A stretch of 56,235 nucleotides of DNA from Bacillota bacterium (GTDB taxonomy: Bacteria > Patescibacteriota > Minisyncoccia > Phycocordibacterales > Phycocordibacteraceae). This document shows, piece after piece, positions 1 to 56,235 of this stretch; position 1 is the first letter of the stretch, and every line of letters starts with the position of its first letter. The position numbers were made by a program, and so were the translations under genes. The notes beneath the pieces were generated by a model. The model did not search any database. It was not told where the DNA came from and saw nothing but the letters and a program-made list of their open reading frames with translations. The stretch spans positions 1-56,235 of the forward strand of contig JBLNCF010000012.1 of NCBI GenBank assembly GCA_050260455.1. Reading direction: 5' to 3'.

Positions 1-2
1 TG

Positions 3-71
3 GTTGCTTCCGAAGCCGCTCGCGCAGCCATTGAGAAGGCTGGCGGCTCCCTAATTTCCAATGTTCGCTAA
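3..71 (+). CDS. rplO: 50S ribosomal protein L15, C-terminal fragment (runs in from the window edge)
   Basis: Frame from nt 3 reads VASEAARAAIEKAGGSLISNVR*, matching the L15 C-terminal A..IEKAGG motif; directly precedes secY, overlapping its ATG by 11 nt. Confidence 0.9.
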   Translation, partial: VASEAARAAIEKAGGSLISNVR

Positions 72-1335
72 CTTCTCACACAAGGTACGACTTGCTCTAA
101 GCGATTCCGCGCTCCGTAACCGCATACTCTTCCTTGCTGGCGCGCTCGTTGTGTTCCGTGCGCTCGCTGCCATCCCTATCTCGGGCATTGACCGCGTTCG
201 TCTCGAGCAATTCTTCCAGAACAATCAGTTCTTCGGACTCCTGAACCTCTTCTCGGGAGGTGGCTTCTCGCATCTTTCTATCGTGATGCTTGGTGTTGGC
301 CCGTATATTACGGCCTCCATCATCATGCAGCTTGCGACGGTCATCTCGCCGAAGGTGAAAGCTATGTATACGGATGAGGGTGAAGCAGGTCGTGCACGGT
401 TTATTATGTGGAGCCGCCTGCTTACTATCCCGCTTGCGCTCATGCAGGGCATCGCCTTCCTCTCGCTCTTGCAGAACCAGGGCATCCTGGCACCGCTCAC
501 ACCGTTCTACACGATCGTGGACGTTACGCTTGTTGCTGCCGGCTCCATTCTTCTTATGTGGATCGGTGAACTCGTGACTGAGTTCGGTATCGGCAACGGT
601 GTTTCACTTATCATCTTCGCTGGTATCATCGCCCGTATCCCGTCGGGTATTTCCCAGGCTCTCTTCGCTGCTTCGACTGCGAACATTCCCGCCTACGTTG
701 CCTTTGCGGCTATCGCGCTTGTGGCCATCTTCCTCGTGGTGATGGTATCGGAGGCTGAACGCTCGATTCCGATTGCCTACGCTCGTCAGGTGCGCGGCGC
801 TGCCATGCAGGGAGGCGCGGCCACCTATCTTCCAATTCGTCTTCTTCAGGCCGGCGTGGTGCCGATCATTTTCGCACTTTCCCTCATCCTTCTCCCACAG
901 ATGGTCATTAACGGCCTCTCGCTTCTGGGAGTAAAGGGACTGGCTTCGGCAAGCGCCTGGTACACGGCATTCTCTAATAATCCGTGGGAGTATGGCGCCG
1001 TCTACTTCGTACTCGTGGTGATGTTCACCTACCTCTACACCTCCATTACCTTCGAGCCACATCGTGTTGCTGACAACCTCCAGAAGTCAGGGGCCTTCGT
1101 TCCAGGTGTGCGTCCTGGCCGCGAGACCGAGAAGTACATTGGTAGCGTTGTGAACCGCGTGACCTTCCCAGGCGCACTCTTCCTTGGTGTTATCGCCGTG
1201 GTTCCGTTCATCGTGAAGGGGGTCACCGGTATCTCAGCTATCCTCGTGGGTGGTACGGCGCTTCTGATCGCTGTGCAGGTGCTCCTCGACCTCATCCGGA
1301 AGGTCGATGCGCAGGTCTCGCTGCGCGAATACTAG
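61..1335 (+). CDS. secY: Preprotein translocase subunit SecY
   Basis: LGVGPYITASIIMQL, WIGELVTEFGIGNGVSLIIF, PGVRPG motifs; about 10 TM segments; follows rplO. Confidence 0.99.
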   Translation: MFANFSHKVRLALSDSALRNRILFLAGALVVFRALAAIPISGIDRVRLEQFFQNNQFFGLLNLFSGGGFSHLSIVMLGVGPYITASIIMQLATVISPKVKAMYTDEGEAGRARFIMWSRLLTIPLALMQGIAFLSLLQNQGILAPLTPFYTIVDVTLVAAGSILLMWIGELVTEFGIGNGVSLIIFAGIIARIPSGISQALFAASTANIPAYVAFAAIALVAIFLVVMVSEAERSIPIAYARQVRGAAMQGGAATYLPIRLLQAGVVPIIFALSLILLPQMVINGLSLLGVKGLASASAWYTAFSNNPWEYGAVYFVLVVMFTYLYTSITFEPHRVADNLQKSGAFVPGVRPGRETEKYIGSVVNRVTFPGALFLGVIAVVPFIVKGVTGISAILVGGTALLIAVQVLLDLIRKVDAQVSLREY

Positions 1336-1338
1336 AAC

Positions 1339-1360
1339 GAAGCCGGCGCTCGCCGGCTTC
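1339..1360 (+). terminator. Hairpin after secY
   Basis: gaagccggcg/cgccggcttc inverted repeat followed by tctc. Confidence 0.6.
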
Positions 1361-1383
1361 TCTCGTGATACATTCAAATAATC

Positions 1384-1956
1384 ATGCACCACGGTACATT
1401 CATTCTCGTTATTGGTCCTACAGGAAGCGGCAAAAGTACGCTCATGAAGCATGTGATCGCGCTCTACCCGGAGCTCGTGCTTCCGTATTCCTATACGACA
1501 CGCGCGCGCCGCGCTGATCATATTGAGAATGATCATTACAAGTTCCTCACGCGTGAAGAGTTCGAGCAAAAGATTACCGAAGGTGCATTCCTTGAGTGGG
1601 CAGAATACGGCGGTAACTACTACGGCACGCTGAAGGGAGAGGTTGAGGAGGCGCTCGCGGCAGGGAAGACGCTCCTCAAGGAGGTCGAGGTGCAGGGTGC
1701 GCGCCAGATACGCGAGCAGCTTCCTCGCGAGCAACTGCGCACCGTATTCATAAATGCCGGAAGTTGGGAGGAGCTCGAGAAGCGTGTACTTGCTCGGGCA
1801 CATATGGATGAGGCGCAGCTCGCCGAGCGTCGCAAGCGATACGAGGACGAAGTAACCTTCATGCCGGAAGCTGATTGTGTCATCGACAATACGACCGATC
1901 GCGAGGCAGCAAAGCAGGCATTTGCGGAACTGATACAATCTGCACTGCAGTCATAA
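1384..1956 (+). CDS. gmk: Guanylate kinase
   Basis: GPTGSGKST P-loop, SYTTRARR, FLEWAEYGGNYYGT GK motif. Confidence 0.97.
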   Translation: MHHGTFILVIGPTGSGKSTLMKHVIALYPELVLPYSYTTRARRADHIENDHYKFLTREEFEQKITEGAFLEWAEYGGNYYGTLKGEVEEALAAGKTLLKEVEVQGARQIREQLPREQLRTVFINAGSWEELEKRVLARAHMDEAQLAERRKRYEDEVTFMPEADCVIDNTTDREAAKQAFAELIQSALQS

Positions 1957-1965
1957 TCTATTTTC

Positions 1966-2544
1966 ATGCATTCGAACCCCGTGAACACCGTCATCTTCAC
2001 CGGCCGACCTGGTTCCGGTAAGGGAACCCAAGGAAAGCTACTGGCCGAGAGTCGCGGCTGGATGCATTTCTCGACCGGCGAGCAATTCAAAATGCTACGC
2101 GAAGAGGGTGGTGCGCTCGGGACGCGTGTGCGGGACGTATACGACGCGGGCAAGCTACTGCCGGACTGGTTCGCCACGCATCTTTTCGAAAAAGCTATAC
2201 TCGCGATCGGACAGGAAGCAGGAATGGTATGTGAAGGGTACCCCCGCTCGGTCTCGCAAGCGCAATCGTTCGTGGACATCGTTTCGTGGCTCGAGCGTCC
2301 CTACCTAGTCATTGACCTGGAAGTCTCGGATGAAGAGGTCACCAAACGCATGCTCACCCGCAATCTGACCGAGGATCGTCCAGACAGCGTCACCGAAGAG
2401 CAGATAGCGGGACGCCTCAAGACCTATCATGAGCATACGGCACCGGTACTCGCCTTCTTCAAGGAGCAGGGTACGCTTACGGTGGTGGATGGAACGGGTA
2501 CTCCAGAGGAAATTGCTGGGGCTATTCGAGAAATACTCACATGA
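1966..2544 (+). CDS. adk: Adenylate kinase (short-LID type)
   Basis: GRPGSGKGTQ, HFSTGE, G.LLPD, EGYPRS..QA motifs; upstream of map. Confidence 0.93.
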   Translation: MHSNPVNTVIFTGRPGSGKGTQGKLLAESRGWMHFSTGEQFKMLREEGGALGTRVRDVYDAGKLLPDWFATHLFEKAILAIGQEAGMVCEGYPRSVSQAQSFVDIVSWLERPYLVIDLEVSDEEVTKRMLTRNLTEDRPDSVTEEQIAGRLKTYHEHTAPVLAFFKEQGTLTVVDGTGTPEEIAGAIREILT

Positions 2545-3320
2545 TCGCCCGAACTTCCAAGGACAAAGAGAAGCTACAGGAGGCAGGGAAGCGCCTTGGA
2601 GAAGCGCTCGATGCTCTTGCGGCTATGGTTGCCCCGGGGGTTTCTACTGAAGCGCTTGAAGACAAAGCTCGAGATATCCTCGCGGGATATGGTGATGCTC
2701 CTGCGTTCCTTGATTACACCCCTGAAGGAGCACCGCGTCCGTATCCGGCTGCACTCTGCGTATCGGTGAATGACGAGGTGGTGCACGGCATTCCGCAGGA
2801 GGATCCTCGTATTCTCCAAGAAGGAGATATCGTTGCGCTCGATTTCGGACTCGTGCATGAGGGGTATGTCGTCGACTCGGCACTCACTGTGCCGGTAGGT
2901 AAAACCGACAAGGTCGCGTATGCACTTATGGCCGCGACGAGAGAGTCTTTGGAGCGTGCTATCGATGCAGCACGTCCCGGAAATCGTATCGGTGATATCT
3001 CGCATGCCACCGAGGAGGCATTCAAAGGTACGGGCTTTTCGGTGGTACGCGTGCTTGGGGGACATGGGGTAGGCGCACATGTCCATGAGGAGCCCTATAT
3101 CGCCAATACCGGGCATCCTGGTACCGGAGAAGAGATTGTTCCTGGCATGGTGCTTGCGCTTGAACCAATCGCCAACGAAGGTAAGGCTACGGTCGTGCTT
3201 GGAAAAGACGGCTACACCTATCGCACTAAGGACGGGTCGCGTTCAGCGCATTTTGAGCATACGATTCTTGTGACGGACGGGGACCCGATCGTGCTTACGC
3301 GTCGTCCTTCCGAACAATGA
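2541..3320 (+). CDS. map: Methionine aminopeptidase type I
   Basis: SVNDEVVHGIP, DSALT, GHGVG..VHEEP, LEP, SAHFEHT metal ligands. Confidence 0.98.
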   Translation: MIARTSKDKEKLQEAGKRLGEALDALAAMVAPGVSTEALEDKARDILAGYGDAPAFLDYTPEGAPRPYPAALCVSVNDEVVHGIPQEDPRILQEGDIVALDFGLVHEGYVVDSALTVPVGKTDKVAYALMAATRESLERAIDAARPGNRIGDISHATEEAFKGTGFSVVRVLGGHGVGAHVHEEPYIANTGHPGTGEEIVPGMVLALEPIANEGKATVVLGKDGYTYRTKDGSRSAHFEHTILVTDGDPIVLTRRPSEQ

Positions 3321-3745
3321 ACCCGATTTTCAAGACCGAAGAGAAACGCCGGGTATGCACTCTTGTCCCGTATTACACGGAGGATGGCTCACACTACTTC
3401 TTTGTTCAGAAGCGTTCAGCTGAACAAACACAGCCACACTCGCTTGGGCTTTTCGGGGGCGGGATGGAGGGAGAAGAAACAATCGAGGAAACGATTGAAC
3501 GAGAGATCCGCGAAGAGTTGGAGATCGCCATTTCTGGGCACCGCTTCTTTAGTACATACGAATTCGCCAAGAATATAAATCATGTATTTGTACTCGAGAC
3601 GGAGCCTGGTTTCGCCGAGCGGGTGACGGTACGTGAGGGGGAGTGGGGAAGATTCATCTCCGCAAAGGAGATTCTGGAGCATCCAGATGTGCTCGATGGC
3701 GCCCGCGTAATCTTCTCCCAGATCAATCGGTTCCTGGGGGCGTAG
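3317..3745 (+). CDS. NUDIX hydrolase
   Basis: Nudix box GGMEGEETIEETIEREIREEL. Confidence 0.9.
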   Translation: MNPIFKTEEKRRVCTLVPYYTEDGSHYFFVQKRSAEQTQPHSLGLFGGGMEGEETIEETIEREIREELEIAISGHRFFSTYEFAKNINHVFVLETEPGFAERVTVREGEWGRFISAKEILEHPDVLDGARVIFSQINRFLGA

Positions 3746-3812
3746 CATTTTTCCAGTCCTGCCTATATACTGCCCTCATATCAGCGCCCTAGGCGATTTT
3801 TTGTTATAGAAC

Positions 3813-4424
3813 ATGTCTAATCCGCATCCCAGCACCGAGCGCACGCTCGTTATCGTGAAGCCCGATGGTGTCCAGCGTGGCCTCGTTGGCGAGGTCATTA
3901 AGCGCTACGAGCAGGTAGGTCTCAAGCTCGTTGCTATTAAAATTGGCGTCCCGACTGCCGAGAAGATTGAGCAGCACTACACGCTTGATCCGAACTGGCG
4001 TCGTGTCACGGGCGAGAAGACCATCGAAAGCTACAAGGCAAAGGGCATGCAACCGCCGTCCGAGGATCCGCTTGAGATCACGGCAGTGATTCTCCAGAAC
4101 CTGAAGTCCTACATGACCTCGGGCCCGGTCGTGTTCATGGTGTGGCAGGGTGCACACGCCGTGAAGATCATCCGCAAGCTTACTGGCGGTACCGAGCCGC
4201 TTACGTCGGATGTCGGTACTATCCGTGGCGATTATGTGCTCGACTCCTACCAAATGGCCGACCTCGATGGTCGTGCTGTACGCAACGTCATTCACGCATC
4301 GGGTTCCGTGGATGAAGCAAATGCAGAGATTGCACATTGGTTCGCGCCGAGTGAAGTCGTCGATTATCGCCTCGTACAGGAAGGTATCTTGTACGACGTG
4401 AACATGGACGGCATTCTCGACTAA
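3813..4424 (+). CDS. ndk: Nucleoside-diphosphate kinase
   Basis: RTLVIVKPDGVQRGLVGEVI, GTIRGDY, catalytic NVIHAS; ~35-aa insertion after HY. Confidence 0.96.
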   Translation: MSNPHPSTERTLVIVKPDGVQRGLVGEVIKRYEQVGLKLVAIKIGVPTAEKIEQHYTLDPNWRRVTGEKTIESYKAKGMQPPSEDPLEITAVILQNLKSYMTSGPVVFMVWQGAHAVKIIRKLTGGTEPLTSDVGTIRGDYVLDSYQMADLDGRAVRNVIHASGSVDEANAEIAHWFAPSEVVDYRLVQEGILYDVNMDGILD

Positions 4425-4435
4425 CGAGAACCCCC

Positions 4436-4471
4436 AAACGAAAAGCCGCCCTCGTAGCGGCTTTTTCGTTT
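4436..4471. terminator. Intrinsic terminator after ndk
   Basis: aaacgaaaagccgc/gcggctttttcgttt stem with U-tract. Confidence 0.85.
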
Positions 4472-4487
4472 CTTCAGAGAGGGGAGG

Positions 4488-4493
4488 TATACT
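4488..4493 (+). promoter_or_regulatory. -10 box of the putative 6S RNA
   Basis: TATACT a few nt before the start of the long stem. Confidence 0.7.
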
Positions 4494-4496
4494 TAT

Positions 4497-4635
4497 GGTC
4501 GGCCATCTCCATACAAGCAACTTGCTCATTTTTCGGGAGTCTTAAATTCACGTGCGTCTGCAAAGCGTTCGCTTTCAATGACCACGATGCGGACACCCAC
4601 GTGGCACTAGAAAGTTGCCACACGGAGATGGCCAC
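4497..4635 (+). ncRNA. ssrS: Compact 6S RNA (putative)
   Basis: Rod fold: GGCCATCTCC(4501-10)/GGAGATGGCC(4624-33), GCAACTT/AAGTTGC, asymmetric central bubble containing GGGAG, then CACGTG/CACGTG and GTCTGCA/TGCGGAC around an ACC bulge (GGACACCCACGTG); own -10 box and terminator. Confidence 0.78.
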
Positions 4636-4666
4636 GAGAAAACCCCGCTTCTGCGGGGTTTTCTCG
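4635..4666. terminator. Intrinsic terminator of the ncRNA
   Basis: cgagaaaaccccgc/gcggggttttctcg perfect 14-bp stem. Confidence 0.88.
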
Positions 4667-4681
4667 TGCTACAGTTTCGAT

Positions 4682-6061
4682 ATGAAACTTACGTTCGTTG
4701 GCGGTGCCGGCACTGTCACAGGTTCCAATTTCTTGGTTGAAGGAGAGCACGGAAAGATTCTTGTCGACTGTGGTCTTGAACAGGGGAGGGATTTTGCCGA
4801 GGAAGAAATGTACGCACCATTCCCGTACGATGTGCCATCCATCGACGCGCTCGTCATCACCCATGCGCATCTAGATCACATTGGTCGTGCACCTAAGCTC
4901 ATGCGCGAAGGCTTTAAAGGGAAGGTGTATGCTTCACCGCCTACGAAGGATCTCATGGATGTGATGCTCTACGACAGCGTAAACGTGCTGTCGCAGGAAG
5001 CCGCACGTAGAGGTTTGAAGCCCATGTACGATGAGGACGATATTCGTGCTCTCATGTCCCGTGTTATCGCTGTCGAATATCACACCGAGACCGAAGTTGC
5101 TCCGGGACTCTCCGTATATCTCCGTCACACTGGCCATATCCTCGGTTCGGCAAGTATCCGCATCAAGGAAATTGCAACCGGCGCTACGCTTGCGCTCACG
5201 GGTGACATCGGCAATCCTTCGCCCTATCTTCCCGCATGGGAGCCTATTGATGACGCTGATGTCATCGTCATGGAAAGTGTGTATGGAGATCGTGTCCACC
5301 CGAATCTCGCCAATCGTGTACCGGAGCTCCGTGACACTCTGAAGCGGGCTATTGAGCGCGTCGGGGTCATTCTTATGCCGGCGTTCTCGCTTGAGCGCAG
5401 CCAGCTCATGCTCTATGAGATCTCTAATCTAATGAGTGCGGGCGAGATTCCGAAGATCCATGTTTTCCTTGATTCGCCCTTGGCTATTGCCGCCACGCGT
5501 GTGTACGAGAAGTGGGCAGGCACGTATTTCAATCATGCCGCCCAGGAAGAAACGAAGGCCGAACACAGCATCTTCCGCTTCCCAAACCTTGAAATGACCG
5601 AGTCTCGCGATGAATCGCTCTCCATTGCAGATGCGCCTATCCCAAAGATGATTATCGCGGGGGCGGGCATGAGTCACGGTGGTCGTATTGGTCAGTGGGA
5701 ACAGATGTACCTGCCTGATCCCTCCACTACGCTTCTTATCGTCGGGTACCAGGCTCCCGGCAGCCCCGGACGTATGCTCCAGGATCAGGCACCTACCGTG
5801 CGCATAAATGGAGAGGACGTACGGGTACGCGCCAAGGTAGATACGCTTTCTGCGTGGTCAGCACATGCCGATCGCGATGAGCTGGTTAAGTTTGCTGGGA
5901 GCTGTCTGCCCCACACGAAAACCTTCTTTACGGCGCTCGGTGAACCCGAGAGCGAGCGTTTCCTCGCGCAGCGCATTAACGGCTTCTTGGGTGCGAAAGC
6001 CGTAGTTTCAGGGGCAGGGCAGAGCTGGGAGATAACGAAGCAGGGTGCACGGAAGGCATAA
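4682..6061 (+). CDS. Metallo-beta-lactamase/beta-CASP family ribonuclease
   Basis: MKLTFVGGAG start, THAHLDHIG, GHILGS, TGDIG, ESVYG, SAHAD; start moved from GTG 4601 to ATG 4682 (TGcTACAGT 6 nt upstream). Confidence 0.93.
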   Translation: MKLTFVGGAGTVTGSNFLVEGEHGKILVDCGLEQGRDFAEEEMYAPFPYDVPSIDALVITHAHLDHIGRAPKLMREGFKGKVYASPPTKDLMDVMLYDSVNVLSQEAARRGLKPMYDEDDIRALMSRVIAVEYHTETEVAPGLSVYLRHTGHILGSASIRIKEIATGATLALTGDIGNPSPYLPAWEPIDDADVIVMESVYGDRVHPNLANRVPELRDTLKRAIERVGVILMPAFSLERSQLMLYEISNLMSAGEIPKIHVFLDSPLAIAATRVYEKWAGTYFNHAAQEETKAEHSIFRFPNLEMTESRDESLSIADAPIPKMIIAGAGMSHGGRIGQWEQMYLPDPSTTLLIVGYQAPGSPGRMLQDQAPTVRINGEDVRVRAKVDTLSAWSAHADRDELVKFAGSCLPHTKTFFTALGEPESERFLAQRINGFLGAKAVVSGAGQSWEITKQGARKA

Positions 6062-6080
6062 ATAAGAGCTAAGCTCTTCC

Positions 6081-7304
6081 TTATCGTGTCGTTAGGACTC
6101 TGTACCAGGGTCGTGTCGTGCGTAGAAGCTCCGCGTCCCCTGCATCAACCCGCATCTTCGTGGATACTATCAGAGGGATAAGACCAAAAAGCTTACGGTT
6201 TTCGTCAGACTGGATGTCGTATACGGCCTGATTATTTTGAGTGGTCAGCTCAATGGTTTTTGGGGTTATCGAAAGATTCTCTACGACTTGGCTTGCAGAG
6301 ACCTCGACCGGGTCGTTGCCGACCTGGAGCCCCTTGGTCGTGATGGTCACCTCGGGTGCCTGTACCTCAAGGCCCGTGTCTTTGATAACTACCGCATGGT
6401 CCGTCGGCTCAACACTGATGGATCGGTTTCCGACAGTCAGGATAAGTGCCGTATTGGTGGTCGATGCTTCCATCGTCTCTGTGCGAATAACACCCGGGGC
6501 TACCGTGAGTGGTCCGGTCTTAGCCACCAGATTACCTGCATCATACGTTCCTCCTTTCCGGAGCAGTTCTTCTACAGAGTTGCTGTGCACCGCAACCTGA
6601 CCACTCTGTATGGTGACGGGCAGTGCATTACTCTTAACGCCGGTAGCATTGGTGACGGACATTTGCACGGCTGACGAGATAGACAGGGAAGGTATTGTGA
6701 ACTCCGCATATCCATCGCTCGTTCCAGTGGTTTTTACGATCTGGGGATTCTTTACCCCAAAGGTGATGGTGAGTGGCCCGGCAAGTCCGGTACCGTGGAT
6801 CGTAGCTCGTCGCCCCGCATCAACCACACCATCCGGATTCGTTACCGACTGAATGTTAGTTATAACTGCGGGTGAAGTGGGGAGGGGGAGGTTGGGAGCC
6901 TTCGGGGTGGCCACAGGAGTTGGGGACACATAGGGCGTTTGGGGAGGCGCATTCTTGGGAACGAATATGATGATGGGGAAATAGTTGCTTCTGATTCCTG
7001 AAAGCGTGATGATCGAGACACTGACATCGATAGTCTGGAGACGACTGGGGACCGTGAAGGACACGGAAGTACCATTACCTACCGCGTTTACATACTGCGG
7101 TTCGGCATTTCCAATTTGGATGGTCAGTGGCCCTGAAAGGCCGCTACCGTACACCGTCGCGCTCTGATTAGGATAGATCGTTCCCTTCGGGGTATCTGGT
7201 GCTTGGATATCGGTAATCACGGGAACATCTGCTTGAGCGGATACGGGAGTCGAGACGCTAAATGCAAGACTGAGTACGAACAGGAGCGCGGCGAGTCTTT
7301 TCAT
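6081..7304 (-). CDS. Secreted protein with two IPT/TIG-like repeats and a C-terminal PepSY-like domain
   Basis: Signal peptide ending ..VSAQA; two repeats of VIT.IQ...AT.YG.GL.GPLTI...F.VPS; C-terminal IEL...VYDI...VDAGDAEL. Confidence 0.7.
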   Translation of the reverse strand: MKRLAALLFVLSLAFSVSTPVSAQADVPVITDIQAPDTPKGTIYPNQSATVYGSGLSGPLTIQIGNAEPQYVNAVGNGTSVSFTVPSRLQTIDVSVSIITLSGIRSNYFPIIIFVPKNAPPQTPYVSPTPVATPKAPNLPLPTSPAVITNIQSVTNPDGVVDAGRRATIHGTGLAGPLTITFGVKNPQIVKTTGTSDGYAEFTIPSLSISSAVQMSVTNATGVKSNALPVTIQSGQVAVHSNSVEELLRKGGTYDAGNLVAKTGPLTVAPGVIRTETMEASTTNTALILTVGNRSISVEPTDHAVVIKDTGLEVQAPEVTITTKGLQVGNDPVEVSASQVVENLSITPKTIELTTQNNQAVYDIQSDENRKLFGLIPLIVSTKMRVDAGDAELLRTTRPWYRVLTTR

Positions 7305-7377
7305 GTACGGAGCAAAATGGATATGCGCTCAGTATACCTAGGTTTTATAGACGCAATGGAGTAGGGAAAGGACAAGG

Positions 7378-7403
7378 AAAAGCCCCGCGAGAGCGGGGCT
7401 TTT
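7378..7403 (-). terminator. Terminator after rplT
   Basis: aaaagccccgc/gcggggctttt. Confidence 0.85.
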
Positions 7404-7418
7404 CTCTGAAGTGGCCGA

Positions 7419-7766
7419 TTAGCCGACTTTCTGTACGATCCGGGTGAAGACTTCCGGGTGCTTGGCTGCGAACTCGGAGAGGACCTTGCGGTCGAGCTCA
7501 ATGTCCTGCTTCTTCAGACCTGCGATGAACGTGCTGTACGATTTGTAGCCGTTCTCGCGGATAGCCGCATTAAGGCGAACGATCCAGAGCGAGCGGTAAT
7601 CGCTCTTGCGGTCCTTGCGGTGTGCGAAGGCATTCTTGCCTGCGTGCACCAAAGACTCCTTGGCAAGGCGCACCTTGGTCGAACGACCATGGCGGTAGCC
7701 CTTGGCGCGGAGCAAGATGTTGCGGCGGCGCTTTGCGGAATTAACTCCTCCCTTTACTCGTGACAT
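7419..7766 (-). CDS. rplT: 50S ribosomal protein L20
   Basis: MSRVKGG, AKGYR, LWIVRLNAA, YSTFI, ELDRKVLSE. Confidence 0.98.
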   Translation of the reverse strand: MSRVKGGVNSAKRRRNILLRAKGYRHGRSTKVRLAKESLVHAGKNAFAHRKDRKSDYRSLWIVRLNAAIRENGYKSYSTFIAGLKKQDIELDRKVLSEFAAKHPEVFTRIVQKVG

Positions 7767-7796
7767 ACGTGAATGGTGACTTACTAACTACGAAAA

Positions 7797-7982
7797 TTAC
7801 ACGCCCGAAAGGAAGCGGCGGCGAGAGCGAGCCGACATCTCAATGGAGGAGGCGCGCTTCTTCACACCCTTGGTGCGTCCGCGCTCCTTGGCATTGAAAT
7901 GATCCTGACCTGCCTTGCGAACGACAAGCTTGCCCTTGCGGGTCACGCGGATCCTCTTGCTGAATGACTTATTGGTTTTCAT
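7797..7982 (-). CDS. rpmI: 50S ribosomal protein L35
   Basis: MKTNKSFSKRIRVTRKGK...HFNAK; between infC and rplT; real start is ATG 7982, not 8198. Confidence 0.93.
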   Translation of the reverse strand: MKTNKSFSKRIRVTRKGKLVVRKAGQDHFNAKERGRTKGVKKRASSIEMSARSRRRFLSGV

Positions 7983-8532
7983 GGGTAGATTCTGGTTTCT
8001 TCGCACCGGCTGCCGCCTTCGGATCACGCTCGAGGATACCGGCGAAGCCCTTAGGGGACCTCGTAACCGGCTCCGCGATGCGATACGCATACGGGATGAG
8101 CATGATGAACTTCTCGAGCCGGCTCTTAAGGAATGCTTCTTCCATCCCTTTATACCGACCCTTGAGGAAAAGCTCGACACGCACCCGGTGGCCCTCATCG
8201 AGCCACTCGGCGGCCTTTTTGGCCTTCAAACGCATGTCGTTCTCTCCGGTGCCCACCTTGATCTGGACCTCCTTGGTCTCGGAAACCTTGGCTTTAGCAC
8301 GGGCAGCGCTCTCTTTCTTCTTCTGCTCGTACTGAAATTTACCATAATCCATCACTTTCGCAACGGGCGGGTTGGCTTTGGGCGAGATCTCGATCAGGTC
8401 CTGACCGGCAGCTTCGGCAGCCCGGAGAGCTTCAGAAATGGAAATAACGCCCAGGTTTTCCCCCTCGGCGCCTATGACGCGCAACTCCGGCGCGGTGATT
8501 TCTCGGTTGATGCGGACTCGTTCAGTAGCCAA
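7969..8532 (-). CDS. infC: Translation initiation factor IF-3
   Basis: RINREI, LGVISISEAL, DLIEISP..PPVAKVMDYGKFQY, KE..IK; TTG start. Confidence 0.97.
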   Translation of the reverse strand: MATERVRINREITAPELRVIGAEGENLGVISISEALRAAEAAGQDLIEISPKANPPVAKVMDYGKFQYEQKKKESAARAKAKVSETKEVQIKVGTGENDMRLKAKKAAEWLDEGHRVRVELFLKGRYKGMEEAFLKSRLEKFIMLIPYAYRIAEPVTRSPKGFAGILERDPKAAAGAKKPESTHENQ

Positions 8533-8576
8533 AGCGTTTGTATCGTTATTCTACCACGCAAAATCAAGGAAACAAG

Positions 8577-9125
8577 CTATCTGCTCACGAATGGGTTGTC
8601 CTTGATCCAGAACCGCCAGGGGAGTTCAATGCCGTTTCGGATGCCGATGCGGGGACCCGACATGATGGCGGAGGCGGGAAGTTCAGGAGCATCCTCAATG
8701 ACAAACTCTCCCCCGAGTAGGAGCCCGTTCATCTTCTTGGTGATGCCAAGGGCTTGGGTGAGCTTTGCCGGGCCGTTCGCGAGATTCTTCAGGTCAGAAA
8801 CACCACGCCTCCGGCGCATGAGCGGAATACCTTCGGTAGGTTCGATCGCACGGATAAGAATGCCTCCTGGACCCTCACCGGCCGTCACGTTTACGCAGTA
8901 GTGCATGCCGTACGTGAAGTACACATACCAATGACCATACGTTTCATGCATAAGACGACTGCGTGGAGTAAGGGTCCGGGCATGAGAAGCTGGGTCACCC
9001 ATATATGCTTCAACTTCGACAATTGTTCCTGCACAGTGTTTATGGCGGAGCGTTTTACCAAGAAGCCGCGGCGCGAGTGCCACGGCTTCTTCTTTAAACC
9101 AAGACCGGGGAAGGGGTTTTGCCAC
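8577..9125 (-). CDS. mpg: 3-methyladenine DNA glycosylase (AAG/MPG family)
   Basis: IVEVEAY, YVYFTYGMHYCVNV, ILIRAIEP, NGPAKLTQALGI, GPRIGI, PWRF. Confidence 0.96.
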   Translation of the reverse strand: MAKPLPRSWFKEEAVALAPRLLGKTLRHKHCAGTIVEVEAYMGDPASHARTLTPRSRLMHETYGHWYVYFTYGMHYCVNVTAGEGPGGILIRAIEPTEGIPLMRRRRGVSDLKNLANGPAKLTQALGITKKMNGLLLGGEFVIEDAPELPASAIMSGPRIGIRNGIELPWRFWIKDNPFVSR

Positions 9126-9388
9126 TACTTAGAAGTGGCCGGAGCCGGCGGAAGCGTCTTACTGAATGCCGAGAGCATGTCCGAAAGAGTCTGGAGGTCA
9201 TCAGCACACTTGGCGTGCTCTACCGGATCGCTGCTGGTGCAGTGTTCGCGGATAAGATCGCGCTGGGCCGTGATATTAGCCTGCGCACGCAAGCTCGCGA
9301 TGGTGGTGTGGTCATGATAAATGACGATGGCCGCGACCACGAGCAATATCACAAGCAGGGCGATAAAGATGCGGGAAAATCGGTTCAT
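9125..9388 (-). CDS. Small single-TM protein with a Cys pair
   Basis: Hydrophobic N-terminal helix, short helical domain HC...KC; TATAGT 8 nt upstream; TAGTG overlap with mpg. Confidence 0.75.
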   Translation of the reverse strand: MNRFSRIFIALLVILLVVAAIVIYHDHTTIASLRAQANITAQRDLIREHCTSSDPVEHAKCADDLQTLSDMLSAFSKTLPPAPATSK

Positions 9389-9523
9389 AGATCTTCACTA
9401 TATAGGTATAGAAGGACGTCGCAAGTATGCGGGAGTGCAGGTGAAGGGTTCCTTAATCTGTTCCTCATTTCTCCTTACTTACGATGCAGGTCTACTCATT
9501 CATTGAGTTAACCAAAACTATTT

Positions 9524-9802
9524 ATGGCTACTATTGTTAATACGCCGGGCGGCAACGATTCAGGCGGTGCAGCCGGGTGGCTTATCGGCCTCATCGTGCT
9601 CATCCTGGTGGTGCTCGCGGCTATCTTCCTGTTGCCGCGACTGGCAGCTAACCAGAATGGCACACTCCAGAACACCCGGCCTACTACTCAGGGGACAGGA
9701 TCGGGGACTGGTGACACGAATGTTGTGGTTCCACCGACGGTGAATAACACCACCATCAATTCATCGACCACCATTAACACGTCGACTACGACGGCTCCGT
9801 AA
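9524..9802 (+). CDS. Small membrane protein with a Thr/Asn-rich tail
   Basis: GGAAGWLIGLIVLILVVLAAIFLLP TM segment plus low-complexity T-rich tail; followed by a terminator. Confidence 0.8.
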   Translation: MATIVNTPGGNDSGGAAGWLIGLIVLILVVLAAIFLLPRLAANQNGTLQNTRPTTQGTGSGTGDTNVVVPPTVNNTTINSSTTINTSTTTAP

Positions 9803-9825
9803 CATCGCCACGGTTTGAATCGTAA

Positions 9826-9856
9826 AACCGGCGAGGGAAGTCTTCCCTCGCCGGTT
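9826..9856. terminator. Bidirectional hairpin
   Basis: aaccggcgagggaa/ttccctcgccggtt 14-bp stem. Confidence 0.8.
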
Positions 9857-9880
9857 CCTATTATGTCGTTGGCTCCAGCT

Positions 9881-10315
9881 CTACATAAGCGCCGACAGCC
9901 AGATTCCGACGCGATGGGGCTCGGGGTCGCCGAGTTTGATAGATGCAACATCTTTCCAGGCAGTTCTCAGTTCTTGAACCGCCGCCTTGGCTTCCGTGAA
10001 TCCAGCAAAGCCGCATTCCTCGAAATTAATCTTGGAACTGCAGCTGCCGTATGTGTACAGGTTGTCGAGCACCATGCTTTCTGAAAGCCATGGCCTCAGT
10101 GCGGCAGGTGCTCTTAAGACCAGATGCTCCTTGGTCTTGGCATCCTGTCGGTCTTGTTCGGCCAGTTTGGCCGTGAGCTCTGCTGCAAGACTTGCTCGGC
10201 GGCCCACTGACGCACCGATACAGTGATACAAATGAACGTTTTCCACCGTTGGCTCCCGGATCCGGTTGAATATTGAAGCGAACTCCAATATGAAATATTG
10301 TGAGTCGTATGTCAA
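9881..10315 (-). CDS. Hypothetical orphan (start uncertain: TTG 10315 or GTG 10246)
   Basis: Only ORF that fills the gap between two terminators; GGAG lies 6 nt before GTG 10246; no recognisable motif. Confidence 0.4.
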   Translation of the reverse strand: MTYDSQYFILEFASIFNRIREPTVENVHLYHCIGASVGRRASLAAELTAKLAEQDRQDAKTKEHLVLRAPAALRPWLSESMVLDNLYTYGSCSSKINFEECGFAGFTEAKAAVQELRTAWKDVASIKLGDPEPHRVGIWLSALM

Positions 10316-10392
10316 GTGTAGAGCTGGTTATCAAAACAGATTGCTGTGGAAGATCAGGAACTTCCCTTGAAGAACGTTAATGCCGCATGTAT

Positions 10393-10420
10393 ACGAAAGG
10401 CCCCGTTTGGGGCCTTTCGT
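10393..10420. terminator. Stand-alone terminator-like hairpin
   Basis: acgaaaggcccc/ggggcctttcgt 12-bp stem. Confidence 0.75.
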
Positions 10421-10594
10421 GAAATGAGGTGGAATTGGATTCTTTCAGTTAGAACTTCGCTCATGGTATGTAGTTCCTCATATTTCCTACGAGTGGTAGA
10501 TGATTGGTATCACCATGAGTACAGCAAAGCCAATATGTGCCGATAACGAATAACAGCTCCCATTGCTTTGACAATGCTGATATGATTGGGACAT

Positions 10595-11188
10595 ATGCAA
10601 AAAAGCTTCTTTGTGTGGTCTGCAATCGTCTTGCTGGTTATAGTTCTAGTCGCGAGCGCGCTGTTGTATTTCCTAGCTAGACGTCCAGCGTCTCTTAGCG
10701 AACGCGTCGCTGCATCACTTACGGAAGCGACTACCCCGAAAGGTACCAGCACTGACAAGGGAGATTCCCTTGTCTTCAGCGGAGCCGTTCTTTCTTACGT
10801 GGCGCCGAGCGGTTGGCGGTACATGGGGAAGGAGGGTAAGGAAGCGAATGGGTACGTGCAGGTACGCTCTTGGAGCCCGAACAGCGCTGATAAGAAGCCA
10901 TACGCGTCCCTAAGCATCATCGTGAGCAAGGTCGACCCAGGAACTACGTTGCAGTACATCGGTAATCAATATGTTTCAGGAGATAATTACTCCGTGAAAT
11001 CCACAGTATTAGGTGGCAGTAACGGCGAGATCGCCGAATACGACGACTTTGGTAAGCACAACATTACCGCCTACACCATCGCGAATGGGAATACGTACGA
11101 GATCTCCGGCGCATACCCCAAAGCGGACGCTGCCATCTATGAACCGGTGGTGCGTAGCCTGATCTCCAGCGTGAAGATTAGCGATTGA
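10595..11188 (+). CDS. Membrane-anchored PsbP/DcrB-like protein
   Basis: N-terminal TM helix; YVAPSGW, S...LGG..G, ..NG..YEI, ..V..L.SSVKI pattern typical of the Mog1/PsbP fold; TATGAT 8 nt upstream. Confidence 0.65.
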   Translation: MQKSFFVWSAIVLLVIVLVASALLYFLARRPASLSERVAASLTEATTPKGTSTDKGDSLVFSGAVLSYVAPSGWRYMGKEGKEANGYVQVRSWSPNSADKKPYASLSIIVSKVDPGTTLQYIGNQYVSGDNYSVKSTVLGGSNGEIAEYDDFGKHNITAYTIANGNTYEISGAYPKADAAIYEPVVRSLISSVKISD

Positions 11189-11252
11189 TCCAAAGATAAG
11201 ACCCGCTGCTGAATGCAGCTCCACATTACGGCTATCGAACCGACAAAATACC

Positions 11253-11289
11253 AAGAGCCGCAACGCTCCTCGAGGAGTTTACGGCTCTT
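11253..11289. terminator. Hairpin between the convergent PsbP-like gene and ssrA
   Basis: aagagccg...ctcctcgaggag...cggctctt. Confidence 0.7.
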
Positions 11290-11302
11290 AGTTCAGATGA
11301 TG

Positions 11303-11698
11303 TGGAGGTGGGGGGAATTGGACCCCCGTCCGAATCTCTCTTTGAGGACGAGTCTACGACGCATAGCTAGCATTGATTGTTCGACAGAAGCATAGGAACG
11401 CTAGCGAAAACGCTCCTGCCTAATCCTGAGATTTAAATCCGGCGTCTAGGAAAACGTGGATCGATCCCGCAGGAGATTCCGCCCACACCTATCGCTGCGG
11501 AAGCCGATAGGGTAGACGTCGCTTAGGCGAAAGCGCGAAGCTTTTACGCGAGAGCGAACGCACCGTTCCAGTACGGAGACGGTACGCTTGCAACGTTTTT
11601 GTTGGCAAGTTTGGTTGTGTACGTTAGTAGGCGGTCAGTACACCTCCGCCGCGTCGCACGTCTCTCAAAGAACGAGACCGTCAAAGCCGGTCACCCCC
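11303..11698 (-). ncRNA. ssrA: tmRNA (one-piece, 396 nt)
   Basis: GGGGGTG/CACCTCC acceptor stem with G3-U, TTTGAC D-analogue, GGGGG-TCCAATT-CCCCC T-arm, internal tag ORF; adjacent to smpB. Confidence 0.97.
11544..11606 (-). other. tmRNA tag ORF ANKNVASVPSPYWNGAFALA*
   Basis: Resume codon GCC after AAACTT; ends FALA-TAA. Confidence 0.85.
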
Positions 11699-11743
11699 AG
11701 CGAGGGATTGTCCGAAGACCATCCCTCGCTGCGATGGATCTGC

Positions 11744-12190
11744 TTATTTGCTTCGAAGCACGCGTTCGGCTTCACGCATAGCATCCTGACGTTTCAAGTC
11801 TTCACGTCTGTCAGCCTTGCCTTTACCTTTTACGATTGCCACTCGAAGCTTCAAATAGCGACCTGCATTATACATCTCCAAAGGTACTGTTGTCAAACCC
11901 TTCTTGGATTCTGCATCAGCGAGTTCAGCAATTTCTTTCTTGGTGAGGAGGAGGCGTCGTGGACGTTCCGGATCGTATCCCTTCGGGGTGTTTAAGGGCT
12001 GATAGGGCGGAATGGTGGCGCCTACCAGAAACGCTTCACCGCCACGCACCACAATACGGGAACCTTCAAGGGTCCCCAGTTTAGCGCGCACGGACTTCAC
12101 CTCAGCACCTGAAAGCTCAAGTCCAGCAGAGAATGTTTCAAGTATGGAGAAGCGCAGACGCGCTTTTTTGTTCTCGACGAGGGTCGACAT
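11744..12190 (-). CDS. smpB: SsrA-binding protein
   Basis: ENKKAR, AGLELSGAEVKSVR, R.RRLLL.KKEI, G.TTVPL..Y, KGK..DRRE.LK. Confidence 0.98.
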   Translation of the reverse strand: MSTLVENKKARLRFSILETFSAGLELSGAEVKSVRAKLGTLEGSRIVVRGGEAFLVGATIPPYQPLNTPKGYDPERPRRLLLTKKEIAELADAESKKGLTTVPLEMYNAGRYLKLRVAIVKGKGKADRREDLKRQDAMREAERVLRSK

Positions 12191-12297
12191 AGCTAGAGCC
12201 TAGCAAGTTTTGAGGTAAAACGCTCGGTCTTATTTAGCGTTTCATCATATTCCATTGTATAGTCTCGTAGTCTTGTAACTACTGCTCGTAACATTGT

Positions 12298-14271
<1,974 letters not shown>

Positions 14272-14288
14272 ACGAATAAAATTAGATC

Positions 14289-14317
14289 CGGCCGGCACCT
14301 CGAGGAGGTGCCGGCCG
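14289..14317. terminator. Bidirectional hairpin after ftsH
   Basis: cggccggcacct/aggtgccggccg 12-bp stem. Confidence 0.8.
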
Positions 14318-14334
14318 TTTCGTTGCTGGTTGAG

Positions 14335-14754
14335 TCAGCAGTCTTCCACTCGAGAAGATTCTTCCTTCCAGGCGCCGCTGAAGAGGAAGAGTATAAACAG
14401 TGCGAGCAGGCTAATCACCGTTATCGCCGCTGGTCCGACGAAATACCCCAGGGCCGCCCACAGGAAGTAGTGGGAATCTCCGGTGTCGAGCCAATGCTTC
14501 AGGGCGAAGAAGAATCCAGCAAGGAGCCCAAAAAGATACAGGCATTCAACCCACTCGAACTCGGTCCAACGCTTAATGTTACGGCGTTCTTCCCAAAGTT
14601 TGAGCACTGTTTTAAAAGTGCCCGTAAGCATGACATCCCATAGGAGCCAGCTGGACCAGTCGAACACCGCGACCACGAAACTGCGCCTGGGTTGCCGTGA
14701 GCGCGCCGTGAGTGCAACACCGGGCTTCGCCCGGACAGGTGAATGTGTAGGCAT
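14335..14754 (-). CDS. Orphan membrane protein (2-3 TM, Trp-rich)
   Basis: AAGGGAGG SD 5 nt before ATG 14754; hydrophobic helices; ends at a terminator. Confidence 0.7.
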   Translation of the reverse strand: MPTHSPVRAKPGVALTARSRQPRRSFVVAVFDWSSWLLWDVMLTGTFKTVLKLWEERRNIKRWTEFEWVECLYLFGLLAGFFFALKHWLDTGDSHYFLWAALGYFVGPAAITVISLLALFILFLFSGAWKEESSRVEDC

Positions 14755-14801
14755 GTGAGCCTCCCTTTCCACTGCGAACTCTACACGTGCCCTCTAACTT
14801 G

Positions 14802-14875
14802 TCCACCCTCTTGGACTCGAACCAAGAACCGCCGAGGTATAAGCTCGGTGCTCTAACCAATTGAGCTAAGGGTGG
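14802..14875 (-). tRNA. tRNA-Ile, anticodon UAU
   Basis: CCACCCT TA GCTC..GAGC A CCGAG-CTTATAC-CTCGG CGGTT CTTGG-TTCGAGT-CCAAG AGGGTGG A; full cloverleaf; CCA not encoded; TAAAGT -10 box upstream. Confidence 0.95.
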
Positions 14876-14910
14876 ATGCTTTCCGTACTTTACCCTAGCG
14901 AAGAGGAAAG

Positions 14911-14936
14911 GAAAAAGCCCCGGCACGTGGCCGGGG
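14911..14936 (-). terminator. Terminator after the methyltransferase
   Basis: ccccggc/gccgggg stem; U-tract on the minus strand. Confidence 0.75.
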
Positions 14937-14949
14937 AGTTCCGAAAGTC

Positions 14950-15549
14950 TTATGGTTTTTGCCACAGGGCATAACCAGGACTGATTCCATCGAAGTACAC
15001 ATAGCTTGTCCCCCGTGCGAGAGGGTCACCATGGCGATGTACTCGGATGTTATGAGCAATGACTGGGCTCTGGGGAAAGATCCGTGCGGGATGCTCTGGC
15101 ACCAGTTCTTCGGACAGGGCAGTGGCTTCGTAGATGCCGCGCCACTTGCCGTGGGTAACAAGCTGGAAATCTTGAGTCACGCGACCAAGATCGTAGCGGG
15201 GATACGACGAGAAGAACAATCCGCCTGGCTTCAAACAGCGCGCCAACTCAAATGCCAACATCTGGGTAGGTCTGACGCAGAAGGGATGAGGGGCGTTTAA
15301 GGTGACGAGATCCAAAGACTCGTCTGCCACTTCAAGCTTTTCGTACTGTGAGGTGATGCGGTGAATGCCAGGTCGCCGCGCCTTGAGCACCTGTGTCAGG
15401 CGTTCGGGCGGCAGGGGTTTAAAGAATGGTCCCAATCCCCACTGGGGTTCCCCGCAAAGAATCAGCATCGGCGTCTCGCGGTTGAGACGCTGGAAATCCT
15501 TCGCGAATGCCAGCGAGCCGGCACCAATGTCTAAAACGGTGTAGACCAT
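14950..15549 (-). CDS. Class I SAM-dependent methyltransferase, divergent
   Basis: VLDIGAGS motif I, DESLDLVTLNAPHP motif IV region, LARCLKPGGLFF; GGAGG 5 nt before ATG 15549. Confidence 0.8.
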   Translation of the reverse strand: MVYTVLDIGAGSLAFAKDFQRLNRETPMLILCGEPQWGLGPFFKPLPPERLTQVLKARRPGIHRITSQYEKLEVADESLDLVTLNAPHPFCVRPTQMLAFELARCLKPGGLFFSSYPRYDLGRVTQDFQLVTHGKWRGIYEATALSEELVPEHPARIFPQSPVIAHNIRVHRHGDPLARGTSYVYFDGISPGYALWQKP

Positions 15550-15592
15550 GCGGCCCTCCGGTGTGAATGTCCGAGCGCACTCTACCAGGCTT

Positions 15593-17758
15593 CTATTCAG
15601 GGTGCACGTGTTCCATGGTCTCGCGGGCAAGTCGTGCGAGCACGGGATGGTTCTTGAGTTCGGCGTCTTCTCTAATTAATGTGGCAGCTTCCGTGCGGGC
15701 TGCTTCCACTAGTTTCATATTCTTTAGTGCTTCCATGGCAATATCCGAGACGCCCCACTGCCGGCTGCCGGTGAGTTCACCTGCACCGCGAAGTGCGAGG
15801 TCATATTCGGCCAGTTCAAAACCGTTCTTAGCTTCCACAAACGCTTTCAATCTATCCTTCGTTGCTTGTCCGTATGATTCAGGAAGTGCAAAGCAATATG
15901 CTTGATTGCTCGAACGAATGACGCGGCCGCGCAATTGATGTAACTGGGCGAGCCCGAACCGTTCTGCCCCCTCAATTAAGATGACAGTCGCGTTCGGTAC
16001 GTTTACTCCCACTTCCACGACCGAAGTTGCGACCAGTATCTGCGTTTCATTCTTCTCGAATCGTTCCATGGCTTCCTCCTTTTCTCGGGGAGTCATCTTA
16101 CTGTGGAGGATATCGATCTCGATATCAGGAAAGACTTCCGTACGGAGACGCTCCGCCTCGGCTTTCACGGATTTCGCTTGAAGTGCGAGTTCCTTGGTCG
16201 GATCAGGTTCGTCGATGCGCGGACAGATGACGTACGCCTGATGTCCTCCTGCGAGTTCATTGCGCACGCGTTCGTATGCAACTTCGCGTTTCTCGGGTCC
16301 AAGCACTTCGGTAATGACGGGCTTGCGTCCTCGAGGCATTTCATCAAGGAGTGAAATGTCGAGATCGCCGTAGATGGTGAGGGCGAGCGTGCGGGGAATA
16401 GGCGTGGCGGTCATGGAAAGGAGGTGGGGCGACACCCCGTCCTTGCGTACCAGTTTCTGACGATGCGCCTTTCCGAAACGGTGCTGCTCATCGATGATGG
16501 CGTACGCAAGGTTTTGGAATTGAAGCGACTTGTACACGAGCGCATGCGTACCGATGACGATGGGAATCTCACCATTTGCTACCCACTTCGCGAACTGCGC
16601 ACGGGAGATACGCGTCGATTCTTCCCTGCGTATCTTGCTTGGGAACTTACGGCACTCGGTGCCTGTGATGAGTCCGATGGAAATGGGATGATCTTTGAAG
16701 TACGAGACAAAGGTGGAGAAGTGCTGCTTGGCGAGAATCTCGGTGGGACACATATACGCGACCTGGAGTGTGCCACTCTTTCTGCCGGGTGGGGTGGAAG
16801 TAGCGACAAGGTATGCGGTTGCTGCGGCCACCGCGGTCTTGCCGCTGCCCACATCGCCTTCAAGCAGGCGACGCATCGGATGGTTGCTCTCAAAATTAGA
16901 GACGATGGTATCAATCGCGCGTTCCTGTGCCGCCGTCGGAGGAAAAGGGAACGATGCGATGAAGTCCCCGAGTGCATCCCTGTTCGCATGCACAGGAAGC
17001 GATTCTTCTCGTGCAGTCATCGCACGCTCCTGCTGCATCGCTACTTGAATCGCAAACACTTCCTGGAACGCGAAACGTTTACGCGCGGCTTCTGCGTCAG
17101 CGAGTTTCTTCGGCGTGTGCATCCACACCAGTGCGGTCGCAAGTGTGGGCAGGTTGTACTTCTTCACAAGTTCCGATGGGAGCGGATCGGGAAGCTGGGT
17201 GTGCGTATCAGCCTCAAGCGCCTTACGTACTGCATGCGTGAGCCAGAGCGAGGAGATACCTTTGCTCTCCGAGTACACGGGATAGAGCGTATCGCCCTCG
17301 GGTAGATTGCCGGCAGCAAAAAGGTTCTCGTGTATTGCCTCCGGTTCGATCGCCGTCTTATCTATTTCTGGATTAGCAAGGTAGCGCGAGGACGCAGAGC
17401 CGGTTACCTTGCCCGTTGCCTTCACGACGAGGCCATCGTGAAGCATCTTTGCCATATAGGGCTGCGAGAACCATCGGAGCTTGATGCGACCGGAGGCATC
17501 CTCGAGCCAGGCTTCTGCCATAGGTCGTTTCGACTTCCATGCTTTCTTCGCTTCGGGTTTTCGGATGGTGCCATAGAGAGTGACTTCGGTGCCGAGCTGT
17601 GCACCTGCAATGGTGCCGGTGGGACCCCCCGATTCATACCGGGCAGGGAAGTGATACAGGAGATCCTTCACCGTTCGGATACCCAGCTTCGCGAGAGCTT
17701 TCTTTTGATCGGGCTTCAACCGCGGGAAACGCTCGGTTACGAGATCAGAGGGCTGCAT
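15593..17758 (-). CDS. recG: ATP-dependent DNA helicase RecG
   Basis: LLEGDVGSGKT, IGTHAL, IIDEQHRFG, MTATPIPRTL, LHQLRGRV, DLALRGAGE; start moved to ATG 17758 (TATACT 6 nt upstream). Confidence 0.98.
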   Translation of the reverse strand: MQPSDLVTERFPRLKPDQKKALAKLGIRTVKDLLYHFPARYESGGPTGTIAGAQLGTEVTLYGTIRKPEAKKAWKSKRPMAEAWLEDASGRIKLRWFSQPYMAKMLHDGLVVKATGKVTGSASSRYLANPEIDKTAIEPEAIHENLFAAGNLPEGDTLYPVYSESKGISSLWLTHAVRKALEADTHTQLPDPLPSELVKKYNLPTLATALVWMHTPKKLADAEAARKRFAFQEVFAIQVAMQQERAMTAREESLPVHANRDALGDFIASFPFPPTAAQERAIDTIVSNFESNHPMRRLLEGDVGSGKTAVAAATAYLVATSTPPGRKSGTLQVAYMCPTEILAKQHFSTFVSYFKDHPISIGLITGTECRKFPSKIRREESTRISRAQFAKWVANGEIPIVIGTHALVYKSLQFQNLAYAIIDEQHRFGKAHRQKLVRKDGVSPHLLSMTATPIPRTLALTIYGDLDISLLDEMPRGRKPVITEVLGPEKREVAYERVRNELAGGHQAYVICPRIDEPDPTKELALQAKSVKAEAERLRTEVFPDIEIDILHSKMTPREKEEAMERFEKNETQILVATSVVEVGVNVPNATVILIEGAERFGLAQLHQLRGRVIRSSNQAYCFALPESYGQATKDRLKAFVEAKNGFELAEYDLALRGAGELTGSRQWGVSDIAMEALKNMKLVEAARTEAATLIREDAELKNHPVLARLARETMEHVHPE

Positions 17759-17764
17759 AGAGGC

Positions 17765-17796
17765 AGTATAGCTCCGTGCCTGCTTCAGGGTACAAT
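17765..17796. promoter_or_regulatory. Back-to-back -10 boxes for recG (minus strand) and malic enzyme (plus strand)
   Basis: agtata (TATACT on minus, 17765-70) and TACAAT (17791-96), 20 nt apart, 6 and 8 nt from their ATGs. Confidence 0.75.
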
Positions 17797-17804
17797 CAGG
17801 ACCT

Positions 17805-18944
17805 ATGGCTTCCTCCAAGACTTCCCAGATACTCTCCGCATTCAAGAAAACCGGTGCACGCATCGAGACCAAAGCGCGTGCGAAGCTGAAGGACAAGGCG
17901 GCTTTCTCCCTTTTCTATACACCTGGCGTTGGTATCGCTTCCGAACACCTCGCAAAGCATCCAGAAGATGCACCGAAGCTCTCGGTGAAGAAGAATTCGG
18001 TGGCAGTGATCTCTGACGGATCAGCTGTGCTCGGGCTCGGCAACATTGGTCCGTATGGCGCGCTACCGGTTATGGAGGGAAAGGCGCTCATCTTCAAGGA
18101 GCTCGCTGGTATTGATGCATGGCCCATTGTGCTTGATACACAGAACCCAGACGAAATTGTGCGTACGGTGCTTGCGATTGCCCCAGGCTGGGGTGGCATC
18201 AATCTAGAAGACATTGCCGCGCCGCAGTGTTTTGAAATAGAGAAGCGCATCAATGAAGCGCTCGACATCCCGGTGATGCATGACGATCAGCATGGTACCG
18301 CCATCGTTGTGCTCGCTGGCCTTACGAATGCCGCAAAGGTCGTGAAGAAAAAGCTCGCTGATTTGAAAGTGGTTATTTCAGGTGCTGGCGCAGCCGGTGC
18401 CGCGACTGCAAAGCTTCTCCATGCTGCGGGGGTCAACGATATTATCGTGCTCGATCGTGGTGGCACGATATATAACGGCCGTCCTGACTTGAATGTTCAT
18501 AAGCAAGAACTCGCGCATCTTACGAATCCTCGTCGAGTTGCGGGTGATCTTGCGCTCGCTATGCAGGGTGCCGATGCATTTGTGGGATTGTCCGGTAGGG
18601 GACTTCTCCATCGTGATCATGTACGGAGCATGGCACCACGCGCCATTGTGTTTGCGCTTGCGAACCCGGTACCGGAAATCATGCCGGACGAAGCGAAGGC
18701 TGCCGGTGCCGCAGTCATTGCGACTGGTCGTTCGGATTTCCCGAATCAAATTAACAACGCCCTCGTGTTCCCGGGTGTGTTCCGTGGTGCCCTTGACCAT
18801 GAAGTGGAAGACATCACCGAGGCAATGAAATTAAAAGCAGCGAAAGCGCTCGCCAGTTTGGTTGCCAAACCTACTACAGCGAAGATTGTTCCCGACATCC
18901 TCGACAAGCGCATCGTAAAAGCAATCGCAAAGGTCATCAGATAG
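17805..18944 (+). CDS. NAD(P)-dependent malic enzyme (short type)
   Basis: YTPGV, DGSAVLGLGNIG, EGKA, LEDI, HDDQHGTA, GAGAAG, FALANP, TGRSDFPNQINN. Confidence 0.97.
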   Translation: MASSKTSQILSAFKKTGARIETKARAKLKDKAAFSLFYTPGVGIASEHLAKHPEDAPKLSVKKNSVAVISDGSAVLGLGNIGPYGALPVMEGKALIFKELAGIDAWPIVLDTQNPDEIVRTVLAIAPGWGGINLEDIAAPQCFEIEKRINEALDIPVMHDDQHGTAIVVLAGLTNAAKVVKKKLADLKVVISGAGAAGAATAKLLHAAGVNDIIVLDRGGTIYNGRPDLNVHKQELAHLTNPRRVAGDLALAMQGADAFVGLSGRGLLHRDHVRSMAPRAIVFALANPVPEIMPDEAKAAGAAVIATGRSDFPNQINNALVFPGVFRGALDHEVEDITEAMKLKAAKALASLVAKPTTAKIVPDILDKRIVKAIAKVIR

Positions 18945-18945
18945 C

Positions 18946-18969
18946 GAAACGGCCCCGAGGGGCCGTTTC
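18946..18969. terminator. Bidirectional terminator
   Basis: gaaacggccc/gggccgtttc between convergent genes. Confidence 0.85.
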
Positions 18970-18974
18970 TGTTT

Positions 18975-19415
18975 TCAATCACGTTGAATCGCTTGGCGCA
19001 CTCGTTCGAATACGGTCGTGAACCATGCACGATCGGCTGCAAACCATGGTTCGTGGGGGCCTACACCGAGTTCCGTAGCGACGCGTGAGAGAGGCATCCA
19101 GGTAGTGTCCAGTATCTCGCTACCGTCGCCGCCAGATAATGTTGTGCTGTTTCCAGCAGCAAAGAGATACATATGTATGTCCTTGCCTGCCGTGCCTTCA
19201 GCACCCGGTCGGAGGAATGATCCGAGATCATCGAGATACTCCAGGTCATATAGCCCCGTCTCTTCAGCAATCTCTCGACGTGCTGCTTCCTCATCTTCCT
19301 CGCCCTGCTCGATACGTCCTTTTGGAAAGAGCCAGGTCTGGCTCCGGGCACTTTTCACAAGCGCGATCGTGCCACTCTCGCCAATTACAATCCCGCCAGC
19401 ACATCGCTCCGTCAT
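18975..19415 (-). CDS. NUDIX hydrolase
   Basis: FPKGRIEQGEEDEEAARREIAEETG Nudix box. Confidence 0.93.
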   Translation of the reverse strand: MTERCAGGIVIGESGTIALVKSARSQTWLFPKGRIEQGEEDEEAARREIAEETGLYDLEYLDDLGSFLRPGAEGTAGKDIHMYLFAAGNSTTLSGGDGSEILDTTWMPLSRVATELGVGPHEPWFAADRAWFTTVFERVRQAIQRD

Positions 19416-19777
19416 GCTTGAGAAGGAGAACGGAACGCGAGTGCAAGTGCCACAAGCGCAAGTGCTACGTCACGGAAGAGTACCGACAATTGCGCCGTGT
19501 TCGCGGCAACGATGGCCAACAATATCACTGCCATGATAAGGGCGGGGATACGCGCGCGCCTGCTGAAGAGCAGCCACAGTGCGAGTGCAATCTCGAGAAT
19601 ACCGAACGTATGCAAGAGGATGAGTTGGTGTGGTGCGACGAGATCAGAGAGTGCGGTGGGGAAGTATCCGACCCAGGAATACGGATCAAAAAGGGCGTCG
19701 ATGGGCGGGAACAGGAACGAAAGGGTGAGTGCAGCACGAAGCAACAGCTCGGAAAGAGAAAGGCGGGGTAGCTGCAT
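19412..19777 (-). CDS. DoxX-like membrane protein
   Basis: LLRAALTLSFL, FGILEIALALWLL, VLFRDVAL pattern; 4 TM. Confidence 0.8.
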   Translation of the reverse strand: MQLPRLSLSELLLRAALTLSFLFPPIDALFDPYSWVGYFPTALSDLVAPHQLILLHTFGILEIALALWLLFSRRARIPALIMAVILLAIVAANTAQLSVLFRDVALALVALALAFRSPSQA

Positions 19778-19778
19778 G

Positions 19779-20273
19779 TTACTTCACGACGATCGTACCC
19801 GTATCGTTTGCGAGCACGTGATTGTGGTAGTTGAACGTGCCAGCTTTCGTGAACGTGAAGTCATAGCTCCCACTCTTGCCGGTGGAAGTGCATTCGTCGA
19901 AGGAACTGCCATTGCTGCAGTGTTGCTGGAGCGTCGTGCCGTCATATGCCGCGTGGGTAGGGTGGACAGCAGATGCGACCCACATGCCATGCGAAGAATT
20001 GTTTACGAAGTGGACCGTGGTACCTACGGTGATATTGAGCGTCTTGGGCGAAAAGCCGGTGTCGGTGTAGGTCACGGTGACGGGGGTGACCACTTGCGAA
20101 GTTGCGCCGGTCGAATCGACGGGTGGATTGGGATTCGTAGTCTCAAGCGGTGCGGACGTGTCGCTTCCTTCAAGAGCAGGGTTGGTTACGGGAGCCTGGG
20201 TTTTATGAACAAACAGGAGATAGCTACCCCCGATCACGAGGATGGCGATGATAATGGCGAGAGCGATTTTCAT
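19779..20273 (-). CDS. Membrane-anchored cupredoxin-fold protein
   Basis: FSPKTLNITVGTTVHFVN, YDFTFTKAGTFNYHNH; start at ATG 20273 (MKIALAIII). Confidence 0.85.
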   Translation of the reverse strand: MKIALAIIIAILVIGGSYLLFVHKTQAPVTNPALEGSDTSAPLETTNPNPPVDSTGATSQVVTPVTVTYTDTGFSPKTLNITVGTTVHFVNNSSHGMWVASAVHPTHAAYDGTTLQQHCSNGSSFDECTSTGKSGSYDFTFTKAGTFNYHNHVLANDTGTIVVK

Positions 20274-20381
20274 ACGTGCAGCTAAGCGGCTAATAAGGAA
20301 AGTATCCTCTGCAAGCGCTGGAGCGGTCAAGCTATGCACTTCCCGTCCCGGGCGGTACCGTGCCGATGCTATCGTACTCGT

Positions 20382-20558
20382 ATGGACATGAAGATTTACA
20401 TCTGGGGAGGCATGTTCGCCGGCTCGGGCATCGGCAGTCTCGTTCCGATTCTGTGGGGCGACAGCGCACTCTCCTTTAGTTCCGTCATCCTCACCTTTGT
20501 GGGAGGACTCATTGGTATTTGGGCGGGCTACCAGATCGGCAAAGATCTGGGCGCATAA
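20382..20558 (+). CDS. Small Gly-rich membrane protein
   Basis: GGMFAGSGIGSLVP..W and GGLIGIWAGY helices; TGcTATCGT 6 nt upstream. Confidence 0.75.
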   Translation: MDMKIYIWGGMFAGSGIGSLVPILWGDSALSFSSVILTFVGGLIGIWAGYQIGKDLGA

Positions 20559-20565
20559 CAAAAGG

Positions 20566-20653
20566 CGGAGACGCAGGGATTCGAACCCTGGAGAGGCTAT
20601 TAACCCCTACCTCGTTAGCAGTGAGGCGCTTTCGACCACTCAGCCACGTCTCC
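20566..20653 (-). tRNA. tRNA-Ser, anticodon GCU
   Basis: GGAGACG/CGTCTCC acceptor stem, CTGCTAA loop, long variable arm, G73. Confidence 0.96.
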
Positions 20654-20683
20654 TATATATGGTGTGTAGCTAACATAGCATTC

Positions 20684-21304
20684 CTAATGCGCGAGCGCGA
20701 GTGAATGGATCCGATGTGCTCCCGCCTTGCGGAGAGCATCTTTTGCCGCCAGAAGTGTGGCTCCGGTGGTAACCACATCATCAAGGAGAATGTAGCTGAT
20801 GTCAGGGGAAATGGCCCCGTGTACGGAGAATGCGTCGCGTACATTTGTGAGTCGCTCACGGCGTGAGAGAGACGTTTGGGGTCGGGTATCACGTATGCGT
20901 ACGAGTGCCGGCTGAAGCGGAACGCTCGCTGTCTGGGCCACTGCTTCTACTTGGTTATATCCGCGTTCCCGTTTGCGTGCGGCCCCGAGGGGGACGGGTA
21001 CGACTACGTACCGCTCTTGTCCCAGTTCCGCTGATTCCTCCTCAATGGAGGCGAGATAATCCTGGAGTACCTGTGCGAGAAATTTGCGAGCGCGTGCATT
21101 GTTGTTGAACTTCGCTTCAACTACTGCCGCGCGCACCAGTCGGTGACGGTATGGCAGCAATGCCACGACTCCGGAGCGCGTTACGATAGGGGAGAGGAGG
21201 CGTCCAAATTCGATTTCTGACGCTTCGGCAACGATACGGCCGGTGTCTGTTGGTGGGAGTATGAGATCGAGAAGAGCTCGAAATGCGTGTGCGAGCGTAC
21301 GCAT
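20684..21304 (-). CDS. comF: ComF family phosphoribosyltransferase-like competence protein
   Basis: VPVPL...R.RERGYNQ, Q..LSRRERLTNV..AF, ILLDDVVTTGATL; no N-terminal Cys zinc ribbon. Confidence 0.92.
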   Translation of the reverse strand: MRTLAHAFRALLDLILPPTDTGRIVAEASEIEFGRLLSPIVTRSGVVALLPYRHRLVRAAVVEAKFNNNARARKFLAQVLQDYLASIEEESAELGQERYVVVPVPLGAARKRERGYNQVEAVAQTASVPLQPALVRIRDTRPQTSLSRRERLTNVRDAFSVHGAISPDISYILLDDVVTTGATLLAAKDALRKAGAHRIHSLALAH

Positions 21305-21311
21305 GCGCATA

Positions 21312-21346
21312 ATCATAGCCTGTGCACAGAAGCGAGATGGTACAAT
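21312..21346. promoter_or_regulatory. Back-to-back -10 boxes for comF and pilM with a central palindrome
   Basis: atcata (TATGAT on minus, 21312-17), CTGTGCACAG palindrome (21320-29), TGgTACAAT (21338-46). Confidence 0.7.
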
Positions 21347-21352
21347 CGTCCC

Positions 21353-22438
21353 ATGAGTTTTCTCGCTAAACTCTTCGGCAAGAAAAAGAGCCGGAGCGTC
21401 ATTGGCGTCGACATCGGCTCCTCTTCGCTCAAGGTCGTACAGTTACGTCGCGAAGGCGGCGTTGCGGTGCTTGAAACGTATGGTGAGCTCGCGCTCGGCC
21501 CGTATGCAGGTCTTGAAGTGGGTCAAGCAACCAATCTTCCTGCTGCAAAGATTGCCGAAACGCTCGCTGATCTCCTGCGGGAAGCAAACGTCACTACCAC
21601 CGACTCCGGTGTTTCCATTCCATTCTCGCGTACACTCCTCACCCTCATTGAACTTCCCCGGCGTGATGATCCAGAAGAGCAGAAGACCATCATCGATCTT
21701 GAGGCGCGCAAATATATTCCTGTTCCGGTATCGGAAGTCCAGCTCGACTGGTTCATTCTCCCTGAAGCACTGCCTGAAGGTGCAGCGCCATCAGAAAAAG
21801 TGCAGGTCCTCTTGGTCGCAGTTCATAACGACGAACTTCGTTTGCTTGAGAATGTGGTGAAAGGCGCGAATCTGACCGCAAGCTTCTATGAGATAGAGAT
21901 CTTCAGCACCATTCGCGCGGTAGTTGATGAGCCGGTGAAGCCAGTCCTCGTGCTTGATATCGGCGCGTCAGCCACAAAGGTATACGTCGTTGAACGGGGA
22001 GTCGTTGCACTCTCGCACAACATCCCTGAAGGCGGTCAGGACGTAACTCGCACCATCTCAAGCGCTCATGGACTCCCCCTCGCCAAAGCGGAGGAGCTTA
22101 AAAAAGAACGCGGTTTCGTGCCGCAGGAGGGTGGATACTCGAAAGCCACCATCGAGCTCGTCTTCTCACGCATTTTTGAAGAAGCGAAGCAAGCATTGAG
22201 TCAGTACGAACTGCAGCACGGCAAGAGTGTGGCGGAAATTGTCCTTACGGGTGGTGGTGGTGTGACCAAAGAACTCGCCCAGTACGCACAGTCCTTCTTC
22301 TCGATCAATGTGAAGATTGCTGACCCGTTCAGTAAGACGCAGGCGCCTGCGTTCATGACCCCGGTCTTGAAGGAGATTGGTCCCGAGTTTGCAGTTGCGG
22401 TCGGGCTTGCGCTGCGGAAGCTCGAAGAGCTCTCTTAA
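21353..22438 (+). CDS. pilM: Type IV pilus assembly ATPase-fold protein PilM
   Basis: IGVDIGSSSLKVV, VLDIGASAT, LTGGG, AVAVGLALR. Confidence 0.95.
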   Translation: MSFLAKLFGKKKSRSVIGVDIGSSSLKVVQLRREGGVAVLETYGELALGPYAGLEVGQATNLPAAKIAETLADLLREANVTTTDSGVSIPFSRTLLTLIELPRRDDPEEQKTIIDLEARKYIPVPVSEVQLDWFILPEALPEGAAPSEKVQVLLVAVHNDELRLLENVVKGANLTASFYEIEIFSTIRAVVDEPVKPVLVLDIGASATKVYVVERGVVALSHNIPEGGQDVTRTISSAHGLPLAKAEELKKERGFVPQEGGYSKATIELVFSRIFEEAKQALSQYELQHGKSVAEIVLTGGGGVTKELAQYAQSFFSINVKIADPFSKTQAPAFMTPVLKEIGPEFAVAVGLALRKLEELS

Positions 22439-22443
22439 GTGGA

Positions 22444-22452
22444 TGTGCATAA
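22444..22452 (-). promoter_or_regulatory. DnaA-box consensus TTATGCACA upstream of pilN
   Basis: tgtgcataa on the plus strand; matches TTWTNCACA. Confidence 0.55.
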
Positions 22453-22491
22453 ACCGCAGAGCAGTAGCCAAATGCTCGGTATACTAGAGTC

Positions 22492-23151
22492 GTGGCACTC
22501 CCTCCTACCATTCCGACATCGTTCGTGCCGAAACAGCCTGTCACCACGGCTCCGCATAAGCGGGTAAGTGGTGCGAACCCGTTTCTCGCGCTCGCGTACT
22601 TCATTCTGGGCGTAACTATCCTCGGTTGCTTTGCAGTGTTTGGATACCAGTTCTACCTTGAGAATGTAGCTAAGAAGAAGGCCGATGCGGTGAATGTGGC
22701 CCAGCAGCAAATCGACCAGGCCACCGTGACTGACTTTATTCGGTTGCGAGATCGGTTCTCAGCAGCTAAGGACATTCTCAATGAACACATCGTGCTCTCA
22801 CAATTCTTTGATGACCTTGAGAAGCTCACGCTCGCGACGGTGCGGTTCAAGTCTCTTACCGTTCAGGTTACGGATGATCGCAAGGCACTCATAGATATGG
22901 AGGGTACGGCCCGTACCTTTAATGCGCTTGCTGCGCAGTCCGCGGCATTCGCGAGCGACAAGCGTATTAAGCGTGCCATCTTCAGCAACATTACGGTTAA
23001 AGACGGAGGCAGCGTGGAATTCAAACTCTCTGCCGAACTCGATCCCTCGCTCGTGTTGCTCTCGGCGGCGTCGGTACAACCGGCACCTGCTGCACCGGTA
23101 CCTACCGCTCCAGCGGCCACCACGAGCCCGACTGCAACCACAACACCATGA
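22492..23151 (+). CDS. pilN: PilN-like alignment protein
   Basis: Single TM, coiled coil, ferredoxin-like C-domain (..EGTARTFNALA.Q; F.L.AEL); GTG start 6 nt after TATACT. Confidence 0.75.
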   Translation: MALPPTIPTSFVPKQPVTTAPHKRVSGANPFLALAYFILGVTILGCFAVFGYQFYLENVAKKKADAVNVAQQQIDQATVTDFIRLRDRFSAAKDILNEHIVLSQFFDDLEKLTLATVRFKSLTVQVTDDRKALIDMEGTARTFNALAAQSAAFASDKRIKRAIFSNITVKDGGSVEFKLSAELDPSLVLLSAASVQPAPAAPVPTAPAATTSPTATTTP

Positions 23152-23714
23152 TCGGACGCATACTTCCCATCGTGCTCATCCTGGTCTCCCTCGGCTTGTT
23201 CGCGGGGTACATCAGCCCTACCTATAACGGTAAGATTGTGCCGCTCCAACAGCAGATCACCCAGTTTAATCGCACGCTGGTTGCGGCAGCTGATTTCAAT
23301 CAGAAGGAAGCGCAACTTGCGAGCGATCGCAGCGCCATTCCGAGTGATGCGCTTAAGCGTCTAGAGTCCTATCTTCCGGATGGAGTTGATAATGTGCAAC
23401 TCATTCTTGATTTGAATGCGCTTGCAGCGCGGTCAGGTGTGCAGCTTTCCAACTTCGACATCGACACGAAGAGCTCTACTGAAGGTACGGATCAGTCCTC
23501 GAACGGTCAGTTACCGCTTGAATCGGGTGCCAAGCCCACCGACTCGCTCGATCTCACGGTGAAAGCGACCGGCACGTACGGTGCATTCCGCACCTTCCTC
23601 GGTGGGGTAGAGAAGAGTCTGCGCCCTCTCGACCTTGTTCAGATGTCACTTAATGATTCAGAGTCAGGCGTGTACACCTATGAGCTTACCTTCCGTATCT
23701 ACTGGCTCCATTGA
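23148..23714 (+). CDS. pilO: PilO-like alignment protein
   Basis: TM plus coiled coil, YLP...D, LTVKATGTYGAFRTFL..VEKSLRPLD. Confidence 0.85.
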   Translation: MIGRILPIVLILVSLGLFAGYISPTYNGKIVPLQQQITQFNRTLVAAADFNQKEAQLASDRSAIPSDALKRLESYLPDGVDNVQLILDLNALAARSGVQLSNFDIDTKSSTEGTDQSSNGQLPLESGAKPTDSLDLTVKATGTYGAFRTFLGGVEKSLRPLDLVQMSLNDSESGVYTYELTFRIYWLH

Positions 23715-23717
23715 TTT

Positions 23718-24002
23718 ATGAACCGAAACACCATCATCGCTATCGTTATCGGCTTGGTACTTGTGGGAGCTGCCGCGTACCTGCTCTTCCTGAAACCGTC
23801 TTCGACGGTTGCGCTCGACACGAGCGAAGCAGTAAGTCCAGACGAGATCACTTTTGTAAACCTGACTGCGCAACTCGATCCTCTCGGATTTGATGCGAGT
23901 GTTCTTGCTGACCCGCGCTTCATGGCACTGGTCGACATTCACACAGCAATACTGCCAGAAGCGACAGGACGTCGCGATCCGTTCTCTCCGCTCGGCCGGT
24001 AA
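23718..24002 (+). CDS. Small PilP-position protein
   Basis: TM anchor and GRRDPFSPL motif, reminiscent of the PilP N-terminal RDPF; lacks the PilP beta domain. Confidence 0.65.
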   Translation: MNRNTIIAIVIGLVLVGAAAYLLFLKPSSTVALDTSEAVSPDEITFVNLTAQLDPLGFDASVLADPRFMALVDIHTAILPEATGRRDPFSPLGR

Positions 24003-24012
24003 TTAGAGGAGT

Positions 24013-24021
24013 TTATCCCGC
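24013..24021 (+). promoter_or_regulatory. Degenerate DnaA-box-like site TTATCCCGC
   Basis: Starts 39 nt upstream of the pilB -10 box, the same offset as the pilin sites. Confidence 0.4.
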
Positions 24022-24044
24022 ATGCATGCATATATGCATGCATG
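24021..24044. repeat. Perfect 24-bp palindrome CATGCATGCATATATGCATGCATG
   Basis: Self-reverse-complementary; strictly alternating pyrimidine/purine over 24019-24044; ends 7 nt before TATCAT. Confidence 0.95.
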
Positions 24045-24063
24045 GAGGGAGTATCATACGAAT

Positions 24064-25836
24064 ATGAACTTGCTTTCGCTCTTGGTAGAGAAAGGAATCA
24101 TACAGTCCGGTGATGTCGCTGCCATAACAGCGGAAGCGCAGGCGCAAGAACTTCCGGTAGAGAGCGTGCTCGAGAAACGAGGAATCGCGACTACTGATGT
24201 CATGAATGCGCTTTCTGCGCATTACGGTATTCCTGTCCGCGCCATCCCGCAGAATAAAGAAATTGAGCAGGCAGCGCTCGAGTTTATCCCGCAGGAATCT
24301 GCAGAGCACTACAAATTCGTGCCGCTCGGTATTGTGGACGGCGCCCTTGAGGTGGGTATCACCGATCCAGATAACATTGAGGCGCGCGATGCGCTGCAAT
24401 TCATTTCCACGCGTGCGGGCATGCCCTACAAGCTCTTCCTCATTTCACAGGCAGACTTTAAACGTGTCATTGAGGAATACCAGAATCTTTCAGGGGTAGT
24501 GGGGGAGGCACTTTCGGAGTTTGAGGGTTCGGTAGTGGAATCCGAGGAGTCTAAGAAACTCGAAGCAAGCGAGGAAGCTGCAGCCAAGGGTGATTCGGTC
24601 GAGAACGACATTAAAGCGGACTCACCAGTTACTAAGATCGTAGCAACGGCACTTCGGTACGCCGTCGAAGGCGGTGCGTCTGACATCCATATTGAACCAT
24701 CTCCAGACAAGACGCGGGTGCGGTTCCGCATGGACGGTGAACTCCACACATCTCTCGAACTTCCGAGCAAGGTGCATGCCGCGGTCGTTGCGCGCATCAA
24801 AATCATGTCGCAGTTGCGTCTCGATGAGAAACGCAAACCGCAGGACGGCCGTTTCTCAACGGTGGTCGATAAGCGACGCATCGATTTCCGCGTTTCAACA
24901 TTCCCCACCCAGTTTGGAGAAAAAGTCGTGATGCGTATTCTCGATCGCACCAAGGCGGTCGCGAACTTGGAAACCATAGGTCTTTCTACGGAACAGCTCG
25001 CACTCATGCGGGAGATCGTGAAGGCTCCCTATGGCATCATTCTCATCTGCGGTCCGACGGGTTCCGGTAAATCGACCACCCTCTTTGCAATGCTATCGGA
25101 GCTCGACCGTGAGACCCAGAACGTGGTGTCCATCGAGGATCCGGTTGAGTACGAGATCCCTGGTGTCGCCCAGTCACAGGTTCATCCCGAGATTGGCTAC
25201 GATTTCGCCAACGGCCTACGTTCTATTCTCCGCCAGGACCCGGACGTTATTATGGTGGGCGAGATCCGCGATAAGGAAACAGCACAGCTTGCTATCCAGG
25301 CGGCACTTACCGGTCACCTGGTGTTCTCCACCATTCACACGAACAATACTGCTGGTGTCATTCCGCGCCTGATCGATATGGGTGTGGATCCGTATCTCAT
25401 TGCTCCAACCTTGGTTGCTGCTATCGGGCAACGTCTCGTGCGGAAGCTTTGTGACGGGGCAGGGCAGGAGATGCCCGTCTCCGACAGTATTAAAGGTCTC
25501 CTCAAGGAAGAGTTCGCCGATTTGCCGGAAGATGTGCGTAAGAAGATCCCTGAATTCACGCATTTCTATCGCGCGCATGCGACTCCGGATTGTCCGAATG
25601 GTACACGAGGCCGCACTGGCGTCTTCGAATTCCTGCGTATGGATAAAGACCTCGAACACGTTGTCCTTACCAATCCGGTCGAAGAGTCAGTGTACAAAGC
25701 ATCCCGCGACAAGGGCATGCTCACCATGCGTGAGGATGCTATCATTAAGGCACTAGCCGGTGAGATTCCGTTCGAGGAGGTGAATACGCTCGGCGGAACG
25801 CTCTTCCCGGAAGACGAAGAACCAACCACTACATAA
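24064..25836 (+). CDS. pilB: Type IV pilus extension ATPase PilB
   Basis: ASDIHIEP, LDEKRKPQDGRF, GPTGSGKST, LRQDPDVIMVGEIRD, STIHTN; start at ATG 24064 (TATCAT 6 nt upstream). Confidence 0.97.
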   Translation: MNLLSLLVEKGIIQSGDVAAITAEAQAQELPVESVLEKRGIATTDVMNALSAHYGIPVRAIPQNKEIEQAALEFIPQESAEHYKFVPLGIVDGALEVGITDPDNIEARDALQFISTRAGMPYKLFLISQADFKRVIEEYQNLSGVVGEALSEFEGSVVESEESKKLEASEEAAAKGDSVENDIKADSPVTKIVATALRYAVEGGASDIHIEPSPDKTRVRFRMDGELHTSLELPSKVHAAVVARIKIMSQLRLDEKRKPQDGRFSTVVDKRRIDFRVSTFPTQFGEKVVMRILDRTKAVANLETIGLSTEQLALMREIVKAPYGIILICGPTGSGKSTTLFAMLSELDRETQNVVSIEDPVEYEIPGVAQSQVHPEIGYDFANGLRSILRQDPDVIMVGEIRDKETAQLAIQAALTGHLVFSTIHTNNTAGVIPRLIDMGVDPYLIAPTLVAAIGQRLVRKLCDGAGQEMPVSDSIKGLLKEEFADLPEDVRKKIPEFTHFYRAHATPDCPNGTRGRTGVFEFLRMDKDLEHVVLTNPVEESVYKASRDKGMLTMREDAIIKALAGEIPFEEVNTLGGTLFPEDEEPTTT

Positions 25837-25840
25837 TTTT

Positions 25841-26224
25841 ATGGCTACCTACCGCTTATATCTCGTAGACGATGACCGTTTCTTGCTCGATATGTACGCG
25901 GTCAAATTCAAGGCGGCAGGACATGAAGTGACCGCGTTTCAGAATGGTGAGGAGGCGCTTACGGCGCTCCGTGAGAAGCCGGCTCCGGACGCCATGCTGC
26001 TCGATATCGTGATGCCAGGCATGGATGGTTTCGAGATTCTCCAAAAGATTCGTGACGAAAAACTCGCCCCGACCACTAAAGTCATTGTGCTCTCCAACCA
26101 GGGCCAGGAAGCAGATATCGAGAAAGCCAAGCAGCTCGGTGCGGCAGGGTACATCATCAAAGCGTCGGCGATTCCAAGCGAAGTGTTCTCCGAGACGCTT
26201 AAGATCATCGAGACGAAGGCATGA
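25841..26224 (+). CDS. Single-domain response regulator (CheY-like receiver)
   Basis: LVDDD, LLDIVMPGMDG phosphoacceptor Asp, VLSN, YIIKA. Confidence 0.95.
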   Translation: MATYRLYLVDDDRFLLDMYAVKFKAAGHEVTAFQNGEEALTALREKPAPDAMLLDIVMPGMDGFEILQKIRDEKLAPTTKVIVLSNQGQEADIEKAKQLGAAGYIIKASAIPSEVFSETLKIIETKA

Positions 26225-27276
26225 GCCAGAGCATTCGCCCGCTTTTCGACACGGTCATAAAAGAGGGAGGTTCCGATCTCCATCTTTCGGTAGGGAGTCA
26301 CCCCATCATTCGTGTAGCGGGTTCGCTTGTCCCGTTGGTACAGCAAGATGTGCTCACCGCTGCCGACACGGAGGCGATGCTCAAAGAGATTCTGCCAGAA
26401 GGACGATGGGAAGAGTTCCTTCGTGATACCGCTGTAGACTTCTCCTACGCGCATGACGACCAGAATCGTTTCCGCGTGAACGGGTACCGTGTGCAGGGAA
26501 ACGTTACGGTAGCGATGCGTCTCATCCCGCACCTGATTCGTACCTTTGCTGACCTCAATCTGCCGCCCGTGCTCGAGACATTCACCCAGCGGACCCAGGG
26601 ATTCTTCCTTGTAGTGGGACCCGTAGGACAGGGTAAATCGACAACGCTTGCGGCAATCATCGATCGTATTAACGAGACTCGTGCCGAACATATCGTTACC
26701 ATCGAGGATCCGGTGGAATACCTTTTCGAGCAGAAGAAATCCCTCATTCATCAGCGCGAAGTGCACATTGATGCTCCAGATTTCCATGCTGCACTCCAAG
26801 CGGCCTTCCGCGAAGACGTGAACGTCATCATGGTGGGTGAAATGCGCGATCAGGAAACCATTTCTTCTGCCGTGACTGCTGCTGAAACGGGCCATCTTGT
26901 GCTTTCCACACTTCACACCAATAACGCGGCGCAAACTATCGATCGTATTATCGATATGTTCCCGCCGAGTCAGCAGGGACAGGTGCGAGTGCAGCTTGCT
27001 GGTTCCTTGGCCGGCATCTTCTCGCAGCGCCTCGTGCCACGCATTTCAGGCGGTCTCATCCCTGCGTACGAACTCCTGATTAACAACAGCGCTATTGCGA
27101 ACCTTATTCGCGAAGGACGCACCCATGAGATCACCACCGTCGTACAAACGAGCTCGCAGGACGGTATGATTGATATGGACCGTTCACTTGCTGAACTCGT
27201 GCGTCGCGGCGAAGTCACGATCGAGCACGCGTACGAACGCGCGATCGATCCGAAGACCTTCGAACGCTATCTATAA
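26221..27276 (+). CDS. pilT: Type IV pilus retraction ATPase PilT
   Basis: SDLHL, GPVGQGKSTT, TIEDPVEY, HQREV, VGEMRD, TLHTN, AIANLIRE. Confidence 0.96.
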   Translation: MSQSIRPLFDTVIKEGGSDLHLSVGSHPIIRVAGSLVPLVQQDVLTAADTEAMLKEILPEGRWEEFLRDTAVDFSYAHDDQNRFRVNGYRVQGNVTVAMRLIPHLIRTFADLNLPPVLETFTQRTQGFFLVVGPVGQGKSTTLAAIIDRINETRAEHIVTIEDPVEYLFEQKKSLIHQREVHIDAPDFHAALQAAFREDVNVIMVGEMRDQETISSAVTAAETGHLVLSTLHTNNAAQTIDRIIDMFPPSQQGQVRVQLAGSLAGIFSQRLVPRISGGLIPAYELLINNSAIANLIREGRTHEITTVVQTSSQDGMIDMDRSLAELVRRGEVTIEHAYERAIDPKTFERYL

Positions 27277-27282
27277 ACTGCC

Positions 27283-28488
27283 ATGTTGTTCACCTATCGA
27301 GCACTGGATACCGACGGGCACGAACGAGAGGGAACCATTGAGGCGCTGTCGATGGATATAGCCGTCTCTACTCTCCAACGACGCAACCTTATTGTTTCCT
27401 CGATTGCACCCTCAACGAAGAAGTCGTTTACCGACAGTCTGTCCTTCATCTCTCCTGTTTCCAATAAGGAGGTGGTTATTTTGTCGCGACAGATTGCGAC
27501 TCTGTTCGAGGCTCAAGTCTCGGCACTTCGTGTGTTCCGGCTCCTTGCGGCAGAAGTCGAAAACAAACATCTTGCCGATATCCTCACACAGGTTGCTGAC
27601 GATTTGCAGGGAGGTACTTCCATAAGTAAAGCGCTTTCACGACATCCGAAGGTGTTCGAAGCGTTCTATGTGAACATGGTGCGCGCGGGCGAGGAATCCG
27701 GAAAGCTTTCCGAAACCTTTGGTTATCTTGCTGACTATCTCGATCGTTCCTACGAAGTTGCGAACAAGGCACAGAATGCGCTTATTTACCCAGCGTTCGT
27801 GATCGCGGTGTTCGTCATCGTGATGGCACTCATGCTCACGCTCGTTATCCCGAAGATTAGTGCCATTCTCCTCGATTCAGGGCAGAAGATACCTATCTAT
27901 ACACAGATAGTGATCGGCATCTCCACCGCAGTCACTAAATATGGAGTGTTCGTACTTATTGCGCTCCTTGCGGGTGGTTTCTTTGCATTTCGCTCGGCAC
28001 AGACGCCTGCCGGCCAGCTCATGTTTGACAGCATGAAGCTCGATATTCCATTCATTGGCGATCTGTATCAAAAGCTCTATCTTTCACGCATTGCAGACAA
28101 CTTTGCGACTATGCTTGTCTCGGGCGTGCCGGTCGTTGAAGCGGTCGACATCACCGCTTCGGTGGTGGACAGTCCTATTTATGCAGGCATCCTGCGTCAG
28201 GTAGGAGAGGATGTGAAAGGGGGTCTCTCTATATCGGATGCACTTGCTCGTCACGAGGAGATTCCCGGCATCATGAGCGCGATGGTGCGTGTTGGTGAAG
28301 AAACGGGCGAACTCGGTAGCATTCTCGCTACGCTCGCGAAGTTCTATCAGCGCGAAGTGTCTACTTCTGTCGACACGCTCGTCGATCTCATTGAGCCACT
28401 CATGATCGTCATTCTCGGTCTTGGCGTCGGTATTCTCCTTGCAGCAGTGCTCATCCCGATCTACAACCTCGCAGGTTCGATCTCGTAA
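27283..28488 (+). CDS. pilC: Type IV pilus platform protein PilC (GspF family)
   Basis: Two GspF repeats: GEESGKL, ALIYP, GEETGEL, LIEP. Confidence 0.96.
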   Translation: MLFTYRALDTDGHEREGTIEALSMDIAVSTLQRRNLIVSSIAPSTKKSFTDSLSFISPVSNKEVVILSRQIATLFEAQVSALRVFRLLAAEVENKHLADILTQVADDLQGGTSISKALSRHPKVFEAFYVNMVRAGEESGKLSETFGYLADYLDRSYEVANKAQNALIYPAFVIAVFVIVMALMLTLVIPKISAILLDSGQKIPIYTQIVIGISTAVTKYGVFVLIALLAGGFFAFRSAQTPAGQLMFDSMKLDIPFIGDLYQKLYLSRIADNFATMLVSGVPVVEAVDITASVVDSPIYAGILRQVGEDVKGGLSISDALARHEEIPGIMSAMVRVGEETGELGSILATLAKFYQREVSTSVDTLVDLIEPLMIVILGLGVGILLAAVLIPIYNLAGSIS

Positions 28489-28498
28489 TTACTTCGTG

Positions 28499-28507
28499 TT
28501 ATCCACA
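28499..28507 (+). promoter_or_regulatory. Perfect DnaA box TTATCCACA upstream of pilin 1
   Basis: Exact consensus; starts 38 nt before TACAAT (28537-42). Confidence 0.65.
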
Positions 28508-28594
28508 CGCAACAACGCGTACGTGCGTTTCTCTCGTACAATAGATTACAAGCGGATATTACTCATAACCCGCGCATAATAAATCGATTTATTT

Positions 28595-29068
28595 ATGAAC
28601 CTTGTATCTTCAATCCGAAAGGGACACGTTCGTAAGGGTCACCTCACCGGTTTCACCCTTATCGAACTTCTCGTCGTGATCGCCATCATCGGCATTCTCT
28701 CCTCGGTTGTGCTTGCTTCGCTCAACACTGCACGTGCCAAGGGCGCCGATGCGGCCATCAAGTCGAACATCGACAACGCGCGCGCACAGGCTGAGCTCTA
28801 CTATGACAATGGTCAGACTTACCTCGGTGTCTGTGCAGCCGCTTCGAGCGCAACTCCAGGCGGTATTGCAACCATGAAGAGCGGTGCAACTGCTGCCGGT
28901 GCTTCCCAGGTCTACTGCGCCGACAGCGCTACGTCCTGGATCCTTGCAGCTAACCTCAAGACGGGCGGCTCCTTCTGTGCTGACAATACGGGAACCTCGA
29001 CCTACAAGTCGATCACGGTTCCGTCTTCGGGAGCTACTGCAACCTCCTGCAACGTCACGAGCTACTAA
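28595..29068 (+). CDS. pilA: Type IV pilin 1 (probable major pilin)
   Basis: G|FTLIELLVVIAIIGILSSVV class III signal; own promoter, A/T-rich leader and terminator; C-terminal Cys residues. Confidence 0.93.
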   Translation: MNLVSSIRKGHVRKGHLTGFTLIELLVVIAIIGILSSVVLASLNTARAKGADAAIKSNIDNARAQAELYYDNGQTYLGVCAAASSATPGGIATMKSGATAAGASQVYCADSATSWILAANLKTGGSFCADNTGTSTYKSITVPSSGATATSCNVTSY

Positions 29069-29086
29069 TCAGATAGTTAGAGAAGG

Positions 29087-29112
29087 AAAACCGCCTCACG
29101 AGGGCGGTTTTT
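29087..29112 (+). terminator. Terminator after pilin 1
   Basis: aaaaccgcc...ggcggttttt with U-tract. Confidence 0.85.
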
Positions 29113-29120
29113 CTTTATGG

Positions 29121-29129
29121 CTATCCACC
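29121..29129 (+). promoter_or_regulatory. DnaA-box-like site CTATCCACC upstream of pilin 2
   Basis: 7/9 match; starts 39 nt before TATACT (29160-65). Confidence 0.5.
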
Positions 29130-29172
29130 AGGATGTAATTTCGATGCGGGGGCACACGGTATACTGGAAACC

Positions 29173-29688
29173 ATGACATCCTCTGATTCCCGAGGTTTTA
29201 CCCTCATTGAGCTTCTCGTTGTGATTGCCATCATCGGCATCCTCTCCTCGGTGGCTATCGGCTCGCTCATGCTTGGCCGCCTGAAGGCAGCTGATGCAGC
29301 GATACAGTCTGACCTTCATGCAATTGCGTCGCAGATGGAGATTTACTACACGAGCAATAATAATTTCGGGACTACCTATAACCAAACGTCAGCACTCTCG
29401 GTGGTGCCCACAACCGGAACGAGTCTGTACGTTACTGATACGGTCATCAATAACGCGCTCAAGGATGCCATGAAGCAGAGCGGATCGGGACAAAGCGCGT
29501 GGGCTGCTACCGGCAAGGTCGCTGGCTCAAGCGGAACCATCGCATCAACGTGGGCTGTTGCTGTACGCCTTAAGAGTGACAGTAGTTCCGCGTGGTGCAT
29601 CGACTCTGGGGGAACGGGTGAGAAGATCACATTCTCCGCTTCCTCGAATCCTCTTGGTGGCAACACTGCGCCCGCCCAGTGTCCATAG
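29173..29688 (+). CDS. Type IV pilin 2
   Basis: G|FTLIELLVVIAIIGILSSVA; WCIDS.G and terminal Cys. Confidence 0.93.
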   Translation: MTSSDSRGFTLIELLVVIAIIGILSSVAIGSLMLGRLKAADAAIQSDLHAIASQMEIYYTSNNNFGTTYNQTSALSVVPTTGTSLYVTDTVINNALKDAMKQSGSGQSAWAATGKVAGSSGTIASTWAVAVRLKSDSSSAWCIDSGGTGEKITFSASSNPLGGNTAPAQCP

Positions 29689-30438
29689 ATGCAAACCATC
29701 CTCCACATCTTGATTGGAGCGTTGGGTGCAGTGCTCGGCAGCTTCGCAGGGGTGATAAGTGAACGGCTGCATACGGGTGAGTCCTGGATACAAGGAAGAT
29801 CTAAGTGCAATTCCTGTGCGCGCGTCCTGTCGAGCGTTGATCTAATTCCCGTGCTCTCCTGGGTAAGTACGCGCGGACGGTGTCGTGGGTGTAGGGCGTC
29901 GGTGCCGTATCGCTACGCAATCATAGAGGCGCTACTTGCCCTCCTGTTTTACGGAGGTGCTCGTCTCGTTGGGTTTACACCCGAGCTGCCGTTCTTGCTC
30001 ATTTCTTTCTTTATTTTGGCGATTGTTGTGCTGTATGACTTACGCCACACCATCGTTCCGCTTAACCTCGCACTTCTTCTTATCGCCACAAGTGGTATCT
30101 ATGCATGGCTTCACGCAGCGAATATACATGCATTCGGGATTGCTGTTTTTACCGCAGGTATCATAGCGTCGGGCTTTGCCTTCCTGCACTTCGTATCGCG
30201 GGGAAGGTGGATGGGTCTTGGGGATGCGCCGATTGCACTTGCCCTCTCCCTGCTTGCGGGTGGTAGTGCGATATCAGGACTCCTTTTCTCATTCTGGATA
30301 GGTGGTGCGTTCGGGATAATCGTGTTGGTGACCGCTCCGAAAGGGCATAGAATAGGTATTGAAGTACCCTTCGTGCCGTTTCTTGCCGCTGGATACCTCC
30401 TTGCTTTATTCACGCAATGGAATCCATTCATCCTGTAG
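29689..30438 (+). CDS. pilD: Prepilin peptidase PilD
   Basis: GSFAGV, RSKCNSC, GRCRGC, YDLRH, MGLGD, VPFVPFL. Confidence 0.96.
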   Translation: MQTILHILIGALGAVLGSFAGVISERLHTGESWIQGRSKCNSCARVLSSVDLIPVLSWVSTRGRCRGCRASVPYRYAIIEALLALLFYGGARLVGFTPELPFLLISFFILAIVVLYDLRHTIVPLNLALLLIATSGIYAWLHAANIHAFGIAVFTAGIIASGFAFLHFVSRGRWMGLGDAPIALALSLLAGGSAISGLLFSFWIGGAFGIIVLVTAPKGHRIGIEVPFVPFLAAGYLLALFTQWNPFIL

Positions 30439-31103
30439 CTCCTGGTGCCGCTCCGCGAGGATTTACGCTCGCAGAAATGATGGTCGTTCTCACCATCATT
30501 GTGATCGTGACGATCATCGCCTTGTCGGGGCAGGGTAATTTCAATAAGTCGCTTACCGTTACCGACACGGCATATACCGTGGCCCTGTCCATACGTCAGG
30601 CACAGTCATATGGTCTTGCGAGCCGCACGTCGGGTGTCACATCCAATGCGGGCTACGGCATACATTTCGCTACCGCCGCTCCCTCCGCATACCTCATGTT
30701 TGTGGATACCAGTAAGGCGGTGTATGGCGTACCGAGTTATTGTCCTGTAGGTACGGTAGGACAGCCGGATGCCAAGCCGGGCAACTGTATGTATGATCCG
30801 AACCAGAACGAAGTATCCCAAAACTTCGCCTTTTCTCGAGGGTTCATTGTGAGTCAGCTCTGCGGACACGATACTGGAGGCATTCTTCGCTGTTCGAGCG
30901 ATTCGACCGCACCGTTGACTGCTATTGATATCCTTTTCATTCGACCGAATACGAACTCCATCGTTACTGGCTTCCGTTCGACCGGCAGTCTCCAGCTTAA
31001 GGATGCACAGATTAAGCTCACCGCACCGGTAGGGAATGGTTCGCGCTACATCTGTGTAACGCAGGTAGGTGAGATATCAGTGGCCTCCTCTGCATGTCCA
31101 TGA
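30417..31103 (+). CDS. Minor pilin (FimT/GspH-like)
   Basis: G|FTLAEMMVVL, A..IRQAQ..G. Confidence 0.88.
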   Translation: MESIHPVAPGAAPRGFTLAEMMVVLTIIVIVTIIALSGQGNFNKSLTVTDTAYTVALSIRQAQSYGLASRTSGVTSNAGYGIHFATAAPSAYLMFVDTSKAVYGVPSYCPVGTVGQPDAKPGNCMYDPNQNEVSQNFAFSRGFIVSQLCGHDTGGILRCSSDSTAPLTAIDILFIRPNTNSIVTGFRSTGSLQLKDAQIKLTAPVGNGSRYICVTQVGEISVASSACP

Positions 31104-31690
31104 CGCGCCGTACATTAACCCGGGGTTTCACACTTCTCGAGATGATTGTCGCCATCGCGATATTCTCTCTCGTGATGCTTGTTGCTACGAGCGCGTATTT
31201 CAATCTCATTGCGCTCGATCGTCGCGCTCGCGCTACGAACCAGGTGGTGAATAACCTCTCTTTCGCGGTGGATGCCATGGTGCGTGGTATCCGTACGGGC
31301 AAGAACTATCAGTGTTTGGACGGAAGTCCGTACGGAGGAGGGAACTCGACGACTGGCTCATGCACTAAATTTACATATACGGACTCGACGCTGGCGGGAA
31401 ATAATGTGGTGACCTACTTCCTTAAAGCAAACGGTACTATCGGACGATGTGAATCGACCTCAGCGTGTACCGCAGATGCGAGCGCTTCTTCTATCACCGA
31501 TCCGGCCATTACCATCACCAAGCTCGTGTTCTATGTCCGAGGTGTGGGTACGACACCGGGAGATACGGATGGCGACACACAGCCGCAAGTATTGTTCACG
31601 GTAACCGGTACTATGCCAGCGGATTCCTCGGGGAATAAGACCACCTTTGTTATCGAAGAAACGGCCACGCAGCGCCTCATTGACCTATGA
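31094..31690 (+). CDS. Minor pilin (PilW/GspJ-like)
   Basis: G|FTLLEMIVAIAIF. Confidence 0.88.
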   Translation: MSMTRRTLTRGFTLLEMIVAIAIFSLVMLVATSAYFNLIALDRRARATNQVVNNLSFAVDAMVRGIRTGKNYQCLDGSPYGGGNSTTGSCTKFTYTDSTLAGNNVVTYFLKANGTIGRCESTSACTADASASSITDPAITITKLVFYVRGVGTTPGDTDGDTQPQVLFTVTGTMPADSSGNKTTFVIEETATQRLIDL

Positions 31691-32199
31691 ACCTGAAAGC
31701 CTTCACTCTCGTTGAGACACTTATTGCGGTCGCGGTCATTGCGCTCGCCATCGTGGGCCCGTTTCAGATTGCGCAGGGTGTCCTCGAAACGTCCTACACG
31801 GCACGTGATCAACTCACGGCAACCGCCCTTGCCCAGGAGGGCGTGGAGTATGTCCGCAAAGTGCGCGACAACAACTACATATACAACCTACACACCCCCG
31901 CAAATCGAGCATGGCTTTACGGACTCGACACTTGCTACACCTATGCGTGTGTAGTTGATCCAGGACAGCAGACGGTGACTTCCTGTGGCAATCAGACCTG
32001 CTCAACGAAGCCGCTCTATCTCTCGTCAAGCAATCTTTATACCCAGGTCACGACGAACGGAACACAGACCCGGTTCACACGTGCGGTGAAGCTCACCCAG
32101 ATAAGTGCGACGGAGACAAAGGTTACGGTTACTGTGAGTTGGAACTATCATGGTGCGCGCTCGGTCGTGCTTACAGAGATAATGGATGACTGGCTATGA
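31687..32199 (+). CDS. Minor pilin (PilV-like)
   Basis: A|FTLVETLIAV, ATALAQEGVEYVR, VTVTVSW. Confidence 0.88.
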   Translation: MNLKAFTLVETLIAVAVIALAIVGPFQIAQGVLETSYTARDQLTATALAQEGVEYVRKVRDNNYIYNLHTPANRAWLYGLDTCYTYACVVDPGQQTVTSCGNQTCSTKPLYLSSSNLYTQVTTNGTQTRFTRAVKLTQISATETKVTVTVSWNYHGARSVVLTEIMDDWL

Positions 32200-32714
32200 T
32201 GTACCCTCCCTCATCACTTCGCGGAGTCACCCTCCTCATCGCCGTCATTCTTTCGTCGGTGGTGCTCACCGTGGCGCTCGCACTCCTCGACATCTCATAC
32301 AAGCAGGTCATTCTCGCGTCTTCTGCTAAGCAATCGCATATCGCGTTCTATAGCGCCGATTCGGCCATGGAGTGTGCTCTTTACTGGGATCAGCAGAAGA
32401 ATGCGTTCAGCTATACGGCTTCCAGTTATGTCACCAGTTCCTCCGGCTTCAGTTGTGCGGATCAGAACGGCAACGAACAGACCATCGTTATCTCACCGCC
32501 AAGTTATTCAGGGAATGCCTCCAACGTTTCAGGTTCCACCCGCACCACCATCTTCTCCATTCCATGCACCGGGGGAGGCAATCAGGCCAAAGTACAAGTC
32601 AATAAACAAAGCAACGGTACCACCGATATCTTTGCGACCGGATACAGTACCTGCTCTCTGACCGATCCTCGCCGTATCGAACGCGGTCTCAAGATCCATT
32701 ACGACGGTTCGTAG
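32196..32714 (+). CDS. Minor pilin (PilX/GspK-like, no Glu5)
   Basis: G|VTLLIAVIL, AFYSADSAMECA, I..TG. Confidence 0.85.
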   Translation: MMYPPSSLRGVTLLIAVILSSVVLTVALALLDISYKQVILASSAKQSHIAFYSADSAMECALYWDQQKNAFSYTASSYVTSSSGFSCADQNGNEQTIVISPPSYSGNASNVSGSTRTTIFSIPCTGGGNQAKVQVNKQSNGTTDIFATGYSTCSLTDPRRIERGLKIHYDGS

Positions 32715-32745
32715 CGACGCTCCCACCCTCTCCTAAATGCGGTAG

Positions 32746-34770
<2,025 letters not shown>

Positions 34771-34782
34771 TACAGTGCCCGT

Positions 34783-35073
34783 ATGACCACTCCTGACGAC
34801 GTGAAGAAGCTCGCGGCCCTTTCGCGCGTGTCTATTCCGGAAGATCGACTCGCCGGCTTCGCTTCAGAATTCGAGGCTATTCTCGCGTACGTGGGCAAGC
34901 TCTCCGAATTATCCCTGCCTAAAGGCGGCGGTCGTGCTTCAGCTGTACGCAATGCCTTCCGTGAGGATGGCGAACCGCATGAGAAAGGGAAGTACACTGA
35001 AGCACTTGTGGATCAGTTCCCCGATCGGGACGGCAATTCACTTCGTGTGAAGCAGATCATTTCTCATGATTAA
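34783..35073 (+). CDS. gatC: Asp/Glu-tRNA amidotransferase subunit C
   Basis: DVKKLAALSR, ILAYV..L.EL, FRED, VKQI; precedes gatA. Confidence 0.92.
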   Translation: MTTPDDVKKLAALSRVSIPEDRLAGFASEFEAILAYVGKLSELSLPKGGGRASAVRNAFREDGEPHEKGKYTEALVDQFPDRDGNSLRVKQIISHD

Positions 35074-36502
35074 CCTCAATGAACTGACCCTGGTCGAAGC
35101 TGCGCGTGCACTCCGTGCGCGTGAATGTACGGTACGCGAACTATGGGATGCGTGCGCGACTGCGGCACGTGAGCGTAACGGCAAGCTACATGCGTACCTT
35201 GAGCTTTTTGATGCAGACGATGCAGCGATCGCTTCCGCCCAGGAACGCATTGATCGGGAAGGGGACGCTGCACCGCTCCTCTGCGGCATTCCGCTTGCGA
35301 TAAAAGACAATATCCTTATCGAAGGGAAAATCGCGAGTGCGGCGTCAAAGATGCTGGCTAATTACCGAGCCACCTACGATGCAACAGTTATCGAGAAACT
35401 GAAAGCACAGAACGCACTCTTCTTGGGACGTGCGAATATGGACGAGTTCGCCATGGGTTCATCTACGGAGAATTCTGCGTATGGACCGACTAAGAACCCG
35501 CACGACACCTCGCGTGTTCCTGGTGGTTCCTCGGGCGGCTCTGCTGCAGCAGTGGCAGCGCATCTCGCCATCGCGTCGCTCGGTACAGATACCGGTGGTT
35601 CCATCCGTCAGCCGGCAGCGCACTGTGGTCTCGTGGGTCTGAAGCCTACGTATGGGCGTGTGTCTCGCAGCGGAGCGATTGCGCTTGGTTCGTCGCTTGA
35701 TCAGATCGGTCCGTTTGGCAAGACGGTCGCCGATACCAAAGCGCTCTATGACGCTATCGCAGGATACGATCCGAAGGATGCAACGAGCATCACACCAGAC
35801 ACATATCCGGTTTCTGGTGCAAAAGACATCCTTACTATTGGTGTACCCCGGCATTTACTGGAGGAAGGGGTGGACCAAGATGTACGCGAGGCGTTTGAAC
35901 GCACGCTTACGGAACTCAAGGAAGCTGGGCACCAGCTCGTAGATGTTTCGCTTCCTACGAGCGGATACGCACTTCCGGCGTACTACGTCATCATGCCTGC
36001 CGAAGCGTCTACTAATCTCGCGCGCTATGATGGCGTGCGCTATGGTCATGCCGCCCGTGGGGAAACCCTTCTTGAGGATTATGTGCAGTCTCGTACCGAA
36101 GGATTTGGTCCCGAGACCATTCGGCGCATTCTGCTCGGCACCTTTGTGCTTTCGTCTGGGTATATTGATGCCTATTACCGTACGGCCGATGCTGCTCGCG
36201 ATGTCTTAACCAAAGAGTACGACGATGCGTTCGCCTCGTGCGACGTTATCGCGTTCCCCACGACACCCGCTCCCGCCTTCAAGTTTGGTGAGAAGAGCGG
36301 GGATCCGGTCTCAATGTATCTTGAAGACGTATTTACTGTGACGGCAAACCTGACCGGTATGCCGGCCATGTCGGTGCCTATGGGTAACGTTGACCGCGAG
36401 GGTGTCATGCTTCCGATCGGTATCCATTTCACTGCTCCTAAAGGGGCTGAAGAAACGCTGTTCAAAATCGGCGCGGCAGTGACGAAAGAGACGCTATACT
36501 AG
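35066..36502 (+). CDS. gatA: Asp/Glu-tRNA amidotransferase subunit A
   Basis: AIKDNI, NMDEFAMGSS, PGGSSGGSAA, GTDTGGSIRQPA, NLARYDG, RRILLGT. Confidence 0.98.
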   Translation: MINLNELTLVEAARALRARECTVRELWDACATAARERNGKLHAYLELFDADDAAIASAQERIDREGDAAPLLCGIPLAIKDNILIEGKIASAASKMLANYRATYDATVIEKLKAQNALFLGRANMDEFAMGSSTENSAYGPTKNPHDTSRVPGGSSGGSAAAVAAHLAIASLGTDTGGSIRQPAAHCGLVGLKPTYGRVSRSGAIALGSSLDQIGPFGKTVADTKALYDAIAGYDPKDATSITPDTYPVSGAKDILTIGVPRHLLEEGVDQDVREAFERTLTELKEAGHQLVDVSLPTSGYALPAYYVIMPAEASTNLARYDGVRYGHAARGETLLEDYVQSRTEGFGPETIRRILLGTFVLSSGYIDAYYRTADAARDVLTKEYDDAFASCDVIAFPTTPAPAFKFGEKSGDPVSMYLEDVFTVTANLTGMPAMSVPMGNVDREGVMLPIGIHFTAPKGAEETLFKIGAAVTKETLY

Positions 36503-36508
36503 CGGATA

Positions 36509-37129
36509 ATGGATCCCACTGGCGCAAGCGTCGCGGCGACTACGCCTCCGGTGCATTTCCTGAATATCGAGTACCTCTTTTACCTGATCTACCAGTGGTT
36601 AACGGGTACGCATCAGACGGGAGGGCTCGATATCTCGAACCTTGTTCATCTACTGACTATCCTGTGGGTGGTTATCACGGTGCTCGCGTACATCATCTCG
36701 CTCGCATTCCTGGCGCTCTTCGTACATTCGCTGATTCGCATGTACCAGACCAAGGATGCTGATGCACCACGCTTTGCCACCATTCATGATGTACACCACG
36801 CTGAAGAGGTGACGGAGCACCATCGATGGAATCATGTCAGACAGCTTATCGAAGGGACTCAAGAGAGTGATTGGCGCCAGGCCATCATTGAGGCCGACAT
36901 CATGTTAGACGACATGCTCACCCGGTTGGGGTATCAGGGAGATACCGTGGGCGATAAGCTTAAGGCTGTGGATCCTGCTCGGTTCACAACGTTGCAGGAA
37001 GCATGGGAAGCGCATCGCGTCCGCAATGATATTGCTCATCGAGGCTCCACATTCGCGCTCACCGATCACCTCGCGTATCGCACCATTCTTCACTACGAGA
37101 ATGTGTTCAAGGAGCACGGCGAGATTTAA
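36509..37129 (+). CDS. Membrane-anchored HEPN-like (DUF4145-type) protein
   Basis: TM helix, then AIIEADIMLDDML..G.T.G.KL and RNDIAH (Rx4H). Confidence 0.65.
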   Translation: MDPTGASVAATTPPVHFLNIEYLFYLIYQWLTGTHQTGGLDISNLVHLLTILWVVITVLAYIISLAFLALFVHSLIRMYQTKDADAPRFATIHDVHHAEEVTEHHRWNHVRQLIEGTQESDWRQAIIEADIMLDDMLTRLGYQGDTVGDKLKAVDPARFTTLQEAWEAHRVRNDIAHRGSTFALTDHLAYRTILHYENVFKEHGEI

Positions 37130-37194
37130 CTTGCTTTTAACAAAAAAGGGCGTAGTATAAGCACATTCGTCGGCTTTAACGAGCCAACAAGGAT

Positions 37195-37265
37195 AGCGGG
37201 GTAGAGGAGAGGTACCTCGGGAGGCTCATAACCTCCAGACGCCGGTTCGATTCCGGCCCCCGCAA
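37195..37265 (+). tRNA. Initiator tRNA-fMet (CAU)
   Basis: A1xA72 mismatch, A11-U24, GGAGG-CTCATAA-CCTCC, GCCGG-TTCGATT-CCGGC; TTGCTT-N16-TAGTAT promoter upstream. Confidence 0.92.
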
Positions 37266-37271
37266 CATGGA

Positions 37272-37302
37272 CAGAAAGACCCGGCCAGGCCGGGTCTTTC
37301 TG
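37272..37302. terminator. Terminator after tRNA-fMet
   Basis: cagaaagacccggc/gccgggtctttctg 14-bp stem. Confidence 0.88.
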
Positions 37303-37340
37303 CTTTACTTCATAGCTCTAAAACGAGATATACTTTGCAT

Positions 37341-38567
37341 ATGGGAATGGAAGACCTAGCTCGTCGTGAGGTCAGCGAATCGCGCACTGAACGTGGCGAA
37401 CACGATATTCAACGTGAGCTTGCAACCGTGCGTATGCAGATGGACTCCGTGTCCGATGAAATAAAGTCCGAACATGGCATGCACACCATTTCGGCAGCCA
37501 TGGCTGCTGCTCAAGGCAAGGAGGGACCGGGTGCGTCGTCTCTATCAGCAGACAGCAGAGAATACGGTTCACTGGTGGAGAAGAAAGGATCGTTGGAAGA
37601 AGAACGAAACGAATTCTACAGAAACAATCCTGAACTGCTCGCGTCACGTCTCAAGGAGCTCTATAAGAATTCGTTACGAGAGCACCTCACTTCGGATAAA
37701 AAGCAGCTGGAAGCTTTCTTGCACGGAAGAAATGTACAAGGCGTACAGACCGCACCAAATCCGGACGATTGGTTTGTGAGGCCGAGCGGAGATTCCGAAA
37801 GCACGCGTGAATACCAGTCGCTATTAAACATACATAATGAGCTAGAGGATGCTGGTCCACATGACTCCTCAAAAGCACGTGAGTTCAGTGAATCCATATT
37901 CCGACAAGCCAATAGAGAGTTATATGAAGAATTACAGGCCAAAGACGCTCCTGCGTCTCCTCAGCCTAAACAGAGTTTCCAAGACCAGCTTTCGCCCGAA
38001 ACCGCGGAATTTGTTACGAATCGCATCGTAGAAACCGATCTTTCATATCAGGACGCTGACATACCCGAAGAACAGAAGCGGGGTATCTTGCAGGAACAGC
38101 GAGGCGCTACGAAGGGCAAGCGGTATGCAGAATCACTGGTACTCGCTTCTGAAACCGGCGGCTTAGAAGCGATACGGTCATTGGCAGATGGAATGCGAAC
38201 GACGATGCTTTCGGAAGCTGCACGCTTAGGAATTCCGGTATCTCCGTACGGAAGAAGTAAGTCGTGGGCAATGTGGGACATTGGTAAGCAGTACCATTTC
38301 TTCTCGAATCCAGATCAGAATGATCCACGATATGAAATAGGGAATCCGCTCGAATCGGAATCGAAACAAGAAGAGATGATAAATAGACACCTGGGGTGGG
38401 AAGCGTATACGGCATATCTCACGAATGAGGAATTCCGTAATCGCGTGGTTAGTGATCCGGCTTTCAAACCAGCATTAGATCTCTTCAACAAACCTCCCAA
38501 GGAACGGGGCACACTGAGTTCTTATGACCTCGCGGAACTAGGTAAGGTGCTGCGTACTGCTGGTTAG
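37341..38567 (+). CDS. Orphan acidic helical protein
   Basis: Long ORF, no TM, coiled-coil-like N-half; TATACT 6 nt before ATG 37341. Confidence 0.75.
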   Translation: MGMEDLARREVSESRTERGEHDIQRELATVRMQMDSVSDEIKSEHGMHTISAAMAAAQGKEGPGASSLSADSREYGSLVEKKGSLEEERNEFYRNNPELLASRLKELYKNSLREHLTSDKKQLEAFLHGRNVQGVQTAPNPDDWFVRPSGDSESTREYQSLLNIHNELEDAGPHDSSKAREFSESIFRQANRELYEELQAKDAPASPQPKQSFQDQLSPETAEFVTNRIVETDLSYQDADIPEEQKRGILQEQRGATKGKRYAESLVLASETGGLEAIRSLADGMRTTMLSEAARLGIPVSPYGRSKSWAMWDIGKQYHFFSNPDQNDPRYEIGNPLESESKQEEMINRHLGWEAYTAYLTNEEFRNRVVSDPAFKPALDLFNKPPKERGTLSSYDLAELGKVLRTAG

Positions 38568-38584
38568 GTATCACCTGGTACTTC

Positions 38585-40339
38585 ATGGAAGACTCAATCT
38601 TCAAAAGCCCTGTCAGGACATTCTGGTACGCTATCCGTCCCTTTCGTCTGGCGGTATTCACGCTGATGCTCCTTATCGTCATCGGCAATATCCTGACCTA
38701 TTCAACGCCGTATTTCCTCAAAGAGATCGTCGATATCGCGACCTATGGCACCACTCCCAGTTTCCAAGATTTCCTTAGACCTCTCACGTATATAGCACTC
38801 CTACTTATCGGAGCCGAAGCATGCTATCGCATAGGGCACTTGATTGAAGTGCACATTGCTCCACGAATGTTTGAACGCATTACCTCATCGCTCTTTGAGT
38901 GGCTTATTCGTCGTCCCACAGCCTATTTTGAAGAGCATCTATCGGGTGAACTTGGACGAAGAGTGGATCAGGTGGCCATGAATTTACAGTTCTTCATTGA
39001 GTATTTTCCCTGGGAGGTCGGCTGGCCCATCATGTCCGCTGTAGTTACGGCAGTTCTTCTCTATTCTGCTAACTCTCTGCTCGCGCTCTGTTTCGTGGTG
39101 TGGCTCTTAGTGTCAGTCGTTCTATCCTACGTACTCCTAAAATGGCAATATCGAACCGCGGAAGAAGTTGCTACCGCTCAGGCTCATCTAAGTGGTATGA
39201 CGGTGGATTCTCTCGCAAACGTATCCATCGTGCACACATTCGGAGCGTATCAACATGAACAGAATCTCTATGCCTCACATCTCTCGGCAGCAGTGGCGGC
39301 GGATAAGCGTGCGCGCTTTGCGTCGCTGGTGAATAAGGCACAGCAGGGAGTGAGCGTAGCGGTCTTAGGCATCGGTCTACCGTGTATCAGTGTCCTCTTA
39401 TTCTCACGTCACGCCATAACGGTCGGGGATTTTGTGCTGGTCGCGGCGACGATACCTACCGTATCAGGCGTGGTTTGGACACTGGGAGATCTATTGGTCC
39501 GAGCCATGCGTAACTATGGTGAGATGCACAGCGCACTTAAAGGCTTACGGGACACGGCGCAAGGAATCTTGGAAAAGAAGCATGGCCTTACGGTTCATGA
39601 TGCATGCGTTACATTCTCAAATGTTAGCTTCGCCTATCCGGAATCCGGCTATGCGCTCGCGCATGTCGACCTTGCGATACCTTCCGGACAAAAGGTCGGA
39701 CTGGTGGGAAGGTCAGGCGCAGGCAAGAGTACCTTCGTTAAACTACTGCTGCGGCAGTATGATCCCCTTGAAGGAACTATCCACATAGGGGACACCGATA
39801 TCTCTCGTGTCTCTCTTGAGTCGCTACGGGCGCATATCACATTTGTGCCGCAGGATACTTCCTTGTTCCAGCGCACGCTCTACGAGAACATCCTCTACGC
39901 CAAACCTAATGCTTCTTCCGAGGAAGTGCATGAAGCCGCTCGCCGAGCGCATGCCGAAGAGTTCATTCTCCAATATCCGGCGGGGTACGAGACGAAAGTA
40001 GGGGAGCGGGGCGTGAAGCTCTCGGGTGGGCAGCGACAACGCATCGCTCTTGCACGTGCGATGCTTAAGAATGCGCCGATACTCGTACTCGACGAGGCTA
40101 CGAGCGCGCTTGATAGCGAGAGCGAAGAGATTGTTCAGAAAGGATTGGCAGAATTATTCGAAGCAAAGACGGTTATCGCTATCGCACACCGCCTCTCCAC
40201 CTTAAGCGCCATGGATCGTATCATCGTGCTTGATGCCGGTCAGGTAATTGAGGACGGATCGCCGCAGGAGCTCCTGAATAAGCCCGGTTCTGTATTTAAA
40301 GAGATGTGGGAGCATCAGAAGAGCGGCTTCATTTCATAA
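38585..40339 (+). CDS. ABC exporter, fused TMD-NBD (MsbA/MdlB-like)
   Basis: Six TMs, GRSGAGKST, LSGGQRQR, LVLDEATSALD, IAHRLST. Confidence 0.96.
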   Translation: MEDSIFKSPVRTFWYAIRPFRLAVFTLMLLIVIGNILTYSTPYFLKEIVDIATYGTTPSFQDFLRPLTYIALLLIGAEACYRIGHLIEVHIAPRMFERITSSLFEWLIRRPTAYFEEHLSGELGRRVDQVAMNLQFFIEYFPWEVGWPIMSAVVTAVLLYSANSLLALCFVVWLLVSVVLSYVLLKWQYRTAEEVATAQAHLSGMTVDSLANVSIVHTFGAYQHEQNLYASHLSAAVAADKRARFASLVNKAQQGVSVAVLGIGLPCISVLLFSRHAITVGDFVLVAATIPTVSGVVWTLGDLLVRAMRNYGEMHSALKGLRDTAQGILEKKHGLTVHDACVTFSNVSFAYPESGYALAHVDLAIPSGQKVGLVGRSGAGKSTFVKLLLRQYDPLEGTIHIGDTDISRVSLESLRAHITFVPQDTSLFQRTLYENILYAKPNASSEEVHEAARRAHAEEFILQYPAGYETKVGERGVKLSGGQRQRIALARAMLKNAPILVLDEATSALDSESEEIVQKGLAELFEAKTVIAIAHRLSTLSAMDRIIVLDAGQVIEDGSPQELLNKPGSVFKEMWEHQKSGFIS

Positions 40340-40354
40340 TTCTAAATAACGAAC

Positions 40355-40684
40355 ATGACATTCGAAGAATTCCAGGCGTTCATTGATTCACAGGACGAAC
40401 TCTTCAATTCGCTCAATAAGGGTGGGGAAGGTGTGCAGCGCATCTTCGCACGCACCATTAAGATCGGCGAGGAGTATGGAGAATTGTGTGATGCTGTCCT
40501 TGCGTCCGTGGGTGACCAACGAACAGAAAAGCTTGGAGAGAGGTCTGAAATAGAAGGGGAATTCGCTGATGTGGTCATCACTACGTTTATGCTAGCGAAA
40601 GCCATGGATATAGATATGGCGTCGGCGCTTGCTGCAAAAGCAGAGAAGATAAGGGAAAAGCATAACAAGCAGCTCCTCGGCTAA
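40355..40684 (+). CDS. MazG-like nucleotide pyrophosphohydrolase
   Basis: KIGEEYGELCDAV...EGEFADVV EExxE/ExxD motif. Confidence 0.88.
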   Translation: MTFEEFQAFIDSQDELFNSLNKGGEGVQRIFARTIKIGEEYGELCDAVLASVGDQRTEKLGERSEIEGEFADVVITTFMLAKAMDIDMASALAAKAEKIREKHNKQLLG

Positions 40685-40694
40685 GGCGTCCTTC

Positions 40695-42371
40695 ATGCCT
40701 CGCTCGAACGTAATATCTGTATTGCTTGTTCGGTCCATCGTTGGGCTCGTTCTACTGTGTGCTTTAGTGAACGTGCTTTCAGCCATCACACCCGCATTAC
40801 CTGAACGTATCGAGTTTCTCCGAGATGTGTTTTCTCCTGAGTTCCGGGCCGCGAGCCGTATCGCTGCAGCGTTTTCAGGATTTGCACTTCTGCTGCTCGC
40901 ACGAGGACTTGTTCGGCGACAACGTGTAGCGTGGATACTCACTATTGTTGTGCTTCTTCTCTCGATGGCCGCACACATGATCAAAGGACTTGATATAGAA
41001 GAGGCTGCGTTAAGTAGTGTTGTGGTGGCAGTGATGCTGTATGCCCGTGGCGAGTTCTTTGCAAAATCAGATCGGCCGTCGATACAAAGTGGACTCAGTG
41101 CGCTCGGTCTCGCCCTGCTCTTCACTCTCGTATATGGAACACTAGGCTTCTTCTTTCTTGATAGACACTTCGGTCAGCATTTCAATCTAGTGGACGCATT
41201 CATTCAAACACTAAATCTATTCCTGCTCGGTCCCCAGCCGGTTGCACACACACGGTTCGCGAAATGGTTCCTGGACAGCATTTACATAATTGGATGGACC
41301 AGTCTTGGCACAGGACTTATTGCCTTTCTGCAACCGGTCATCATGCGAGGTGGTGTCAGCCAGACCGACCGTCTCCGTGCTGAACGTATTGTGCGCCAGC
41401 ACGGTCGCTCAAGTCTTGCTCGCTTCGCACTTCTGGGAGACAAGCAGTTCTATTTCCATTCATCGGGAGACTCTCTTGTTAGCTACGTGGCCGTATCGGG
41501 TATCGGGCTTGCGCTTGGTGATCCCATCGGTCCCCCTGAACGCATAGGAGAAACGGTGCAGGGTTTCGTTTCCTTCTGCGCGGGTAACGGATGGAAACCA
41601 GTTTTCTATCAAACGGCGTATGTCGAACCCTACGAATCCGCTGGACTGATGTGTCTTTCAATAGGAGAGTGTGCTCTCGTCGATGTTGCCGAGTTCACGC
41701 TCGAGGGACCGCACCATAAGGAGATACGCAATGCTTTTAGTCGTCTTACGCGCGACGGCTACCGTTTCCGGTATTATCCTGCACCCCAGCCTCCCGAACG
41801 TATCGCTCGCTTACGCAGGGTATCTGACGAATGGTTGGCGCATAAGGCAGGAAATGAAAAAAGCTTCTCATTAGGAGCCTTTGAGGAAGGCTATATACGG
41901 GAAAGTCCCGTGGTGACGCTTGAAGATTCTCATAGAAACATTGTTGCCTTTGCGAACTTAGTGCCGACAGTCGCAACAAATGAAATCGCGGTGGACCTTA
42001 TGCGACAACGAGAAATTGCTCCCACTGGAGCGATGCTCGCCGTTCTGGCAGAAGCTATACGTATTTCTAAAGAGAATGGATATCGGACATTCAATCTTGG
42101 TCTCGCACCACTTGCGGGGGTAGGGAATGAGCCTAGCGCGACTGCACTAGAGAAGGCACTTCATCTGGTCTTCGAACGGGTAACGGAACCGTATAACTTC
42201 CGCGGTCTCTATGTATTTAAAAAGAAGTTTCACCCTCGTTTCGAGACTCGATATCTAGCCTGTCCGTCGGTTCTCGATGTGATTCCTGCACTCCAGGCGG
42301 TAACGGCAGCAGATGGATCGGTAAGTCTCTGGCGGGAAGCCATTGCTGAATTGACGAGAAAAGTCCGTTAA
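40695..42371 (+). CDS. MprF/LysX-like aminoacyl-phosphatidylglycerol synthase lacking the large flippase domain
   Basis: ~6 TMs plus double GNAT domain: GDKQFYF, ALGDPIG, VSDEWL..K...EKSFSLG, VDLMR, FNLGLAPL, GL..FKKKF.P. Confidence 0.85.
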   Translation: MPRSNVISVLLVRSIVGLVLLCALVNVLSAITPALPERIEFLRDVFSPEFRAASRIAAAFSGFALLLLARGLVRRQRVAWILTIVVLLLSMAAHMIKGLDIEEAALSSVVVAVMLYARGEFFAKSDRPSIQSGLSALGLALLFTLVYGTLGFFFLDRHFGQHFNLVDAFIQTLNLFLLGPQPVAHTRFAKWFLDSIYIIGWTSLGTGLIAFLQPVIMRGGVSQTDRLRAERIVRQHGRSSLARFALLGDKQFYFHSSGDSLVSYVAVSGIGLALGDPIGPPERIGETVQGFVSFCAGNGWKPVFYQTAYVEPYESAGLMCLSIGECALVDVAEFTLEGPHHKEIRNAFSRLTRDGYRFRYYPAPQPPERIARLRRVSDEWLAHKAGNEKSFSLGAFEEGYIRESPVVTLEDSHRNIVAFANLVPTVATNEIAVDLMRQREIAPTGAMLAVLAEAIRISKENGYRTFNLGLAPLAGVGNEPSATALEKALHLVFERVTEPYNFRGLYVFKKKFHPRFETRYLACPSVLDVIPALQAVTAADGSVSLWREAIAELTRKVR

Positions 42372-42378
42372 TAAGGAA

Positions 42379-42406
42379 AAGGCGGGTCCGCAGAGCGGCC
42401 CGCCTT
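42379..42406. terminator. Hairpin between convergent genes
   Basis: aaggcggg..cgc/gcg..cccgcctt. Confidence 0.7.
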
Positions 42407-42428
42407 CCAAGTGAGAGCAAAATCAGGT

Positions 42429-44003
42429 CTATTGCCGTAAGACCATCACCAATACAGTAACGAGGCCACGAGACTCGAAGATCGGGTACGATTGCTCGAT
42501 GTGATAACCACGACTCAGGAGCGGTTGGACTCCCGCATCCTCTTTCGCCAGGTGTATGACATCGAGAATGTTCCCGGGCAACCCGTGCGTCACGCAGCCG
42601 TGTTCGAGTGGTGACGACGAATGGCTTGCGGTTCTCGTCAGGGGCTCGGGGACTGCATCATGGGTGGAATGTTGCGTAGTCGCCGGAGTCTCGGTACCAC
42701 GCTTCTTACGAGGAACGGTAACCTTGTCAGCCGTCTGGATTTTTCGCGTCCTGGCAGGCGCCCGCGGCGGTTGGATACTTTCGGAGCTGTACGCCTCCTT
42801 CAGTAATTTCCAGCGATACTTGGCCCATTCGGGATGTCTGCCCTGCACTCCAGTCGGGGTACTCAAGCCGACCTGGCCATACAGAGTCGATATGACCGCC
42901 AACACCGAGTTAACGTTGCCTCCGGCCTTACGCTGGAGTTCCTCACGGGATGGGTAGTCGTCGAACGAGACAAAGTGATCTAGGATCACTCGGAAACGCG
43001 GCGGAAGCTCATTGATGCCGGTTACCATCCGCTCGATAGAGGGCGGAGTGTAGGACTCGGGCAGTACCAATGGCCCCCACACCTTGGTCTTCGTCGATTT
43101 TGCGCGGCGAGTCCTCGGCACTGGAGCTTTCCGGTTCTTCTTCTCGACACCCGTTTCGTCCTGGACCACTGCCGGGATTTCCGGAGCGGGTGAGGGTTCG
43201 TTCGCTATCTCGGGTTGAGAGTTGGTCGTCTCCGTTGCAGGTTCCGAAGCTGGGGCCGAAGCGGCTGGTTCCGAAGGTGCCGGTAGGATCGCTTCTGCGG
43301 AAGATGGGACGGGCTGCGCAGGCTGGGAAGCCGGCGCATTCGGTACATCCTCCACGAACCCCGCGGCCTCGATCGAGAGCTTGCGCCGTTCCTCGTAGCT
43401 AAGGGCGAGGGGGAGCTTGAGTGCTTGGAAGATGTTGCTGAAACGCGTCCGGACTGCTTTGACCGTAACGTTCATAGCTTCTGCGTCGGTAAGGTGCGCA
43501 GCGAGATCCTCATCTCCCATCTGCGCGGCCAGCTTCAGGAATTTCAGCTGCTGGCTGCTCAGACGTAGACGGGACTGCGCCTCGTCTGCGGTGACTCGCG
43601 TTCCGGCGGAGGATCCGCCCGGTTGGGTGCCGTCCATGGGCTCGGTTCCTTCTAGAATTTTGATTGTTGTCTTGCTTAGCCGAAACGTCGGCACAGATTC
43701 ACGTAATGGCGTCGGTGGTGCCGGAGTCTTAGGCAACTTTGCGTATCTTTCGAGCGCTTCCGCAATGATGCGGTTGCGCTGAGGATGACGCTTAAGGCCG
43801 GGCACCCTCGAGAAGAAGGTGTCGATGTGGTAATCGACTAGGTCTGGGTGTCTACCCAGAATCTTGCCGATCTCTTTCTTGTCCTTGCCTTCGGCCAACA
43901 GCCGAGGATATTCGTGGTGATAGGGTTCCGGGTCCTGGACCAGGGCCCGAACAACATCATCCGCCAGTGTCTCGTCTGGCTGTCGCGCACTGTCCAAAGG
44001 CAT
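42429..44003 (-). CDS. Orphan with three LuxR-like HTH modules and Pro/Ala-rich linkers
   Basis: LLAEGKDKKEIGKILG..DLVDYHI; LSSQQLKFLKL..AEAMNVTVKAVRTRFSNIFQAL; LPPRFRVIL..SREELQRKAG.NVNSV...ISTLYGQV; GGGGAGG SD 5 nt before ATG. Confidence 0.7.
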   Translation of the reverse strand: MPLDSARQPDETLADDVVRALVQDPEPYHHEYPRLLAEGKDKKEIGKILGRHPDLVDYHIDTFFSRVPGLKRHPQRNRIIAEALERYAKLPKTPAPPTPLRESVPTFRLSKTTIKILEGTEPMDGTQPGGSSAGTRVTADEAQSRLRLSSQQLKFLKLAAQMGDEDLAAHLTDAEAMNVTVKAVRTRFSNIFQALKLPLALSYEERRKLSIEAAGFVEDVPNAPASQPAQPVPSSAEAILPAPSEPAASAPASEPATETTNSQPEIANEPSPAPEIPAVVQDETGVEKKNRKAPVPRTRRAKSTKTKVWGPLVLPESYTPPSIERMVTGINELPPRFRVILDHFVSFDDYPSREELQRKAGGNVNSVLAVISTLYGQVGLSTPTGVQGRHPEWAKYRWKLLKEAYSSESIQPPRAPARTRKIQTADKVTVPRKKRGTETPATTQHSTHDAVPEPLTRTASHSSSPLEHGCVTHGLPGNILDVIHLAKEDAGVQPLLSRGYHIEQSYPIFESRGLVTVLVMVLRQ

Positions 44004-44125
44004 GACGCCCTCCCCTGTATGTGAAAGACCCGAAGGTCTGTGCGGATTATGAATGCGGCGCAGGGTTCCGGCAAGGTGGCGTTTGCGGTGGCCAAACCGT
44101 TGGTTTAATATGTGTTTAACTATTT

Positions 44126-44437
44126 ATGCTTAATGCCGCCGAGGTACAGAAACTGCAACGCACGCTTACTCGAGAGGACGAACGACTCCCCATTGTCTTC
44201 AGTGCTCTCGGTGACCCACGGCGGTGCAAGATCTTCCGAAGTTTTCTTACGCGTGATCGGTTGTGCGTCAGCGACATTGCACATACCTTTAAAATTTCTA
44301 TGTCACTCGCGTCTCAACATTTAAAGATCCTGGAAATTACTAAACTCCTCGTTCGTGAGAAGGAAGGTCGCACGGTCTACTTTAGAGCGAATACAAAAGA
44401 CGACCTCGTGCGGGCGATTATCAAAGCAGTGCAATAA
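44126..44437 (+). CDS. ArsR/SmtB family transcriptional regulator
   Basis: FSALGDPRR.KI, LCVSDIA, S.ASQHLKIL, REKEGRTVYF. Confidence 0.94.
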   Translation: MLNAAEVQKLQRTLTREDERLPIVFSALGDPRRCKIFRSFLTRDRLCVSDIAHTFKISMSLASQHLKILEITKLLVREKEGRTVYFRANTKDDLVRAIIKAVQ

Positions 44438-44438
44438 T

Positions 44439-45155
44439 ATGGAGAAACTTACGTATCAGAGCAAGCGTGAAATAGCAGAGGGAACGATGGAGTTCACATT
44501 CTCTCGGCCCGAGGGATTCAACTATCAAGCAGGACAGACTATTGATCTGACCCTTATCAATCTGCCGGAAATGGACGCGGAAGGGAATATGCGTACGTTC
44601 TCGCTGGTATCGGCGCCTCACGAACCGGTGTTAAAGACCGCTACACGCATGCGGGATACTGCATTCAAGCGAACGCTCAAGCACATGGAGCCGGGAACGG
44701 AGATTGGGTACGAAGGACCATTCGGTTCGTTTCTGCTTCACGAGAACACGTCGCGGCCCGCCGTGTTCCTTGCAGGTGGTATCGGTATTACTCCGTTCCA
44801 CTCTATGATTTCGGATGCTACTCATCGAGCACTCCCGCATACGATATTCCTCTTCTACTCTAACCGCCGACCGGAAGATGCAGCATTTCTGGATGAACTC
44901 CAAGGGTTTGCCGAGAAGAATCCGAATTTCACGCTTGTTGCGACGATGACCGATATGGAGAAATCGAATCAGACCTGGGAAGGAGAGCGTGGTTACATTG
45001 ATGCGTCGATGCTTTCTCGCCATCTGTCTCCTGACGTCAACCCTGTCTACTATCTGGCAGGTCCCCAGACTATGGTTACGGCCATGCGTACGATGCTTAA
45101 CGGCATGGGGGTCAGTAACGACGACATTCGGTTTGAGGAATTCGCCGGATACTAG
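44439..45155 (+). CDS. Ferredoxin-NADP reductase-like FAD/NAD(P) oxidoreductase
   Basis: AGQ, RTFSLVS, GPFGSF, FLAGGIGITP, YYLAGP..MV, EEF; start at ATG 44439. Confidence 0.93.
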   Translation: MEKLTYQSKREIAEGTMEFTFSRPEGFNYQAGQTIDLTLINLPEMDAEGNMRTFSLVSAPHEPVLKTATRMRDTAFKRTLKHMEPGTEIGYEGPFGSFLLHENTSRPAVFLAGGIGITPFHSMISDATHRALPHTIFLFYSNRRPEDAAFLDELQGFAEKNPNFTLVATMTDMEKSNQTWEGERGYIDASMLSRHLSPDVNPVYYLAGPQTMVTAMRTMLNGMGVSNDDIRFEEFAGY

Positions 45156-45159
45156 GTGT

Positions 45160-45525
45160 ATGGACGATTTCGTTATCTACGAAAAGCCAACGTGTTCGAA
45201 GTGTCGTGCCGCTTCTGCGCTTCTGGATGCCGCTGGACGCCCGTATCGCCGCATCCGCTATCACGAAGAACGAATTCCGGCCGAGAAACTGCGAGAGCTT
45301 ATCGTGAAAAGCGGATTACCGCCCCAGGAATTCGTGCGCACCAAAGAAGACTCTTTTAAGAAGCTAAAACGCCCGGTGAGCCAACTGTCGCTCGATGATA
45401 TCGTCTCGCTGCTTGCGGCTGATCCTGATCTAATTGAGCGTCCCATTCTTGAGTGCGGAAGTCGAGTGACGCTTGGTCGTCCCACTGAACGGGCTGCCGC
45501 ATTCATTGCGGAATGCTCTCGCTAG
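45160..45525 (+). CDS. ArsC/Spx/YffB family thioredoxin-fold protein
   Basis: YEKPTCSKCRAA, PDLIERPI; start at ATG 45160. Confidence 0.88.
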   Translation: MDDFVIYEKPTCSKCRAASALLDAAGRPYRRIRYHEERIPAEKLRELIVKSGLPPQEFVRTKEDSFKKLKRPVSQLSLDDIVSLLAADPDLIERPILECGSRVTLGRPTERAAAFIAECSR

Positions 45526-45666
45526 TATCTTCAGCAAATATTCACACACAGTAGCGAAGTATGCGCTGCGTGCGTTCGGAACGTACGTAATATTCACGTA
45601 TCCCAATCGTCTTCCTTCGCATGCATCGTGCATACTAACGATGTTCTTACCAGGATAATCATTCCT

Positions 45667-46317
45667 ATGACTAAAGCACTATCAATCATGACGCTCGCGC
45701 TCCTGATAGCTGCTCCTGCGGCACATGCGGAGATGCTCGGCGTAAACGTGAATGCACAGGCCAATGTTCACGCCAACGTTCAGAATCAGGATCGCGACCG
45801 TGATATGGATGAGGCAACCACCTCGACTACTACGGAACGCGAGAATCATGCAACCAGCACGGGAGCACAGAAGCACGCCTCGACTACGGTTAACGCTACG
45901 GCAGAAGCGCACCGCAGCGAGGTTGCAAACTTCGTTCACTCACTCTTGTCGGTTGCTGACCGTGACGGTGGTATCGGTGCAGAAGTGCGCCAGGTAGCCC
46001 AGAGCCAGAACGACTCGGCTTCCACCACTGTCGAGGCAATGACTAAGCTTGAGATGCGTAGCAAGTTAGCCACCTTCCTGGTCGGTACTGACTGGAAGGC
46101 ACTCGGCACGTTGCGCAGCGAAAGCGCCAAGGCATCCGCAGACATCGATCACCTCAAAACGCTTCTTAATCAGGCTTCCAGCACCGAAGTACGCGCTGAT
46201 CTCCAGGCTGATATAGACGCACTTACCCAAGCGAAGGCAGACATTGATGCATTCATCAGTGCCCATGAAAGCTCGTTCAGCCTCTTCGGCTGGTTCACGA
46301 AGCTCTTCGCGAAGTAA
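45667..46317 (+). CDS. Secreted helical protein (DUF5667-like)
   Basis: Signal peptide ending ..AAHA, Thr-rich linker, HRS.VA.FV..LL, GIG.EVR.VA, C-terminal FSLFGWF. Confidence 0.7.
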   Translation: MTKALSIMTLALLIAAPAAHAEMLGVNVNAQANVHANVQNQDRDRDMDEATTSTTTERENHATSTGAQKHASTTVNATAEAHRSEVANFVHSLLSVADRDGGIGAEVRQVAQSQNDSASTTVEAMTKLEMRSKLATFLVGTDWKALGTLRSESAKASADIDHLKTLLNQASSTEVRADLQADIDALTQAKADIDAFISAHESSFSLFGWFTKLFAK

Positions 46318-46330
46318 TCGGAACATTCGA

Positions 46331-46365
46331 TAAGAAAACGGCCGGGTTTCCCGGCCGTTTTCTTA
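46331..46365. terminator. Bidirectional terminator
   Basis: taagaaaacggccggg/cccggccgttttctta 16-bp stem. Confidence 0.88.
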
Positions 46366-46851
46366 TGTGGTCTGTCGATGACGGGTCACGATACGCCACT
46401 CGCGGTAGATGAAATACATGACCACGATATCGAACAGCGTGATGCCGGTGACGATGAGTGAATGCAGAGTTGCTATCTGATACATCTGGTAGATAAGAAA
46501 GAGACCCAGTACGACCAGCGAGGCTGGATATGCCCAGAGTCGGTTCTTGAGAAGTGACCAGATGAGAAACACTTTTATGAGTCCACGCGAAAGGAGATAG
46601 AGAGCGACGAAGAGTACGGCGCCAGAGGTGTATGTGGCGACCTCCTGCATGAGTGCGTTCTGCAGATGGGAAAGGGGGAGATAGTTCAAGACGAAGAGCG
46701 CTGCTTGAACAATGGTGGTGGGGGGAATAAAGAGCACGACAATGCCCCCAATCACTTCCGCCAGTGATATTGCGCCCTTCACGAGCACGCTCCAGAGGAA
46801 GAATTCGTACACCACATGTTCTTCCTGTGTGCTCGGTAGTGGTTCAGTCAT
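46363..46851 (-). CDS. DUF2127 family membrane protein
   Basis: VLVKG.ISLAEVIGG, YLLSRGLIK..L..LLKNRLWAYP, T.FD...YF..REWR. Confidence 0.88.
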   Translation of the reverse strand: MTEPLPSTQEEHVVYEFFLWSVLVKGAISLAEVIGGIVVLFIPPTTIVQAALFVLNYLPLSHLQNALMQEVATYTSGAVLFVALYLLSRGLIKVFLIWSLLKNRLWAYPASLVVLGLFLIYQMYQIATLHSLIVTGITLFDIVVMYFIYREWRIVTRHRQTT

Positions 46852-46966
46852 GCCTCGTACAGTACCACGCCATGGACGCGTTTAATTTCGGGTTCACTCC
46901 CGCTTACGTATAGTGCCTATCCCGGTCGATCGATTTATACGTCAATTCTGACGCAGACAAAAACAT

Positions 46967-47146
46967 ATGCCGAGCAAGAACAAGGGCAACCATCGCGGAC
47001 GCGGATTCGCCGGTATGGATGAAGATAAACAGCGGGAAATCGCATCCAAGGGCGGTCGCAGCCAGGGCAAGGAGAATAACCCGGGCAACTTTGCGAATGA
47101 TCCCCAGCGAGCCAGCGAGGCGGGCCGCAAGGGCGGTAGCTCCTAA
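46967..47146 (+). CDS. KGG-repeat general stress protein (YciG/Con-10-like), 59 aa, absent from the ORF track
   Basis: MPSKNKGNHRGRGFAGMDEDKQREIASKGGRSQGKENNPGNFANDPQRASEAGRKGGSS*. Confidence 0.92.
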   Translation: MPSKNKGNHRGRGFAGMDEDKQREIASKGGRSQGKENNPGNFANDPQRASEAGRKGGSS

Positions 47147-47163
47147 TCCTCCCCGTGACATGG

Positions 47164-47199
47164 AAGGCACCCGTAGGTCGACGGACCTGCGGGTGCCTT
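47164..47199. terminator. Long hairpin after the KGG gene
   Basis: aaggcacccgtaggtc/gacctgcgggtgcctt 16-bp stem. Confidence 0.75.
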
Positions 47200-47212
47200 A
47201 TATGATGCAGAC

Positions 47213-47917
47213 ATGCAGGCTCTTATTCTCGCCGCGGGCCGCGGTACTCGTATGCAGGCGCTCACGGATGCGCTCCCAAAACCCATGCTTCAGGTGGCTG
47301 GGAAGACGTTGCTTGAGCACAAGTTCGATATCCTAGGAGATGATTTTGAAGAAATCGTGCTCGTGGTGGGATATCACGAAGAATCCATACGGAGCGCATA
47401 TGGTGACGAGTATCGAGGCATCCCCATACGGTACGTGGTACAGGAAGAGTTGAACGGCACTATGGCTGCGGTGGCGCTTGCGCAGCCGCATCTTTCAGGT
47501 CGGTTTGTCGTCATGATGGGCGATGACATTTATAGTCGTGTGGATCTAGAAGCAGTGCTCGCTGCTCCTGAATGGGCTATCCTCGTCGAGAAGACCGAAC
47601 ACATGGCTGCTGGTGGACGCATGGTTACCGATCAAAACGGGGAAGTGGTCGCCATCGAAGAAGGAGATCATAGAGGAAAGCCGGGCCTCATGAACACCAA
47701 CATGGTCGTGCTTGATCAGCGGGTGTTTGAACACCCCATGATGCCGAAAGCGACAGGAAGTAGTGAGTACGGTCTCCCACAGACCGTCGTGGCGGCTTCA
47801 CGGGCGTCTGGCATTCCACTTCAGGCGGTGTATGCCACCAAATGGATTCAGGTCACCGCCCCAGAAGACCTTGTCGTTGCCGAAGCGCGGATTGAAGATA
47901 CGGCTCGGGCAGTGTAA
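47213..47917 (+). CDS. Sugar-phosphate nucleotidyltransferase (RmlA/GlmU N-domain family)
   Basis: [41 protein letters not shown]. Confidence 0.92.
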
Positions 47918-47930
47918 GCTCCATTTTATT

Positions 47931-48004
47931 GCTGGTGTAGCTCAGGTAGTTAGAGCATGGGACTCATAAACCCAAGGTCGGAGGTGCAAGTCCTCCCACC
48001 AGCA
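47931..48004 (+). tRNA. Elongator tRNA-Met (CAU)
   Basis: GCTGGTG/CACCAGC, CTCATAA loop, GGAGG-TGCAAGT-CCTCC; paired 1-72, C11-G24. Confidence 0.88.
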
Positions 48005-48067
48005 CCCGTTTCATACGGTTATTGAATATAGCTCTTAAACAGGCTATATTCGGTAAGTTCGCATTCT

Positions 48068-48141
48068 GCAGCGGTAGCTCAACTGGTTAGAGCACCCGCC
48101 TGTCACGCGGGAGGTTGCGGGTTCAAGTCCCGTCCGCTGCG
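48068..48141 (+). tRNA. tRNA-Asp (GUC)
   Basis: GCAGCGG/CCGCTGC, CCCGC-CTGTCAC-GCGGG, G73. Confidence 0.96.
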
Positions 48142-48146
48142 CAGAT

Positions 48147-48177
48147 CACAAAGCCGCCCATTATGGGCGGCTTTGTG
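48147..48177. terminator. Terminator after tRNA-Asp
   Basis: cacaaagccgccca/tgggcggctttgtg. Confidence 0.88.
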
Positions 48178-48188
48178 CGTATCGTTGA

Positions 48189-48272
48189 CCCGTCATTTCA
48201 GCAATAAAGAAAGTTCATCCCTACGAGGAAGTCGCATACGATCTCTATCCGCTTGAAGTTTGGGAACACTAG
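48189..48272 (+). pseudogene. 3' remnant of a YqfO/Nif3 PII-like domain gene
   Basis: Reads PVISAIKKVHPYEEVAYDLYPLEVWEH* after an in-frame TGA; no ATG/GTG/TTG. Confidence 0.8.
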
Positions 48273-48302
48273 ACCCGGGGTGTCTCAGGTATACTCGGTC
48301 GT

Positions 48303-50120
48303 ATGACTGCAGCACAGCGATTCCTCGACGAACTCAATTCCGAATACCTCAAACTCCACAAGGCATACGAAGATTTCTTTTGGATCTCGTATATGGGCGA
48401 TCATTCCGTCGACAAAAAGAAGGATGATGCGATGGCTGCACGTGATGCGTTCCGAAGTAACGGTGAGTATCTGCAGAAGGTAAAGCATCTTTCTAAGGGT
48501 GCTGACAAGAACACAAGGGAACGCCTCAAGATCTGGATACAGTTCTTCGAGCTGTATCAATCTCCGAGTGAGCTTCTCGAGCTGAAACAACGGATTAGTG
48601 AATTGGAATCAGCAACGCTTAAGAAGCGTGCATCTCGTAAAGAGGGATATATAGATCCCTACACCGGTCGATTCGTCGAAGCTTCGTATTTGAAGATGCG
48701 TACGATGAAAGATACGCACGAAGACGAGCAGACCCGCAAGGCTTGCTACGAAGCCGGAGAAGCGCTGGCAGAGACCCTGCTTGATGAATATATCCAGATG
48801 GTGAATCTGCGCAACGAATATGCGCGCGGCATGGGCTACACCGATTTCTATGCATTCAAGACCGAACGCGAGGACGGTATGAAGAAATCGGAGCTTGTGA
48901 AGCTCTTCGACTCAATCTACGAGAAGAGCAAGATTACCTTTGCTGAAGTACGGGCCCTGGAGAAGAAGATGCCGGGACTGCGCAAGCCTTGGAATCTCTC
49001 GTACATGCTCGCAGGAGATTTCACCAAGGAGGAAGATCCCTATTTCCAATTCGATGAAGCACTTCTCCGGTGGGGTCGCTCGTTTGCCACACTTGGAATT
49101 GAGTATAAGAAGAGCGTGCTTCAGCTTGATCTTCTCGACCGTAAGGGGAAATGGAACAACGGCTTCTGTCATTGGCCGGACCTCGTCCACTACGAAAAGG
49201 GCAAGCTCGTTCCGGGCAGCTCCAACTTCACCTGCAATGTAGTGGCTGGCCAGGTTGGGTCAGGGATTCAGGGATACAACACGCTTTTTCATGAGGGTGG
49301 GCATGCGGCCCATTTCCTTAACGTGACCGAACGAGAGGTGATCTTGAACCAGGAATACGCACCGATGTCGATGTCGTGGGCGGAAACCCAGAGCATGTTC
49401 CTCGATACGCTGTTTTCGAGTATCGAATGGAGGATGCGCTATGCGAAGGACAAGAAGGGTAATCCGTATCCTTTTGACCTCTTCGAGCGTAAAGTGCGCA
49501 CCCTCGCTCCGCTTCGCGCCAAGCGCATGCTCTCAATACTCTTTGTCTCTAATTTCGAGCGCGACATTTACGAGACGAAGAGTCTTACTGCAGAGAAAGT
49601 CAAAGCGATCGCGCGCAGAAACTACCGCAAATACTTCGATGAAACCGAAGATTCCCTGTATGCGCTCAACATTCCCCATATCTATTCGTGGGAGAGTTCA
49701 GGCTCGTACCACGGGTACGGACTCGCCGAGATTGCTCTTTCGCAATGGCGCGCGTATTTCTATAAAAAATACGGATATATCGTTGATAACCCGAAGGTGG
49801 GGAAGGAAATGGCTGCGGTATGGAAGTATGGTGCTCGTTATTCCTACAAGCAGTTCGTGAAGCTTGCGACGGGAAAGCCGCCTTCACCGAAAGCGCTTCT
49901 GGATGACATGCTCATGGGTCCCGAAAAGACGATAACGGAAGGGAGAAGGCGTGTCGCTCGTCTAGCAAAGGTGAAAGAGTACACCACACCAGTGAAGCTC
50001 AATGCTTCCATACGGATGGTGCATGGGAAGCGAGAGGTCACAAACAATTCGAAAAGCTTTGAAGATATGGCTCTCGCATATGGCACCTGGGTGCGTGCAC
50101 AGGCCCGCAAGAAGGTATGA
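48303..50120 (+). CDS. M3-family (oligopeptidase-like) zinc metallopeptidase
   Basis: LFHEGGHAAH HExxH, AETQSMFLD third ligand, Y..Y.LA. Confidence 0.88.
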   Translation: MTAAQRFLDELNSEYLKLHKAYEDFFWISYMGDHSVDKKKDDAMAARDAFRSNGEYLQKVKHLSKGADKNTRERLKIWIQFFELYQSPSELLELKQRISELESATLKKRASRKEGYIDPYTGRFVEASYLKMRTMKDTHEDEQTRKACYEAGEALAETLLDEYIQMVNLRNEYARGMGYTDFYAFKTEREDGMKKSELVKLFDSIYEKSKITFAEVRALEKKMPGLRKPWNLSYMLAGDFTKEEDPYFQFDEALLRWGRSFATLGIEYKKSVLQLDLLDRKGKWNNGFCHWPDLVHYEKGKLVPGSSNFTCNVVAGQVGSGIQGYNTLFHEGGHAAHFLNVTEREVILNQEYAPMSMSWAETQSMFLDTLFSSIEWRMRYAKDKKGNPYPFDLFERKVRTLAPLRAKRMLSILFVSNFERDIYETKSLTAEKVKAIARRNYRKYFDETEDSLYALNIPHIYSWESSGSYHGYGLAEIALSQWRAYFYKKYGYIVDNPKVGKEMAAVWKYGARYSYKQFVKLATGKPPSPKALLDDMLMGPEKTITEGRRRVARLAKVKEYTTPVKLNASIRMVHGKREVTNNSKSFEDMALAYGTWVRAQARKKV

Positions 50121-50659
50121 GTACCTACAGCCATGTCTTTCTATTGTCCGCCGATATAACTGGAGACGGACAGTCATTTGAACTCGCTGATACCGACACG
50201 GGAGGAGTGCTCCTCGGTTCATGGCGACTTCGCGCGGCGAAGCGAATGCTTGAAGAGCAAAAGGCGCAGAAGATTGTTGTCGTCGGATATCACGATGAGC
50301 AGTTCACGGATATGAGTAGGGCAGAAGTGCTCCGAACCATGCTGGTGAATGAACACGGTGTTGATGCGTCGTTGGTTGAGGCGGTTACCCAAGAAGCGCC
50401 GGGTACGAAAGGAAATGTAGAGCAAATATGCGCCTACATTTCCGCACACCATCTCAACGCGTCAGAGTGCGCGGTGTTGAGTAACTTCTATCACCTGCCA
50501 CGCGCCATGGCGCTCTTTGCGCAGTATGGTGTCACCATCGCGCCGGTCGCAGCAGAGGCCCTGTTTCCAGAAGAGATAGAGGAGATTGTGCATGAGTATT
50601 CGACTCACGCATTCTCGGAACGACTCGCCTCCGAATTGCGCGGACTGGCAGCTCTCTAG
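50117..50659 (+). CDS. YdcF/DUF218 (ElyC/SanA-like) protein
   Basis: R.RAA, AEVLR..L, T.GN, LSNFYHLPRA. Confidence 0.85.
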   Translation: MSTYSHVFLLSADITGDGQSFELADTDTGGVLLGSWRLRAAKRMLEEQKAQKIVVVGYHDEQFTDMSRAEVLRTMLVNEHGVDASLVEAVTQEAPGTKGNVEQICAYISAHHLNASECAVLSNFYHLPRAMALFAQYGVTIAPVAAEALFPEEIEEIVHEYSTHAFSERLASELRGLAAL

Positions 50660-50664
50660 CTACC

Positions 50665-50877
50665 TCACGATTCGTTGCTCTGTAGGTGCGAGGCAATGCT
50701 CCGTAGGGTCTTCACCAACCATGTGAGAAAGCAGGCAAGGCCAATAACGAAGAAGCTCGCGATCGTTTGGAAATATTGAGGAGGAAGGCCTTTTCCGGCC
50801 CAAATGCCGATAAGGACCATTCCTGCACAGGTAAAGAGACAGAAAAAGAAGAGAGGAAGAATGATGCGGTCTGACAT
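50665..50877 (-). CDS. Small 2-TM membrane protein
   Basis: MSDRIILPLFFFCL...FFVIGLACFLTWLV; fills the intergenic gap. Confidence 0.65.
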   Translation of the reverse strand: MSDRIILPLFFFCLFTCAGMVLIGIWAGKGLPPQYFQTIASFFVIGLACFLTWLVKTLRSIASHLQSNES

Positions 50878-50931
50878 ATCCTCTACAACCCAATCGGGAA
50901 TTCGAAGGTTGCTGGCTGCTACACTTGGGGC

Positions 50932-51696
50932 ATGAAGCTCAAGGTAGCCACCTGGAATATTGGAGGTGCCAAGCCCATCCGCTCCATCGAGAGCTTTGCG
51001 TTTAGGGATGAAGACTATCTCGCAGAAGACACCGATTACTTCGCGTCCAAGATACGGGGACTCGACCCCGACATAATTTGTCTTCAGGAAACGCATGTGA
51101 ATACCGAACGTTCAGTTGCGCAGGAGATTGCACAGGCTGCAGGAGGGTACGCATGCATCGAAGTTGGTTTAAGCGAGTCACATATCGATCCTGCATATGA
51201 ACTGGGGAATGCCGTGCTGGTTAAGCAGAAACCGGCCACCGAAGAATTCTACACGCTGCCGTATCCTGATTTCCCATTATCACTTCCAGATGGGGGGATC
51301 CCTCACGAGCACAAGAAAGGTATCCAGGTGCTTGAGTATAGTTTCGGAAACATCGCGAACACCCACCTGCAGCCTCTGCGATTCCTGGGCACGCCTTATG
51401 AAAGTGAGAATGGACAGCGCTATGCGCACGAAGTTGAACGGGAGTTTGAGACGCATTTTTCTGCACCGCTTATTCTCTGTGGCGACTTCAACTATGCACA
51501 TGCCGCGGATTTGTATAAGGATTTCGTAACGAAACTGCAACTCACGAATGTGCTGCCCCATGAACCTACTCGTCCCGATGGAAAAATCACCGACTACATC
51601 TTTAGTAGTCCTGAATTCTCTCTCATAGATGCAGGCATTGAGAGAGTAATGGCAGATCACTTCCTGTGTTGGGCAGAGTTTGAATATGCCGACTAA
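50932..51696 (+). CDS. Endonuclease/exonuclease/phosphatase family protein
   Basis: ATWNI, LQE, GNA, NTHL, CGDFN, DYIF, DH. Confidence 0.92.
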   Translation: MKLKVATWNIGGAKPIRSIESFAFRDEDYLAEDTDYFASKIRGLDPDIICLQETHVNTERSVAQEIAQAAGGYACIEVGLSESHIDPAYELGNAVLVKQKPATEEFYTLPYPDFPLSLPDGGIPHEHKKGIQVLEYSFGNIANTHLQPLRFLGTPYESENGQRYAHEVEREFETHFSAPLILCGDFNYAHAADLYKDFVTKLQLTNVLPHEPTRPDGKITDYIFSSPEFSLIDAGIERVMADHFLCWAEFEYAD

Positions 51697-51779
51697 TTAC
51701 GAGGATTGTGCATTACGCCTGGCAAACGCCAGAAGGGGAGCCATACTGAATATGTTCCTTAGTCGTAAGTTACCTATTC

Positions 51780-52202
51780 ATGCATAGCCACTTTCTTCGT
51801 GAAGCAGCCAAGGTCGCGACAGGTCTTTTCCTTGCCGATCTGGTGAGCGTCATCTGGCTCGGCGCTACCGGCTTCTTTCCACTTACCATCCTTGGTGTGA
51901 CCTGGACGGAATCAGCCATCCTTCCGATCGCCGTCTTCGATATCGCCATGCTTCTTCTGCTCGTCCATTGGGGATGGAAGATGAAGCTTCCGCTCAATTC
52001 ACCAACCGAGCGCAACCTGCTCTATCTCGCAGGTGTTGTGTTCGCCATTGTCGCCCTCGTGCACCTGTTGCGTCTCGCGTTTGGATGGGGCCTCATCCTA
52101 GGCACCTTTGCTGTGCCCCTCTGGCTTTCCTGGTTCGGATTCTTCATCACTGCGTACCTCTCGTATACGAGCCTGCATTTCGCTCGTCGAGTAGCGAAAT
52201 AG
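51780..52202 (+). CDS. 4-TM membrane protein
   Basis: Four hydrophobic helices; F.IVALVHLLRL..GW. Confidence 0.75.
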   Translation: MHSHFLREAAKVATGLFLADLVSVIWLGATGFFPLTILGVTWTESAILPIAVFDIAMLLLLVHWGWKMKLPLNSPTERNLLYLAGVVFAIVALVHLLRLAFGWGLILGTFAVPLWLSWFGFFITAYLSYTSLHFARRVAK

Positions 52203-52213
52203 GGATTGAATCA

Positions 52214-52250
52214 TAAAGAAGCAGCCGTCCATAGGGCGGCTGCTTCTTTA
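52214..52250. terminator. Intrinsic terminator
   Basis: taaagaagcagccg/cggctgcttcttta. Confidence 0.88.
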
Positions 52251-52275
52251 TAAACCATGAACTATACTGGACTCT

Positions 52276-52869
52276 ATGAAAACCTACTGGCCCTATATCG
52301 TTGTACTTCTGCTTTGCGTCCTAGGTGTTCTTGCATATGTATTTACGGGCAACAAACCATCAGCTTCGGTGGCCCCACTTGCTACCGAAGCGCCTTGGCC
52401 GGCAGGGGAGGAAACCCTACAGGCACGGTTGGCTGCTGCGGGCTTACCGGCGCTCTCGCAGGAGGGTAACGCACTTCATATCCATCAGCATCTCGATATC
52501 TTGGTGCACGGCAAAAAGATTGATGTGCCTCCCGAGATCGGTGTGCATGAATCTGCTCCTCCATTTATCGCCCCCATTCACACCCATGACACCACAGGGA
52601 TCATTCATGTGGAGTCCCCAACCGTTGAGACCTATACGCTTGGACAGTTTTTTGAGGTCTGGGGTGTGCGCCTTACCGAGAGCTGCCTGGGTGGATATTG
52701 TGCGGACGCAACCAACACGCTGCGGGTATATGTGAATGGTAAACCGTACACGGGCGATCCCGCTGCTCTTGCGCTCGATGCACATCAGGAGATTGTCATG
52801 ACATACGGAACTTCTGCCGAAGAGCCCTCTCCTATACCGAGCAGTTATTCCTTCCCTGAAGGTTATTAG
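52276..52869 (+). CDS. Exported His-rich putative metal-binding protein
   Basis: N-terminal anchor; HIHQH, IHTHD..GIIHVES, TLGQFF..WG, CLGGYC. Confidence 0.8.
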   Translation: MKTYWPYIVVLLLCVLGVLAYVFTGNKPSASVAPLATEAPWPAGEETLQARLAAAGLPALSQEGNALHIHQHLDILVHGKKIDVPPEIGVHESAPPFIAPIHTHDTTGIIHVESPTVETYTLGQFFEVWGVRLTESCLGGYCADATNTLRVYVNGKPYTGDPAALALDAHQEIVMTYGTSAEEPSPIPSSYSFPEGY

Positions 52870-52895
52870 GAAAGCGTGCGTGGTATCGTTTCCTT

Positions 52896-53321
52896 ATGGG
52901 AAACGCCGCACCGCACCGTCCTGCCACGTGGTTCCGCAAGCACCGCGAGAATCTCTCGATGGGCCAGAAGATCGCAGACGGGCTCGCGAATCTTATGGGT
53001 TCGTGGCCCTTCATCATTGCACAAACCATTATCATCATCTGCTGGGTCGTGTTTAATCTGGTCGCGTTTATGAAGCACTGGGATCCGTATCCCTTCATCC
53101 TTCTCAACTTGCTCTTCTCGACGCAGGCAGCGTACGCGGCGCCAATTATCATGATGAGCCAGAATCGGCAGGCCGAACGCGATCGTGCGCAGGCCCTCGC
53201 TGACTACGAGACCAACCAAAAGGCAGAGCAGGAGATCGAGGATCTGCAGGTCTCGCTCGCACGCATCGAGATCGAGAAGCTTGATCGGATTATTGCTCTT
53301 CTTACTGAACGTTCCAAGTAA
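52896..53321 (+). CDS. DUF1003 family membrane protein
   Basis: ADGLA..MGSW.FI, WDPYPFILLNL.FS.QAAYAAPIIMMSQNRQ. Confidence 0.94.
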   Translation: MGNAAPHRPATWFRKHRENLSMGQKIADGLANLMGSWPFIIAQTIIIICWVVFNLVAFMKHWDPYPFILLNLLFSTQAAYAAPIIMMSQNRQAERDRAQALADYETNQKAEQEIEDLQVSLARIEIEKLDRIIALLTERSK

Positions 53322-54514
53322 TGAATCTGCGCGATAAATCGTACGAACTTCTACGTCGCAACCGCCGTCGCACCGACACCGGCCACACCTATACGGTGCC
53401 CTCTCCGGAGACCTATCCCTACCAGTGGCTCTGGGATTCCTGCTTCCATGCCATTGTATTGGCGAAGTTCGATCCGGAAGCGGCTATCTCGGAGCTGCGC
53501 GCGCTCCTTTCTCGACAGCTTCCGGACGGCATGGTGCCGCACATCATCTTTTGGGATACGAAAATTACCCGCCCGTACAACTGGGGATGGGGCAGCAGTG
53601 GGGTAACCTCAATCACGCAGCCGCCCATGTTCGCGTATGCGGCACAGGCTATCTATCAGCACACACGCGAGACACGCTTCCTGGAAGAGCTCTTTCCGCC
53701 GATGCTGCGGTTCTATCAATATCTGGTCGATCGTCGTGATCCGCTCGACCATCATTTGGTAAGCATCATTAATCCGGACGAGTCCGGTGAGGACAATTCG
53801 CCACGGTTTGATGCTCCCATGCACGTGTCTTCTGATATCTCGTTCTTCGGGCACATGTACGAGCGACATAAGCTGGTGCGCGCCAACATGGTGTGTGACT
53901 TCAATGAGGAGGTCTGCATGAAACGAAACTTCTGGGTGAAGGATGTTCCGTTCAACGTCATCATGATTAAGAATCTGGAAATCCTCGCCAAGCTGGCGAA
54001 GCTGGTGGGAGATGCTGACGCCGAACATTTCGCCACGGTGAACGCTTCGCTCATGCGGTCTGCCATGCGCGACGTCATGCTCGATGACGGTGTCTTTTGG
54101 CCAGTCGCAGGTGAGCATCACGAACTCCTTAAGGTCGCTACCTGGTCGCATTTCATGCCACTGTTCGCCGAGCTATACACGAAAGAGGAAGCAAAAGCCG
54201 TGGTGGAGACGCATTTCCATGATCACACCACGTTCCGGTCGCCCTACGGTATTCGCACCGTCTCCCAGCACGAGCCGTCGTATCGTGCTGCTGGATTCTG
54301 GCGCGGACCGCTCTGGTTTGCACCACACTGGTTCATATATAAAGGTTTGCGCGCCTACGGCTTCGAGAGTGAAGCTGCGTGGATACGCACGGTATCCGAG
54401 CGGCTCATCGAACATAATGGGTTTCGTGAGTACTTCAATCCCGAGACCGGAAAGGCGTACGGAGCGCATAACTTTACGTGGGGGACGCTCGTGCTCGATA
54501 TGCTTGAACCATGA
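53321..54514 (+). CDS. MGH1-like (GH63-type alpha6/alpha6) glycoside hydrolase
   Basis: YPYQWLWDSCFHA, SITQPP, ESGEDNSPRFD, FWRGPLW, REYFNP..G..YGA..F.W. Confidence 0.9.
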   Translation: MNLRDKSYELLRRNRRRTDTGHTYTVPSPETYPYQWLWDSCFHAIVLAKFDPEAAISELRALLSRQLPDGMVPHIIFWDTKITRPYNWGWGSSGVTSITQPPMFAYAAQAIYQHTRETRFLEELFPPMLRFYQYLVDRRDPLDHHLVSIINPDESGEDNSPRFDAPMHVSSDISFFGHMYERHKLVRANMVCDFNEEVCMKRNFWVKDVPFNVIMIKNLEILAKLAKLVGDADAEHFATVNASLMRSAMRDVMLDDGVFWPVAGEHHELLKVATWSHFMPLFAELYTKEEAKAVVETHFHDHTTFRSPYGIRTVSQHEPSYRAAGFWRGPLWFAPHWFIYKGLRAYGFESEAAWIRTVSERLIEHNGFREYFNPETGKAYGAHNFTWGTLVLDMLEP

Positions 54515-55437
54515 AAGAGGAACTTGCTCGACAACTTACGTTCGCACCTATCGTCCGTCGTGCGCTTGAGGCGGTTCCAGAACACCTGGTGATAGGCGGC
54601 ATGGGTGGTTCGGCACTCTCGGGTGATGCACTCGCGTTTCTACTCCCGCACCGACATACCGTGGTGCATCGCGGATACGGTTTACCCGCGTTCACTCCAT
54701 CAGGAGCACTCCATATTGCGGTGTCTTATTCAGGGAACACCGAAGAGACCATTAGCTTTGCGAACGCTGCTCTTAGACAAGGTCGCCGTCTCGCGGTCGT
54801 AGCTTCTGGTGGCACGCTGGCTGATTTTGCCGAGCGTGAACACCTACCGCTCGTACTGGTGCCTGCCGGACACCAGCCGCGCAATGCACTTTTATCCATG
54901 ACGAAAGCACTCTTGGTGCTCGCCGGAGAAGAAGAGGTGGCGAAGCGTTTGGAAAGCACAGTGCTTGATATGGAGCGGCTTACCGAAGAAGCCGAAGAAG
55001 ATGCGCATTTCATACTACCGTCGGTACCACTCATCTATGCGTCGTCTCACGCTGCCGTGCTGGGACGTATTGGGAAGATCCTGCTCAATGAAACAGGACG
55101 AACGCCCGCCTTTACGAATGTGTTCTCCGAACTCAATCACAATGAGATGCAGGCGTTCGATACGGATATGCCGGAAGGTCTTGAGCATCTGTTCAGATTC
55201 GTGGTGCTCATAGATGGTCATGATCCGCGTATCGTCCGCAGGATGGAGACGTTTCGGAGTGTGATGGAAGACCGGGGTCGCATGGTTCGCATGATTGATC
55301 TCTCGCAGCACGCGCGCGAGGGCATGCTCATTGAAACCTGGTACCGGTTTGCCTATGCCGCGCAGGCACTTGCCGAGACGCGCGGGATCGATCCGGGCAC
55401 GGTGCCCTTGATAGAAGCATTCAAACGCCTCCTATGA
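54511..55437 (+). CDS. Bifunctional phosphoglucose/phosphomannose isomerase (SIS type)
   Basis: GMGGS, SYSGNTEET, QPR, ELNHNE, terminal I..FK. Confidence 0.9.
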   Translation: MKEELARQLTFAPIVRRALEAVPEHLVIGGMGGSALSGDALAFLLPHRHTVVHRGYGLPAFTPSGALHIAVSYSGNTEETISFANAALRQGRRLAVVASGGTLADFAEREHLPLVLVPAGHQPRNALLSMTKALLVLAGEEEVAKRLESTVLDMERLTEEAEEDAHFILPSVPLIYASSHAAVLGRIGKILLNETGRTPAFTNVFSELNHNEMQAFDTDMPEGLEHLFRFVVLIDGHDPRIVRRMETFRSVMEDRGRMVRMIDLSQHAREGMLIETWYRFAYAAQALAETRGIDPGTVPLIEAFKRLL

Positions 55438-56219
55438 GCCGTATCGCATTCGATATCGGTGCGTCCCATCTGCGTGTCGGAACGATACTTCCGGAGGGGA
55501 TAGGAAATATCCGTCGTATCGACACACCGAGTGAAGCGGAAGCAGCCGTTCGCGCACTCGCTACTCTTGCTCGAGAGGATGGCATCGTCGAAGTGCTGTT
55601 TGGAGGCGTGCCCGCCATTGTGCAGGATGATGGTTCACTTGCGGAGGCGACCAATCTTCCGCACTGGAATGCGTATCCGTTTGCATCAAAAGTTGCTGCA
55701 GCGCTCGGTGCTCCGGTTCATGTGCGTAACGATGCGGAACTGGCAGCGCTCGGTGAAGCGGCATATGGAGCCGGAAAAGGGCTGAACCGGGTGGCGTATA
55801 TCGGACTTGGTACAGGTGTCGGCACGGCATGTATTGAGGGGGAAAACGTTGTTCCTCACACCAGCAATGGTGCAGGTCGTGAAGCTGTTCTGCGGCTGGC
55901 AGACGATACATGGCTGGAAGACCTCATAGGAGGTCGCGCCATTATGCGGTCGCGAGGAGTGGAACCAAAGCAGCTTCCGCCAGAGGTCTGGAGCGAACTT
56001 ACCGAATACTTGGTCCAGGGTATCGAAAATACGGCTCGTGCCTGGAATCCGGATGTCATCATCCTTGGCGGTTCGCTTATGAACGAGGACAGCGGATTTA
56101 GCCTTTCGGAAATCAAGAAGGTCCTACCAGAATCGCTCGACATACGAGCTGCCGCGCTCAAGGACGCTGCAGGTCTCTATGGTGCAAAGGCTTGGGCAGA
56201 ACGCGAATCGGCCGCATAA
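55434..56219 (+). CDS. ROK family sugar kinase
   Basis: FDIGAS, NLP.W, NDAELAALGE...G, GLGTGVG, ILGGS. Confidence 0.9.
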   Translation: MSRIAFDIGASHLRVGTILPEGIGNIRRIDTPSEAEAAVRALATLAREDGIVEVLFGGVPAIVQDDGSLAEATNLPHWNAYPFASKVAAALGAPVHVRNDAELAALGEAAYGAGKGLNRVAYIGLGTGVGTACIEGENVVPHTSNGAGREAVLRLADDTWLEDLIGGRAIMRSRGVEPKQLPPEVWSELTEYLVQGIENTARAWNPDVIILGGSLMNEDSGFSLSEIKKVLPESLDIRAAALKDAAGLYGAKAWAERESAA

Positions 56220-56235
56220 GCGGCCGATTCAGTGC

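Follow-up and report, generated by a model that had tools for sequence, protein, structure and literature searches.

What is the function of the TAnnnT box that stands a few nucleotides before one start codon after another in this window, the whole 56,235-nt stretch of DNA that was analysed? An earlier note had listed 23 such boxes and concluded that housekeeping expression is largely leaderless. The 690-kb source genome is that of an uncultured, ultra-small Parcubacteria/Paceibacteria bacterium of the candidate phyla radiation, near Kaiserbacteria. Judged from sequence, about 42% of its genes carry a promoter box ending 6–9 nt before the start, and their messages probably begin at the start codon.

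Boxes in the window

All 23 listed boxes were found in the sequence, and the gene names given with them agreed with Pfam. The 14 boxes with a 6-nt spacer exist, although three of their entries (20382, 37341 and 47213) are start-codon coordinates, the boxes lying at 20370, 37329 and 47201. The sets with a 7-nt spacer (comF-like 21317, pilin 29160, DUF2127 46864, M3 peptidase 48290 and 52263) and an 8-nt spacer (9402, 10581, malic enzyme 17791 and 36495) were recovered as described. Four boxes lie beyond these 23, including gmk 1369 (9 nt), 51766 (8 nt) and 54499 (6 nt); two extra boxes, at 30464 and 31161, are less certain. Overall, 27 of the ~60 genes in the window are boxed, compared with 5.5% under the null (p = 1e-18).

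1369..1386, plus: gmk (guanylate kinase), TGn-TACATT, 9-nt spacer, ATG 1384
1954..1968, plus: adk, TAATCT, 6-nt spacer, ATG 1966; 9-nt gap to gmk
4670..4684, plus: MBL/beta-CASP RNase, TGc-TACAGT, 6-nt spacer, ATG 4682
9386..9402, minus: 87-aa ORF, TATAGT, 8-nt spacer, ATG 9388
10581..10597, plus: 197-aa ORF, TGa-TATGAT, 8-nt spacer, ATG 10595
12188..12202, minus: smpB, TGc-TAGGCT (12202-12197), 6-nt spacer, ATG 12190; Pfam SmpB from residue 5
17756..17770, minus: recG, TATACT (17770-17765), 6-nt spacer, ATG 17758
17791..17807, plus: malic enzyme, TACAAT, 8-nt spacer, ATG 17805; divergent from recG
20370..20384, plus: 58-aa hydrophobic ORF (putative gene), TGc-TATCGT, 6-nt spacer, ATG 20382
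21302..21317, minus: comF-like phosphoribosyltransferase, TATGAT, 7-nt spacer, ATG 21304
21341..21355, plus: pilM, TGg-TACAAT, 6-nt spacer, ATG 21353; divergent from comF
22480..22494, plus: pilN-like, TATACT, 6-nt spacer, GTG 22492 (GTG is rare among boxed genes)
24052..24066, plus: pilB ATPase, TATCAT, 6-nt spacer, ATG 24064
29160..29175, plus: type IV pilin, TATACT, 7-nt spacer, ATG 29173; start anchored by N-methylation motif from residue 5
32743..32757, plus: ligA, TAGGAT, 6-nt spacer, ATG 32755
34768..34785, plus: gatC, ligA TGA stop and TACAGT forming an extended -10, 6-nt spacer, ATG 34783
36495..36511, plus: 206-aa ORF, TATACT, 8-nt spacer, ATG 36509; box within the end of gatA, gap 6 nt
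37329..37343, plus: 408-aa ORF, TATACT, 6-nt spacer, ATG 37341
46849..46864, minus: DUF2127 membrane protein, TGg-TACTGT, 7-nt spacer, ATG 46851
47201..47215, plus: nucleotidyl transferase, TATGAT, 6-nt spacer, ATG 47213; Pfam profile from residue 3
48290..48305, plus: M3 peptidase, TATACT, 7-nt spacer, ATG 48303
50920..50934, plus: EEP nuclease/phosphatase, TGc-TACACT, 6-nt spacer, ATG 50932; Pfam profile from residue 6
51766..51782, plus: 140-aa ORF, TAAGTT, 8-nt spacer, ATG 51780
52263..52278, plus: 197-aa ORF, TATACT, 7-nt spacer, ATG 52276
52884..52898, plus: DUF1003, TGg-TATCGT, 6-nt spacer, ATG 52896
54499..54513, plus: 308-aa ORF, TATGCT, 6-nt spacer; ATG overlaps the upstream stop (ATGA)

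For SmpB, the NTP transferase, pilin, EEP and gmk, the Pfam match sets in at residues 3–6, indicating that these starts are correct. For recG, ATG 17758 was preferred over a longer TTG ORF because the protein then matches the RecG wedge domain from residue 16 onwards. The divergent pairs recG/malic enzyme and comF/pilM, with 46 and 48 bp between their start codons, carry back-to-back boxes, leaving no room for leaders. The box of the 308-aa ORF lies entirely within the upstream glycoside-hydrolase gene.

Genome-wide position of the box

Genes were called with a home-made ORF scorer; some of its starts are wrong and some of its ORFs spurious. The genome-wide histogram that had been proposed as a check revealed a sharp peak at 6–9 nt, which was kept with homology-anchored starts. 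TAnnnT begins exactly 12 nt ahead of the first ATG in 93 of 632 ORFs (14.7%), compared with an upstream background of ~1.3% (p = 8e-66), and at -13, -14 and -15 in 7.6%, 6.0% and 5.4%; at internal ATGs the corresponding values are 0.3–1.5%. The commonest spacer is 6 nt. A box lies 6–9 nt ahead of a start candidate in 266 of 633 genes (42%, versus ~5% of control windows; p = 1e-91), and before 174 of 493 first ATGs but only 65 of 2753 internal ATGs (odds ratio 22.6, p = 7e-100).

Counting without gene calls gave 61 occurrences of TGNTANNNT-N6-ATG, compared with ~8 when the spacer is unrelated and 9 when the pattern is reversed. The spacer profile obtained in this way (61, 28, 26 and 20 at spacers 6–9, versus ~8 elsewhere) was replicated in the relative G017. 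Homology-anchored starts were boxed in 33 of 70 cases (47%) in this genome and 31 of 70 in G017, with 21 boxed in both, compared with 14.6 expected.

The box as a promoter

Genome-wide, the TGn positions upstream of the box are occupied by T in 50% and G in 62% of cases, the top hexamer is TATACT, and no -35 signal was detected upstream of boxes. The claims that several boxes are extended by TGn, and that none has a properly spaced Shine-Dalgarno (SD) sequence or a clear -35 box, were both borne out: 10 of the 27 window boxes have TGn, and across the genome neither SD enrichment nor a -35 signal was seen. The promoters apparently used by the housekeeping sigma factor have no -35 and an often TGn-extended -10, with the consensus TGnTAtaCT. 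Boxes precede 35% of first ATGs, versus 7.7% for GTG and 2.7% for TTG, and 82% of boxed starts have a pyrimidine at -1.

The same type of promoter stands ahead of untranslated genes. A box beginning at -18 to -13 was found for 23 of 46 tRNA genes, compared with 4.3% at random positions (p = 1e-19), so that half of the tRNA genes have a box 9 nt upstream of the mature 5' end. This spacing would give 2–3-nt leaders that are removed by RNase P. Three examples lie in the window.

14876..14892, minus: tRNA-Ile box TAAAGT, beginning 17 nt before the tRNA (14875-14801, minus strand)
47915..47929, plus: tRNA-Met box TAAGCT, beginning 15 nt before the mature 5' end at 47930
48054..48067, plus: tRNA-Asp box TAAGTT, beginning 14 nt before the tRNA start at 48068

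Absence of Shine-Dalgarno signals

Inspection of the 16S 3' end, also proposed earlier, showed that the anti-SD is missing. In this genome the end reads GGAACAUAUCC where GGAUCACCUCC is usual (in full, GGAACAUAUCCAAU), CCUCC having become UAUCC. Among relatives, the 16S 3' end was available for 24; all of them lack CCUCC, and their tails differ from one another. No genome-wide SD enrichment was detected, GGAG preceding 7.6% of starts versus 6.9% of internal controls. Ribosomal protein uL1 is absent, and together with the anti-SD loss this matches a published anti-SD-less Parcubacteria subgroup. IF3, which in E. coli disfavours leaderless initiation on 30S subunits, is present in the genome.

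Gene runs, unboxed genes and conservation

Boxes had been reported inside apparent operons, two of them reusing the upstream stop codon, and this was confirmed: the adk box opens with the gmk TAA, and the ligA TGA supplies the TGn of the gatC box. Unboxed genes that overlap, or lie within 15 nt of, an upstream same-strand gene, often as ATGA, make up ~23% of genes, which suggests that they are translationally coupled. A strict box is found in just 46% of the genes obliged to head a transcription unit by a divergent upstream neighbour, and ~24% of all genes have neither box nor coupling. Upstream of some of the latter, extended -10 boxes occur at 14–110 nt (24 sense versus 11 antisense), a sense-strand excess implying that leadered mRNAs exist too.

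Among 30 relatives, a -10-like hexamer, mostly TAnnnT, was seen by eye, uncounted, just 5' of the homologous ligA ATG in most, and the flanks around this retained hexamer are unalignable. The TGA-TAnnnT arrangement of gatC is retained in 22 of 27 relatives. In the same pipeline, the -12 peak reaches 18.1% in relatives versus 1.1% at outgroup loci.

Alternative explanations

We consider it highly probable that the boxes are -35-less, often extended -10 promoters at the ATG, giving leaderless expression without SD pairing. An unlikely alternative is that only the heads of transcription units are truly leaderless, the in-operon boxes (adk, gatC, 36509, 54511 and others) being weak or unused and expression proceeding operon by operon through polycistronic coupling. 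Very tight same-strand junctions are indeed numerous, 142 unboxed genes are plausibly coupled, and stop codons (TAA, TAG or TGA) supply part of the motif free, raising the chance rate; of the 39 boxed genes whose same-strand gap is short or overlapping, 19 have an upstream stop that begins or overlaps the box or its TGn. However, 13 tight-gap boxes lie entirely within the upstream ORF with no stop codon contributing, and the box frequency at same-strand gaps is 70% at 16–40 nt and 29% at 0–15 nt, compared with a null of ~5%. Genes with a same-strand upstream neighbour are boxed nearly as often (41%) as divergent ones (46%), and the gatC box that is conserved in relatives is itself an in-operon box.

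It is far less probable that TAnnnT is, instead of a promoter, a translation signal as in GeneMarkS-2 group B: a non-SD element of leadered mRNAs that binds ribosomes or is an unstructured A/T stretch. A ribosome-binding site would likewise sit where the box is centred, ~9–10 nt ahead of the start codon, and the altered 16S tail could in principle have gained a new pairing; yet the tail complements GGATA, GATAT and ATATG are not enriched, and the tail varies in relatives whereas the ligA and gatC loci of related MAGs keep box and spacing, although these two sets of genomes may differ. The presence of this box at a constant distance before half of the untranslated tRNA genes, its near absence (12%) before overlapping or coupled genes, and the TGn extension with invariant T1, A2 and T6, which is the sigma-70 -10 pattern, all argue for a promoter. 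An artefact of composition, upstream stop codons or motif-guided start choice has a negligible probability. Eight of the earlier starts were picked partly by the motif, and in-frame TAA/TAG place TA at multiples of 3 before a longest-ORF start, but the unedited first-ATG histogram has the peak, including the out-of-frame positions -13 and -14. Without gene calls, TA[TC]A[ACG]T followed by ATG, which cannot begin with a stop, is ~7-fold enriched at spacer 6 (56, versus 2–10 at spacers 0–5 and 12–20). The gene-call-free counts and reversed-pattern control agree with the peak, and together with the motif-blind homology-anchored starts and the low outgroup value they contradict the artefact.

Proposed mechanism

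The preferred reading of leaderless expression from promoters at the ATG is strongly supported, yet it is one that we infer from sequence. Each of its sequence-level predictions that could be tested was borne out: the peak, the extended -10, the tRNA boxes, the ATG bias, the lack of SD enrichment and of an anti-SD, and the conservation at ligA and gatC. RNA polymerase normally starts ~7 nt past the -10 hexamer, and from this distance a box at 6–9 nt would place the transcript start on, or within 1–3 nt of, the A of AUG; with 8–9-nt spacers the transcript may have a 1–3-nt leader. In leaderless mRNAs of Actinobacteria and Deinococcus, this geometry reportedly places the start on or next to the start codon. 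As in known leaderless translation, the ribosome and initiator tRNA would load directly on the 5'-terminal AUG without SD pairing, which would suit a 16S rRNA without anti-SD and genes without SD enrichment. Promoters are set gene by gene, lying in short same-strand gaps or within the tail of the upstream gene, whose stop codon is at times part of the box. The ~23% of unboxed genes at tight junctions are probably expressed by termination-reinitiation coupling, and a minority, such as rpoD and infC, apparently have short leaders. The description "largely leaderless" holds for ~42–50% of genes, a share that rises to about two thirds once genes tightly coupled to an upstream gene are set aside, but not for the ~24% with no recognisable signal, nor for some leadered promoters.

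Comparison with known systems

The mechanism itself is already known; for this lineage, Patescibacteria, no published report of leaderless expression was found. Like Bacteroidota (GeneMarkS-2 group B), this genome has genes without SD sequences, but in Bacteroidota the anti-SD is retained and mRNAs are leadered, an A-rich non-SD signal preceding all genes, including operon-internal ones; the signal in this genome is a promoter, present before tRNA genes as well. In haloarchaea and Sulfolobus (group D), most transcription units likewise begin at the start codon, and SD matters little or not at all; there, however, a TATA box ~26 nt upstream and archaeal initiation factors are used instead of a sigma-70 extended -10.

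In group C (Mycobacterium, Streptomyces, Corynebacterium and Deinococcus), a Pribnow-type -10 lies 6–8 nt from the start in 25–50% of transcripts (PMC6028130). The TAnnnT consensus, the weak or absent -35 and the mostly ATG starts are shared with this group (PMC6028130). Unlike here, its members, none of them Patescibacteria, keep the anti-SD and use SD sites for other genes; here the anti-SD is lost without SD enrichment, and boxes are equally common inside same-strand runs and at run heads. The ribosome features match those of the anti-SD-less, uL1-less Parcubacteria subgroup of Tsurumaki et al. 2022 (RNA 28:1041; PMC9297842), in which SD helices probably do not form; the 16S 3' end without CCUCCU, the absence of uL1 and the Parcubacteria affiliation are shared. 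That study concerns rRNA and ribosomal-protein losses and mentions neither leaderless transcription nor a replacement initiation route. The promoter-at-ATG layout seen here supplies such a route.

The TAnnnT box in the window

The window comes from contig C12 (positions 1-56235; 56 kb) of the source genome G000, which spans 690 kb, is 98% complete and has 54% G+C. MAGs with a related ligA locus carry the labels Parcubacteria, Paceibacteria, Kaiserbacteria and, loosely, Saccharibacteria, and the source was therefore placed among the CPR/Patescibacteria, in the Parcubacteria group. The window contains secY, gmk, adk, an MBL/beta-CASP RNase gene, infC, tmRNA, smpB, ftsH, recG, a malic enzyme gene, a type IV pilus cluster (pilM to pilins), ligA, gatCA, ABC and MprF-like genes and an M3 peptidase gene, among others. 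The tmRNA gene (11302-11698, minus strand) lies directly downstream of smpB (11744-12190) on the same strand.

An earlier note had described a TAnnnT hexamer 6-8 nt before the start codons of about 23 genes and read it as a sign of leaderless expression. Inspection of the window located every one of these boxes at the gene named, and most of the coordinates were correct; the labels 20382, 37341 and 47213 are positions of start codons, not of boxes. The smpB and recG genes lie on the minus strand, and the malic enzyme gene is a plus-strand ORF at 17805 that our home-made ORF scorer had not called. Further boxes precede gmk, 51780 and 54511. In the window, 27 of ~60 genes are boxed, against a null rate of 5.5% (p = 1e-18). 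The TGn extension reported for several boxes is carried by 10 of the 27, and the described reuse of upstream stop codons was likewise borne out: the adk box opens with the TAA stop of gmk, and the TGn of the gatC box is the TGA stop of ligA. Spacing in divergent pairs can be extremely compact, as in the following two intervals.

Divergent gene pairs with paired boxes
17756-17807, divergent, recG / malic enzyme: start codons 46 bp apart, two back-to-back outward-facing -10 boxes between them
21302-21355, divergent, comF-like / pilM: start codons 48 bp apart, two outward-facing -10 boxes between them

A candidate 58-aa hydrophobic ORF (20382-20558, plus strand) is preceded by a perfect TGc-TATCGT-N6-ATG promoter sequence. 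It is antisense to a competing candidate gene, a 260-aa TTG-start ORF (19779-20561, minus strand), which has only a faint cupredoxin-like match.

Genome-wide position of the box and choice of start codon

Genes were called with a simple home-made codon-usage scorer (643 genes), and their starts were left unedited. The genome-wide position histogram that the earlier note had proposed revealed a clear TAnnnT peak at -12 to -15. Relative to the first ATG, the hexamer starts at -12 in 14.7% of genes (p = 8e-66), at -13 in 7.6%, at -14 in 6.0% and at -15 in 5.4%, compared with ~1.3% at the remaining upstream positions and 0.3-1.5% at internal in-frame ATGs. Boxes ending 6-9 nt before the codon were present at 35% of first ATGs and 2.4% of internal ATGs, and at only 7.7% of first GTG and 2.7% of first TTG codons. 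When start candidates up to 120 nt from the longest start were considered, 266 of 633 genes (42%) had a boxed candidate, compared with ~5% in internal windows of equal size. Counting independently of gene calls gave 61 occurrences of TGNTANNNT-N6-ATG, with 28, 26 and 20 for N7, N8 and N9, against ~8 at unrelated spacers and 9 for the reversed pattern.

Starts were also anchored by homology, using 400 kb of a same-genus relative, G017. Anchored starts were defined as start-codon pairs lying equally far from where the protein alignment begins, in orthologue pairs of median 54% identity, a selection blind to the motif. Among 70 such pairs, 33 (47%) were boxed in G000 and 31 in G017, with 21 boxed in both versus 14.6 expected (p = 4e-23 and 0.002). 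Among proteins of the window, the Pfam match starts at residues 3-6 in SmpB, the NTP transferase, the pilin (N-methylation motif), EEP and gmk; for the RecG wedge domain it starts at residue 16. These onsets near the N-terminus favour the boxed starts over longer ORFs. In recG, pilM, pilB and MBL, the boxed, homology-supported start differs from the longest-ORF start.

The box as a promoter

Alignment on the box revealed an extended -10 element, with T in 50% and G in 62% of cases at box positions -3 and -2, and TATACT as the commonest hexamer. A -35 element was sought in an alignment on 181 boxes and was not found, the information content between -45 and -10 being ~0. Boxed genes have a pyrimidine directly ahead of the start codon in 82% of cases. 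The tRNA genes supply the strongest support for a promoter role: in 23 of 46, a TAnnnT begins between 13 and 18 nt upstream of the mature 5' end, with a peak at -15 (11 genes), versus 4.3% of random positions. Three of these lie in the window.

Boxed tRNA genes in the window
47930, tRNA-Met
48068, tRNA-Asp
14875, minus strand, tRNA-Ile

Since tRNA genes are untranslated, a box at a fixed short distance before them marks it as a transcription signal. The implied arrangement is one of individually promoted tRNAs with leaders of just 2-3 nt, which would be removable, as RNase P RNA is present (C12:122888-123213). The features agree with those of a sigma-70 extended -10 promoter, namely TGn followed by TAnnnT, a dispensable -35 and occurrence also ahead of non-coding RNA genes. 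The primary sigma factor of G000 has regions 2-4. Its gene (C4:79411-80685) also encodes a long Lys/Ala-rich N-terminal extension of ~60 residues, with AKK/KKTVKK repeats, ahead of region 1.2. From the promoter geometry, we infer that the transcription start site coincides with the AUG in boxed genes.

The box is unlikely to be a non-SD ribosome-binding signal as in the genomes of GeneMarkS-2 group B, where one motif that is not a promoter lies upstream of all genes, operon-internal ones included. The distribution in G000 differs from this pattern: the box is rare before overlapping genes, has promoter features and is present ahead of tRNA genes.

Conservation of the box in relatives

At the ligA loci of 30 relatives, a -10-like hexamer (mostly TAnnnT) was seen just 5' of the homologous ATG in most cases, as judged by eye and uncounted, while the flanks around it could not be aligned among relatives. 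Of 27 relatives (loci L031-L060), 22 retain the gatC promoter inside the operon (34768-34785), which is built on the ligA TGA stop (cgTGATAgAGT; cgTGATAnAGT). With one naive pipeline, the -12 peak reached 18.1% in the loci of relatives and 1.1% in unrelated outgroup loci.

Gene spacing and genes lacking a box

The boxed share varied with the gap to the same-strand upstream gene, being 12% for overlapping genes, 29% for gaps of 0-15 nt, 70% for 16-40 nt and 53% for 41-100 nt, with an overall share of 46% where the neighbour is divergent; promoters are thus not limited to the heads of strand runs. Of the boxes in tight gaps, 13 are entirely contained in the upstream ORF, 8 have its stop codon as their first bases and 11 overlap the stop.

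Across 624 genes, 42% have a strict box and 23% are coupled, defined as a gap of at most 15 nt or an overlap with the upstream gene (including 37 ATGA overlaps). A further 4% have a box at 10-13 nt, 7% have a degenerate TAnnnV, a class whose null rate is likewise ~7%, and 24% have none of these. In the 218 unboxed, uncoupled genes, degenerate TAnnnV occurs in 26% versus 7.5%, and a search of the same 218 for another motif found none. Upstream of genes in the class with none, extended -10 boxes were detected at 14-180 nt (most within 110 nt), 24 in sense and 11 in antisense orientation, and this sense excess indicates that some leadered mRNAs exist. Examples of this type are rpoD, with TACAAT 17 nt upstream, and infC.

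The infC gene, encoding IF3 (7969-8532, minus strand), has TTG as its first start candidate and TAGAAT 15 nt upstream, and is apparently short-leadered. A non-ATG start of infC is a classical autoregulatory feature; here the TTG candidate is set in an organism that otherwise favours a 5'-terminal ATG.

Absence of a Shine-Dalgarno system

The earlier note saw no properly spaced SD before the boxed genes of the window. Genome-wide, SD words upstream of starts were judged not enriched over the control, with GGAG at 7.6% versus 6.9%, GGAGG at 3.6% versus 1.5%, and GGAG and GAGG combined at 10% versus 8.5%. Inspection of the 16S rRNA 3' end, also suggested in the earlier note, revealed no anti-SD.

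16S rRNA gene of G000
C15:26841-28300, 16S rRNA, ending ...GGAACAUAUCCAAU (E. coli equivalent: GGAUCACCUCCUUA)

CCUCC is missing from the 16S 3' end in 24 of 24 genus and order relatives having that end, and the anti-SD is missing in 8 of 11 sampled same-class genomes with a 16S 3' end. Past the conserved helix 45, the tails vary from genus to genus in relatives (loci L002-L029) and include ACAUAUCC, AUAUUUCC, UUAAUUCA, AUUCUUCC and others. This variation looks like relaxed selection after loss of anti-SD function. The altered tail was also considered as a new SD partner and rejected, as the complementary words GGATA, GATAT, TGGAT and ATATG show no enrichment ahead of start codons. In several relatives the 16S gene is split or longer, with matches spanning 2.2-2.5 kb, probably due to insertions.

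A search for uL1 (PF00687) gave no match in the 98%-complete G000, while all 14 control genomes matched. Both traits of the anti-SD-less Parcubacteria subgroup (Tsurumaki et al. 2022, PMC9297842), no CCUCC(U) and no uL1, are thus found in G000. The genome encodes a multi-domain S1 protein and IF3. In contrast, G224, a member of the Patescibacteria with a canonical anti-SD, combines SD enrichment (31% versus 8%) with a -12 peak of 11%.

Breadth within the Patescibacteria

In a survey of 301 Patescibacteria genomes, TGNTANNNT-N6-ATG had a median enrichment of 2.4-fold over the reversed control. G000 ranked 13th at 6.2-fold, and several other families reached 4-15-fold. Enrichment did not differ with anti-SD state (median 2.1 in both groups, p = 0.56; canonical n = 160, lacking n = 19), in a comparison that is crude given its reversed-pattern control, varying GC content and 122 genomes without a 16S 3' end. 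The geometry of a promoter at the ATG is probably widespread in the phylum, extending outside the anti-SD-less clade. The enrichment was absent in the surveyed family f35 (GC ~33%, completeness 76-93%). Its member G207 (GC 33%), examined as a negative control, has neither SD nor box with table-11 ORFs, and its 16S contains CCUCC; this lineage probably uses another genetic code, making table-11 ORF starts there unreliable.

Discussion

We put forward, as a tentative possibility, that the clade runs an essentially SD-free expression regime that shapes genome layout. Ribosomes would load de novo mainly at 5'-terminal AUGs, which would arise from extended -10 promoters that lack a -35 and are positioned at individual genes. 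Some would lie inside upstream ORFs or be built on the upstream stop, as in the conserved TGA-TAnnnT before gatC, while most remaining cistrons would be translated by termination-reinitiation, and tRNAs would be transcribed from the same promoters with 2-3-nt leaders. Leaderless expression may be the older trait and have made it tolerable to lose the anti-SD, and perhaps uL1, later on, since many families that still have an anti-SD show promoter-at-ATG enrichment, and G224 combines SD with the -12 peak.

A large Parcubacteria subgroup is known to have lost the anti-SD, leaving open how its ribosomes find start codons (PMC9297842). The present results offer a testable answer: a promoter is fused to the ATG in about two-thirds of independently initiated genes, and coupling covers most of the remainder. 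Software that relies on an RBS to call genes will place starts wrongly in such genomes, and the box offers a guide for annotating starts and transcription units across thousands of CPR MAGs. The arrangement points to ultra-small cells whose transcription units are very short and each have a promoter of their own.

A full-text literature search found no paper linking leaderless expression to CPR, Patescibacteria, Parcubacteria or Saccharibacteria. For SD and these lineages, it returned just reference-list matches and the anti-SD paper (PMC9297842), which does not mention leaderless expression. The layout is a known one and, as far as this search shows, previously unreported for this lineage. 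It is of the type of GeneMarkS-2 group C, bacterial genomes rich in leaderless transcripts from the Actinobacteria and Deinococcus-Thermus (PMC6028130), in which a -10 motif lies 6-8 nt from the start in at least 25% of genes or operons, mapped transcription starts fall at the start codon (5' UTR of 0-5 nt), and leadered or operon-internal genes use an SD RBS. G000 shares the -10-near-start layout, with 42% of genes boxed at 6-9 nt. It differs from group C in that it lacks any SD component, including at leadered and operon-internal genes, and in that its promoters occur at similar frequency within gene runs and at their heads.

Follow-up and report, generated by a model that had tools for sequence, protein, structure and literature searches.

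Among the regulatory RNAs of bacteria, 6S RNA belongs to the few that are near-universal. The CPR bacteria of the class considered here have genomes of about 0.7 Mb and are presumed to be symbiotic. No paper joining 6S RNA with CPR, Patescibacteria or Parcubacteria was found in the literature, in keeping with the preliminary description of the present locus, which knew of no characterised CPR 6S RNA. At the genome level, however, this view has to be qualified: in a phylum-wide sample the 6S covariance model RF00013 passes its gathering cut-off (46.4 bits) in 8 of 401 Patescibacteria genomes, with scores up to 73.2 bits, and 39 genomes are matched at E≤0.01; all of these lie in other classes.

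The RF00013 consensus, as displayed by cmscan, reads cuGAgCC - gAaaauuuuuauaaua - GGGagccc ... gggcaCCCACCUgg ... GGuUCaA. In this arrangement cuGAgCC and GGuUCaA form the helix P2, while GGGagccc and gggcaCCC form the helix P3. Escherichia coli 6S RNA (ssrS) is a 184-nt RNA that matures from a longer precursor. Synthesis of the short product RNA (pRNA) starts at U44 in E. coli and at nt 40 in Bacillus subtilis, and release follows a published principle, in which unwinding of P2 lets the 3' strand of the bubble refold (PMC8876501). In E. coli 6S RNA, polymerase binding is reported not to need the terminal stem, and truncations of B. subtilis 6S-1 RNA of only 78-82 nt, in which the bubble and two short arms are enough, still bind polymerase, template pRNA synthesis and get released (PMC8876501). 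In B. subtilis the 6S RNAs are also processed and degraded by RNase J1 (PMC10578484). A related case is Ms1 of Actinobacteria, a 6S-like rod from a lineage in which the standard 6S model fails; it is structurally related to 6S RNA, binds core polymerase and is devoid of the 6S core motifs (PMC9130861).

The RNA gene and its neighbourhood

The window, that is the whole 56,235-nt stretch of DNA that was analysed, belongs to a 690-kb, 98% complete genome of a Paceibacteria/Kaiserbacteria-like CPR bacterium. Its segment 4488-4666, on the + strand, is a genuine, conserved and unannotated gene for a small RNA, equipped with a promoter and a terminator of its own. The upstream neighbour is an ndk ORF (3813-4424, Pfam NDK match), which is kept apart from the RNA gene by an intrinsic terminator on the + strand at 4440-4466, where the terminator scan finds a 10-bp stem and then a T run. 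The RNA gene starts with the -10 box TATACT (4488-4493, + strand), which is present at a fixed distance in 10/10 genus members and fits the genome's own -10 consensus GG-TATA(A/C)T. A spacing of 7 nt separates it from the 133-nt rod (4501-4633), and the predicted transcription start is 4500/4501, at the base of the closing stem. Among the order members a TATAAT/TATACT box is found 6-8 nt 5' of the rod in about 22 of 24.

At the other end, the rod is followed by an intrinsic terminator at 4636-4666 (+ strand), a 13-bp hairpin with A-tract GAGAAAA, stem CCCCGC/GCGGGG, loop UUCU and U-tract UUUUCUC; its place and shape are kept in all genus members, with covarying stems. Since its arms are symmetric, it could act in both directions. 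The predicted primary transcript would be about 165 nt long and end near 4665. The gene located 15 nt after the terminator encodes a beta-CASP metallo-beta-lactamase nuclease (ATG at 4682; Pfam Beta-Casp, Lactamase_B and RMMBL matches). A -10-like TACAGT (4670-4675, + strand, within the context 4670-4684) lies 6 nt before this ATG, and a TGCTAnAGT sequence is conserved 3' of the terminator in the genus members; the beta-CASP mRNA is probably leaderless, with its own promoter.

The preliminary description had also stated that promoters in this genome seem to lack -35 boxes, and this agrees with a crude genome-wide survey of 107 upstream regions carrying a -10 box with 5/6 agreement. The survey returned the -10 consensus G-G-TATA(A/C)T and no information for a -35 signal in these 107 regions, as the TTGACA score at spacers 16-18 equals that at control offsets. 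The distance between the -10 box and the ATG has a sharp peak at 6-10 nt (66/107), which implies that many mRNAs of this genome may be leaderless.

BLASTN revealed the element in nine genomes of the same genus, with promoter, core sequences and terminator all kept. In the genus alignment TATACT, GCAACUUG, GGGAG, UGCGGRCACCCACGUGGC and AGUUGC are invariant or nearly so, while the closing stem and the terminator stem vary by compensatory substitutions. A covariance model (R1), of the kind proposed at the outset, was built from these nine sequences plus the source one. With it, 89 of the 301 order genomes (63/190 genera) show a full-length match, exactly one per genome. A second model (R2), rebuilt from 73 sequences, with wider relatives and some RF00013-detected loci among them, has a match in 136 of the 401 class genomes (105/282 genera), in single copy except for one extra partial match. 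Both counts are lower bounds, as the large scans used strict filters; with filters off, the source genome and the window have a single model match. Match lengths down to 105 nt are partly an artefact, given that the model skips the outer closing helix in several members. By its sequence features, this RNA thus appears as the product of a single-copy, independently transcribed, housekeeping-type gene.

The gene neighbourhood is also conserved within Paceibacteria. The RNA lies 3' of ndk at 33 of 80 ndk loci, and in 22 of the 24 genomes examined the genes follow one another as ndk - RNA - (small ORF) - beta-CASP. RNA and beta-CASP gene are separated in these 22 genomes by anything from 13 to 675 nt; in most relatives the gap measures 400-675 nt and probably holds another gene. 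Synteny with ndk was considered as a trait of the whole family and discarded, being confined to Paceibacteria and absent in other classes. Indeed, the above-cut-off homologues in other Patescibacteria classes adjoin neither ndk nor the beta-CASP gene, and the RNA family is therefore independent of these neighbours.

Fold, covariation and arm lengths

On the + strand, rod and terminator fold with -79.5 kcal/mol, far outside the chance range (z = -8.6 against 200 dinucleotide shuffles). The minus-strand RNA folds equally well (z -8.4); however, only the + strand is compatible with the G:U pairs and with the conserved -10 box, and the RNA is therefore assigned to it. A coding reading of the segment, as a 53-aa minus-strand ORF (4474-4635), was also discarded as implausible: apical-arm lengths differ among relatives by non-multiples of three and the changes in the stems are compensatory. 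In the trimmed genus alignment 95% of the cells are paired, a share that drops to 38-49% when partners are shifted by 1-3 columns. The alignment of 73 sequences has 92% paired cells, and double changes amount to 489 cells versus 119 +/- 16 in shuffles.

The rod-shaped fold proposed in the preliminary description was confirmed in its closing stem and terminator, while the middle of the fold and the placement of the bubble had to be redrawn. The single sequence elements listed there, namely TATACT, the 10-bp closing stem, a possible 7-bp P2, GGGAG (4535-4539), GGACACCCACGUG (4591-4603), GAAAGUUGC (4610-4618) and the terminator, are all present. The closing stem P1 is formed by GGCCAUCUCC (4501-4510) and GGAGAUGGCC (4624-4633), both on the + strand, as a perfect 10-bp helix; compensatory changes are observed at 10 of 12 pairs in the 10-sequence genus alignment and at 12/12 in the 73-sequence family alignment. 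The second helix, P2, consists of 7 bp between GCAACUU (4517-4523, + strand) and AAGUUGC (4612-4618, + strand). It is paired in 97% of the cells; its sequence is invariant within the genus, as is that of the core, and no covariation is seen for it in the genus alignment. P2 would be the equivalent of the downstream duplex, to be unwound by putative pRNA synthesis.

The central bubble is delimited in the covariation-supported fold by the unpaired GCUCAUUUUUC at 4524-4534 (11 nt, + strand) and by ACGUGGCACUAGA at 4599-4611 (13 nt, + strand), the latter representing the -10-like, non-template side; the size of the bubble approximates that of a transcription bubble. The 3' strand includes CCCACGUGGCA, which is near-invariant in the genus and differs by one change from the CCCACCUgg of RF00013. 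GGGAG had been placed in a 25-nt bubble strand opposite 8 nt, but it pairs in P3 (GGGAGUC/GACACCC), leaving a bubble of 11/13 nt. P3 extends from GGG-A-GUCU (4535-4542, + strand) to GGAC-A-CCC (4591-4598). In the alignments, GGG.AGYC(U)/(G)GRC.CCC is paired in 96-98% of the cells, with compensatory changes at 4/7 pairs; U:A to C:G swaps occur in 4 of 10 genus members and in 36 of 72 family members. P3 borders the bubble on its upstream side and corresponds to the conserved core helix of 6S RNA.

The distal part of the apical arm (4543-4590, + strand, 48 nt) is an imperfect hairpin capped by AAAGC-GUUC-GCUUU. Sequence and length vary in relatives, and despite this divergence the equivalent segment forms a hairpin in every family member. 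A helix had been proposed between the two CACGUG copies at 4549-4554 and 4598-4603; this pairing is not sustained, since only 64% of the cells are paired and compensatory changes are zero. The 5' copy varies among relatives (CACGCG, CCGCGU, UCGUAC, CAGGCG) and in the computed fold pairs within the apical arm, with CACG-A-UG (4583-4589). The 3' copy is unchanged in 8 of 10 sequences, with single substitutions in the other two (G016 and G032), because it is part of the conserved CCCACGUGG core.

In the minimum-free-energy fold, an alternative hairpin (4601-4621, + strand) is formed in the 3' bubble strand by GUGGCA (4601-4606) and UGCCAC (4616-4621). This hairpin and P2 are mutually exclusive, as both need UGC 4616-4618. 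In the nearest-neighbour model the two states lie within 4 kcal/mol of each other, at -51.1 kcal/mol for the hairpin state versus -47.2 when P2 is enforced. The hairpin shows one compensatory change (GUAGCA/UGCUAC in G016), and its position is occupied in more distant relatives by a pre-formed hairpin, CCUAG...CUAGG. When nucleotides 4508-4527 are blocked in silico, as a pRNA would do, the hairpin and the apical arm stay and the closing arm melts.

It had further been proposed that the terminal-loop arm, the part mimicking the -35 region, is strongly shortened. This claim rested on the misplaced bubble. From GGG to CCC the apical arm measures 64 nt versus 73 positions in RF00013, and it exceeds that of the RF00013-certified Patescibacteria 6S RNAs, which are shorter at 47-51 nt. 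In the family, apical arms fall into two classes, of about 47 nt and of 62-77 nt; lengths of 50, 63, 64, 66, 67, 68, 73 and 76 nt occur among relatives. Conversely, the closing arm has 23 + 22 nt in the source RNA versus 42 + 41 positions in the model: P1 has 10 bp versus 17 bp, the internal loop 6/5 nt versus 12/13 nt, and P2 7 bp versus 10 bp. The size reduction sits in the closing, downstream-DNA-like arm, which is approximately halved, while the apical arm is near normal. As this arm is not shortened, the lack of -35 boxes cannot explain an apical shortening.

Relationship to 6S RNA and alternative assignments

Direct assignment by RF00013 fails for the source RNA, as the search that had been suggested gives no match at the gathering cut-off in the window, nor at E≤10 in 4420-4700 (281 nt) or in the whole genome; the latter search found no other 6S candidate in this genome. 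The other weak Rfam matches (istR, RsmY, RNAI and similar) cover the terminator hairpin only and were set aside. None of the 301 genomes of the order reaches the RF00013 cut-off. However, 17 sub-threshold matches were obtained in these genomes at E≤1, and 10 of the 17 coincide with R1 loci on the same strand (G199, the best, with 31.5 bits; G118 with 26.9 bits; G088, G038, G253, G327, G084, G269, G246 and G291), a coincidence expected by chance in about 1 in 10,000 per genome. In the opposite direction, R1, built from genus sequences only, matches 3 of the 8 RF00013-certified loci at their correct position and orientation (L140, L141 and L143, about 28 bits, E around 1e-4 or better); with R2, L145 (36.3 bits) is matched as well, and so is L138 (22.2 bits). 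Together, the two models recover 5/8 certified 6S loci from other Patescibacteria classes, establishing homology to accepted 6S members via intermediate sequences. R2 gives no match to E. coli ssrS at E≤10.

The core sequences point in the same direction. In the order and helix-bubble-helix layout of RF00013, the source RNA reads GCAACUU - GCUCAUUUUUC - GGGAGUCU ... GGACACCCACGUGG ... AAGUUGC. The common core is GGGag...gcaCCCACCUgg, and at 4594-4604 CACCCACGUGG differs from the CACCCACCUGG of RF00013 by one substitution. GGG(A) on the 5' side and a CCCACCUGG-type 3' strand stand beside the bubble, as in RF00013, with CCCACGUGG in the source RNA in place of CCCACCUGG, and this core is nearly invariant in the family; the 5' bubble strand is U-rich, as is the consensus gAaaauuuuuauaaua. 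Likewise, the RNA is a covariation-supported rod with a closing arm, a large bubble and an apical arm, and it shares with RF00013 members and with the certified Patescibacteria 6S RNAs (L138, L140, L143, L145) a bubble of about 11-16 / 13 nt, the GGGAG.../...CACCC helix at the upstream edge of the bubble and the presence of one copy per genome, the covariance-model matches being reciprocal.

Differently from those RNAs, the source RNA falls below every RF00013 reporting level; its closing arm has about half the length, the terminator hairpin abuts the rod and the gene is fixed after ndk. Moreover, the rod has 133 nt (about 165 nt with the terminator hairpin) and falls short of the usual 180-200 nt of 6S RNAs, of the 187 positions of the model and of the 153-158 nt of the certified Patescibacteria relatives, although length is a typical rather than a strictly defining trait of 6S RNA. 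A 6S RNA of 133 nt is also mechanistically plausible, because the 78-82-nt 6S-1 truncations work and the terminal stem is dispensable. Compared with those truncations, the source RNA was shortened naturally and keeps a full apical arm with the -35-like region. As for E. coli 6S RNA, there is no detectable similarity at the level of the sequence model, and the ends of the source RNA are set by promoter and terminator instead of by processing from a longer transcript. The genome encodes one primary-type sigma-70-family protein (442 aa) and three small sigma factors. On account of the reciprocal covariance-model matches and of the RF00013 core motifs, which support the original proposal of a 6S RNA, segment 4488-4666 (+) is most probably an ssrS-type gene, coding a compact and divergent 6S RNA with a putative 6S-type mechanism.

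The failure of RF00013 to match the source RNA, together with the tight ndk - RNA - (small ORF) - beta-CASP order in 22/24 Paceibacteria genomes and the position 3' of ndk at 33/80 loci, would also suit a CPR-specific rod RNA whose GGGAG/CACCCAC core is ancestral or convergent and whose partner is another one, either the beta-CASP (RNase J-like) nuclease or, in an Ms1-like manner, the core polymerase. The action of RNase J1 on the B. subtilis 6S RNAs (PMC10578484) and the structural relationship of Ms1 to 6S RNA (PMC9130861) make both partners conceivable. However, core, bubble size and helix layout agree with 6S RNA in detail, the above-cut-off homologues in other classes are unlinked to ndk and beta-CASP, and gene order is generally sticky in such small genomes. 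As to Ms1, the Rfam search of 4420-4700 at E≤10 gave no family of this type; unlike Ms1, which is without 6S core motifs, the source RNA has the RF00013 core, and the 6S-model matches tie its family to certified 6S RNAs. A different partner is, in our opinion, improbable, but the tight linkage in Paceibacteria leaves room for a lineage-specific extra role of the RNA, for example with the RNase J-like nuclease.

The same linkage, with a structured domain and a terminator 15 nt before the gene start, could indicate a cis-acting leader, that is a riboswitch or attenuator controlling the beta-CASP gene through the terminator at 4636-4666. We regard this as very improbable, as the position of the RNA is not fixed, its gap to the gene varying from 13 to 675 nt (400-675 nt in most relatives), and no antiterminator pairing appears in any computed fold; in addition, the TGCTAnAGT -10-like box 3' of the terminator probably gives the downstream gene its own promoter. 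The homologues located elsewhere in the genome in other classes and the similarity to RF00013 argue in the same sense. The SRP (4.5S) RNA of this cell was not located in the 98%-complete genome by RF00169, RF01854 or helix 8 motif searches, all of which came back empty, which raises the question whether the RNA could fill this role. The apex of SRP RNA, with its GNAR tetraloop and the flanking AGG/AGCA loops, is its most conserved part, whereas the apex of the source RNA is the most variable in sequence and length and has no GGAA/AGCA helix-8 motif. Furthermore, SRP families do not show up when 4420-4700 is searched with Rfam at E≤10, and the homologues are matched by RF00013 and not by SRP models, so that this assignment is hardly credible.

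Predicted mechanism and significance

Under the 6S assignment, transcription would begin at about 4500/4501, driven by the -35-less TATACT promoter, and stop at the terminator near 4665, and the RNA would fold into a rod with P1 (10 bp), a small internal loop, P2 (7 bp), the 11/13-nt bubble, P3 and the 48-nt apical hairpin in this order. By analogy with characterised 6S RNAs, this rod would mimic an open promoter, in which the apical arm corresponds to upstream DNA, the bubble to the melted -10 region, and P2 with P1 to downstream DNA. It would fill the active-site cleft of the polymerase carrying the primary sigma factor, keeping the enzyme off promoters. Upon a rise in NTPs, the polymerase may copy the 5' bubble strand into P2, generating a short pRNA. 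Its start lies probably opposite C4525-C4527, bases two to four of the unpaired stretch that follows P2, a position resembling U44 of E. coli and nt 40 of B. subtilis; the pRNA 5' ends expected opposite C4525, U4526 and C4527 are GCAAGUUGC, AGCAAG and GAGCAAG, respectively. Of the two starts put forward previously, the position relative to P2 speaks for the second one (GAGCAAGUUGC from C4527), or for a start next to it, rather than for C4534.

Synthesis of the pRNA would free AAGUUGC, after which the GUGGCA/UGCCAC hairpin could lock and the RNA be released. This hairpin is a candidate release hairpin: as in E. coli, the freed 3' strand of P2 could pair with the 3' bubble strand, which fits the published principle whereby P2 unwinding makes the 3' bubble refold (PMC8876501). 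The more distant relatives resemble instead B. subtilis 6S-1, as they have a small 3'-bubble hairpin even when the RNA is free. The steps proposed here, from binding of the polymerase to synthesis of the pRNA and release, are inferred from the described systems.

A bolder reading, which we consider rather unlikely, starts from rods of roughly 125-160 nt that barely exceed the footprint of the polymerase, in genomes whose promoters would have no -35 signal and whose mRNAs would be largely leaderless. It holds that the 6S RNA of Paceibacteria has been naturally minimised to the lower size limit of an open-promoter mimic, and that ndk - RNA - beta-CASP is a module for dormancy and outgrowth and not a frozen gene order. 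If so, ndk would control the NTP supply that sets pRNA-driven release, and the RNase J-like beta-CASP protein would act in the turnover of 6S RNA and pRNA.

The concept of 6S RNA is unchanged by these results, the RNA representing a divergent subfamily of a known regulator. Standard annotation gives the source class no 6S RNA, and the result fills this gap for at least a third of the sampled Paceibacteria genomes, with new sequences that can serve as seeds for an extension of RF00013. The RNA also amounts to a natural experiment on the share of the rod that is required: its closing arm has lost about half its length, with core, bubble and apical arm retained, in agreement with the 6S-1 truncations. 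For slow-growing, host-dependent cells such as these, sequestration of the polymerase may matter.

Gene order and a probable NDK insertion

The order ndk, 6S-like RNA, beta-CASP/RMMBL nuclease, with all three genes on one strand (3813-6058 in the window), is kept in 22 of the 24 Paceibacteria genomes checked and is not kept in other classes of Patescibacteria. In related genomes a gap of 400-675 nt, absent in the window, is often found between the 6S-like RNA and the nuclease gene, and it probably corresponds to a small gene. The ndk ORF (3813-4424) encodes a product of 203 aa, longer than the 135 positions of the Pfam domain. The domain is matched in two stretches, and the alignment with homologues from other classes likewise falls into two blocks, at residues 8-64 and at 93-196. 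Such a split points to a lineage-specific insertion at least about 30 aa long.

The terminator of the 6S-like RNA gene

The arms of the terminator at 4636-4666 are perfectly symmetric (GAGAAAACCCCGC / GCGGGGUUUUCUC), which places a U-tract on both strands, so that the element could act in both directions. A consensus terminator scanner did not pick up 4636-4666, since the U-tract falls within the extended stem.

Tandem 6S-like genes and other RNA genes

Genome G118, a member of the same order, carries two 6S-like genes in tandem (L049:1512-1643 and L049:1745-1933), separated by about 100 nt and matched by R2, the covariance model rebuilt from 73 sequences of the family, with 47 and 30.6 bits; the pair recalls the Bacillus paralogues 6S-1/6S-2. 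Searched against Rfam, the window showed five tRNA genes and a tmRNA gene at 11300-11698 on the minus strand (RF00023, 85.8 bits). For SRP RNA, neither RF00169 nor RF01854 gave a match at E<=0.01 in the whole genome to which the window belongs, and helix-8 motif searches of it returned nothing convincing; the gene either falls into a gap of the assembly or has diverged too far for these models to recognise it.

Promoters and probable leaderless mRNAs

A survey of the promoters of this genome, which was crude and relied on self-made ORF calls, gave G-G-TATA(A/C)T as the -10 consensus; the sequence upstream of it carries no information, and the promoters look -35-less. The ATG lies 6-10 nt past the end of the -10 box in 66 of the 107 genes surveyed, as exemplified at 4670-4684 by the beta-CASP nuclease gene, and this short distance suggests that leaderless mRNAs are widespread in the genome.

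Follow-up and report, generated by a model that had tools for sequence, protein, structure and literature searches.

A tRNA-Ile with a UAU anticodon as the sole AUA-reading tRNA of a Kaiserbacteria-like genome without TilS, and the spread of this arrangement in Patescibacteria

The window analysed here is a stretch of 56,235 nucleotides (contig JBLNCF010000012.1, positions 1 to 56,235) from a Kaiserbacteria-like member of the class Paceibacteria (CPR/Patescibacteria), whose genome is a draft of 690 kb in 18 contigs with 54% G+C, about 98% completeness and 0.1% contamination. The following features of the window bear on the decoding of AUA.

12298..14271, plus strand: ftsH, the conserved neighbour of the tRNA gene (ORF list; PDB FtsH matches with E=9e-182)
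14802..14875, minus strand: tRNA-Ile(UAU) gene (ARAGORN, Rfam RF00005, cloverleaf, 28 covarying orthologues)
14839..14841, minus strand: its anticodon, U34 (14841), A35 (14840) and U36 (14839), within the loop 14837-14843 (read from the sequence)
14918..14936, minus strand: terminator-like hairpin followed by a T run, between the ORF at 14950-15630 (minus strand) and the tRNA gene (consensus match only)
37195..37266, plus strand: initiator tRNA-fMet(CAU) (ARAGORN structure; comparison with the initiators of relatives)
47931..48004, plus strand: elongator tRNA-Met(CAU), the AUG-reading competitor (Rfam; GGGA-CUCAUAA-NCCC signature)

ARAGORN predicted a tRNA-Ile(tat) on the minus strand at 14801-14875, and the Rfam model RF00005 matched the same strand in full length at 14802-14875 (69 bits, E=5e-13, the gathering score being 29). 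The 74-nt minus-strand sequence, CCACCCUUAGCUCAAUUGGUUAGAGCACCGAGCUUAUACCUCGGCGGUUCUUGGUUCGAGUCCAAGAGGGUGGA, folds in the ARAGORN cloverleaf with an acceptor stem running from C1-G72 to U7-A66 and including C4-G69 and C5-G68, a D-stem GCUC/GAGC, an anticodon stem CCGAG/CUCGG and a T-loop UUCGAGU. The anticodon loop is C32-U33-U34-A35-U36-A37-C38, the discriminator base is A73, and CCA is not encoded. An earlier note on this DNA had described a clean cloverleaf with the loop CU-UAU-AC, A73 and the two acceptor pairs C4-G69 and C5-G68; all of these were recovered by ARAGORN and Rfam, with the strand being minus, and the anticodon, read from the minus-strand sequence, indeed lies at 14839-14841. 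The position of the hairpin upstream of the gene suggests that the tRNA may be transcribed from its own promoter, located in the roughly 40 nt upstream.

The gene is conserved in relatives. Compensatory changes were seen in all four stems across 28 aligned orthologues, among which A73 and A37 are invariant, while C32, U33, the UAU anticodon and A37 are invariant both in these orthologues and in 48 compared UAU tRNAs. Orthologues with a TAT anticodon were found in 27 of the 29 loci fetched from relatives; taken together with the UAU pattern, which 249 of the 301 class genomes match (see below), this shows that the wobble T is not a sequencing error. In a public MAG labelled 'Candidatus Kaiserbacteria' the tRNA is identical to that of a same-genus relative.

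Forty six tRNA genes were found genome-wide, and the AUN box is served only by tRNA-Ile(GAU), tRNA-Ile(UAU) and two CAU tRNAs. The CAU tRNA at 47931..48004 has GGGA-CUCAUAA-NCCC, the mark of elongator Met tRNAs in this phylum; a tRNA-Asp comes next, which is also the case in the relatives, and the CAU tRNA falls inside the elongator-Met clade of a maximum-likelihood (ML) tree with support 99/95. The one at 37195..37266 has an A1xA72 mismatch and A11-U24 and ends AGCGGGG...CCCCGCAAC, like the initiators of TilS-positive relatives. Since the two CAU tRNAs are the initiator and the elongator Met tRNA, there is no Ile2-type CAU tRNA among the 46 tRNAs of this draft, which is about 98% complete. 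TilS-positive Patescibacteria have a third CAU tRNA, whose identity to an E. coli tRNA with a CAT anticodon annotated as tRNA-Ile (PGAP) is 90-92%. The 46 tRNAs include no tRNA-Arg(ACG), the absence of which is a known CPR trait (PMC8629427), and nearly every U34 tRNA in the genome has a C34 partner.

A six-frame search of the whole genome, about 98% complete, with the models PF01171 and TIGR02432 found no TilS above the cut-off. The controls were positive: PF01171 exceeded the cut-off in 14 of 14 control genomes, and TIGR02432 did so in all ten bacterial ones. The sole weak match to the TilS models in this genome is MnmA (345 aa), and a motif scan identified two PP-loop proteins only, MnmA and an asparagine-synthase-like ORF. 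TilS above the cut-off was also found in none of 40 relatives representing the genus and 16 other families of the order. Among TilS-less genomes of the class, weak matches to these models score 25-54 bits and belong to ORFs of about 230-550 aa. As the wobble base is encoded as T, lysidine is not possible at this position. The earlier note inferred that U34 has replaced lysidine in this lineage, and the genome-wide searches for tilS and for a second Ile-type CAU tRNA agree with it: both came back empty, the TilS models being blank here and in the 40 relatives and the only two CAU tRNAs both being Met tRNAs. The tRNA-Ile(UAU) is thus a genuine and essential tRNA, the sole one of this genome able to read AUA.

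The codon is in regular use. In 604 long non-overlapping ORFs, ATA occurs 8.0 times per 1000 codons and makes up 13.8% of Ile codons, and 518 of these ORFs contain it. The meaning of AUA was read from alignments of FtsH; because the ftsH gene of this genome has no ATA codon, those of relatives were used instead. Opposite the ftsH ATA codons of 28 TilS-less relatives, the FtsH of this genome has I in 56%, V in 21%, L in 12% and M in 2%; in the same alignments ATT and ATC have the same profile, and ATG aligns with M in 59%. ATA therefore aligns like ATT and ATC and not like ATG, and AUA, as judged from these alignments, means isoleucine. A reassignment of AUA, such as that to Met known from many mitochondria, with the tRNA being charged with an amino acid other than isoleucine, seems hardly credible. 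In principle, UAU could pair with AUA as well as with AUG, and code changes are known from CPR bacteria (UGA and CGA/CGG in Absconditabacteria, PMC8629427), but reassignment does not fit the alignments, in which M accounts for so little of ATA and so much of ATG, nor the presence of a separate elongator tRNA-Met, nor the A73 and the A37-after-U36 context, which fit Ile tRNAs.

The distribution of TilS and of the UAU tRNA was surveyed in two samples of 301 genomes each, one from the class and one from the phylum. UAU tRNAs were found with the pattern TAGCTNAN{4,9}RRAGCNNNNNNCTTATA, which is a sequence pattern and not an isotype-specific tRNA model; its reversed form, used as a control, gave two matches in the class sample as against 249 for the forward form. 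In the class sample TilS was above the cut-off in 25 genomes from five families, the UAU pattern was present in 249, and at most two genomes had both, one of these two matches not being tRNA-like. In the phylum sample 115 genomes had TilS and 168 had the pattern. All of the latter are among the 186 TilS-less genomes (168/186). Some 10% of TilS-less genomes escaped the strict UAU pattern, probably because of its stringency or of incompleteness. Possible intermediates are family f81, in which G187 has TilS together with a match to the UAU pattern, and G483, which has UAU and a fragment resembling TilS. A stricter pattern with C38, applied to one genome per GTDB species, yielded at least 80 loci, and ARAGORN called a tRNA-Ile(tat) in 79 of the 80 matches listed; the matches listed come mostly from Kaiser-, Taylor-, Nomura-, Uhr-, Woese-, Levyi- and Daviesbacteria and from MAGs labelled Saccharibacteria.

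The TilS-less arrangement with tRNA-Ile(UAU) is the majority state of Patescibacteria, found in about 60% of the sampled species. The earlier note was right that lysidine has been replaced, but in treating UAU as rare and the replacement as that of one lineage it underestimated the scale, as 186 of 301 species across the phylum are without TilS and 168 have the pattern.

These surveys also bear on a trivial explanation, namely that the tRNA is redundant or an artefact, with tilS and an Ile2(CAU) gene hidden in the missing 2% or so of the genome or with the T at position 34 being an assembly error. That the assembly is a draft in 18 contigs is in its favor. Against it, TAT is kept across genus, order, class and phylum; TilS is missing from 276 of the 301 species of the class, single-contig genomes among them; none of the 115 TilS-positive genomes of the phylum has the UAU pattern; and in this genome the place upstream of ftsH that usually belongs to tilS is taken by smpB, which runs on the other strand. 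We regard an artefact as extremely improbable.

The genome has a single isoleucyl-tRNA synthetase (IleRS), a protein of 1145 aa encoded on contig C15, which belongs to the eukaryote/archaeal-like type 2. Its PDB matches include IleRS2 of P. megaterium (8C8W, 757 bits) and the T. thermophilus enzyme (1ILE, 748 bits), with about 540 bits to eukaryotic enzymes and 313-334 bits to type-1 enzymes. The protein has a DUF5915 C-terminus and a nested histidine-phosphatase insert (His_Phos_1), and the domain search gave no match to a zinc-finger domain in it. In enzymes of type 2 the module at the C-terminus that binds the anticodon is of the eukaryote/archaeal kind. In a survey of 301 genomes of the phylum with its N-terminal half as query, close type-2 homologs with 42-62% identity were found in both TilS-positive and TilS-less Patescibacteria. 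As type 2 occurs in both groups alike, we rejected the idea that the type of IleRS brought about the switch; it is rather a permissive background than a trigger. T. thermophilus has a type-2 IleRS, yet the TilS model is above the cut-off there, so that type 2 alone does not imply the use of UAU. In the genome studied, the tRNA-Ile(UAU) would be charged with isoleucine by the type-2 enzyme.

The origin of the tRNA was addressed by gene order and by sequence comparison. In loci from same-order relatives ftsH adjoins the UAU tRNA in 21 cases out of 29, and the same was seen in seven of nine genomes from other families of Paceibacteria, as well as in a single genome from a different class. TilS-less genomes usually have the order ftsH, tRNA-Ile(UAU), tRNA-Val(GAC). 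In TilS-positive genomes tilS is linked to ftsH (18/20), and in four of them (G345, G395, G361 and G376) an Ile2-type CAU tRNA lies directly downstream of ftsH, with tRNA-Val(GAC) after it in G376; the order in TilS-positive relatives is tilS-ftsH-tRNA-Ile2(CAU)-tRNA-Val(GAC). What counts against this link is that in TilS-positive Paceibacteria the Ile2 gene is located in a Phe-Gly tRNA cluster, away from ftsH. The presence of Ile2(CAU) at the ftsH site of TilS-positive genomes favors a change of C34 to U in place. The pair G31-C39 points in the same direction: it is found in 32 of 48 UAU tRNAs and in nine of twelve Ile2 tRNAs; typical GAU tRNAs do not have it and most often (22/30) carry A31-U39.

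Sequence comparison was less decisive. The mean identity of the tRNA-Ile(UAU) of this genome to Ile2(CAU) is 0.60, with a maximum of 72%, and to typical GAU tRNAs 0.58. The tRNA closest to that of the window is the atypical tRNA-Ile(GAU) of the same genome (75-80% identity); the GAU tRNA of this genus has C38 and a UAU-like variable loop. In the ML tree of 111 AUN-box tRNAs, which has too few columns, UAU tRNAs appear in several places, the main Paceibacteria group among GAU tRNAs, and the UAU tRNAs of five genomes from other lineages (G533, G448, G359, G390 and G454) cluster with Ile2(CAU) with support 99/97. In AU tests neither a single clade of UAU and Ile2 tRNAs (p=0.23) nor a single clade of all UAU tRNAs (p=0.064) was rejected. 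With so few columns and AU tests that reject no competing hypothesis, we set aside the sequence tree as a guide to the origin.

Likeness to the E. coli ileX-type tRNA was considered as well. The earlier note had seen the frame xxxCCCU...AGGGxxx-A of that tRNA here, and the acceptor does match. Over the whole length, however, the identity is 68%, the best E. coli BLAST match of the tRNA is a tRNA-Arg (74%), and C4-G69 and C5-G68 differ from one orthologue to another (GCGAGU, GGGCGU and GGGCAU being examples). Whole-length likeness was therefore rejected, the resemblance being confined to the acceptor end, and as variation of the acceptor pairs is expected once TilS is gone, these pairs are uninformative on ancestry.

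The main competing history derives the UAU tRNA not from Ile2 but from the major tRNA-Ile(GAU), through a change of G34 to U. It draws on the closeness of the tRNA to the tRNA-Ile(GAU) of its own genome (75-80%, the mean for Ile2 being 60% and the highest value 72%); on the common UAU type of Paceibacteria (G061, G082, G352), which is up to 83-86% identical to typical GAU and up to 75-77% to Ile2 tRNAs and has a long D-loop and a GGGCGUG acceptor as in typical GAU tRNAs; on the ML tree, where the main UAU group arises from a grade of GAU tRNAs; and on a precedent for the G34-to-U change, the tilS suppressor of B. subtilis (PMC3575796). It is opposed by the Ile2-type CAU tRNA downstream of ftsH in the four TilS-positive genomes, in one of which (G376) the ftsH-Ile-Val(GAC) order is the same; by G31-C39, common to UAU and Ile2 and not to GAU; by the five UAU tRNAs that group with Ile2(CAU); and by the AU test, which keeps a single clade of UAU and Ile2 tRNAs. 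Moreover, as the GAU tRNA of the genus is itself atypical, the similarity of UAU and GAU may run the other way. We consider a GAU origin possible but rather unlikely. The idea of the earlier note that the tRNA derives from the lysidine-type Ile2 thus stands as far as gene order and G31-C39 are concerned, while the sequence tree favors neither side and the closest tRNA is the genome's own tRNA-Ile(GAU). Most likely, an ftsH-linked Ile2(CAU) underwent the C34-to-U change in place and the adjacent tilS was lost, a history that appears more probable than a GAU origin.

Another question is how such a tRNA avoids AUG; the lineage, we infer, needs another way than lysidine to keep away from Met codons. 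The 32-38 pair tunes the affinity of a tRNA on the ribosome. The 62 tRNAs used for comparison (typical GAU, Ile2(CAU), elongator-Met and initiator) have A38 without exception; among 48 UAU tRNAs, a sample weighted towards one order, the base there is C in 36, U in five and A in seven, that is, a pyrimidine in 41 of 48. Given the role of the 32-38 pair, pyrimidine 38 is a candidate for disfavoring U34-G pairing with AUG. Of the enzymes that act on tRNA, the genome has MnmA, TsaD and TGT; a motif scan of the genome found no MnmE or MnmG motifs, and true MnmG was found neither in the genome nor in 30 relatives, where the only matches were to the FAD-binding motif.

These observations are consistent with a mechanism in which AUA would be read by a U34-A pair and AUG by the separate elongator tRNA-Met(CAU), the gene of which is present. 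Misreading of AUG would be limited by competition from this tRNA-Met, probably with the help of t6A37 (TsaD being present), of a wobble U that would be devoid of the xm5 group (MnmE and MnmG being absent) and of pyrimidine 38, which may tune the anticodon loop from its place opposite C32. Ribosome properties like those of Mycoplasma mobile could also contribute. The tRNA itself would go back to the ftsH-linked tRNA-Ile2(CAU), with a C34-to-U change and the loss of the neighbouring tilS. Taken as a whole, this explanation (an AUA decoder charged by a type-2 IleRS, limits on AUG reading, the ftsH-Ile2 origin and the majority state in the phylum) is in our judgment highly probable.

A bolder version would make the solution in most Patescibacteria tRNA-based: pyrimidine 38 would loosen the loop and, together with t6A37 and a U34 free of any xm5 group, allow pairing with A only, or else would recruit an undescribed U34 modification. 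We put this forward tentatively, as something that may well turn out otherwise. If it is true, a large part of bacterial diversity can do without lysidine, the position-38 rule offers a transferable way to design U34 tRNAs that decode A only, and most of the orphan metagenomic tDNA-Ile(TAT) reported in 2013 are CPR genes.

Alternatively, the discrimination could be chemical and not ribosomal or kinetic, with a modification of U34 (2-thiolation by MnmA, pseudouridine or an undescribed one) restricting the tRNA to A-ending codons. 2-Thiouridine disfavors pairing with G, and the eukaryotic tRNA-Ile(UAU) has pseudouridine at positions 34 and 36, both of which fit a chemical restriction, as does the fact that MnmA is the one known U34-modifying enzyme kept in this genome. 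The known substrates of MnmA (Lys, Glu and Gln tRNAs) all have U35, however, and tRNA-Ile(UAU) has A35, which speaks against its being a substrate. The change at position 38 could serve as a recognition element for a U34-modifying enzyme, and a possible modification was raised for M. suis by Taniguchi et al. (PMC3575796), but in M. mobile, the one bacterium examined, U34 is unmodified (PMC3575796). The absence of MnmE and MnmG also argues against a modified U34. The methyltransferase-like ORF at 14950-15630 (minus strand), considered as a dedicated U34 modifier, was rejected since its domain matches are weak and generic and no homolog of it stands beside the tRNA in any relative; that it is not kept there weighs against the modification as well. 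On balance, a chemical restriction seems doubtful, and we prefer the explanation given above, in which tRNA-Met competition, t6A37, the absence of an xm5 group and the anticodon loop would together limit the reading of AUG.

TilS-less decoding of AUA has been described before. According to recent papers about 98% of bacterial genomes have tilS (PMC12514573) and tRNA-Ile(UAU) is confined to 'rare cases' (PMC13752280), and TilS has been proposed as a broad antibacterial target (PMC12514573, PMC13752280). A list from 2013 has nine species without TilS, from three clades, and M. mobile was characterized biochemically (PMC3575796). The TilS-less Bifidobacterium and Neorickettsia have tRNA-Ile(UAU) and a eukaryote-type IleRS (Taniguchi et al. 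2013, PMC3575796). The genome studied here resembles these two in being without tilS, in the replacement of Ile2(CAU) by a tRNA-Ile with a TAT anticodon and in a type-2 IleRS without the Zn-binding C-terminal domain; it differs in that the hosts are Patescibacteria, an unrelated lineage, with about 60% of the sampled species of the phylum involved as compared with a few genera, and in the histidine-phosphatase domain nested in the IleRS. M. mobile has a type-1 IleRS adapted through Arg865, its U34 is unmodified, and its ribosome rejects AUG (PMC3575796). It shares with the present case a reduced genome without tilS, a UAU anticodon for AUA, a dedicated tRNA-Met and an expected t6A37, but not the type of IleRS, which is type 2 here.

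The ileX/tilS system of E. coli has in common with this genome the codon, A73, G31-C39 and the acceptor CCCU/AGGG, and in TilS-positive Patescibacteria the lysidine system has the same genomic setting as the UAU tRNA, in the order tilS-ftsH-tRNA-Ile2. The UAU system departs from the canonical one in its encoded wobble T, the absence of TilS, C38 in place of A38 and an identity of 68% to the E. coli tRNA. The suppressor tRNA-Ile1(UAU) of B. subtilis (Fabret 2011; Kohrer 2014, PMC3919564), in which a single wobble change to U replaces lysidine, is a close parallel and also a model for an origin by G34-to-U; unlike this laboratory suppressor with its type-1 IleRS, the patescibacterial tRNA occurs naturally, is ancient and has become fixed in thousands of species, and its gene order favors Ile2.

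Full-text literature searches found, among the top-ranked papers, none that links CPR/Patescibacteria with tilS loss or lysidine. The system is of a known kind, and its host lineage and scale appear to be new. With 276 of 301 species of the class and 186 of 301 of the phylum being without TilS, and about 90% of these having tRNA-Ile(UAU), alternative decoding of AUA is common in nature. The switch is tied to a type-2 IleRS background, and in these genomes the avoidance of AUG by a U34 tRNA can be studied in hundreds of natural replicates. Neither TilS nor Ile2(CAU) should be counted as missing when such genomes are annotated by pipelines or rated with completeness marker sets. Taniguchi et al. 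(2013, PMC3575796) also reported 371 orphan tDNA-Ile(TAT) sequences in metagenomes, and CPR genomes are a plausible source of many of them.

In TilS-positive Paceibacteria (loci L053, L055 and L056), the gene for tRNA-Ile2(CAU), on which the lysidine enzyme TilS acts, lies within a tRNA cluster of the order Leu(GAG)-Val(UAC)-Phe(GAA)-CAU-Gly(GCC). The equivalent cluster of the TilS-less genome G117 (locus L131) has no CAU gene, and because Phe directly adjoins Gly in it, with a gap of 35 nt, the Ile2(CAU) copy of this cluster is, as read from the gene order, cleanly deleted. Two other Patescibacteria genomes, G187 of family f81 and G483 of family f121, may represent transitional states. TilS and a match to the tRNA(UAU) sequence pattern used in the genome surveys occur together in G187, where a tandem pair of Ile2-like CAU tRNAs adjoins tilS within a tRNA array; in other f81 genomes there are three UAU-pattern matches per genome. 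G483 has a UAU tRNA alongside a TilS-like ORF of 257 aa that scores below the threshold (86.8 bits).

The TilS-less 690-kb genome that holds the window carries an atypical tRNA-Ile(GAU) outside the window, on contig C15 of the same assembly (26106-26179, minus strand), and tRNAs of the same type are found in relatives (L071-L075). The tRNA-Ile(GAU) of the genus resembles the UAU tRNAs in having C38 and a GCGGUC variable loop, unlike the typical GAU tRNAs of the phylum, which have A38 and an AGGUC variable loop. Genome G061, from the same family, has two GAU genes, one atypical and one near-typical. The major Ile tRNA may have given way to a duplicate of the UAU-type gene in which U34 became G.

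The complete tRNA set of this genome comprises 46 tRNAs, none of which is a tRNA-Arg(ACG). For almost all U34 tRNAs there is also a C34 partner, and most four-codon boxes are served by G34, U34 and C34 tRNAs together; neither MnmE nor MnmG was found in the genome. Its decoding seems to be independent of U-G wobble and of the xm5U and inosine modifications. The ftsH gene (12298-14271, plus strand) has no ATA among its 657 codons, the genome average being 8 per 1000, which may reflect avoidance of AUA in that gene.

Two protein-coding features were considered together with the tRNA-Ile(UAU) (14802-14875, minus strand):
14950-15630, minus strand: ORF of 226 aa that weakly matches SAM methyltransferases (Methyltransf_11, 28.5 bits)
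Contig C15, 68557-71994, minus strand: type-2 IleRS of the same genome
The ORF shares its strand with the tRNA and lies immediately upstream; no homologue of it adjoins the tRNA in 29 loci from relatives. The catalytic core of the IleRS encloses a His_Phos_1 domain that is complete and spans residues 513-671.

Outside Patescibacteria, tRNAs of 89-95 nt with a UAU anticodon and C38 were observed in Actinomyces spp. (L173, L243), in Acidobacteriota MAGs (L177, L211) and in a Planctomycetota MAG (L196). In these tRNAs the anticodon stem is followed by an extra arm that is long, at about 20 nt, which is not normal Ile tRNA architecture. The known hosts of cultured Saccharibacteria are relatives of Actinomyces.

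Position 55 is nearly universally U (pseudouridine-55) in tRNAs; the elongator tRNA-Met in the window (47931-48004, plus strand) has the T-loop UGCAAGU, that is, G55, which is also present in the elongator Met tRNA of genome G385. It further contains an A31xA39 mismatch, and every one of the 13 elongator Met tRNAs in the comparison keeps A31 facing G39 or A39. The initiator tRNA (37195-37266, plus strand) in the window has an A1xA72 mismatch in place of C1xA72. The base of its anticodon stem consists of just two G-C pairs in a row together with A29-U41, and its D-arm (GAGG/CCUC) is odd.

Follow-up and report, generated by a model that had tools for sequence, protein, structure and literature searches.

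The pilus cluster and its promoters

The DNA analysed here (the window, 56,235 nucleotides) is from a tiny-genome Paceibacteria (CPR) bacterium and carries a cluster of type IV pilus genes, the features of which are collected in Table 1. Among the pilin genes that follow pilC, pilin 1 comes first in every relative, and hairpins equivalent to its terminator are found in relatives. The response regulator of the cluster is REC-only, consisting of a receiver domain alone.

An initial annotation had pointed to four words resembling the DnaA box, TT(A/T)TNCACA, upstream of the -10 hexamers of pilin 1, pilin 2, pilB and, on the opposite strand, pilN. All four can be read directly from the sequence at the coordinates and offsets that were reported. 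Their agreement with the consensus varies: the word at 28499 is exact, the one at 22444 has the consensus on the minus strand, the one at 29121 has two mismatches and the one at 24013 falls outside. The pilus promoters had also been described as lacking a -35 box, and indeed no canonical -35/-10 pair was found in these pilus spacers. Throughout the genome, -10 hexamers cluster 6-9 nt before start codons. The box itself was rejected as a sigma-70 -35 element, as 27-31 nt separate its end from the -10 hexamer (16-18 nt is needed), its orientation flips and no -35/-10 pair is present.

Table 1. Promoter elements and genes of the pilus cluster, numbered from the first letter of the window
Feature	Position	Strand	Remarks
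pilM promoter, reverse box TTATGCGCA	21304-21312	-	One mismatch; 37 nt before TACAAT (21341-21346); pilM ATG at 21353
pilN promoter box	22444-22452	-	TGTGCATAA on the plus strand, TTATGCACA on the minus; matches TTWTNCACA
pilN promoter -10 hexamer TATACT	22480-22485	+	Offset 36; GTG start at 22492; leaderless mRNA predicted
pilN-like, pilO, orfX, pilB (24064-25836), response regulator (25841-26224), pilT, pilC	22492-28488	+	Pfam matches
Putative pilB "box" TTATCCCGC	24013-24021	+	3 mismatches at positions 7-9; offset 39 to TATCAT
Imperfect palindrome, 34 nt, orfX-pilB spacer, core ATGCATGCATATATGCATGCAT	24016-24049		Fold -22.1 kcal/mol
-10-like TATCAT	24052-24057	+	Read from sequence; 6 nt before pilB ATG at 24064; geometry of the genome-wide leaderless pattern
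Major pilin promoter box	28499-28507	+	Exact DnaA box TTATCCACA, read from sequence; predicted span about -50 to -42
Major pilin promoter -10 hexamer TACAAT	28537-28542	+	38 nt after box start; ATG at 28595; predicted 5' UTR about 46 nt
Major type IV pilin (pilin 1)	28595-29068	+	Pfam N_methyl match
Intrinsic terminator, hairpin and U tract, 3' of pilin 1	29082-29116	+	RNA fold -21.5 kcal/mol
Weak pilin 2 promoter box CTATCCACC	29121-29129	+	2 mismatches
Pilin 2 -10 hexamer TATACT	29160-29165	+	Offset 39 from box; ATG at 29173; leaderless mRNA predicted
Second pilin (pilin 2)	29173-29688	+	Pfam N_methyl; weak ComP_DUS-like match

The proposal of a fixed-position DnaA-box element holds for pilin 1, pilin 2 and pilN, where the site is conserved, but not for pilB. 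The pilB site was rejected as a DnaA box: its three mismatches all fall in the critical CACA half, and its CCCGC is the foot of the 34-nt palindrome hairpin. Since no conservation of the site was found among relatives and it belongs to the palindrome, it is no more than chance, and here the view that short AT-rich words near promoters can look like DnaA boxes is adequate. The palindrome, whose core is unique in the genome and absent from relatives, may serve as an operator or form a hairpin in RNA, and the TATCAT is a possible strain-specific leaderless promoter of pilB. In most relatives the orfX stop adjoins the pilB ATG, so that pilB has no promoter of its own and the motor genes would come under a box only via read-through from the pilN promoter. 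The gene order from pilN to pilC is conserved in 100 loci, and these genes are probably one transcription unit in most relatives. The suggested joint control of pilins, alignment genes and motor genes thus keeps its element at the pilins and pilN, but loses the separate site at pilB.

Conservation of the box and its spacing

Of 40 genus and order loci, 37 have the box of the major pilin promoter with no more than one mismatch (28 exact, 9 with one mismatch), as do 70 of 73 further loci of the genus; these raw counts overstate the number of independent events because the compared sequences are related. The chance expectation is 0.2-0.5 loci per group compared. Across relatives the offset between box and -10 is 38 or 39 nt, and the hexamer (cgTACAAT or TATAAT) is kept at this distance while the flanks of the box and the sequence of the spacer vary freely. 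In two loci (L038 and L054) an insertion element lies between pilC and the pilin, yet an exact box is found about 40 nt before a -10-like hexamer. Loci from other orders of the class have the strict consensus in 23 of 39 cases, compared with 1 of 19 in other classes of the phylum; a phylum-wide link between box and pilin was absent among the 19-20 families of other Patescibacteria classes in which the pilin after pilC was examined. As far as the compared sequences tell, a box at a fixed spot in the main pilus promoters spans most of the class Paceibacteria.

These observations bear on the idea that the boxes are sites for DnaA titration or chromosome organisation, with a datA-like role and only incidental proximity to promoters. 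In E. coli, DnaA is indeed titrated by high-affinity boxes located outside oriC, and the exact boxes in this genome are few and scattered. However, a distance to the -10 held within 1 nt while the spacer drifts, its persistence despite the insertion elements, and one box per promoter instead of a cluster make such a role highly improbable. A datA-like locus proper, with at least 4 boxes and no fixed relation to a promoter, was rejected on the same spacing and on the single boxes.

At pilN, 21 of 38 relatives have a consensus box 35-41 nt ahead of the -10, and 8 more have one with a single mismatch. The pilN alignments anchored on the -10 jitter by 1 nt, which blurs their information content per column. 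The box occurs in either orientation and flips between clades, and nearly all relatives have cgTATACT 6-10 nt before the start codon of pilN. One asymmetric site, functional whichever way it points, is what a monomeric binder would use, and it excludes a sigma -35 element. Pilin 2 carries weaker variants of the box, and only in relatives where it has its own promoter; these relatives have CTATCCACA, TTATGCACA, TTATCCACC or TTATCCCCA, with 0-1 mismatches and about 35-43 nt from the -10. The pilM box of this genome is not kept in the genus relatives and, from that comparison, may be due to chance. Before pilM in other orders of the class, 13 of 27 loci have an exact reverse box at the same position.

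The box word is not over-represented in the window, which has 6 matches with at most one mismatch where 8.2 are expected. The significance of the boxes rests on position and conservation and not on counts. Positional enrichment in relatives, which the initial annotation had named as a check, was found: in the type IV pilus loci of 41 genomes (11.7 kb each), about 51 of 80 consensus boxes lie within the pilM-pilN and pilC-pilin spacers, and the remainder are at chance level (random expectation 28.6). Among 112 leaderless-type promoters genome-wide, a consensus box at 35-41 nt is found only before pilN; cases with one mismatch include pilM and a second PilB paralogue. Exact boxes in the genome are intergenic in 5-6 of 7 cases, though spacers make up only 9% of the DNA, a comparison that is approximate because genes were called by crude longest-ORF calling. 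Among them are the sites that precede ftsEX and an NrdH-like gene, and an Rfam search of the other intergenic boxes returned tRNAs only. A chance resemblance would agree with the lack of enrichment in the window and, as noted, with the pilB site. It is refuted for pilin 1, pilN and pilin 2, where conservation is about 30- to 80-fold above chance, and its probability as a general explanation is negligible.

Candidate readers of the box

The initial annotation had named DnaA as the likely binder, and three lines of sequence evidence favour this choice. The cognate DnaA (contig C7, 52833-54188; 451 aa) matches B. subtilis DnaA (8btg) with E = 6e-99, and its recognition motif PRQ...P.IG...GGRDHTTVIH is identical to that of B. 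subtilis DnaA. In most of 30 genus loci, consensus boxes occur in the dnaA-dnaN spacer and some 84 nt upstream of dnaA, and this genome has TTTTCCACA upstream of dnaA. The third line is the pattern of substitutions at pilN. Compared with exact TTATCCACA, mismatches at positions 1-9 number 0, 0, 15, 0, 23, 1, 0, 0 and 0, so that 38 of 39 fall at positions 3 and 5 among sites picked by their match to the exact 9-mer; a control window gave zero sites with two or fewer mismatches. Positions 3 and 5 are the degenerate positions of TT(A/T)TNCACA and are tolerated by DnaA. Taken together, the substitutions, the conserved domain IV motif and the boxes at dnaA make DnaA the best candidate binder. Its action as a transcription factor is the best explanation of the boxes and, with binding predicted from these features, we regard it as fairly probable.

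The pilus boxes do not mark the origin. The initial annotation had asked for confirmation that oriC lies elsewhere, and this is borne out: the cumulative GC skew rises monotonically, which places oriC outside the window, and dnaA is on contig C7, also outside the window. An oriC at the pilus boxes was rejected on these grounds, and also because there is one box per promoter and no AT-rich unwinding element. In the four relatives with both on one contig (G017, G037, G044 and G055), dnaA and the pilus gene are about 120-157 kb apart.

A different protein might recognise this word, which counts against DnaA, and this genome encodes a candidate. A 118-aa protein on the minus strand of contig C10 (72126-72479) consists only of DnaA domain IV. 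It scores 97 bits on Bac_DnaA_C, above the 92 bits of DnaA's own domain IV, retains RPRQ, LPTIG and GGRDHTTVLH, and is preceded by a GGAGG ribosome-binding site 6 nt before the ATG. It should be a second binder of the box word. It has been considered whether, in this genome, it is mainly this protein that sits on the pilus-promoter boxes, mimicking DnaA or competing with it. Its score, its motifs and its good ribosome-binding site would agree with that role. However, no counterpart was found in 60 of 60 relatives or in 250 genomes of the class, and the protein is rare among 5.8 billion proteins. As it is absent from relatives and class genomes, it cannot account for a class-wide element; it was rejected as a conserved binder, being strain-specific, and could contribute strain-level modulation at most. 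Main occupancy by this protein is improbable. The alternative of "another TATCC-binding factor" raised in the initial annotation thus has a strain-specific candidate, but one that leaves the class-wide conservation unexplained.

A more general version is that some other sequence-specific regulator conserved in Paceibacteria reads the 9-mer, and that its identity with the DnaA box reflects convergence or deliberate competition with DnaA. The confinement of the box-pilin link to one class, while DnaA is universal, fits a class-specific factor. So does the strictness of the pilin box, which is kept at exact TTATCCACA with position 5 invariant in 36 of 36 loci, stricter than DnaA requires. On the other hand, the substitutions at pilN match the known tolerance of DnaA, regulators in bacteria are predominantly dimers, for which one asymmetric 9-mer is an unusual site, and the cluster has no conserved DNA-binding gene; its response regulator lacks any domain besides the receiver. 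DnaA, with its conserved domain IV, would in any case bind a perfect box. We consider a regulator of this kind unlikely, with DnaA preferred.

A possible link between replication and pili

The proposed mechanism starts from three promoters (P_pilN, P_pilA1 and P_pilA2) with a good -10 and no -35. Each has one 9-bp DnaA box starting 35-40 nt upstream of the -10, at about -50 to -42. The reader would most likely be the cell's own DnaA, bound as a monomer via domain IV. Bound there, DnaA would contact RNA polymerase or alter its shape, and in this way determine how strongly the pilins and the pilus machinery are transcribed. As to the sign of the effect, activation is favoured, because the -35 is absent and the site lies just upstream of where a -35 would be. 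Two features count against this reading. The centre of the box, near -46, is at neither the class I (-61.5) nor the class II (-41.5) position, and the flippable orientation argues against one fixed protein-protein contact. Flippable orientation would suit repression, or a role that is purely architectural, just as well.

DnaA is known to act as a transcription factor at promoter-proximal boxes, for example at dnaA, nrdAB and mioC in E. coli, dnaA and sda in B. subtilis, and gcrA, ftsZ and podJ in Caulobacter, where it reaches pili indirectly via podJ. The promoters described here resemble these in the 9-bp word with its tolerated variants, the promoter-proximal position, the canonical DnaA and the boxes at dnaA. 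They differ in their targets, which are type IV pilus structural genes (the major pilin, the second pilin and the pilN/pilM operon), and in having a single box at a fixed -50 to -42, no -35 and conservation across a CPR class. With class I/II CRP-type promoters they share a weak or absent -35, a single site just upstream and a helically fixed distance to the -10, but the site is centred between the two CRP positions and is asymmetric, monomer-sized and used in both orientations. The recognition word, including high-affinity exact copies, is that of oriC and of datA/DARS, from which the pilus sites differ as single boxes with no AT-rich unwinding element. As in the control of Proteobacteria pilA by PilR/RpoN or PilS-PilR, the major pilin would have dedicated upstream transcriptional control, but a -24/-12 promoter and an enhancer-binding protein are lacking; a sigma-70-type -10 and a DnaA box are present instead. 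In a literature search, no paper was found that connects DnaA boxes with pilin promoters or reports promoter motifs of CPR bacteria.

The CPR/Patescibacteria rely on type IV pili for attachment to the host and probably for DNA uptake, and they are mostly uncultured. To our knowledge, almost nothing is known of regulation in these bacteria, in which few regulators are recognisable, and the class Paceibacteria has very few transcription factors. The boxes suggest that pilus production may be under the control of the replication machinery. In its fullest form, which we put forward tentatively and hold at somewhat less than an even chance, DnaA would have been recruited as a direct master regulator of the type IV pilus throughout the class, acting via one phased box at each pilin promoter and at those of pilM/pilN. 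The assembly of pili would then keep step with the DnaA-ATP cycle, and so, with it, would host attachment and DNA uptake; in this organism the domain IV protein would add a second layer by competing for the same boxes. In practice, a box followed after about 29 nt by a -10 is a marker by which the major pilin that is expressed can be located, with its promoter, in genomes of Paceibacteria. The regulatory link can be tested without cultivation, as recombinant DnaA and synthetic promoters suffice. A class-wide, position-conserved cis-element identical to the DnaA box offers a concrete and testable regulatory connection of chromosome replication with the surface organelle by which the lifestyle of these bacteria is defined.

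The pilus-promoter element

The initial annotation described a DnaA-box-like word at a fixed position in the pil promoters and saw in it a possible replication-coupled pilus regulon. Re-reading the sequence confirmed all four motifs, each at exactly the reported distance from its -10 hexamer. The word (consensus TTWTNCACA, exact form TTATCCACA) is not over-represented in the window, where 6 matches with at most one mismatch occur against 8.2 expected, so that any significance must come from where the word sits and how well it is conserved. In related genomes the placement of the box is kept at the pilin 1 and pilN promoters, and the pilus-promoter element is almost certainly real. The genome studied comprises 690 kb in 18 contigs with 54% G+C, and the window is C12:1-56235. 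MAGs bearing PilC relatives are labelled Paceibacteria, Parcubacteria or Kaiserbacteria. The pilus gene order was confirmed by Pfam, with the start of pilM taken from a separate promoter analysis, and the order from pilM to pilin 2 is kept in all related loci examined.

Table. Coordinates of genes and sites (bare numbers, window; C-numbers, contigs of the studied genome unless marked G003, a same-genus relative)
Feature	Position	Remark
pilM box	21304-21312	one mismatch; upstream of a leaderless-type promoter
pilM	21353-22438	ATG at 21353
pilN box	22444-22452	minus
pilN-like	22492-23151	
pilO	23148-23714	
orfX	23718-24002	small ORF
pilB site	24013-24021	
Palindrome	24016-24049	between orfX and pilB
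pilB	24064-25836	
Response regulator	25841-26224	receiver only
pilT	26221-27276	
pilC	27283-28488	
Pilin 1 box	28499-28507	
AGCGGA...CCGC	28551-28573	
Pilin 1	28595-29068	
Terminator	29082-29116	-21.5 kcal/mol
Pilin 2 box	29121-29129	
Pilin 2	29173-29688	
Exact box	C12:58930	upstream of ftsE-ftsX
Exact box	C17:7443	overlaps -35 of NrdH-like glutaredoxin gene
Exact box pair	C7:24157, C7:24178	between tRNA-Gly and tRNA-Pro
Exact box	C15:158	upstream of lysine-rich gene cut by contig end
Exact boxes	C15:52463, C17:41977	no clear downstream gene
dnaA	C7:52833-54188	only full-length DnaA
Domain IV protein gene	C10:72126-72479	minus
Second PilB/GspE-like gene	C7, ~14.5 kb on plus strand	minus; reverse-complement index 66881
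PilC paralogues (two extra)	C7:11412-12455, C2:11834-12928	
dnaA of G003	C1:301455-302804	8 TGA, 1 TAG, 1 TAA in frame
pilC of G003	C1:162135-163338	several TGA in frame

The pilin promoter was compared in the type IV pilus loci of 40 species representatives, of which 24 belong to the genus of the studied genome and 16 to other families of its order. Between pilC and the first pilin, 28 of the 40 loci have exact TTATCCACA and another 9 a version with one mismatch. The distance from the start of the box to the hexamer (TACAAT, TATAAT or TATACT) is 38 or 39 nt. The spacer and the box flanks are otherwise not conserved, the sole preferences being G before the box and C after it. Additional genus-level loci carry the box in 70 of 73 cases (offset 38 nt in 55, 39 nt in 15). 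Loci L038 and L054 retain an exact box about 40 nt before a -10-like hexamer despite an insertion between pilC and the pilin. This insertion is about 900 nt long and has short inverted repeats at its flanks and a transposase-like ORF inside. Pilin leaders from most families of the class (L111-L147, e.g. L115, L117 and L119) have a second conserved word, AAGGTCG(A), some 15-40 nt downstream of the -10 as judged by eye, which may be a further operator or else an RNA element; in this genus AGCGGA...CCGC takes its place.

Between pilM and pilN, almost every relative has cgTATACT 6-10 nt ahead of the start codon, a proximity that indicates a leaderless transcript. A TTWTNCACA box lies 35-41 nt upstream of this -10 in 21 of 38 loci, and 8 others have one mismatch. 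It is reversed in the closest clade, including the studied genome (TGTG[CT]ATAA, offset 35-37), forward in the rest of the genus (TTTT[GA]CACA, offset 39-40) and in either orientation in other families. Substitutions were counted in 24 pilN sites selected solely by their match to exact TTATCCACA. Of the 39 mismatches, 15 are at position 3, 23 at position 5 and one at position 6, and a control window 60-70 nt upstream held no site with two or fewer mismatches. In the classical DnaA consensus TT(A/T)TNCACA the degenerate positions are 3 and 5, and this agreement is the strongest argument from sequence alone for a reader with the specificity of DnaA.

The pilin 2 and pilB sites

Pilin 2 follows pilin 1 directly and without its own promoter in most relatives. 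Relatives that have a terminator and a -10 before pilin 2 usually carry a weaker box (CTATCCACA, TTATGCACA, TTATCCACC or TTATCCCCA) after the terminator, comparably placed about 35-43 nt from the -10. The studied genome shares this arrangement, and its pilin 2 box, though weak, therefore probably functions.

The pilB site, also proposed as a DnaA box, did not hold up. Its three mismatches all lie in the CACA half, a similar word occurs at that offset only in locus L033, and its CCCGC is the foot of a near-perfect 34-nt palindrome (core ATGCATGCATATATGCATGCAT, fold -22.1 kcal/mol). The core of this palindrome occurs nowhere else in the genome and is missing from relatives. The palindrome lies over the -35 region of a promoter that may serve pilB in this strain only. 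In most relatives the stop codon of orfX directly adjoins the ATG of pilB, so that no promoter exists between them, and transcription starting at the boxed pilN promoter probably extends into the motor genes.

Candidate binders and mode of action

The DnaA of this genome matches B. subtilis DnaA with E = 6e-99, and the recognition motif PRQ...GGRDHTTVIH is identical. Other observations also point to use of this word for DnaA in the lineage. Genus relatives repeatedly carry consensus boxes between dnaA and dnaN and about 84 nt ahead of dnaA. Exact boxes in the studied genome are intergenic in 5-6 of 7 cases, although only about 9% of the DNA lies between genes, and consensus boxes in 15 of 31. 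Of roughly 21 other genus loci examined, about 10 have the ftsE box in the form TTATCC[AC]CA. The site is a single asymmetric 9-mer usable in either orientation, which fits binding by a monomeric domain IV and rules out a sigma -35 element. DnaA is the fairly probable binder of the pilus-promoter boxes. The in-frame stops in dnaA and pilC of G003 point either to a decaying or poor assembly or to a genome that reads TGA differently.

A second Bac_DnaA_C protein is encoded next to a tRNA gene, after an rsmH-ftsI-murF cluster. It has 118 aa and consists of domain IV only (97 bits), keeps every recognition residue and has a good ribosome-binding site (GGAGG). It should bind the same boxes as DnaA and may modulate the pilus-box system in this strain. 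The protein was found neither in 60 relatives nor in 250 genomes of the class, and was rejected on that ground as the explanation of the conserved element. It is rare among 5.8 billion proteins, with its nearest homologues (58-64% identical) on a few metagenome contigs.

If transcription starts about 7 nt after each -10, as predicted, the box lies at about -50 to -42 for pilin 1, about -48 to -40 for pilN and about -52 to -43 for pilin 2. Leaderless gene starts appear to be common in this genome, in which -10 hexamers are concentrated 6-9 nt ahead of start codons and a Shine-Dalgarno-like sequence precedes only about 12% of genes; for dnaA, TATACT lies 9 nt ahead of the ATG. This common geometry supports the -10 assignments. 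A canonical -35/-10 pair is absent from the box-bearing spacers, as had been claimed, and for this reason activation, in which DnaA at the box would help RNA polymerase, is slightly favoured; the box could instead mediate repression or have an architectural role.

Specificity and taxonomic breadth

Across 41 loci of 11.7 kb there are 80 consensus boxes, about 51 of them in the two promoter spacers, and those outside equal the random expectation of 28.6. Of 112 leaderless-type promoters in the studied genome, that of pilN alone carries a consensus box at an offset of 35-41 nt. One-mismatch boxes in this set include those of pilM and of a second PilB/GspE-like ATPase gene (583 aa), where reverse TTATACGCA precedes a leaderless TATACT promoter by 35 nt.

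Strict-consensus boxes before the major pilin, for which chance predicts 0.2-0.5 loci per group, occur in 16 of 23 loci of the same genus, 12 of 16 from other families of the order and 23 of 39 from other orders of the class, 21 of the latter with a -10 at 33-43 nt in either orientation. The 19 loci sampled from other classes of Patescibacteria gave one box and none with promoter geometry, so a phylum-wide association was not seen there. Other orders of the class also carry a reverse exact box 37-40 nt before the pilM -10 in 13 of 27 loci. On this comparison, the association of the box with pilus promoters is old and class-wide. A full-text literature search found no description of DnaA boxes at these pilus promoters; with DnaA as the binder, they would fall under its known role as a transcription factor.

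Follow-up and report, generated by a model that had tools for sequence, protein, structure and literature searches.

A rare family of patescibacterial proteins with predicted LuxR-type heads on disordered tethers

Genomes of the CPR/Patescibacteria encode very few recognizable transcription factors, and gene regulation in these bacteria is largely unknown. The window analyzed here, a stretch of 56,235 nucleotides, contains a gene whose product (hereafter P0001) was described in an earlier note as a string of three LuxR-like helix-turn-helix (HTH) modules with no sensor domain, possibly a DNA-bridging or nucleoid protein or a mimic of sigma factor region 4 (sigma-4). The questions raised by this locus are whether the open reading frame (ORF) is a real gene, to which proteins its modules are related, and what a chain of such modules might do.

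The gene and its family

Both the ORF list and the translation give a single 524-residue frame on the minus strand at the positions given in the earlier note, and this ORF is a genuine gene (Table 1). Its in-frame codon score is 0.075, compared with -0.10 to -0.38 in the five other frames of the same segment, and lies at approximately the 5th percentile among the long ORFs of the genome. Within the gene, the strongest score is that of the region of the module 2 insert and the weakest (-0.011) is that of the C-terminal tail. The start codon aligns with the starts of the relatives. All 8 family genes examined are preceded by a TTGC - 17-19 nt - CATA[A/C]T core, a motif that does not clearly stand out from ordinary promoters in the genome; beyond this core, the upstream regions of the family yielded no shared site, whether operator, inverted repeat, or other. 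The intergenic region of P0001 spans 122 bp (44004-44125), with a transcription start predicted near 44040.

Table 1. Features of the P0001 gene and of its upstream region (positions in the window)
Feature	Residues	Positions	Strand	Description
Whole CDS (P0001)	1-524	42429..44003	-	524 aa plus TAG stop
Shine-Dalgarno sequence GGGGAGGG		44008..44015	-	Strong; 4-5 nt before ATG; read from the sequence
Promoter-like core TTGCCG, 17 nt, CATAAT		44046..44074	-	-35/-10-like pair from a consensus scan
N-module	10-90	43734..43976	-	Predicted five-helix LuxR-like HTH
Linker 1	91-138	43590..43733	-	Pro-rich, disordered, poorly conserved
Module 2	139-214	43362..43589	-	Putative LuxR-like HTH private to P0001
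Linker 2	215-320	43044..43361	-	Pro/Ala/Ser/Glu-rich, then Lys/Arg-rich; disordered
C-module	321-410	42774..43043	-	Predicted five-helix LuxR-like HTH; basic domain
C-terminal tail	411-524	42432..42773	-	Unconserved, predicted disordered

At every locus where the upstream neighbor is visible, the gene is divergent from it. This neighbor is a histidine kinase gene or operon in 3 of the 8 relatives, representing two independent contexts. Neither a conserved operon partner nor a neighbor pointing to a regulon was found among the family loci. The flank opposite the tRNA shows no synteny with the positional orthologue, and no gene for an integrase or a mobile element lies nearby.

In a set of 1.84 billion representative proteins, P0001 has eight true homologues, with E values from 1e-31 to 6e-8, and the family alignment, P0001 included, consists of only nine sequences. 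Word-indexed searches, whether started from the protein, from the family alignment, or from an alignment stripped of the linkers, retrieved only P0001 itself or three to four of the known members, and a pattern scan of 185,579 species genomes and the JGI metagenomes found no further relatives. The gene is present in 2 of the 222 species of the genus and in none of 400 further genomes drawn from the class. Family members share ∼30% identity, compared with 77 to 87% for the neighboring housekeeping proteins. Such rarity, combined with an evolution far faster than that of the neighbors, makes the suggested role as a nucleoid protein unlikely. All nine ORFs, which come from different genomes, are nevertheless intact and retain the same two modules, their invariant residues, and the start codon with its Shine-Dalgarno sequence.

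The conserved core of the family consists of the N-module (approximately residues 10 to 90 of P0001) and the C-module (approximately residues 321 to 410), joined by a disordered Pro-rich linker that ranges from ∼40 to ∼230 residues. The number of modules is variable, as exemplified by P0005, which has the arrangement N-C-C'. Thus, two of the three modules recognized in the earlier note are family features, but the middle one is private to P0001 and missing from every relative. No Pfam or NCBIfam model matched P0001 at the cut-off, no meaningful match to PHROGs or PADLOC was obtained for any of the nine members, and a literature search found no description of such a multi-head LuxR-like architecture. 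The P0001 family is new, previously undescribed, very rare, and fast-evolving, and it is built on the familiar LuxR fold; its characterization from the sequence as a sensor-less LuxR-like HTH chain outside the curated families has held up. A phage or defense origin was also considered and rejected, given the lack of PHROGs and PADLOC matches and the fact that a viral fold library yielded only single-domain CsgD/LuxR-type HTH proteins.

Fold and affinities of the modules

With only nine sequences in the family, the AF2 models had to be built on shallow alignments. In these models, the N- and C-modules are five-helix bundles with pLDDT values of 81 to 94. The N-module, conserved in all eight members where it is complete, comprises helices 10-23, 27-37, 42-49, 53-66, and 76-88 (pLDDT of 84 to 94 for the block). 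The C-module comprises helices 323-331, 335-345, 353-360, 364-378, and 391-405 and, modeled alone, reaches a pLDDT of 89 and a pTM of 0.78. Module 2 shows the same five-helix pattern at a pLDDT of 52 to 70. The closing helices that had been picked out by eye are all recovered, QRNRIIAEAL within helix 76-88, ERRKLSIEAA within helix 203-214, and YRWKLLKEAY within helix 391-405; the modules themselves, estimated earlier at ∼65 residues, measure ∼80 to 90 residues and five helices.

The top Foldseek matches are almost all DNA-binding domains of the LuxR/FixJ/GerE type (probability, 0.9 to 1.0; TM for isolated domains, 0.6 to 0.72; rmsd, ∼3 Å), with E values that are all between 0.2 and 3, and no sequence or Foldseek match is conventionally significant on its own. 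The same PDB targets were aligned with different lengths and identities in two Foldseek searches (8a5r, for example, over 75 columns at 25% and over 82 columns at 16% identity), so that at least two of the modules give LuxR matches. The C-module alone matched both LuxR/FixJ domains and sigma-4 and aligned with FixJ and EL222 at 2.4 to 2.7 Å over 82 columns.

Profile comparisons with hhalign used 14 genuine LuxR domains and 7 E. coli domains as LuxR yardsticks. Against the former, the N-module scored 92% and the C-module 88%; over the comparisons with genuine LuxR domains, the values were 91 to 92.5% (P of 5e-7 to 1e-6) for the N-module and 80 to 88% (P of 3e-6 to 1.4e-5) for the C-module. For each of these two module alignments, none of 40 column shuffles reached the score obtained with the E. 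coli LuxR domains. With six E. coli sigma-4 domains, the respective values were 1.3% and 7.6%, with 1.6% for module 2, even though the LuxR and sigma-4 yardsticks recognize each other at 96% in a control. On standard library criteria, the family remains below the threshold: the Pfam GerE/LuxR_C model (PF00196) has a gathering cut-off of 23.5 bits, and the N-module of P0001 scores 11.1 bits (E of 0.31). The best N-module in the family has an E value of 0.0041, with matches in 2 of 8 members; this model matched neither full-length P0001 nor the family C-modules, and a six-frame scan of the whole genome for GerE gave no match at an E value of ≤0.01. When the module profiles were searched against PDB sequences, only subsignificant matches, to NarL, DosR, VraR, RpoD, and PerR, were obtained. 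As judged from profiles and structural models, the assignment of the N- and C-modules to highly diverged HTH domains of the LuxR/FixJ/GerE superfamily, at the level of remote homology, is well supported.

The P0001 heads share their structural superfamily with sigma-70 region 4 (Sigma70_r4/r4_2). The Foldseek matches of the C-head include region 4 of SigD, SigA, SigE, and sigma-32, and the family gives weak matches to Sigma70_r4_2. In contrast to sigma-4, the P0001 heads follow the LuxR pattern in that one more helix comes after the recognition helix, and sigma region 2 is missing. A sigma factor reading was rejected, the LuxR values of 91% (N-module) and 80% (C-module) standing against the sigma-4 values given above, with no match to Sigma70_r2; the proposed sigma-4 mimicry is disfavored for the same reasons.

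Module 2, which like the C-terminal tail is represented by a single sequence, that of P0001, scored 23.7 (41%; P of 2.8e-4) against the 14 LuxR domains, a score reached by none of 200 shuffles and none of 300 native windows. It is likely LuxR-like, with moderate significance; a PDB sequence search with this module alone gave no match. Hence, of the three HTH modules originally proposed, the N- and C-modules are well supported and the middle one moderately so. Their resemblance to each other, also noted earlier, is only partly borne out: BLASTP produced no alignment between the N-, C-, and middle modules, and hhalign of the N-module versus the C-module gave 1.7%, but family HMMs, and only these, reveal a weak in-register cross-signal.

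The linkers are long and Pro-rich (17 to 19% Pro), as had been described, and the greater part of each has pLDDT values below 50. Linker 1 (17% Pro; pI of 9.7) has a pLDDT of <50 for residues 97 to 137. Linker 2 (19% Pro), unalignable across the relatives, has a mean pLDDT below ∼55 across residues 215 to 300, and its residues 215 to 263 are mostly under 50. The tail is absent from all relatives, which end about 10 to 20 residues past the C-module. It is mostly predicted at a pLDDT of <50, save for a terminal helix (residues 512 to 523), and matched nothing in Pfam, in the PDB, or among the LuxR, N-module, and C-module profiles. Because this segment is unconserved and predicted to be disordered, the small C-terminal α/β domain that had been placed there finds no support, and the tail is possibly a recent 3' extension.

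Possible roles of the heads

In NarL, DNA bases are contacted by the recognition-helix residues K188, V189, and K192 (PMC10853779). The corresponding helix of the N-module is acidic, with D57 and D61 in P0001. All 8 N-modules carry Asp/Glu at the equivalents of both K188 and K192, compared with 0 of the 14 yardstick LuxR domains at the former position and 2 of 14 at the latter, and the N-head does not show the basic or polar pattern of the three NarL contacts. The pI of the N-module ranges from 4.6 to 9.0 across the family, and its invariant residues are Y28, H29, Y32, and H59. Given the conserved Asp/Glu at the base-contact positions, the N-head is probably not a DNA reader. The recognition helix of module 2 (TVKAVRTR) is basic, with Lys at the K188 equivalent and Arg beside it, in agreement with the NarL pattern. 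The C-modules (pI of 7.9 to 10.4) equal true LuxR DNA-binding domains in basicity, whereas their recognition helix, Ser/Ala-rich and almost devoid of Lys/Arg, is atypical for a DNA reader. Leu/Ala and Ser occupy its K188 and K192 equivalents.

The best explanation, to which we give about an even chance of being correct, is that P0001 is an accessory, sensor-less regulator of the LuxR superfamily, in which the C-head (and the middle head) binds DNA and the N-head is regulatory. The family plan would consist of a pair of strongly diverged heads of the LuxR type, both extended by an additional N-terminal helix, on a long disordered Pro-rich tether, encoded by a gene that is likely driven by its own conserved promoter, divergently from whatever sits upstream. 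To this plan, P0001 appears to have added a third LuxR-like head within the linker and a C-terminal extension of ∼110 residues that is probably disordered. The divergent arrangement, with a histidine kinase gene or operon upstream in 3 of the 8 relatives, would suit a regulator, and the rarity and rapid divergence would suit an accessory role. Such a protein could act as a stand-alone accessory transcription regulator, with the basic C-head, and in P0001 likewise the inserted middle head, expected to bind DNA. The N-head, which is predicted to keep the fold, would more likely have a regulatory or protein-contact role than one in DNA reading and might occlude the DNA-binding head in cis. DNA binding, this division of labor, and any regulon are features that we infer.

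LuxR domains normally act as dimers on paired half-sites. NarL provides an example (PMC10853779), and a chain that carries two to three folds of the LuxR type might bind DNA with all its heads, either as a covalent LuxR "pseudo-dimer" or "pseudo-trimer" on two or three half-sites or by using the flexible tethers to bridge or loop distant sites. The basic stretches that flank the heads, the variable module number (N-C-C' in P0005), and the existence of compact di-GerE proteins in the same class would all fit. However, the N-head is acidic at both NarL Lys positions and neutral to acidic in its pI, the gene's own control region contains no repeated sites, and a linker that varies so widely in length imposes no fixed half-site geometry. 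We regard this alternative as unlikely, and the acidic N-module likewise makes the multivalent bridging by all heads envisaged in the earlier note doubtful. Conversely, the heads might not bind DNA at all, serving instead as protein-protein modules (an adaptor to RNA polymerase or another regulator, an anti-activator, or a sigma-4-like decoy) that the linkers would simply hold apart. The DNA-binding surface of a LuxR-type fold can reportedly be occupied by a protein partner, as in RapF-ComA; such a role would agree with the acidic N-head helix, the Lys/Arg-poor C-head helix, the C-head Foldseek matches that include sigma region 4 bound to partner proteins, and the histidine kinase genes adjoining 3 of the 8 relatives. 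Still, the profiles match LuxR and not sigma-4, the C-heads are as basic as true DNA-binding domains, module 2 has a canonical basic recognition helix, and no conserved partner gene was found, so we consider this possibility rather improbable.

The extreme rarity and very fast divergence of the family, the low codon score (about zero in the tail), and a private insert and tail without relatives could also be taken to indicate a decaying or functionless orphan, i.e., a drifting LuxR-type remnant whose low-complexity stretches and tail arose via slippage and stop codon loss. That nine intact ORFs keep the two modules, the invariant residues, the start, and the Shine-Dalgarno sequence, that the promoter core is common to the eight upstream regions examined, that the modules fold with high confidence, and that the insert has the best codon score of the gene make such decay highly improbable.

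A variant of the favored regulator model, which appears quite unlikely at present, is that the N-head is an HTH turned into an input or autoinhibitory module that senses a small cation or a ligand or else mimics DNA and occupies the basic C-head in cis until released. This reading of the N-head rests on the acidic character of the former DNA-reading helix and on the invariant Tyr-His/Tyr/His cluster. If correct, this "sensor-less" protein would hide its sensor in what looks like a second DNA-binding domain, and the family would belong to a modular, rapidly re-tuned repertoire of regulators peculiar to ultra-small bacteria. The practical weight of the family is limited, as the nine known sequences include none from a cultured organism and its regulator role is a prediction. 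Its interest lies in having been missed by every curated library and in an unusual use of the LuxR fold, with multiple tethered heads, one of them acidic. Should the division of labor between the heads prove true, the family would be a compact case in which a DNA-binding domain has been co-opted for a regulatory task, and it would further suggest that CPR bacteria assemble regulators from chained LuxR modules.

Relation to known regulators

The tetrahelical HTH fold of the stand-alone regulator GerE of B. subtilis (PDB entries 1fse and 6jqs) and of the C-terminal domains of NarL and FixJ is common to the P0001 modules in the Foldseek comparisons, which included the NarL/FixJ family structures of NarL (1je8), DosR (1zlj), VraR (7ve4), LiaR (4wt0), EL222 (3p7n), and FixJ (5xt2). 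The LuxR register is also matched, with the L-x-x-R start, a hydrophobic T-V-like pair, and, in the N-head, the invariant recognition-helix His. The extra helix ahead of the HTH superposes on the FixJ and EL222 linker helix, and, like GerE, P0001 has no receiver or ligand domain. Unlike the GerE/NarL regulators, the P0001 family falls below all curated GerE thresholds, carries two to three heads in a chain where those regulators have a single one, separates them by long disordered tethers, and has a longer loop (9 to 13 residues) leading from the recognition helix to the final one, as well as acidic base-contact positions in the N-head and a Ser/Ala-rich helix in the C-head.

In its inferred plan, where a disordered linker connects a head that does not bind DNA to a basic one that does and that has basic tails, the P0001 family could be likened to bipartite architectural or silencing proteins of the H-NS/Lsr2 type, in which an interaction head is joined to a DNA-binding head by a flexible linker. 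However, it is far too rare for a nucleoid protein, has no predicted oligomerization coiled coil, and bears no relation to these proteins in sequence or fold.

The assumption that LuxR-type HTHs occur once per protein proved not to be strict. Small di-GerE proteins, such as G093 (181 aa), G328 (158 aa), and G207, were found in Paceibacteria, the same class. Like P0001, they are sensor-less chains consisting solely of LuxR-type modules and have a patchy distribution. However, their modules are canonical (99.6% to E. coli LuxR domains in hhalign) and are arranged back-to-back on short linkers. The P0001 family is no closer to these proteins (84% for the N-module and 73% for the C-module) than to the E. 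coli LuxR domains (91% and 80%, respectively), and it differs from them in its disordered tethers of 40 to 230 residues and in having one head with an acidic helix.

A conserved two-module core

Comparison of P0001, the 524-residue protein encoded in the window, with Pfam and NCBIfam produced nothing near threshold; the sole Pfam line was Sigma70_r4_2 at residues 174-190 (E = 0.16). A word-indexed search of 5.8 billion proteins recovered the query alone, and scanning 1.84 billion representative proteins exhaustively with HMMER returned nine further proteins. Eight of these are true relatives (198-351 aa; E values of 1e-31 to 6e-8), and the ninth was rejected as a repeat-protein artefact. The family alignment reveals a core of two modules. 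The N-module (residues ~10-90 of P0001), with the motifs PYHxEYPRLL, DIVxxHxDRF, and VPGLxxHP, is followed by a poorly conserved, Pro-rich linker and then by the C-module (~321-410), with the motifs LxxxQRxxLD, P.R.EL, S..A..S.LF..LGL, and W...RF.LLK.AY.SEGI.P, after which comes a short basic tail. None of the relatives has a counterpart of module 2 (M2, ~139-214), of the long second linker, or of the final ~110 residues of P0001. In the relative P0005, the C-module is duplicated (order N-C-C'), so the number of modules is variable within the family.

Five members (P0001-P0005) share a short linear motif in the otherwise unconserved linker, ~15-20 residues past the N-module. Its variants (VPTFRLS, VRRSFHS, LRTLHNT, HRLSFHT, and GRRFSLA) follow the pattern Arg-x-x-Phe/Leu plus Ser/Thr, which could represent a docking or phosphorylation site.

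Fold, affiliation, and predicted roles of the modules

Searches of PDB and Pfam with the modules gave only sub-threshold matches, which lean toward HTH domains (NarL, DosR, VraR, RpoD, PerR, GerE, HTH_38, HTH_23, and Sigma70_r4_2). In an AlphaFold2 (AF2) model of P0001 built from the nine-sequence alignment, residues 10-90 and 320-410 form blocks with pLDDT of 81-94, and the N- and C-modules each consist of five helices in the same pattern; the C-module modelled alone reached a pLDDT of 89 and a pTM of 0.78. Foldseek comparison of the full model with PDB retrieved LuxR/FixJ/GerE DNA-binding domains almost exclusively (RhlR, EL222, SdiA, LiaR, GerE, ComA, TraR, NarL, DosR, VraR, DegU, and RcsB), with probabilities of 0.9-1.0, TM scores of 0.6-0.72 on isolated domains, and rmsd of ~3 Å. 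The C-module alone retrieved LuxR/FixJ-type regulators and sigma region 4, superimposing on FixJ and EL222 at 2.4-2.7 Å over 82 columns. Given that the same PDB entries appear in both searches with differing alignment lengths and identities, at least two different modules yield LuxR-type matches. Every Foldseek E value was 0.4-3, so that, taken alone, these matches are evidence at the level of the fold only.

As a test of each module separately, profiles were compared with reference domain sets assembled from annotated entries: the C-terminal domains of seven LuxR-family proteins of E. coli K-12 (UvrY, SdiA, NarL, NarP, RcsB, UhpA, and CsgD), seven canonical GerE modules from Paceibacteria genomes, and six E. 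coli sigma region-4 segments. Against the LuxR sets, hhalign gave 91-92.5% for the N profile (P of 5e-7 to 1e-6) and 80-88% for the C profile (P of 3e-6 to 1.4e-5), both in the correct helix register; none of 40 column-shuffled alignments of each scored as high. Against sigma region 4, the values were only 1.3% (N) and 7.6% (C), with 96% in the control comparison of LuxR with sigma region 4. Thus, the N- and C-modules are of the LuxR type and not of the sigma-4 type, and the suggestion in the earlier note of a sigma-4 mimic that contacts RNA polymerase is disfavoured. The nucleoid protein also suggested there is disfavoured by the narrow distribution and fast divergence of the family described below. 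By fold and profile, these heads are remote members of the LuxR/FixJ/GerE superfamily; they miss the curated GerE threshold, which is why P0001 is not filed as a Pfam GerE member.

Of the three HTH modules proposed in the earlier note, two are solid LuxR-like heads, and M2, private to P0001, is a plausible third. As a single sequence, M2 matched LuxR with an hhalign score of 23.7 (41%, P = 2.8e-4; 47 columns in the right register), a value reached by none of 200 shuffles (maximum, 22.3) and by none of 300 native 90-aa windows drawn at random from the genome (maximum, 20.3). In AF2 it shows the five-helix pattern of the other modules, with a pLDDT of only 52-70. Plain sequence comparison shows no resemblance between the modules: BLASTP found no match among the modules of P0001, and hhalign of the N and C profiles gave 1.7%. 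An HMM from the relatives' C-modules gave weak in-register secondary matches on N (42-90) and M2 (177-203), both above all 200 shuffles. The long linkers are confirmed as well. The proposed small C-terminal alpha/beta domain is unsupported: no match to the tail was found, and apart from a terminal helix the prediction for it is disorder. No sensor domain is recognisable, and the architecture is indeed unusual; a literature search found no paper on it within the library covered. Overall, the earlier observation was largely right and its interpretation partly so.

It is doubtful that all heads bind DNA equally. In the recognition helix of NarL, bases are contacted by Lys188, Val189, and Lys192 and the backbone by His190 (PMC10853779). 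In the hhalign register, the N-head keeps this His as the invariant H59 (Y28, H29, and Y32 are likewise invariant), and all eight complete N-modules carry Asp/Glu at both Lys positions, where acidic residues occur in 0 and 2 of the 14 reference LuxR domains. The pI of the N-modules is 4.6-9.0. The C-head (pI 7.9-10.4) equals true LuxR domains in basicity, with a Ser/Ala/Thr-rich recognition helix containing few Lys/Arg, and M2 has a canonical basic helix, TVKAVRTR. The acidic N helix, basic C domain, and basic M2 helix suggest a division of labour, in which the C-head, plus M2 in the window copy, would bind DNA and the N-head would have a regulatory or protein-contact role, perhaps exerted in cis on the C-head.

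The gene, its promoter, and its neighbours

Coordinates of the features discussed
Feature	Location	Strand	Remarks
P0001 ORF, 524 codons	42429-44003	minus	single ORF there
Linker motif, residues ~100-110	~43674-43706
Hairpin AGACC-TTCG-GGTCT	44026-44039	minus	perfect 5-bp stem, TTCG tetraloop
Promoter-like pair TTGCCG-17-CATAAT	44074-44046	minus	upstream of the P0001 gene
ArsR - FNR-like reductase - ArsC-family unit	44126-45525
tRNA-Met	37195-37266		separated from the P0001 gene by four extra genes
Four-gene block, ~5 kb	37335-42371		unknown 410-aa protein, ABC exporter, MazG, MprF-like synthase (LPG_synthase_C)
Histidine kinase, L005	267-2279
Histidine kinase, L004	3-671
Histidine kinase, L014	6899-9799		FIST-HisKA-receiver operon
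di-GerE, L022	G093:C1:12502-12861
di-GerE, L034/L038	G328:C50:1154-1543
di-GerE, L025/L036	G207:C1:10817-11194

The P0001 gene is real and its start is sound, as indicated by its coding score, Shine-Dalgarno sequence, and promoter-like pair, with added support from the relatives' starts, which line up with its start codon in the family alignment. Its GC content by codon position (0.64/0.48/0.65) is typical of the long ORFs of this genome (690 kb, 98% complete). With 283 long ORFs as the training set, the log-odds score for codon usage is 0.075 in frame and -0.10 to -0.38 in the five other frames; the in-frame value lies at about the 5th percentile among real genes and drops to -0.01 across the final 150 codons. 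The Shine-Dalgarno sequence GGGGAGGG ends 4 nt upstream of the ATG. The 2-kb bin at 42000-44000 has a GC content of 57%, versus 51-52% in the flanking bins, owing largely to Pro/Ala-rich linker codons.

Upstream regions were compared for the window (44026-44074, minus strand) and loci L003, L004, L005, L013, L014, L016, and L017. All eight genes share a promoter core, TTGC - 17-19 nt - CATA[A/C]T, and a strong Shine-Dalgarno sequence; (C) may precede TTGC, and [C/T]AGA lies 3-6 nt past the -10 box in seven of them. The pattern CATA[AC]T[CG]N3-6CAGA occurs six times in the 690-kb genome, with the -35 TTGC only at the P0001 copy; the commonest -10 word of the genome is TATACT. Gene and promoter may move as one cassette. 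The hairpin begins 6 nt past the -10-like box, near the likely 5' end of the transcript, and small hairpins are found at the equivalent place in some relatives.

At every locus with a visible neighbour, the family gene is divergent from the gene upstream. In the window this is ArsR, part of the ArsR - FNR-like reductase - ArsC-family unit; P0002 and P0004 face a membrane histidine kinase, P0003 faces the FIST-kinase-receiver operon, and P0006 faces COX2, with unknown genes at the remaining loci. No partner gene is conserved across the family loci examined. Histidine-kinase genes are divergent from three of the eight relatives in two independent contexts; the kinases in L004 and L005 are orthologous 670-aa membrane HisKA/HATPase_c proteins with N termini 88% identical. 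The four-gene block beside the tRNA comes with no integrase, and 30 other genomes of the genus lack its MprF-like gene. In the related contig L003, the family gene lies ~200 nt from the equivalent tRNA; the block has the look of an insertion, or else of a deletion on the relative's side. No mobile-element or defence link for the family emerged from PHROGs, PADLOC, or the library of viral folds.

Distribution and divergence

The nearest architectures include stand-alone GerE proteins and the compact di-GerE proteins of the same class; the latter were confirmed, and the P0001 family resembles them no more closely than it does E. coli LuxR proteins. In the class, canonical GerE domains are uncommon, occurring in 13 of 301 genomes, and the window's genome has none. 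In 3 of the 13, a back-to-back GerE pair makes up one small sensor-less protein (~158-201 aa), and this compact di-LuxR arrangement seems not to have been described before.

Among 222 species genomes surveyed for the genus, the family profile matched two, the window's genome and G041, and a sample of 400 genomes drawn from the class gave no other; scanning 185,579 species genomes and JGI metagenomes by pattern added no relatives. G041 is a close relative of the window's genome, with syntenic housekeeping proteins 80-87% identical. Its family member, P0008, is ~30% identical to P0001 and sits at a different locus, in ~5 kb lacking a strong match in the window's genome. The P0005 contig shares with the window gatA (77%), the 206-aa protein, and tRNA-Met, with P0005 ~200 nt from, and convergent with, the tRNA; the identity of P0005 to P0001 is only 38% (N) and 28% (C). 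Thus, the family is evolving much faster than its surroundings and behaves as an accessory gene.
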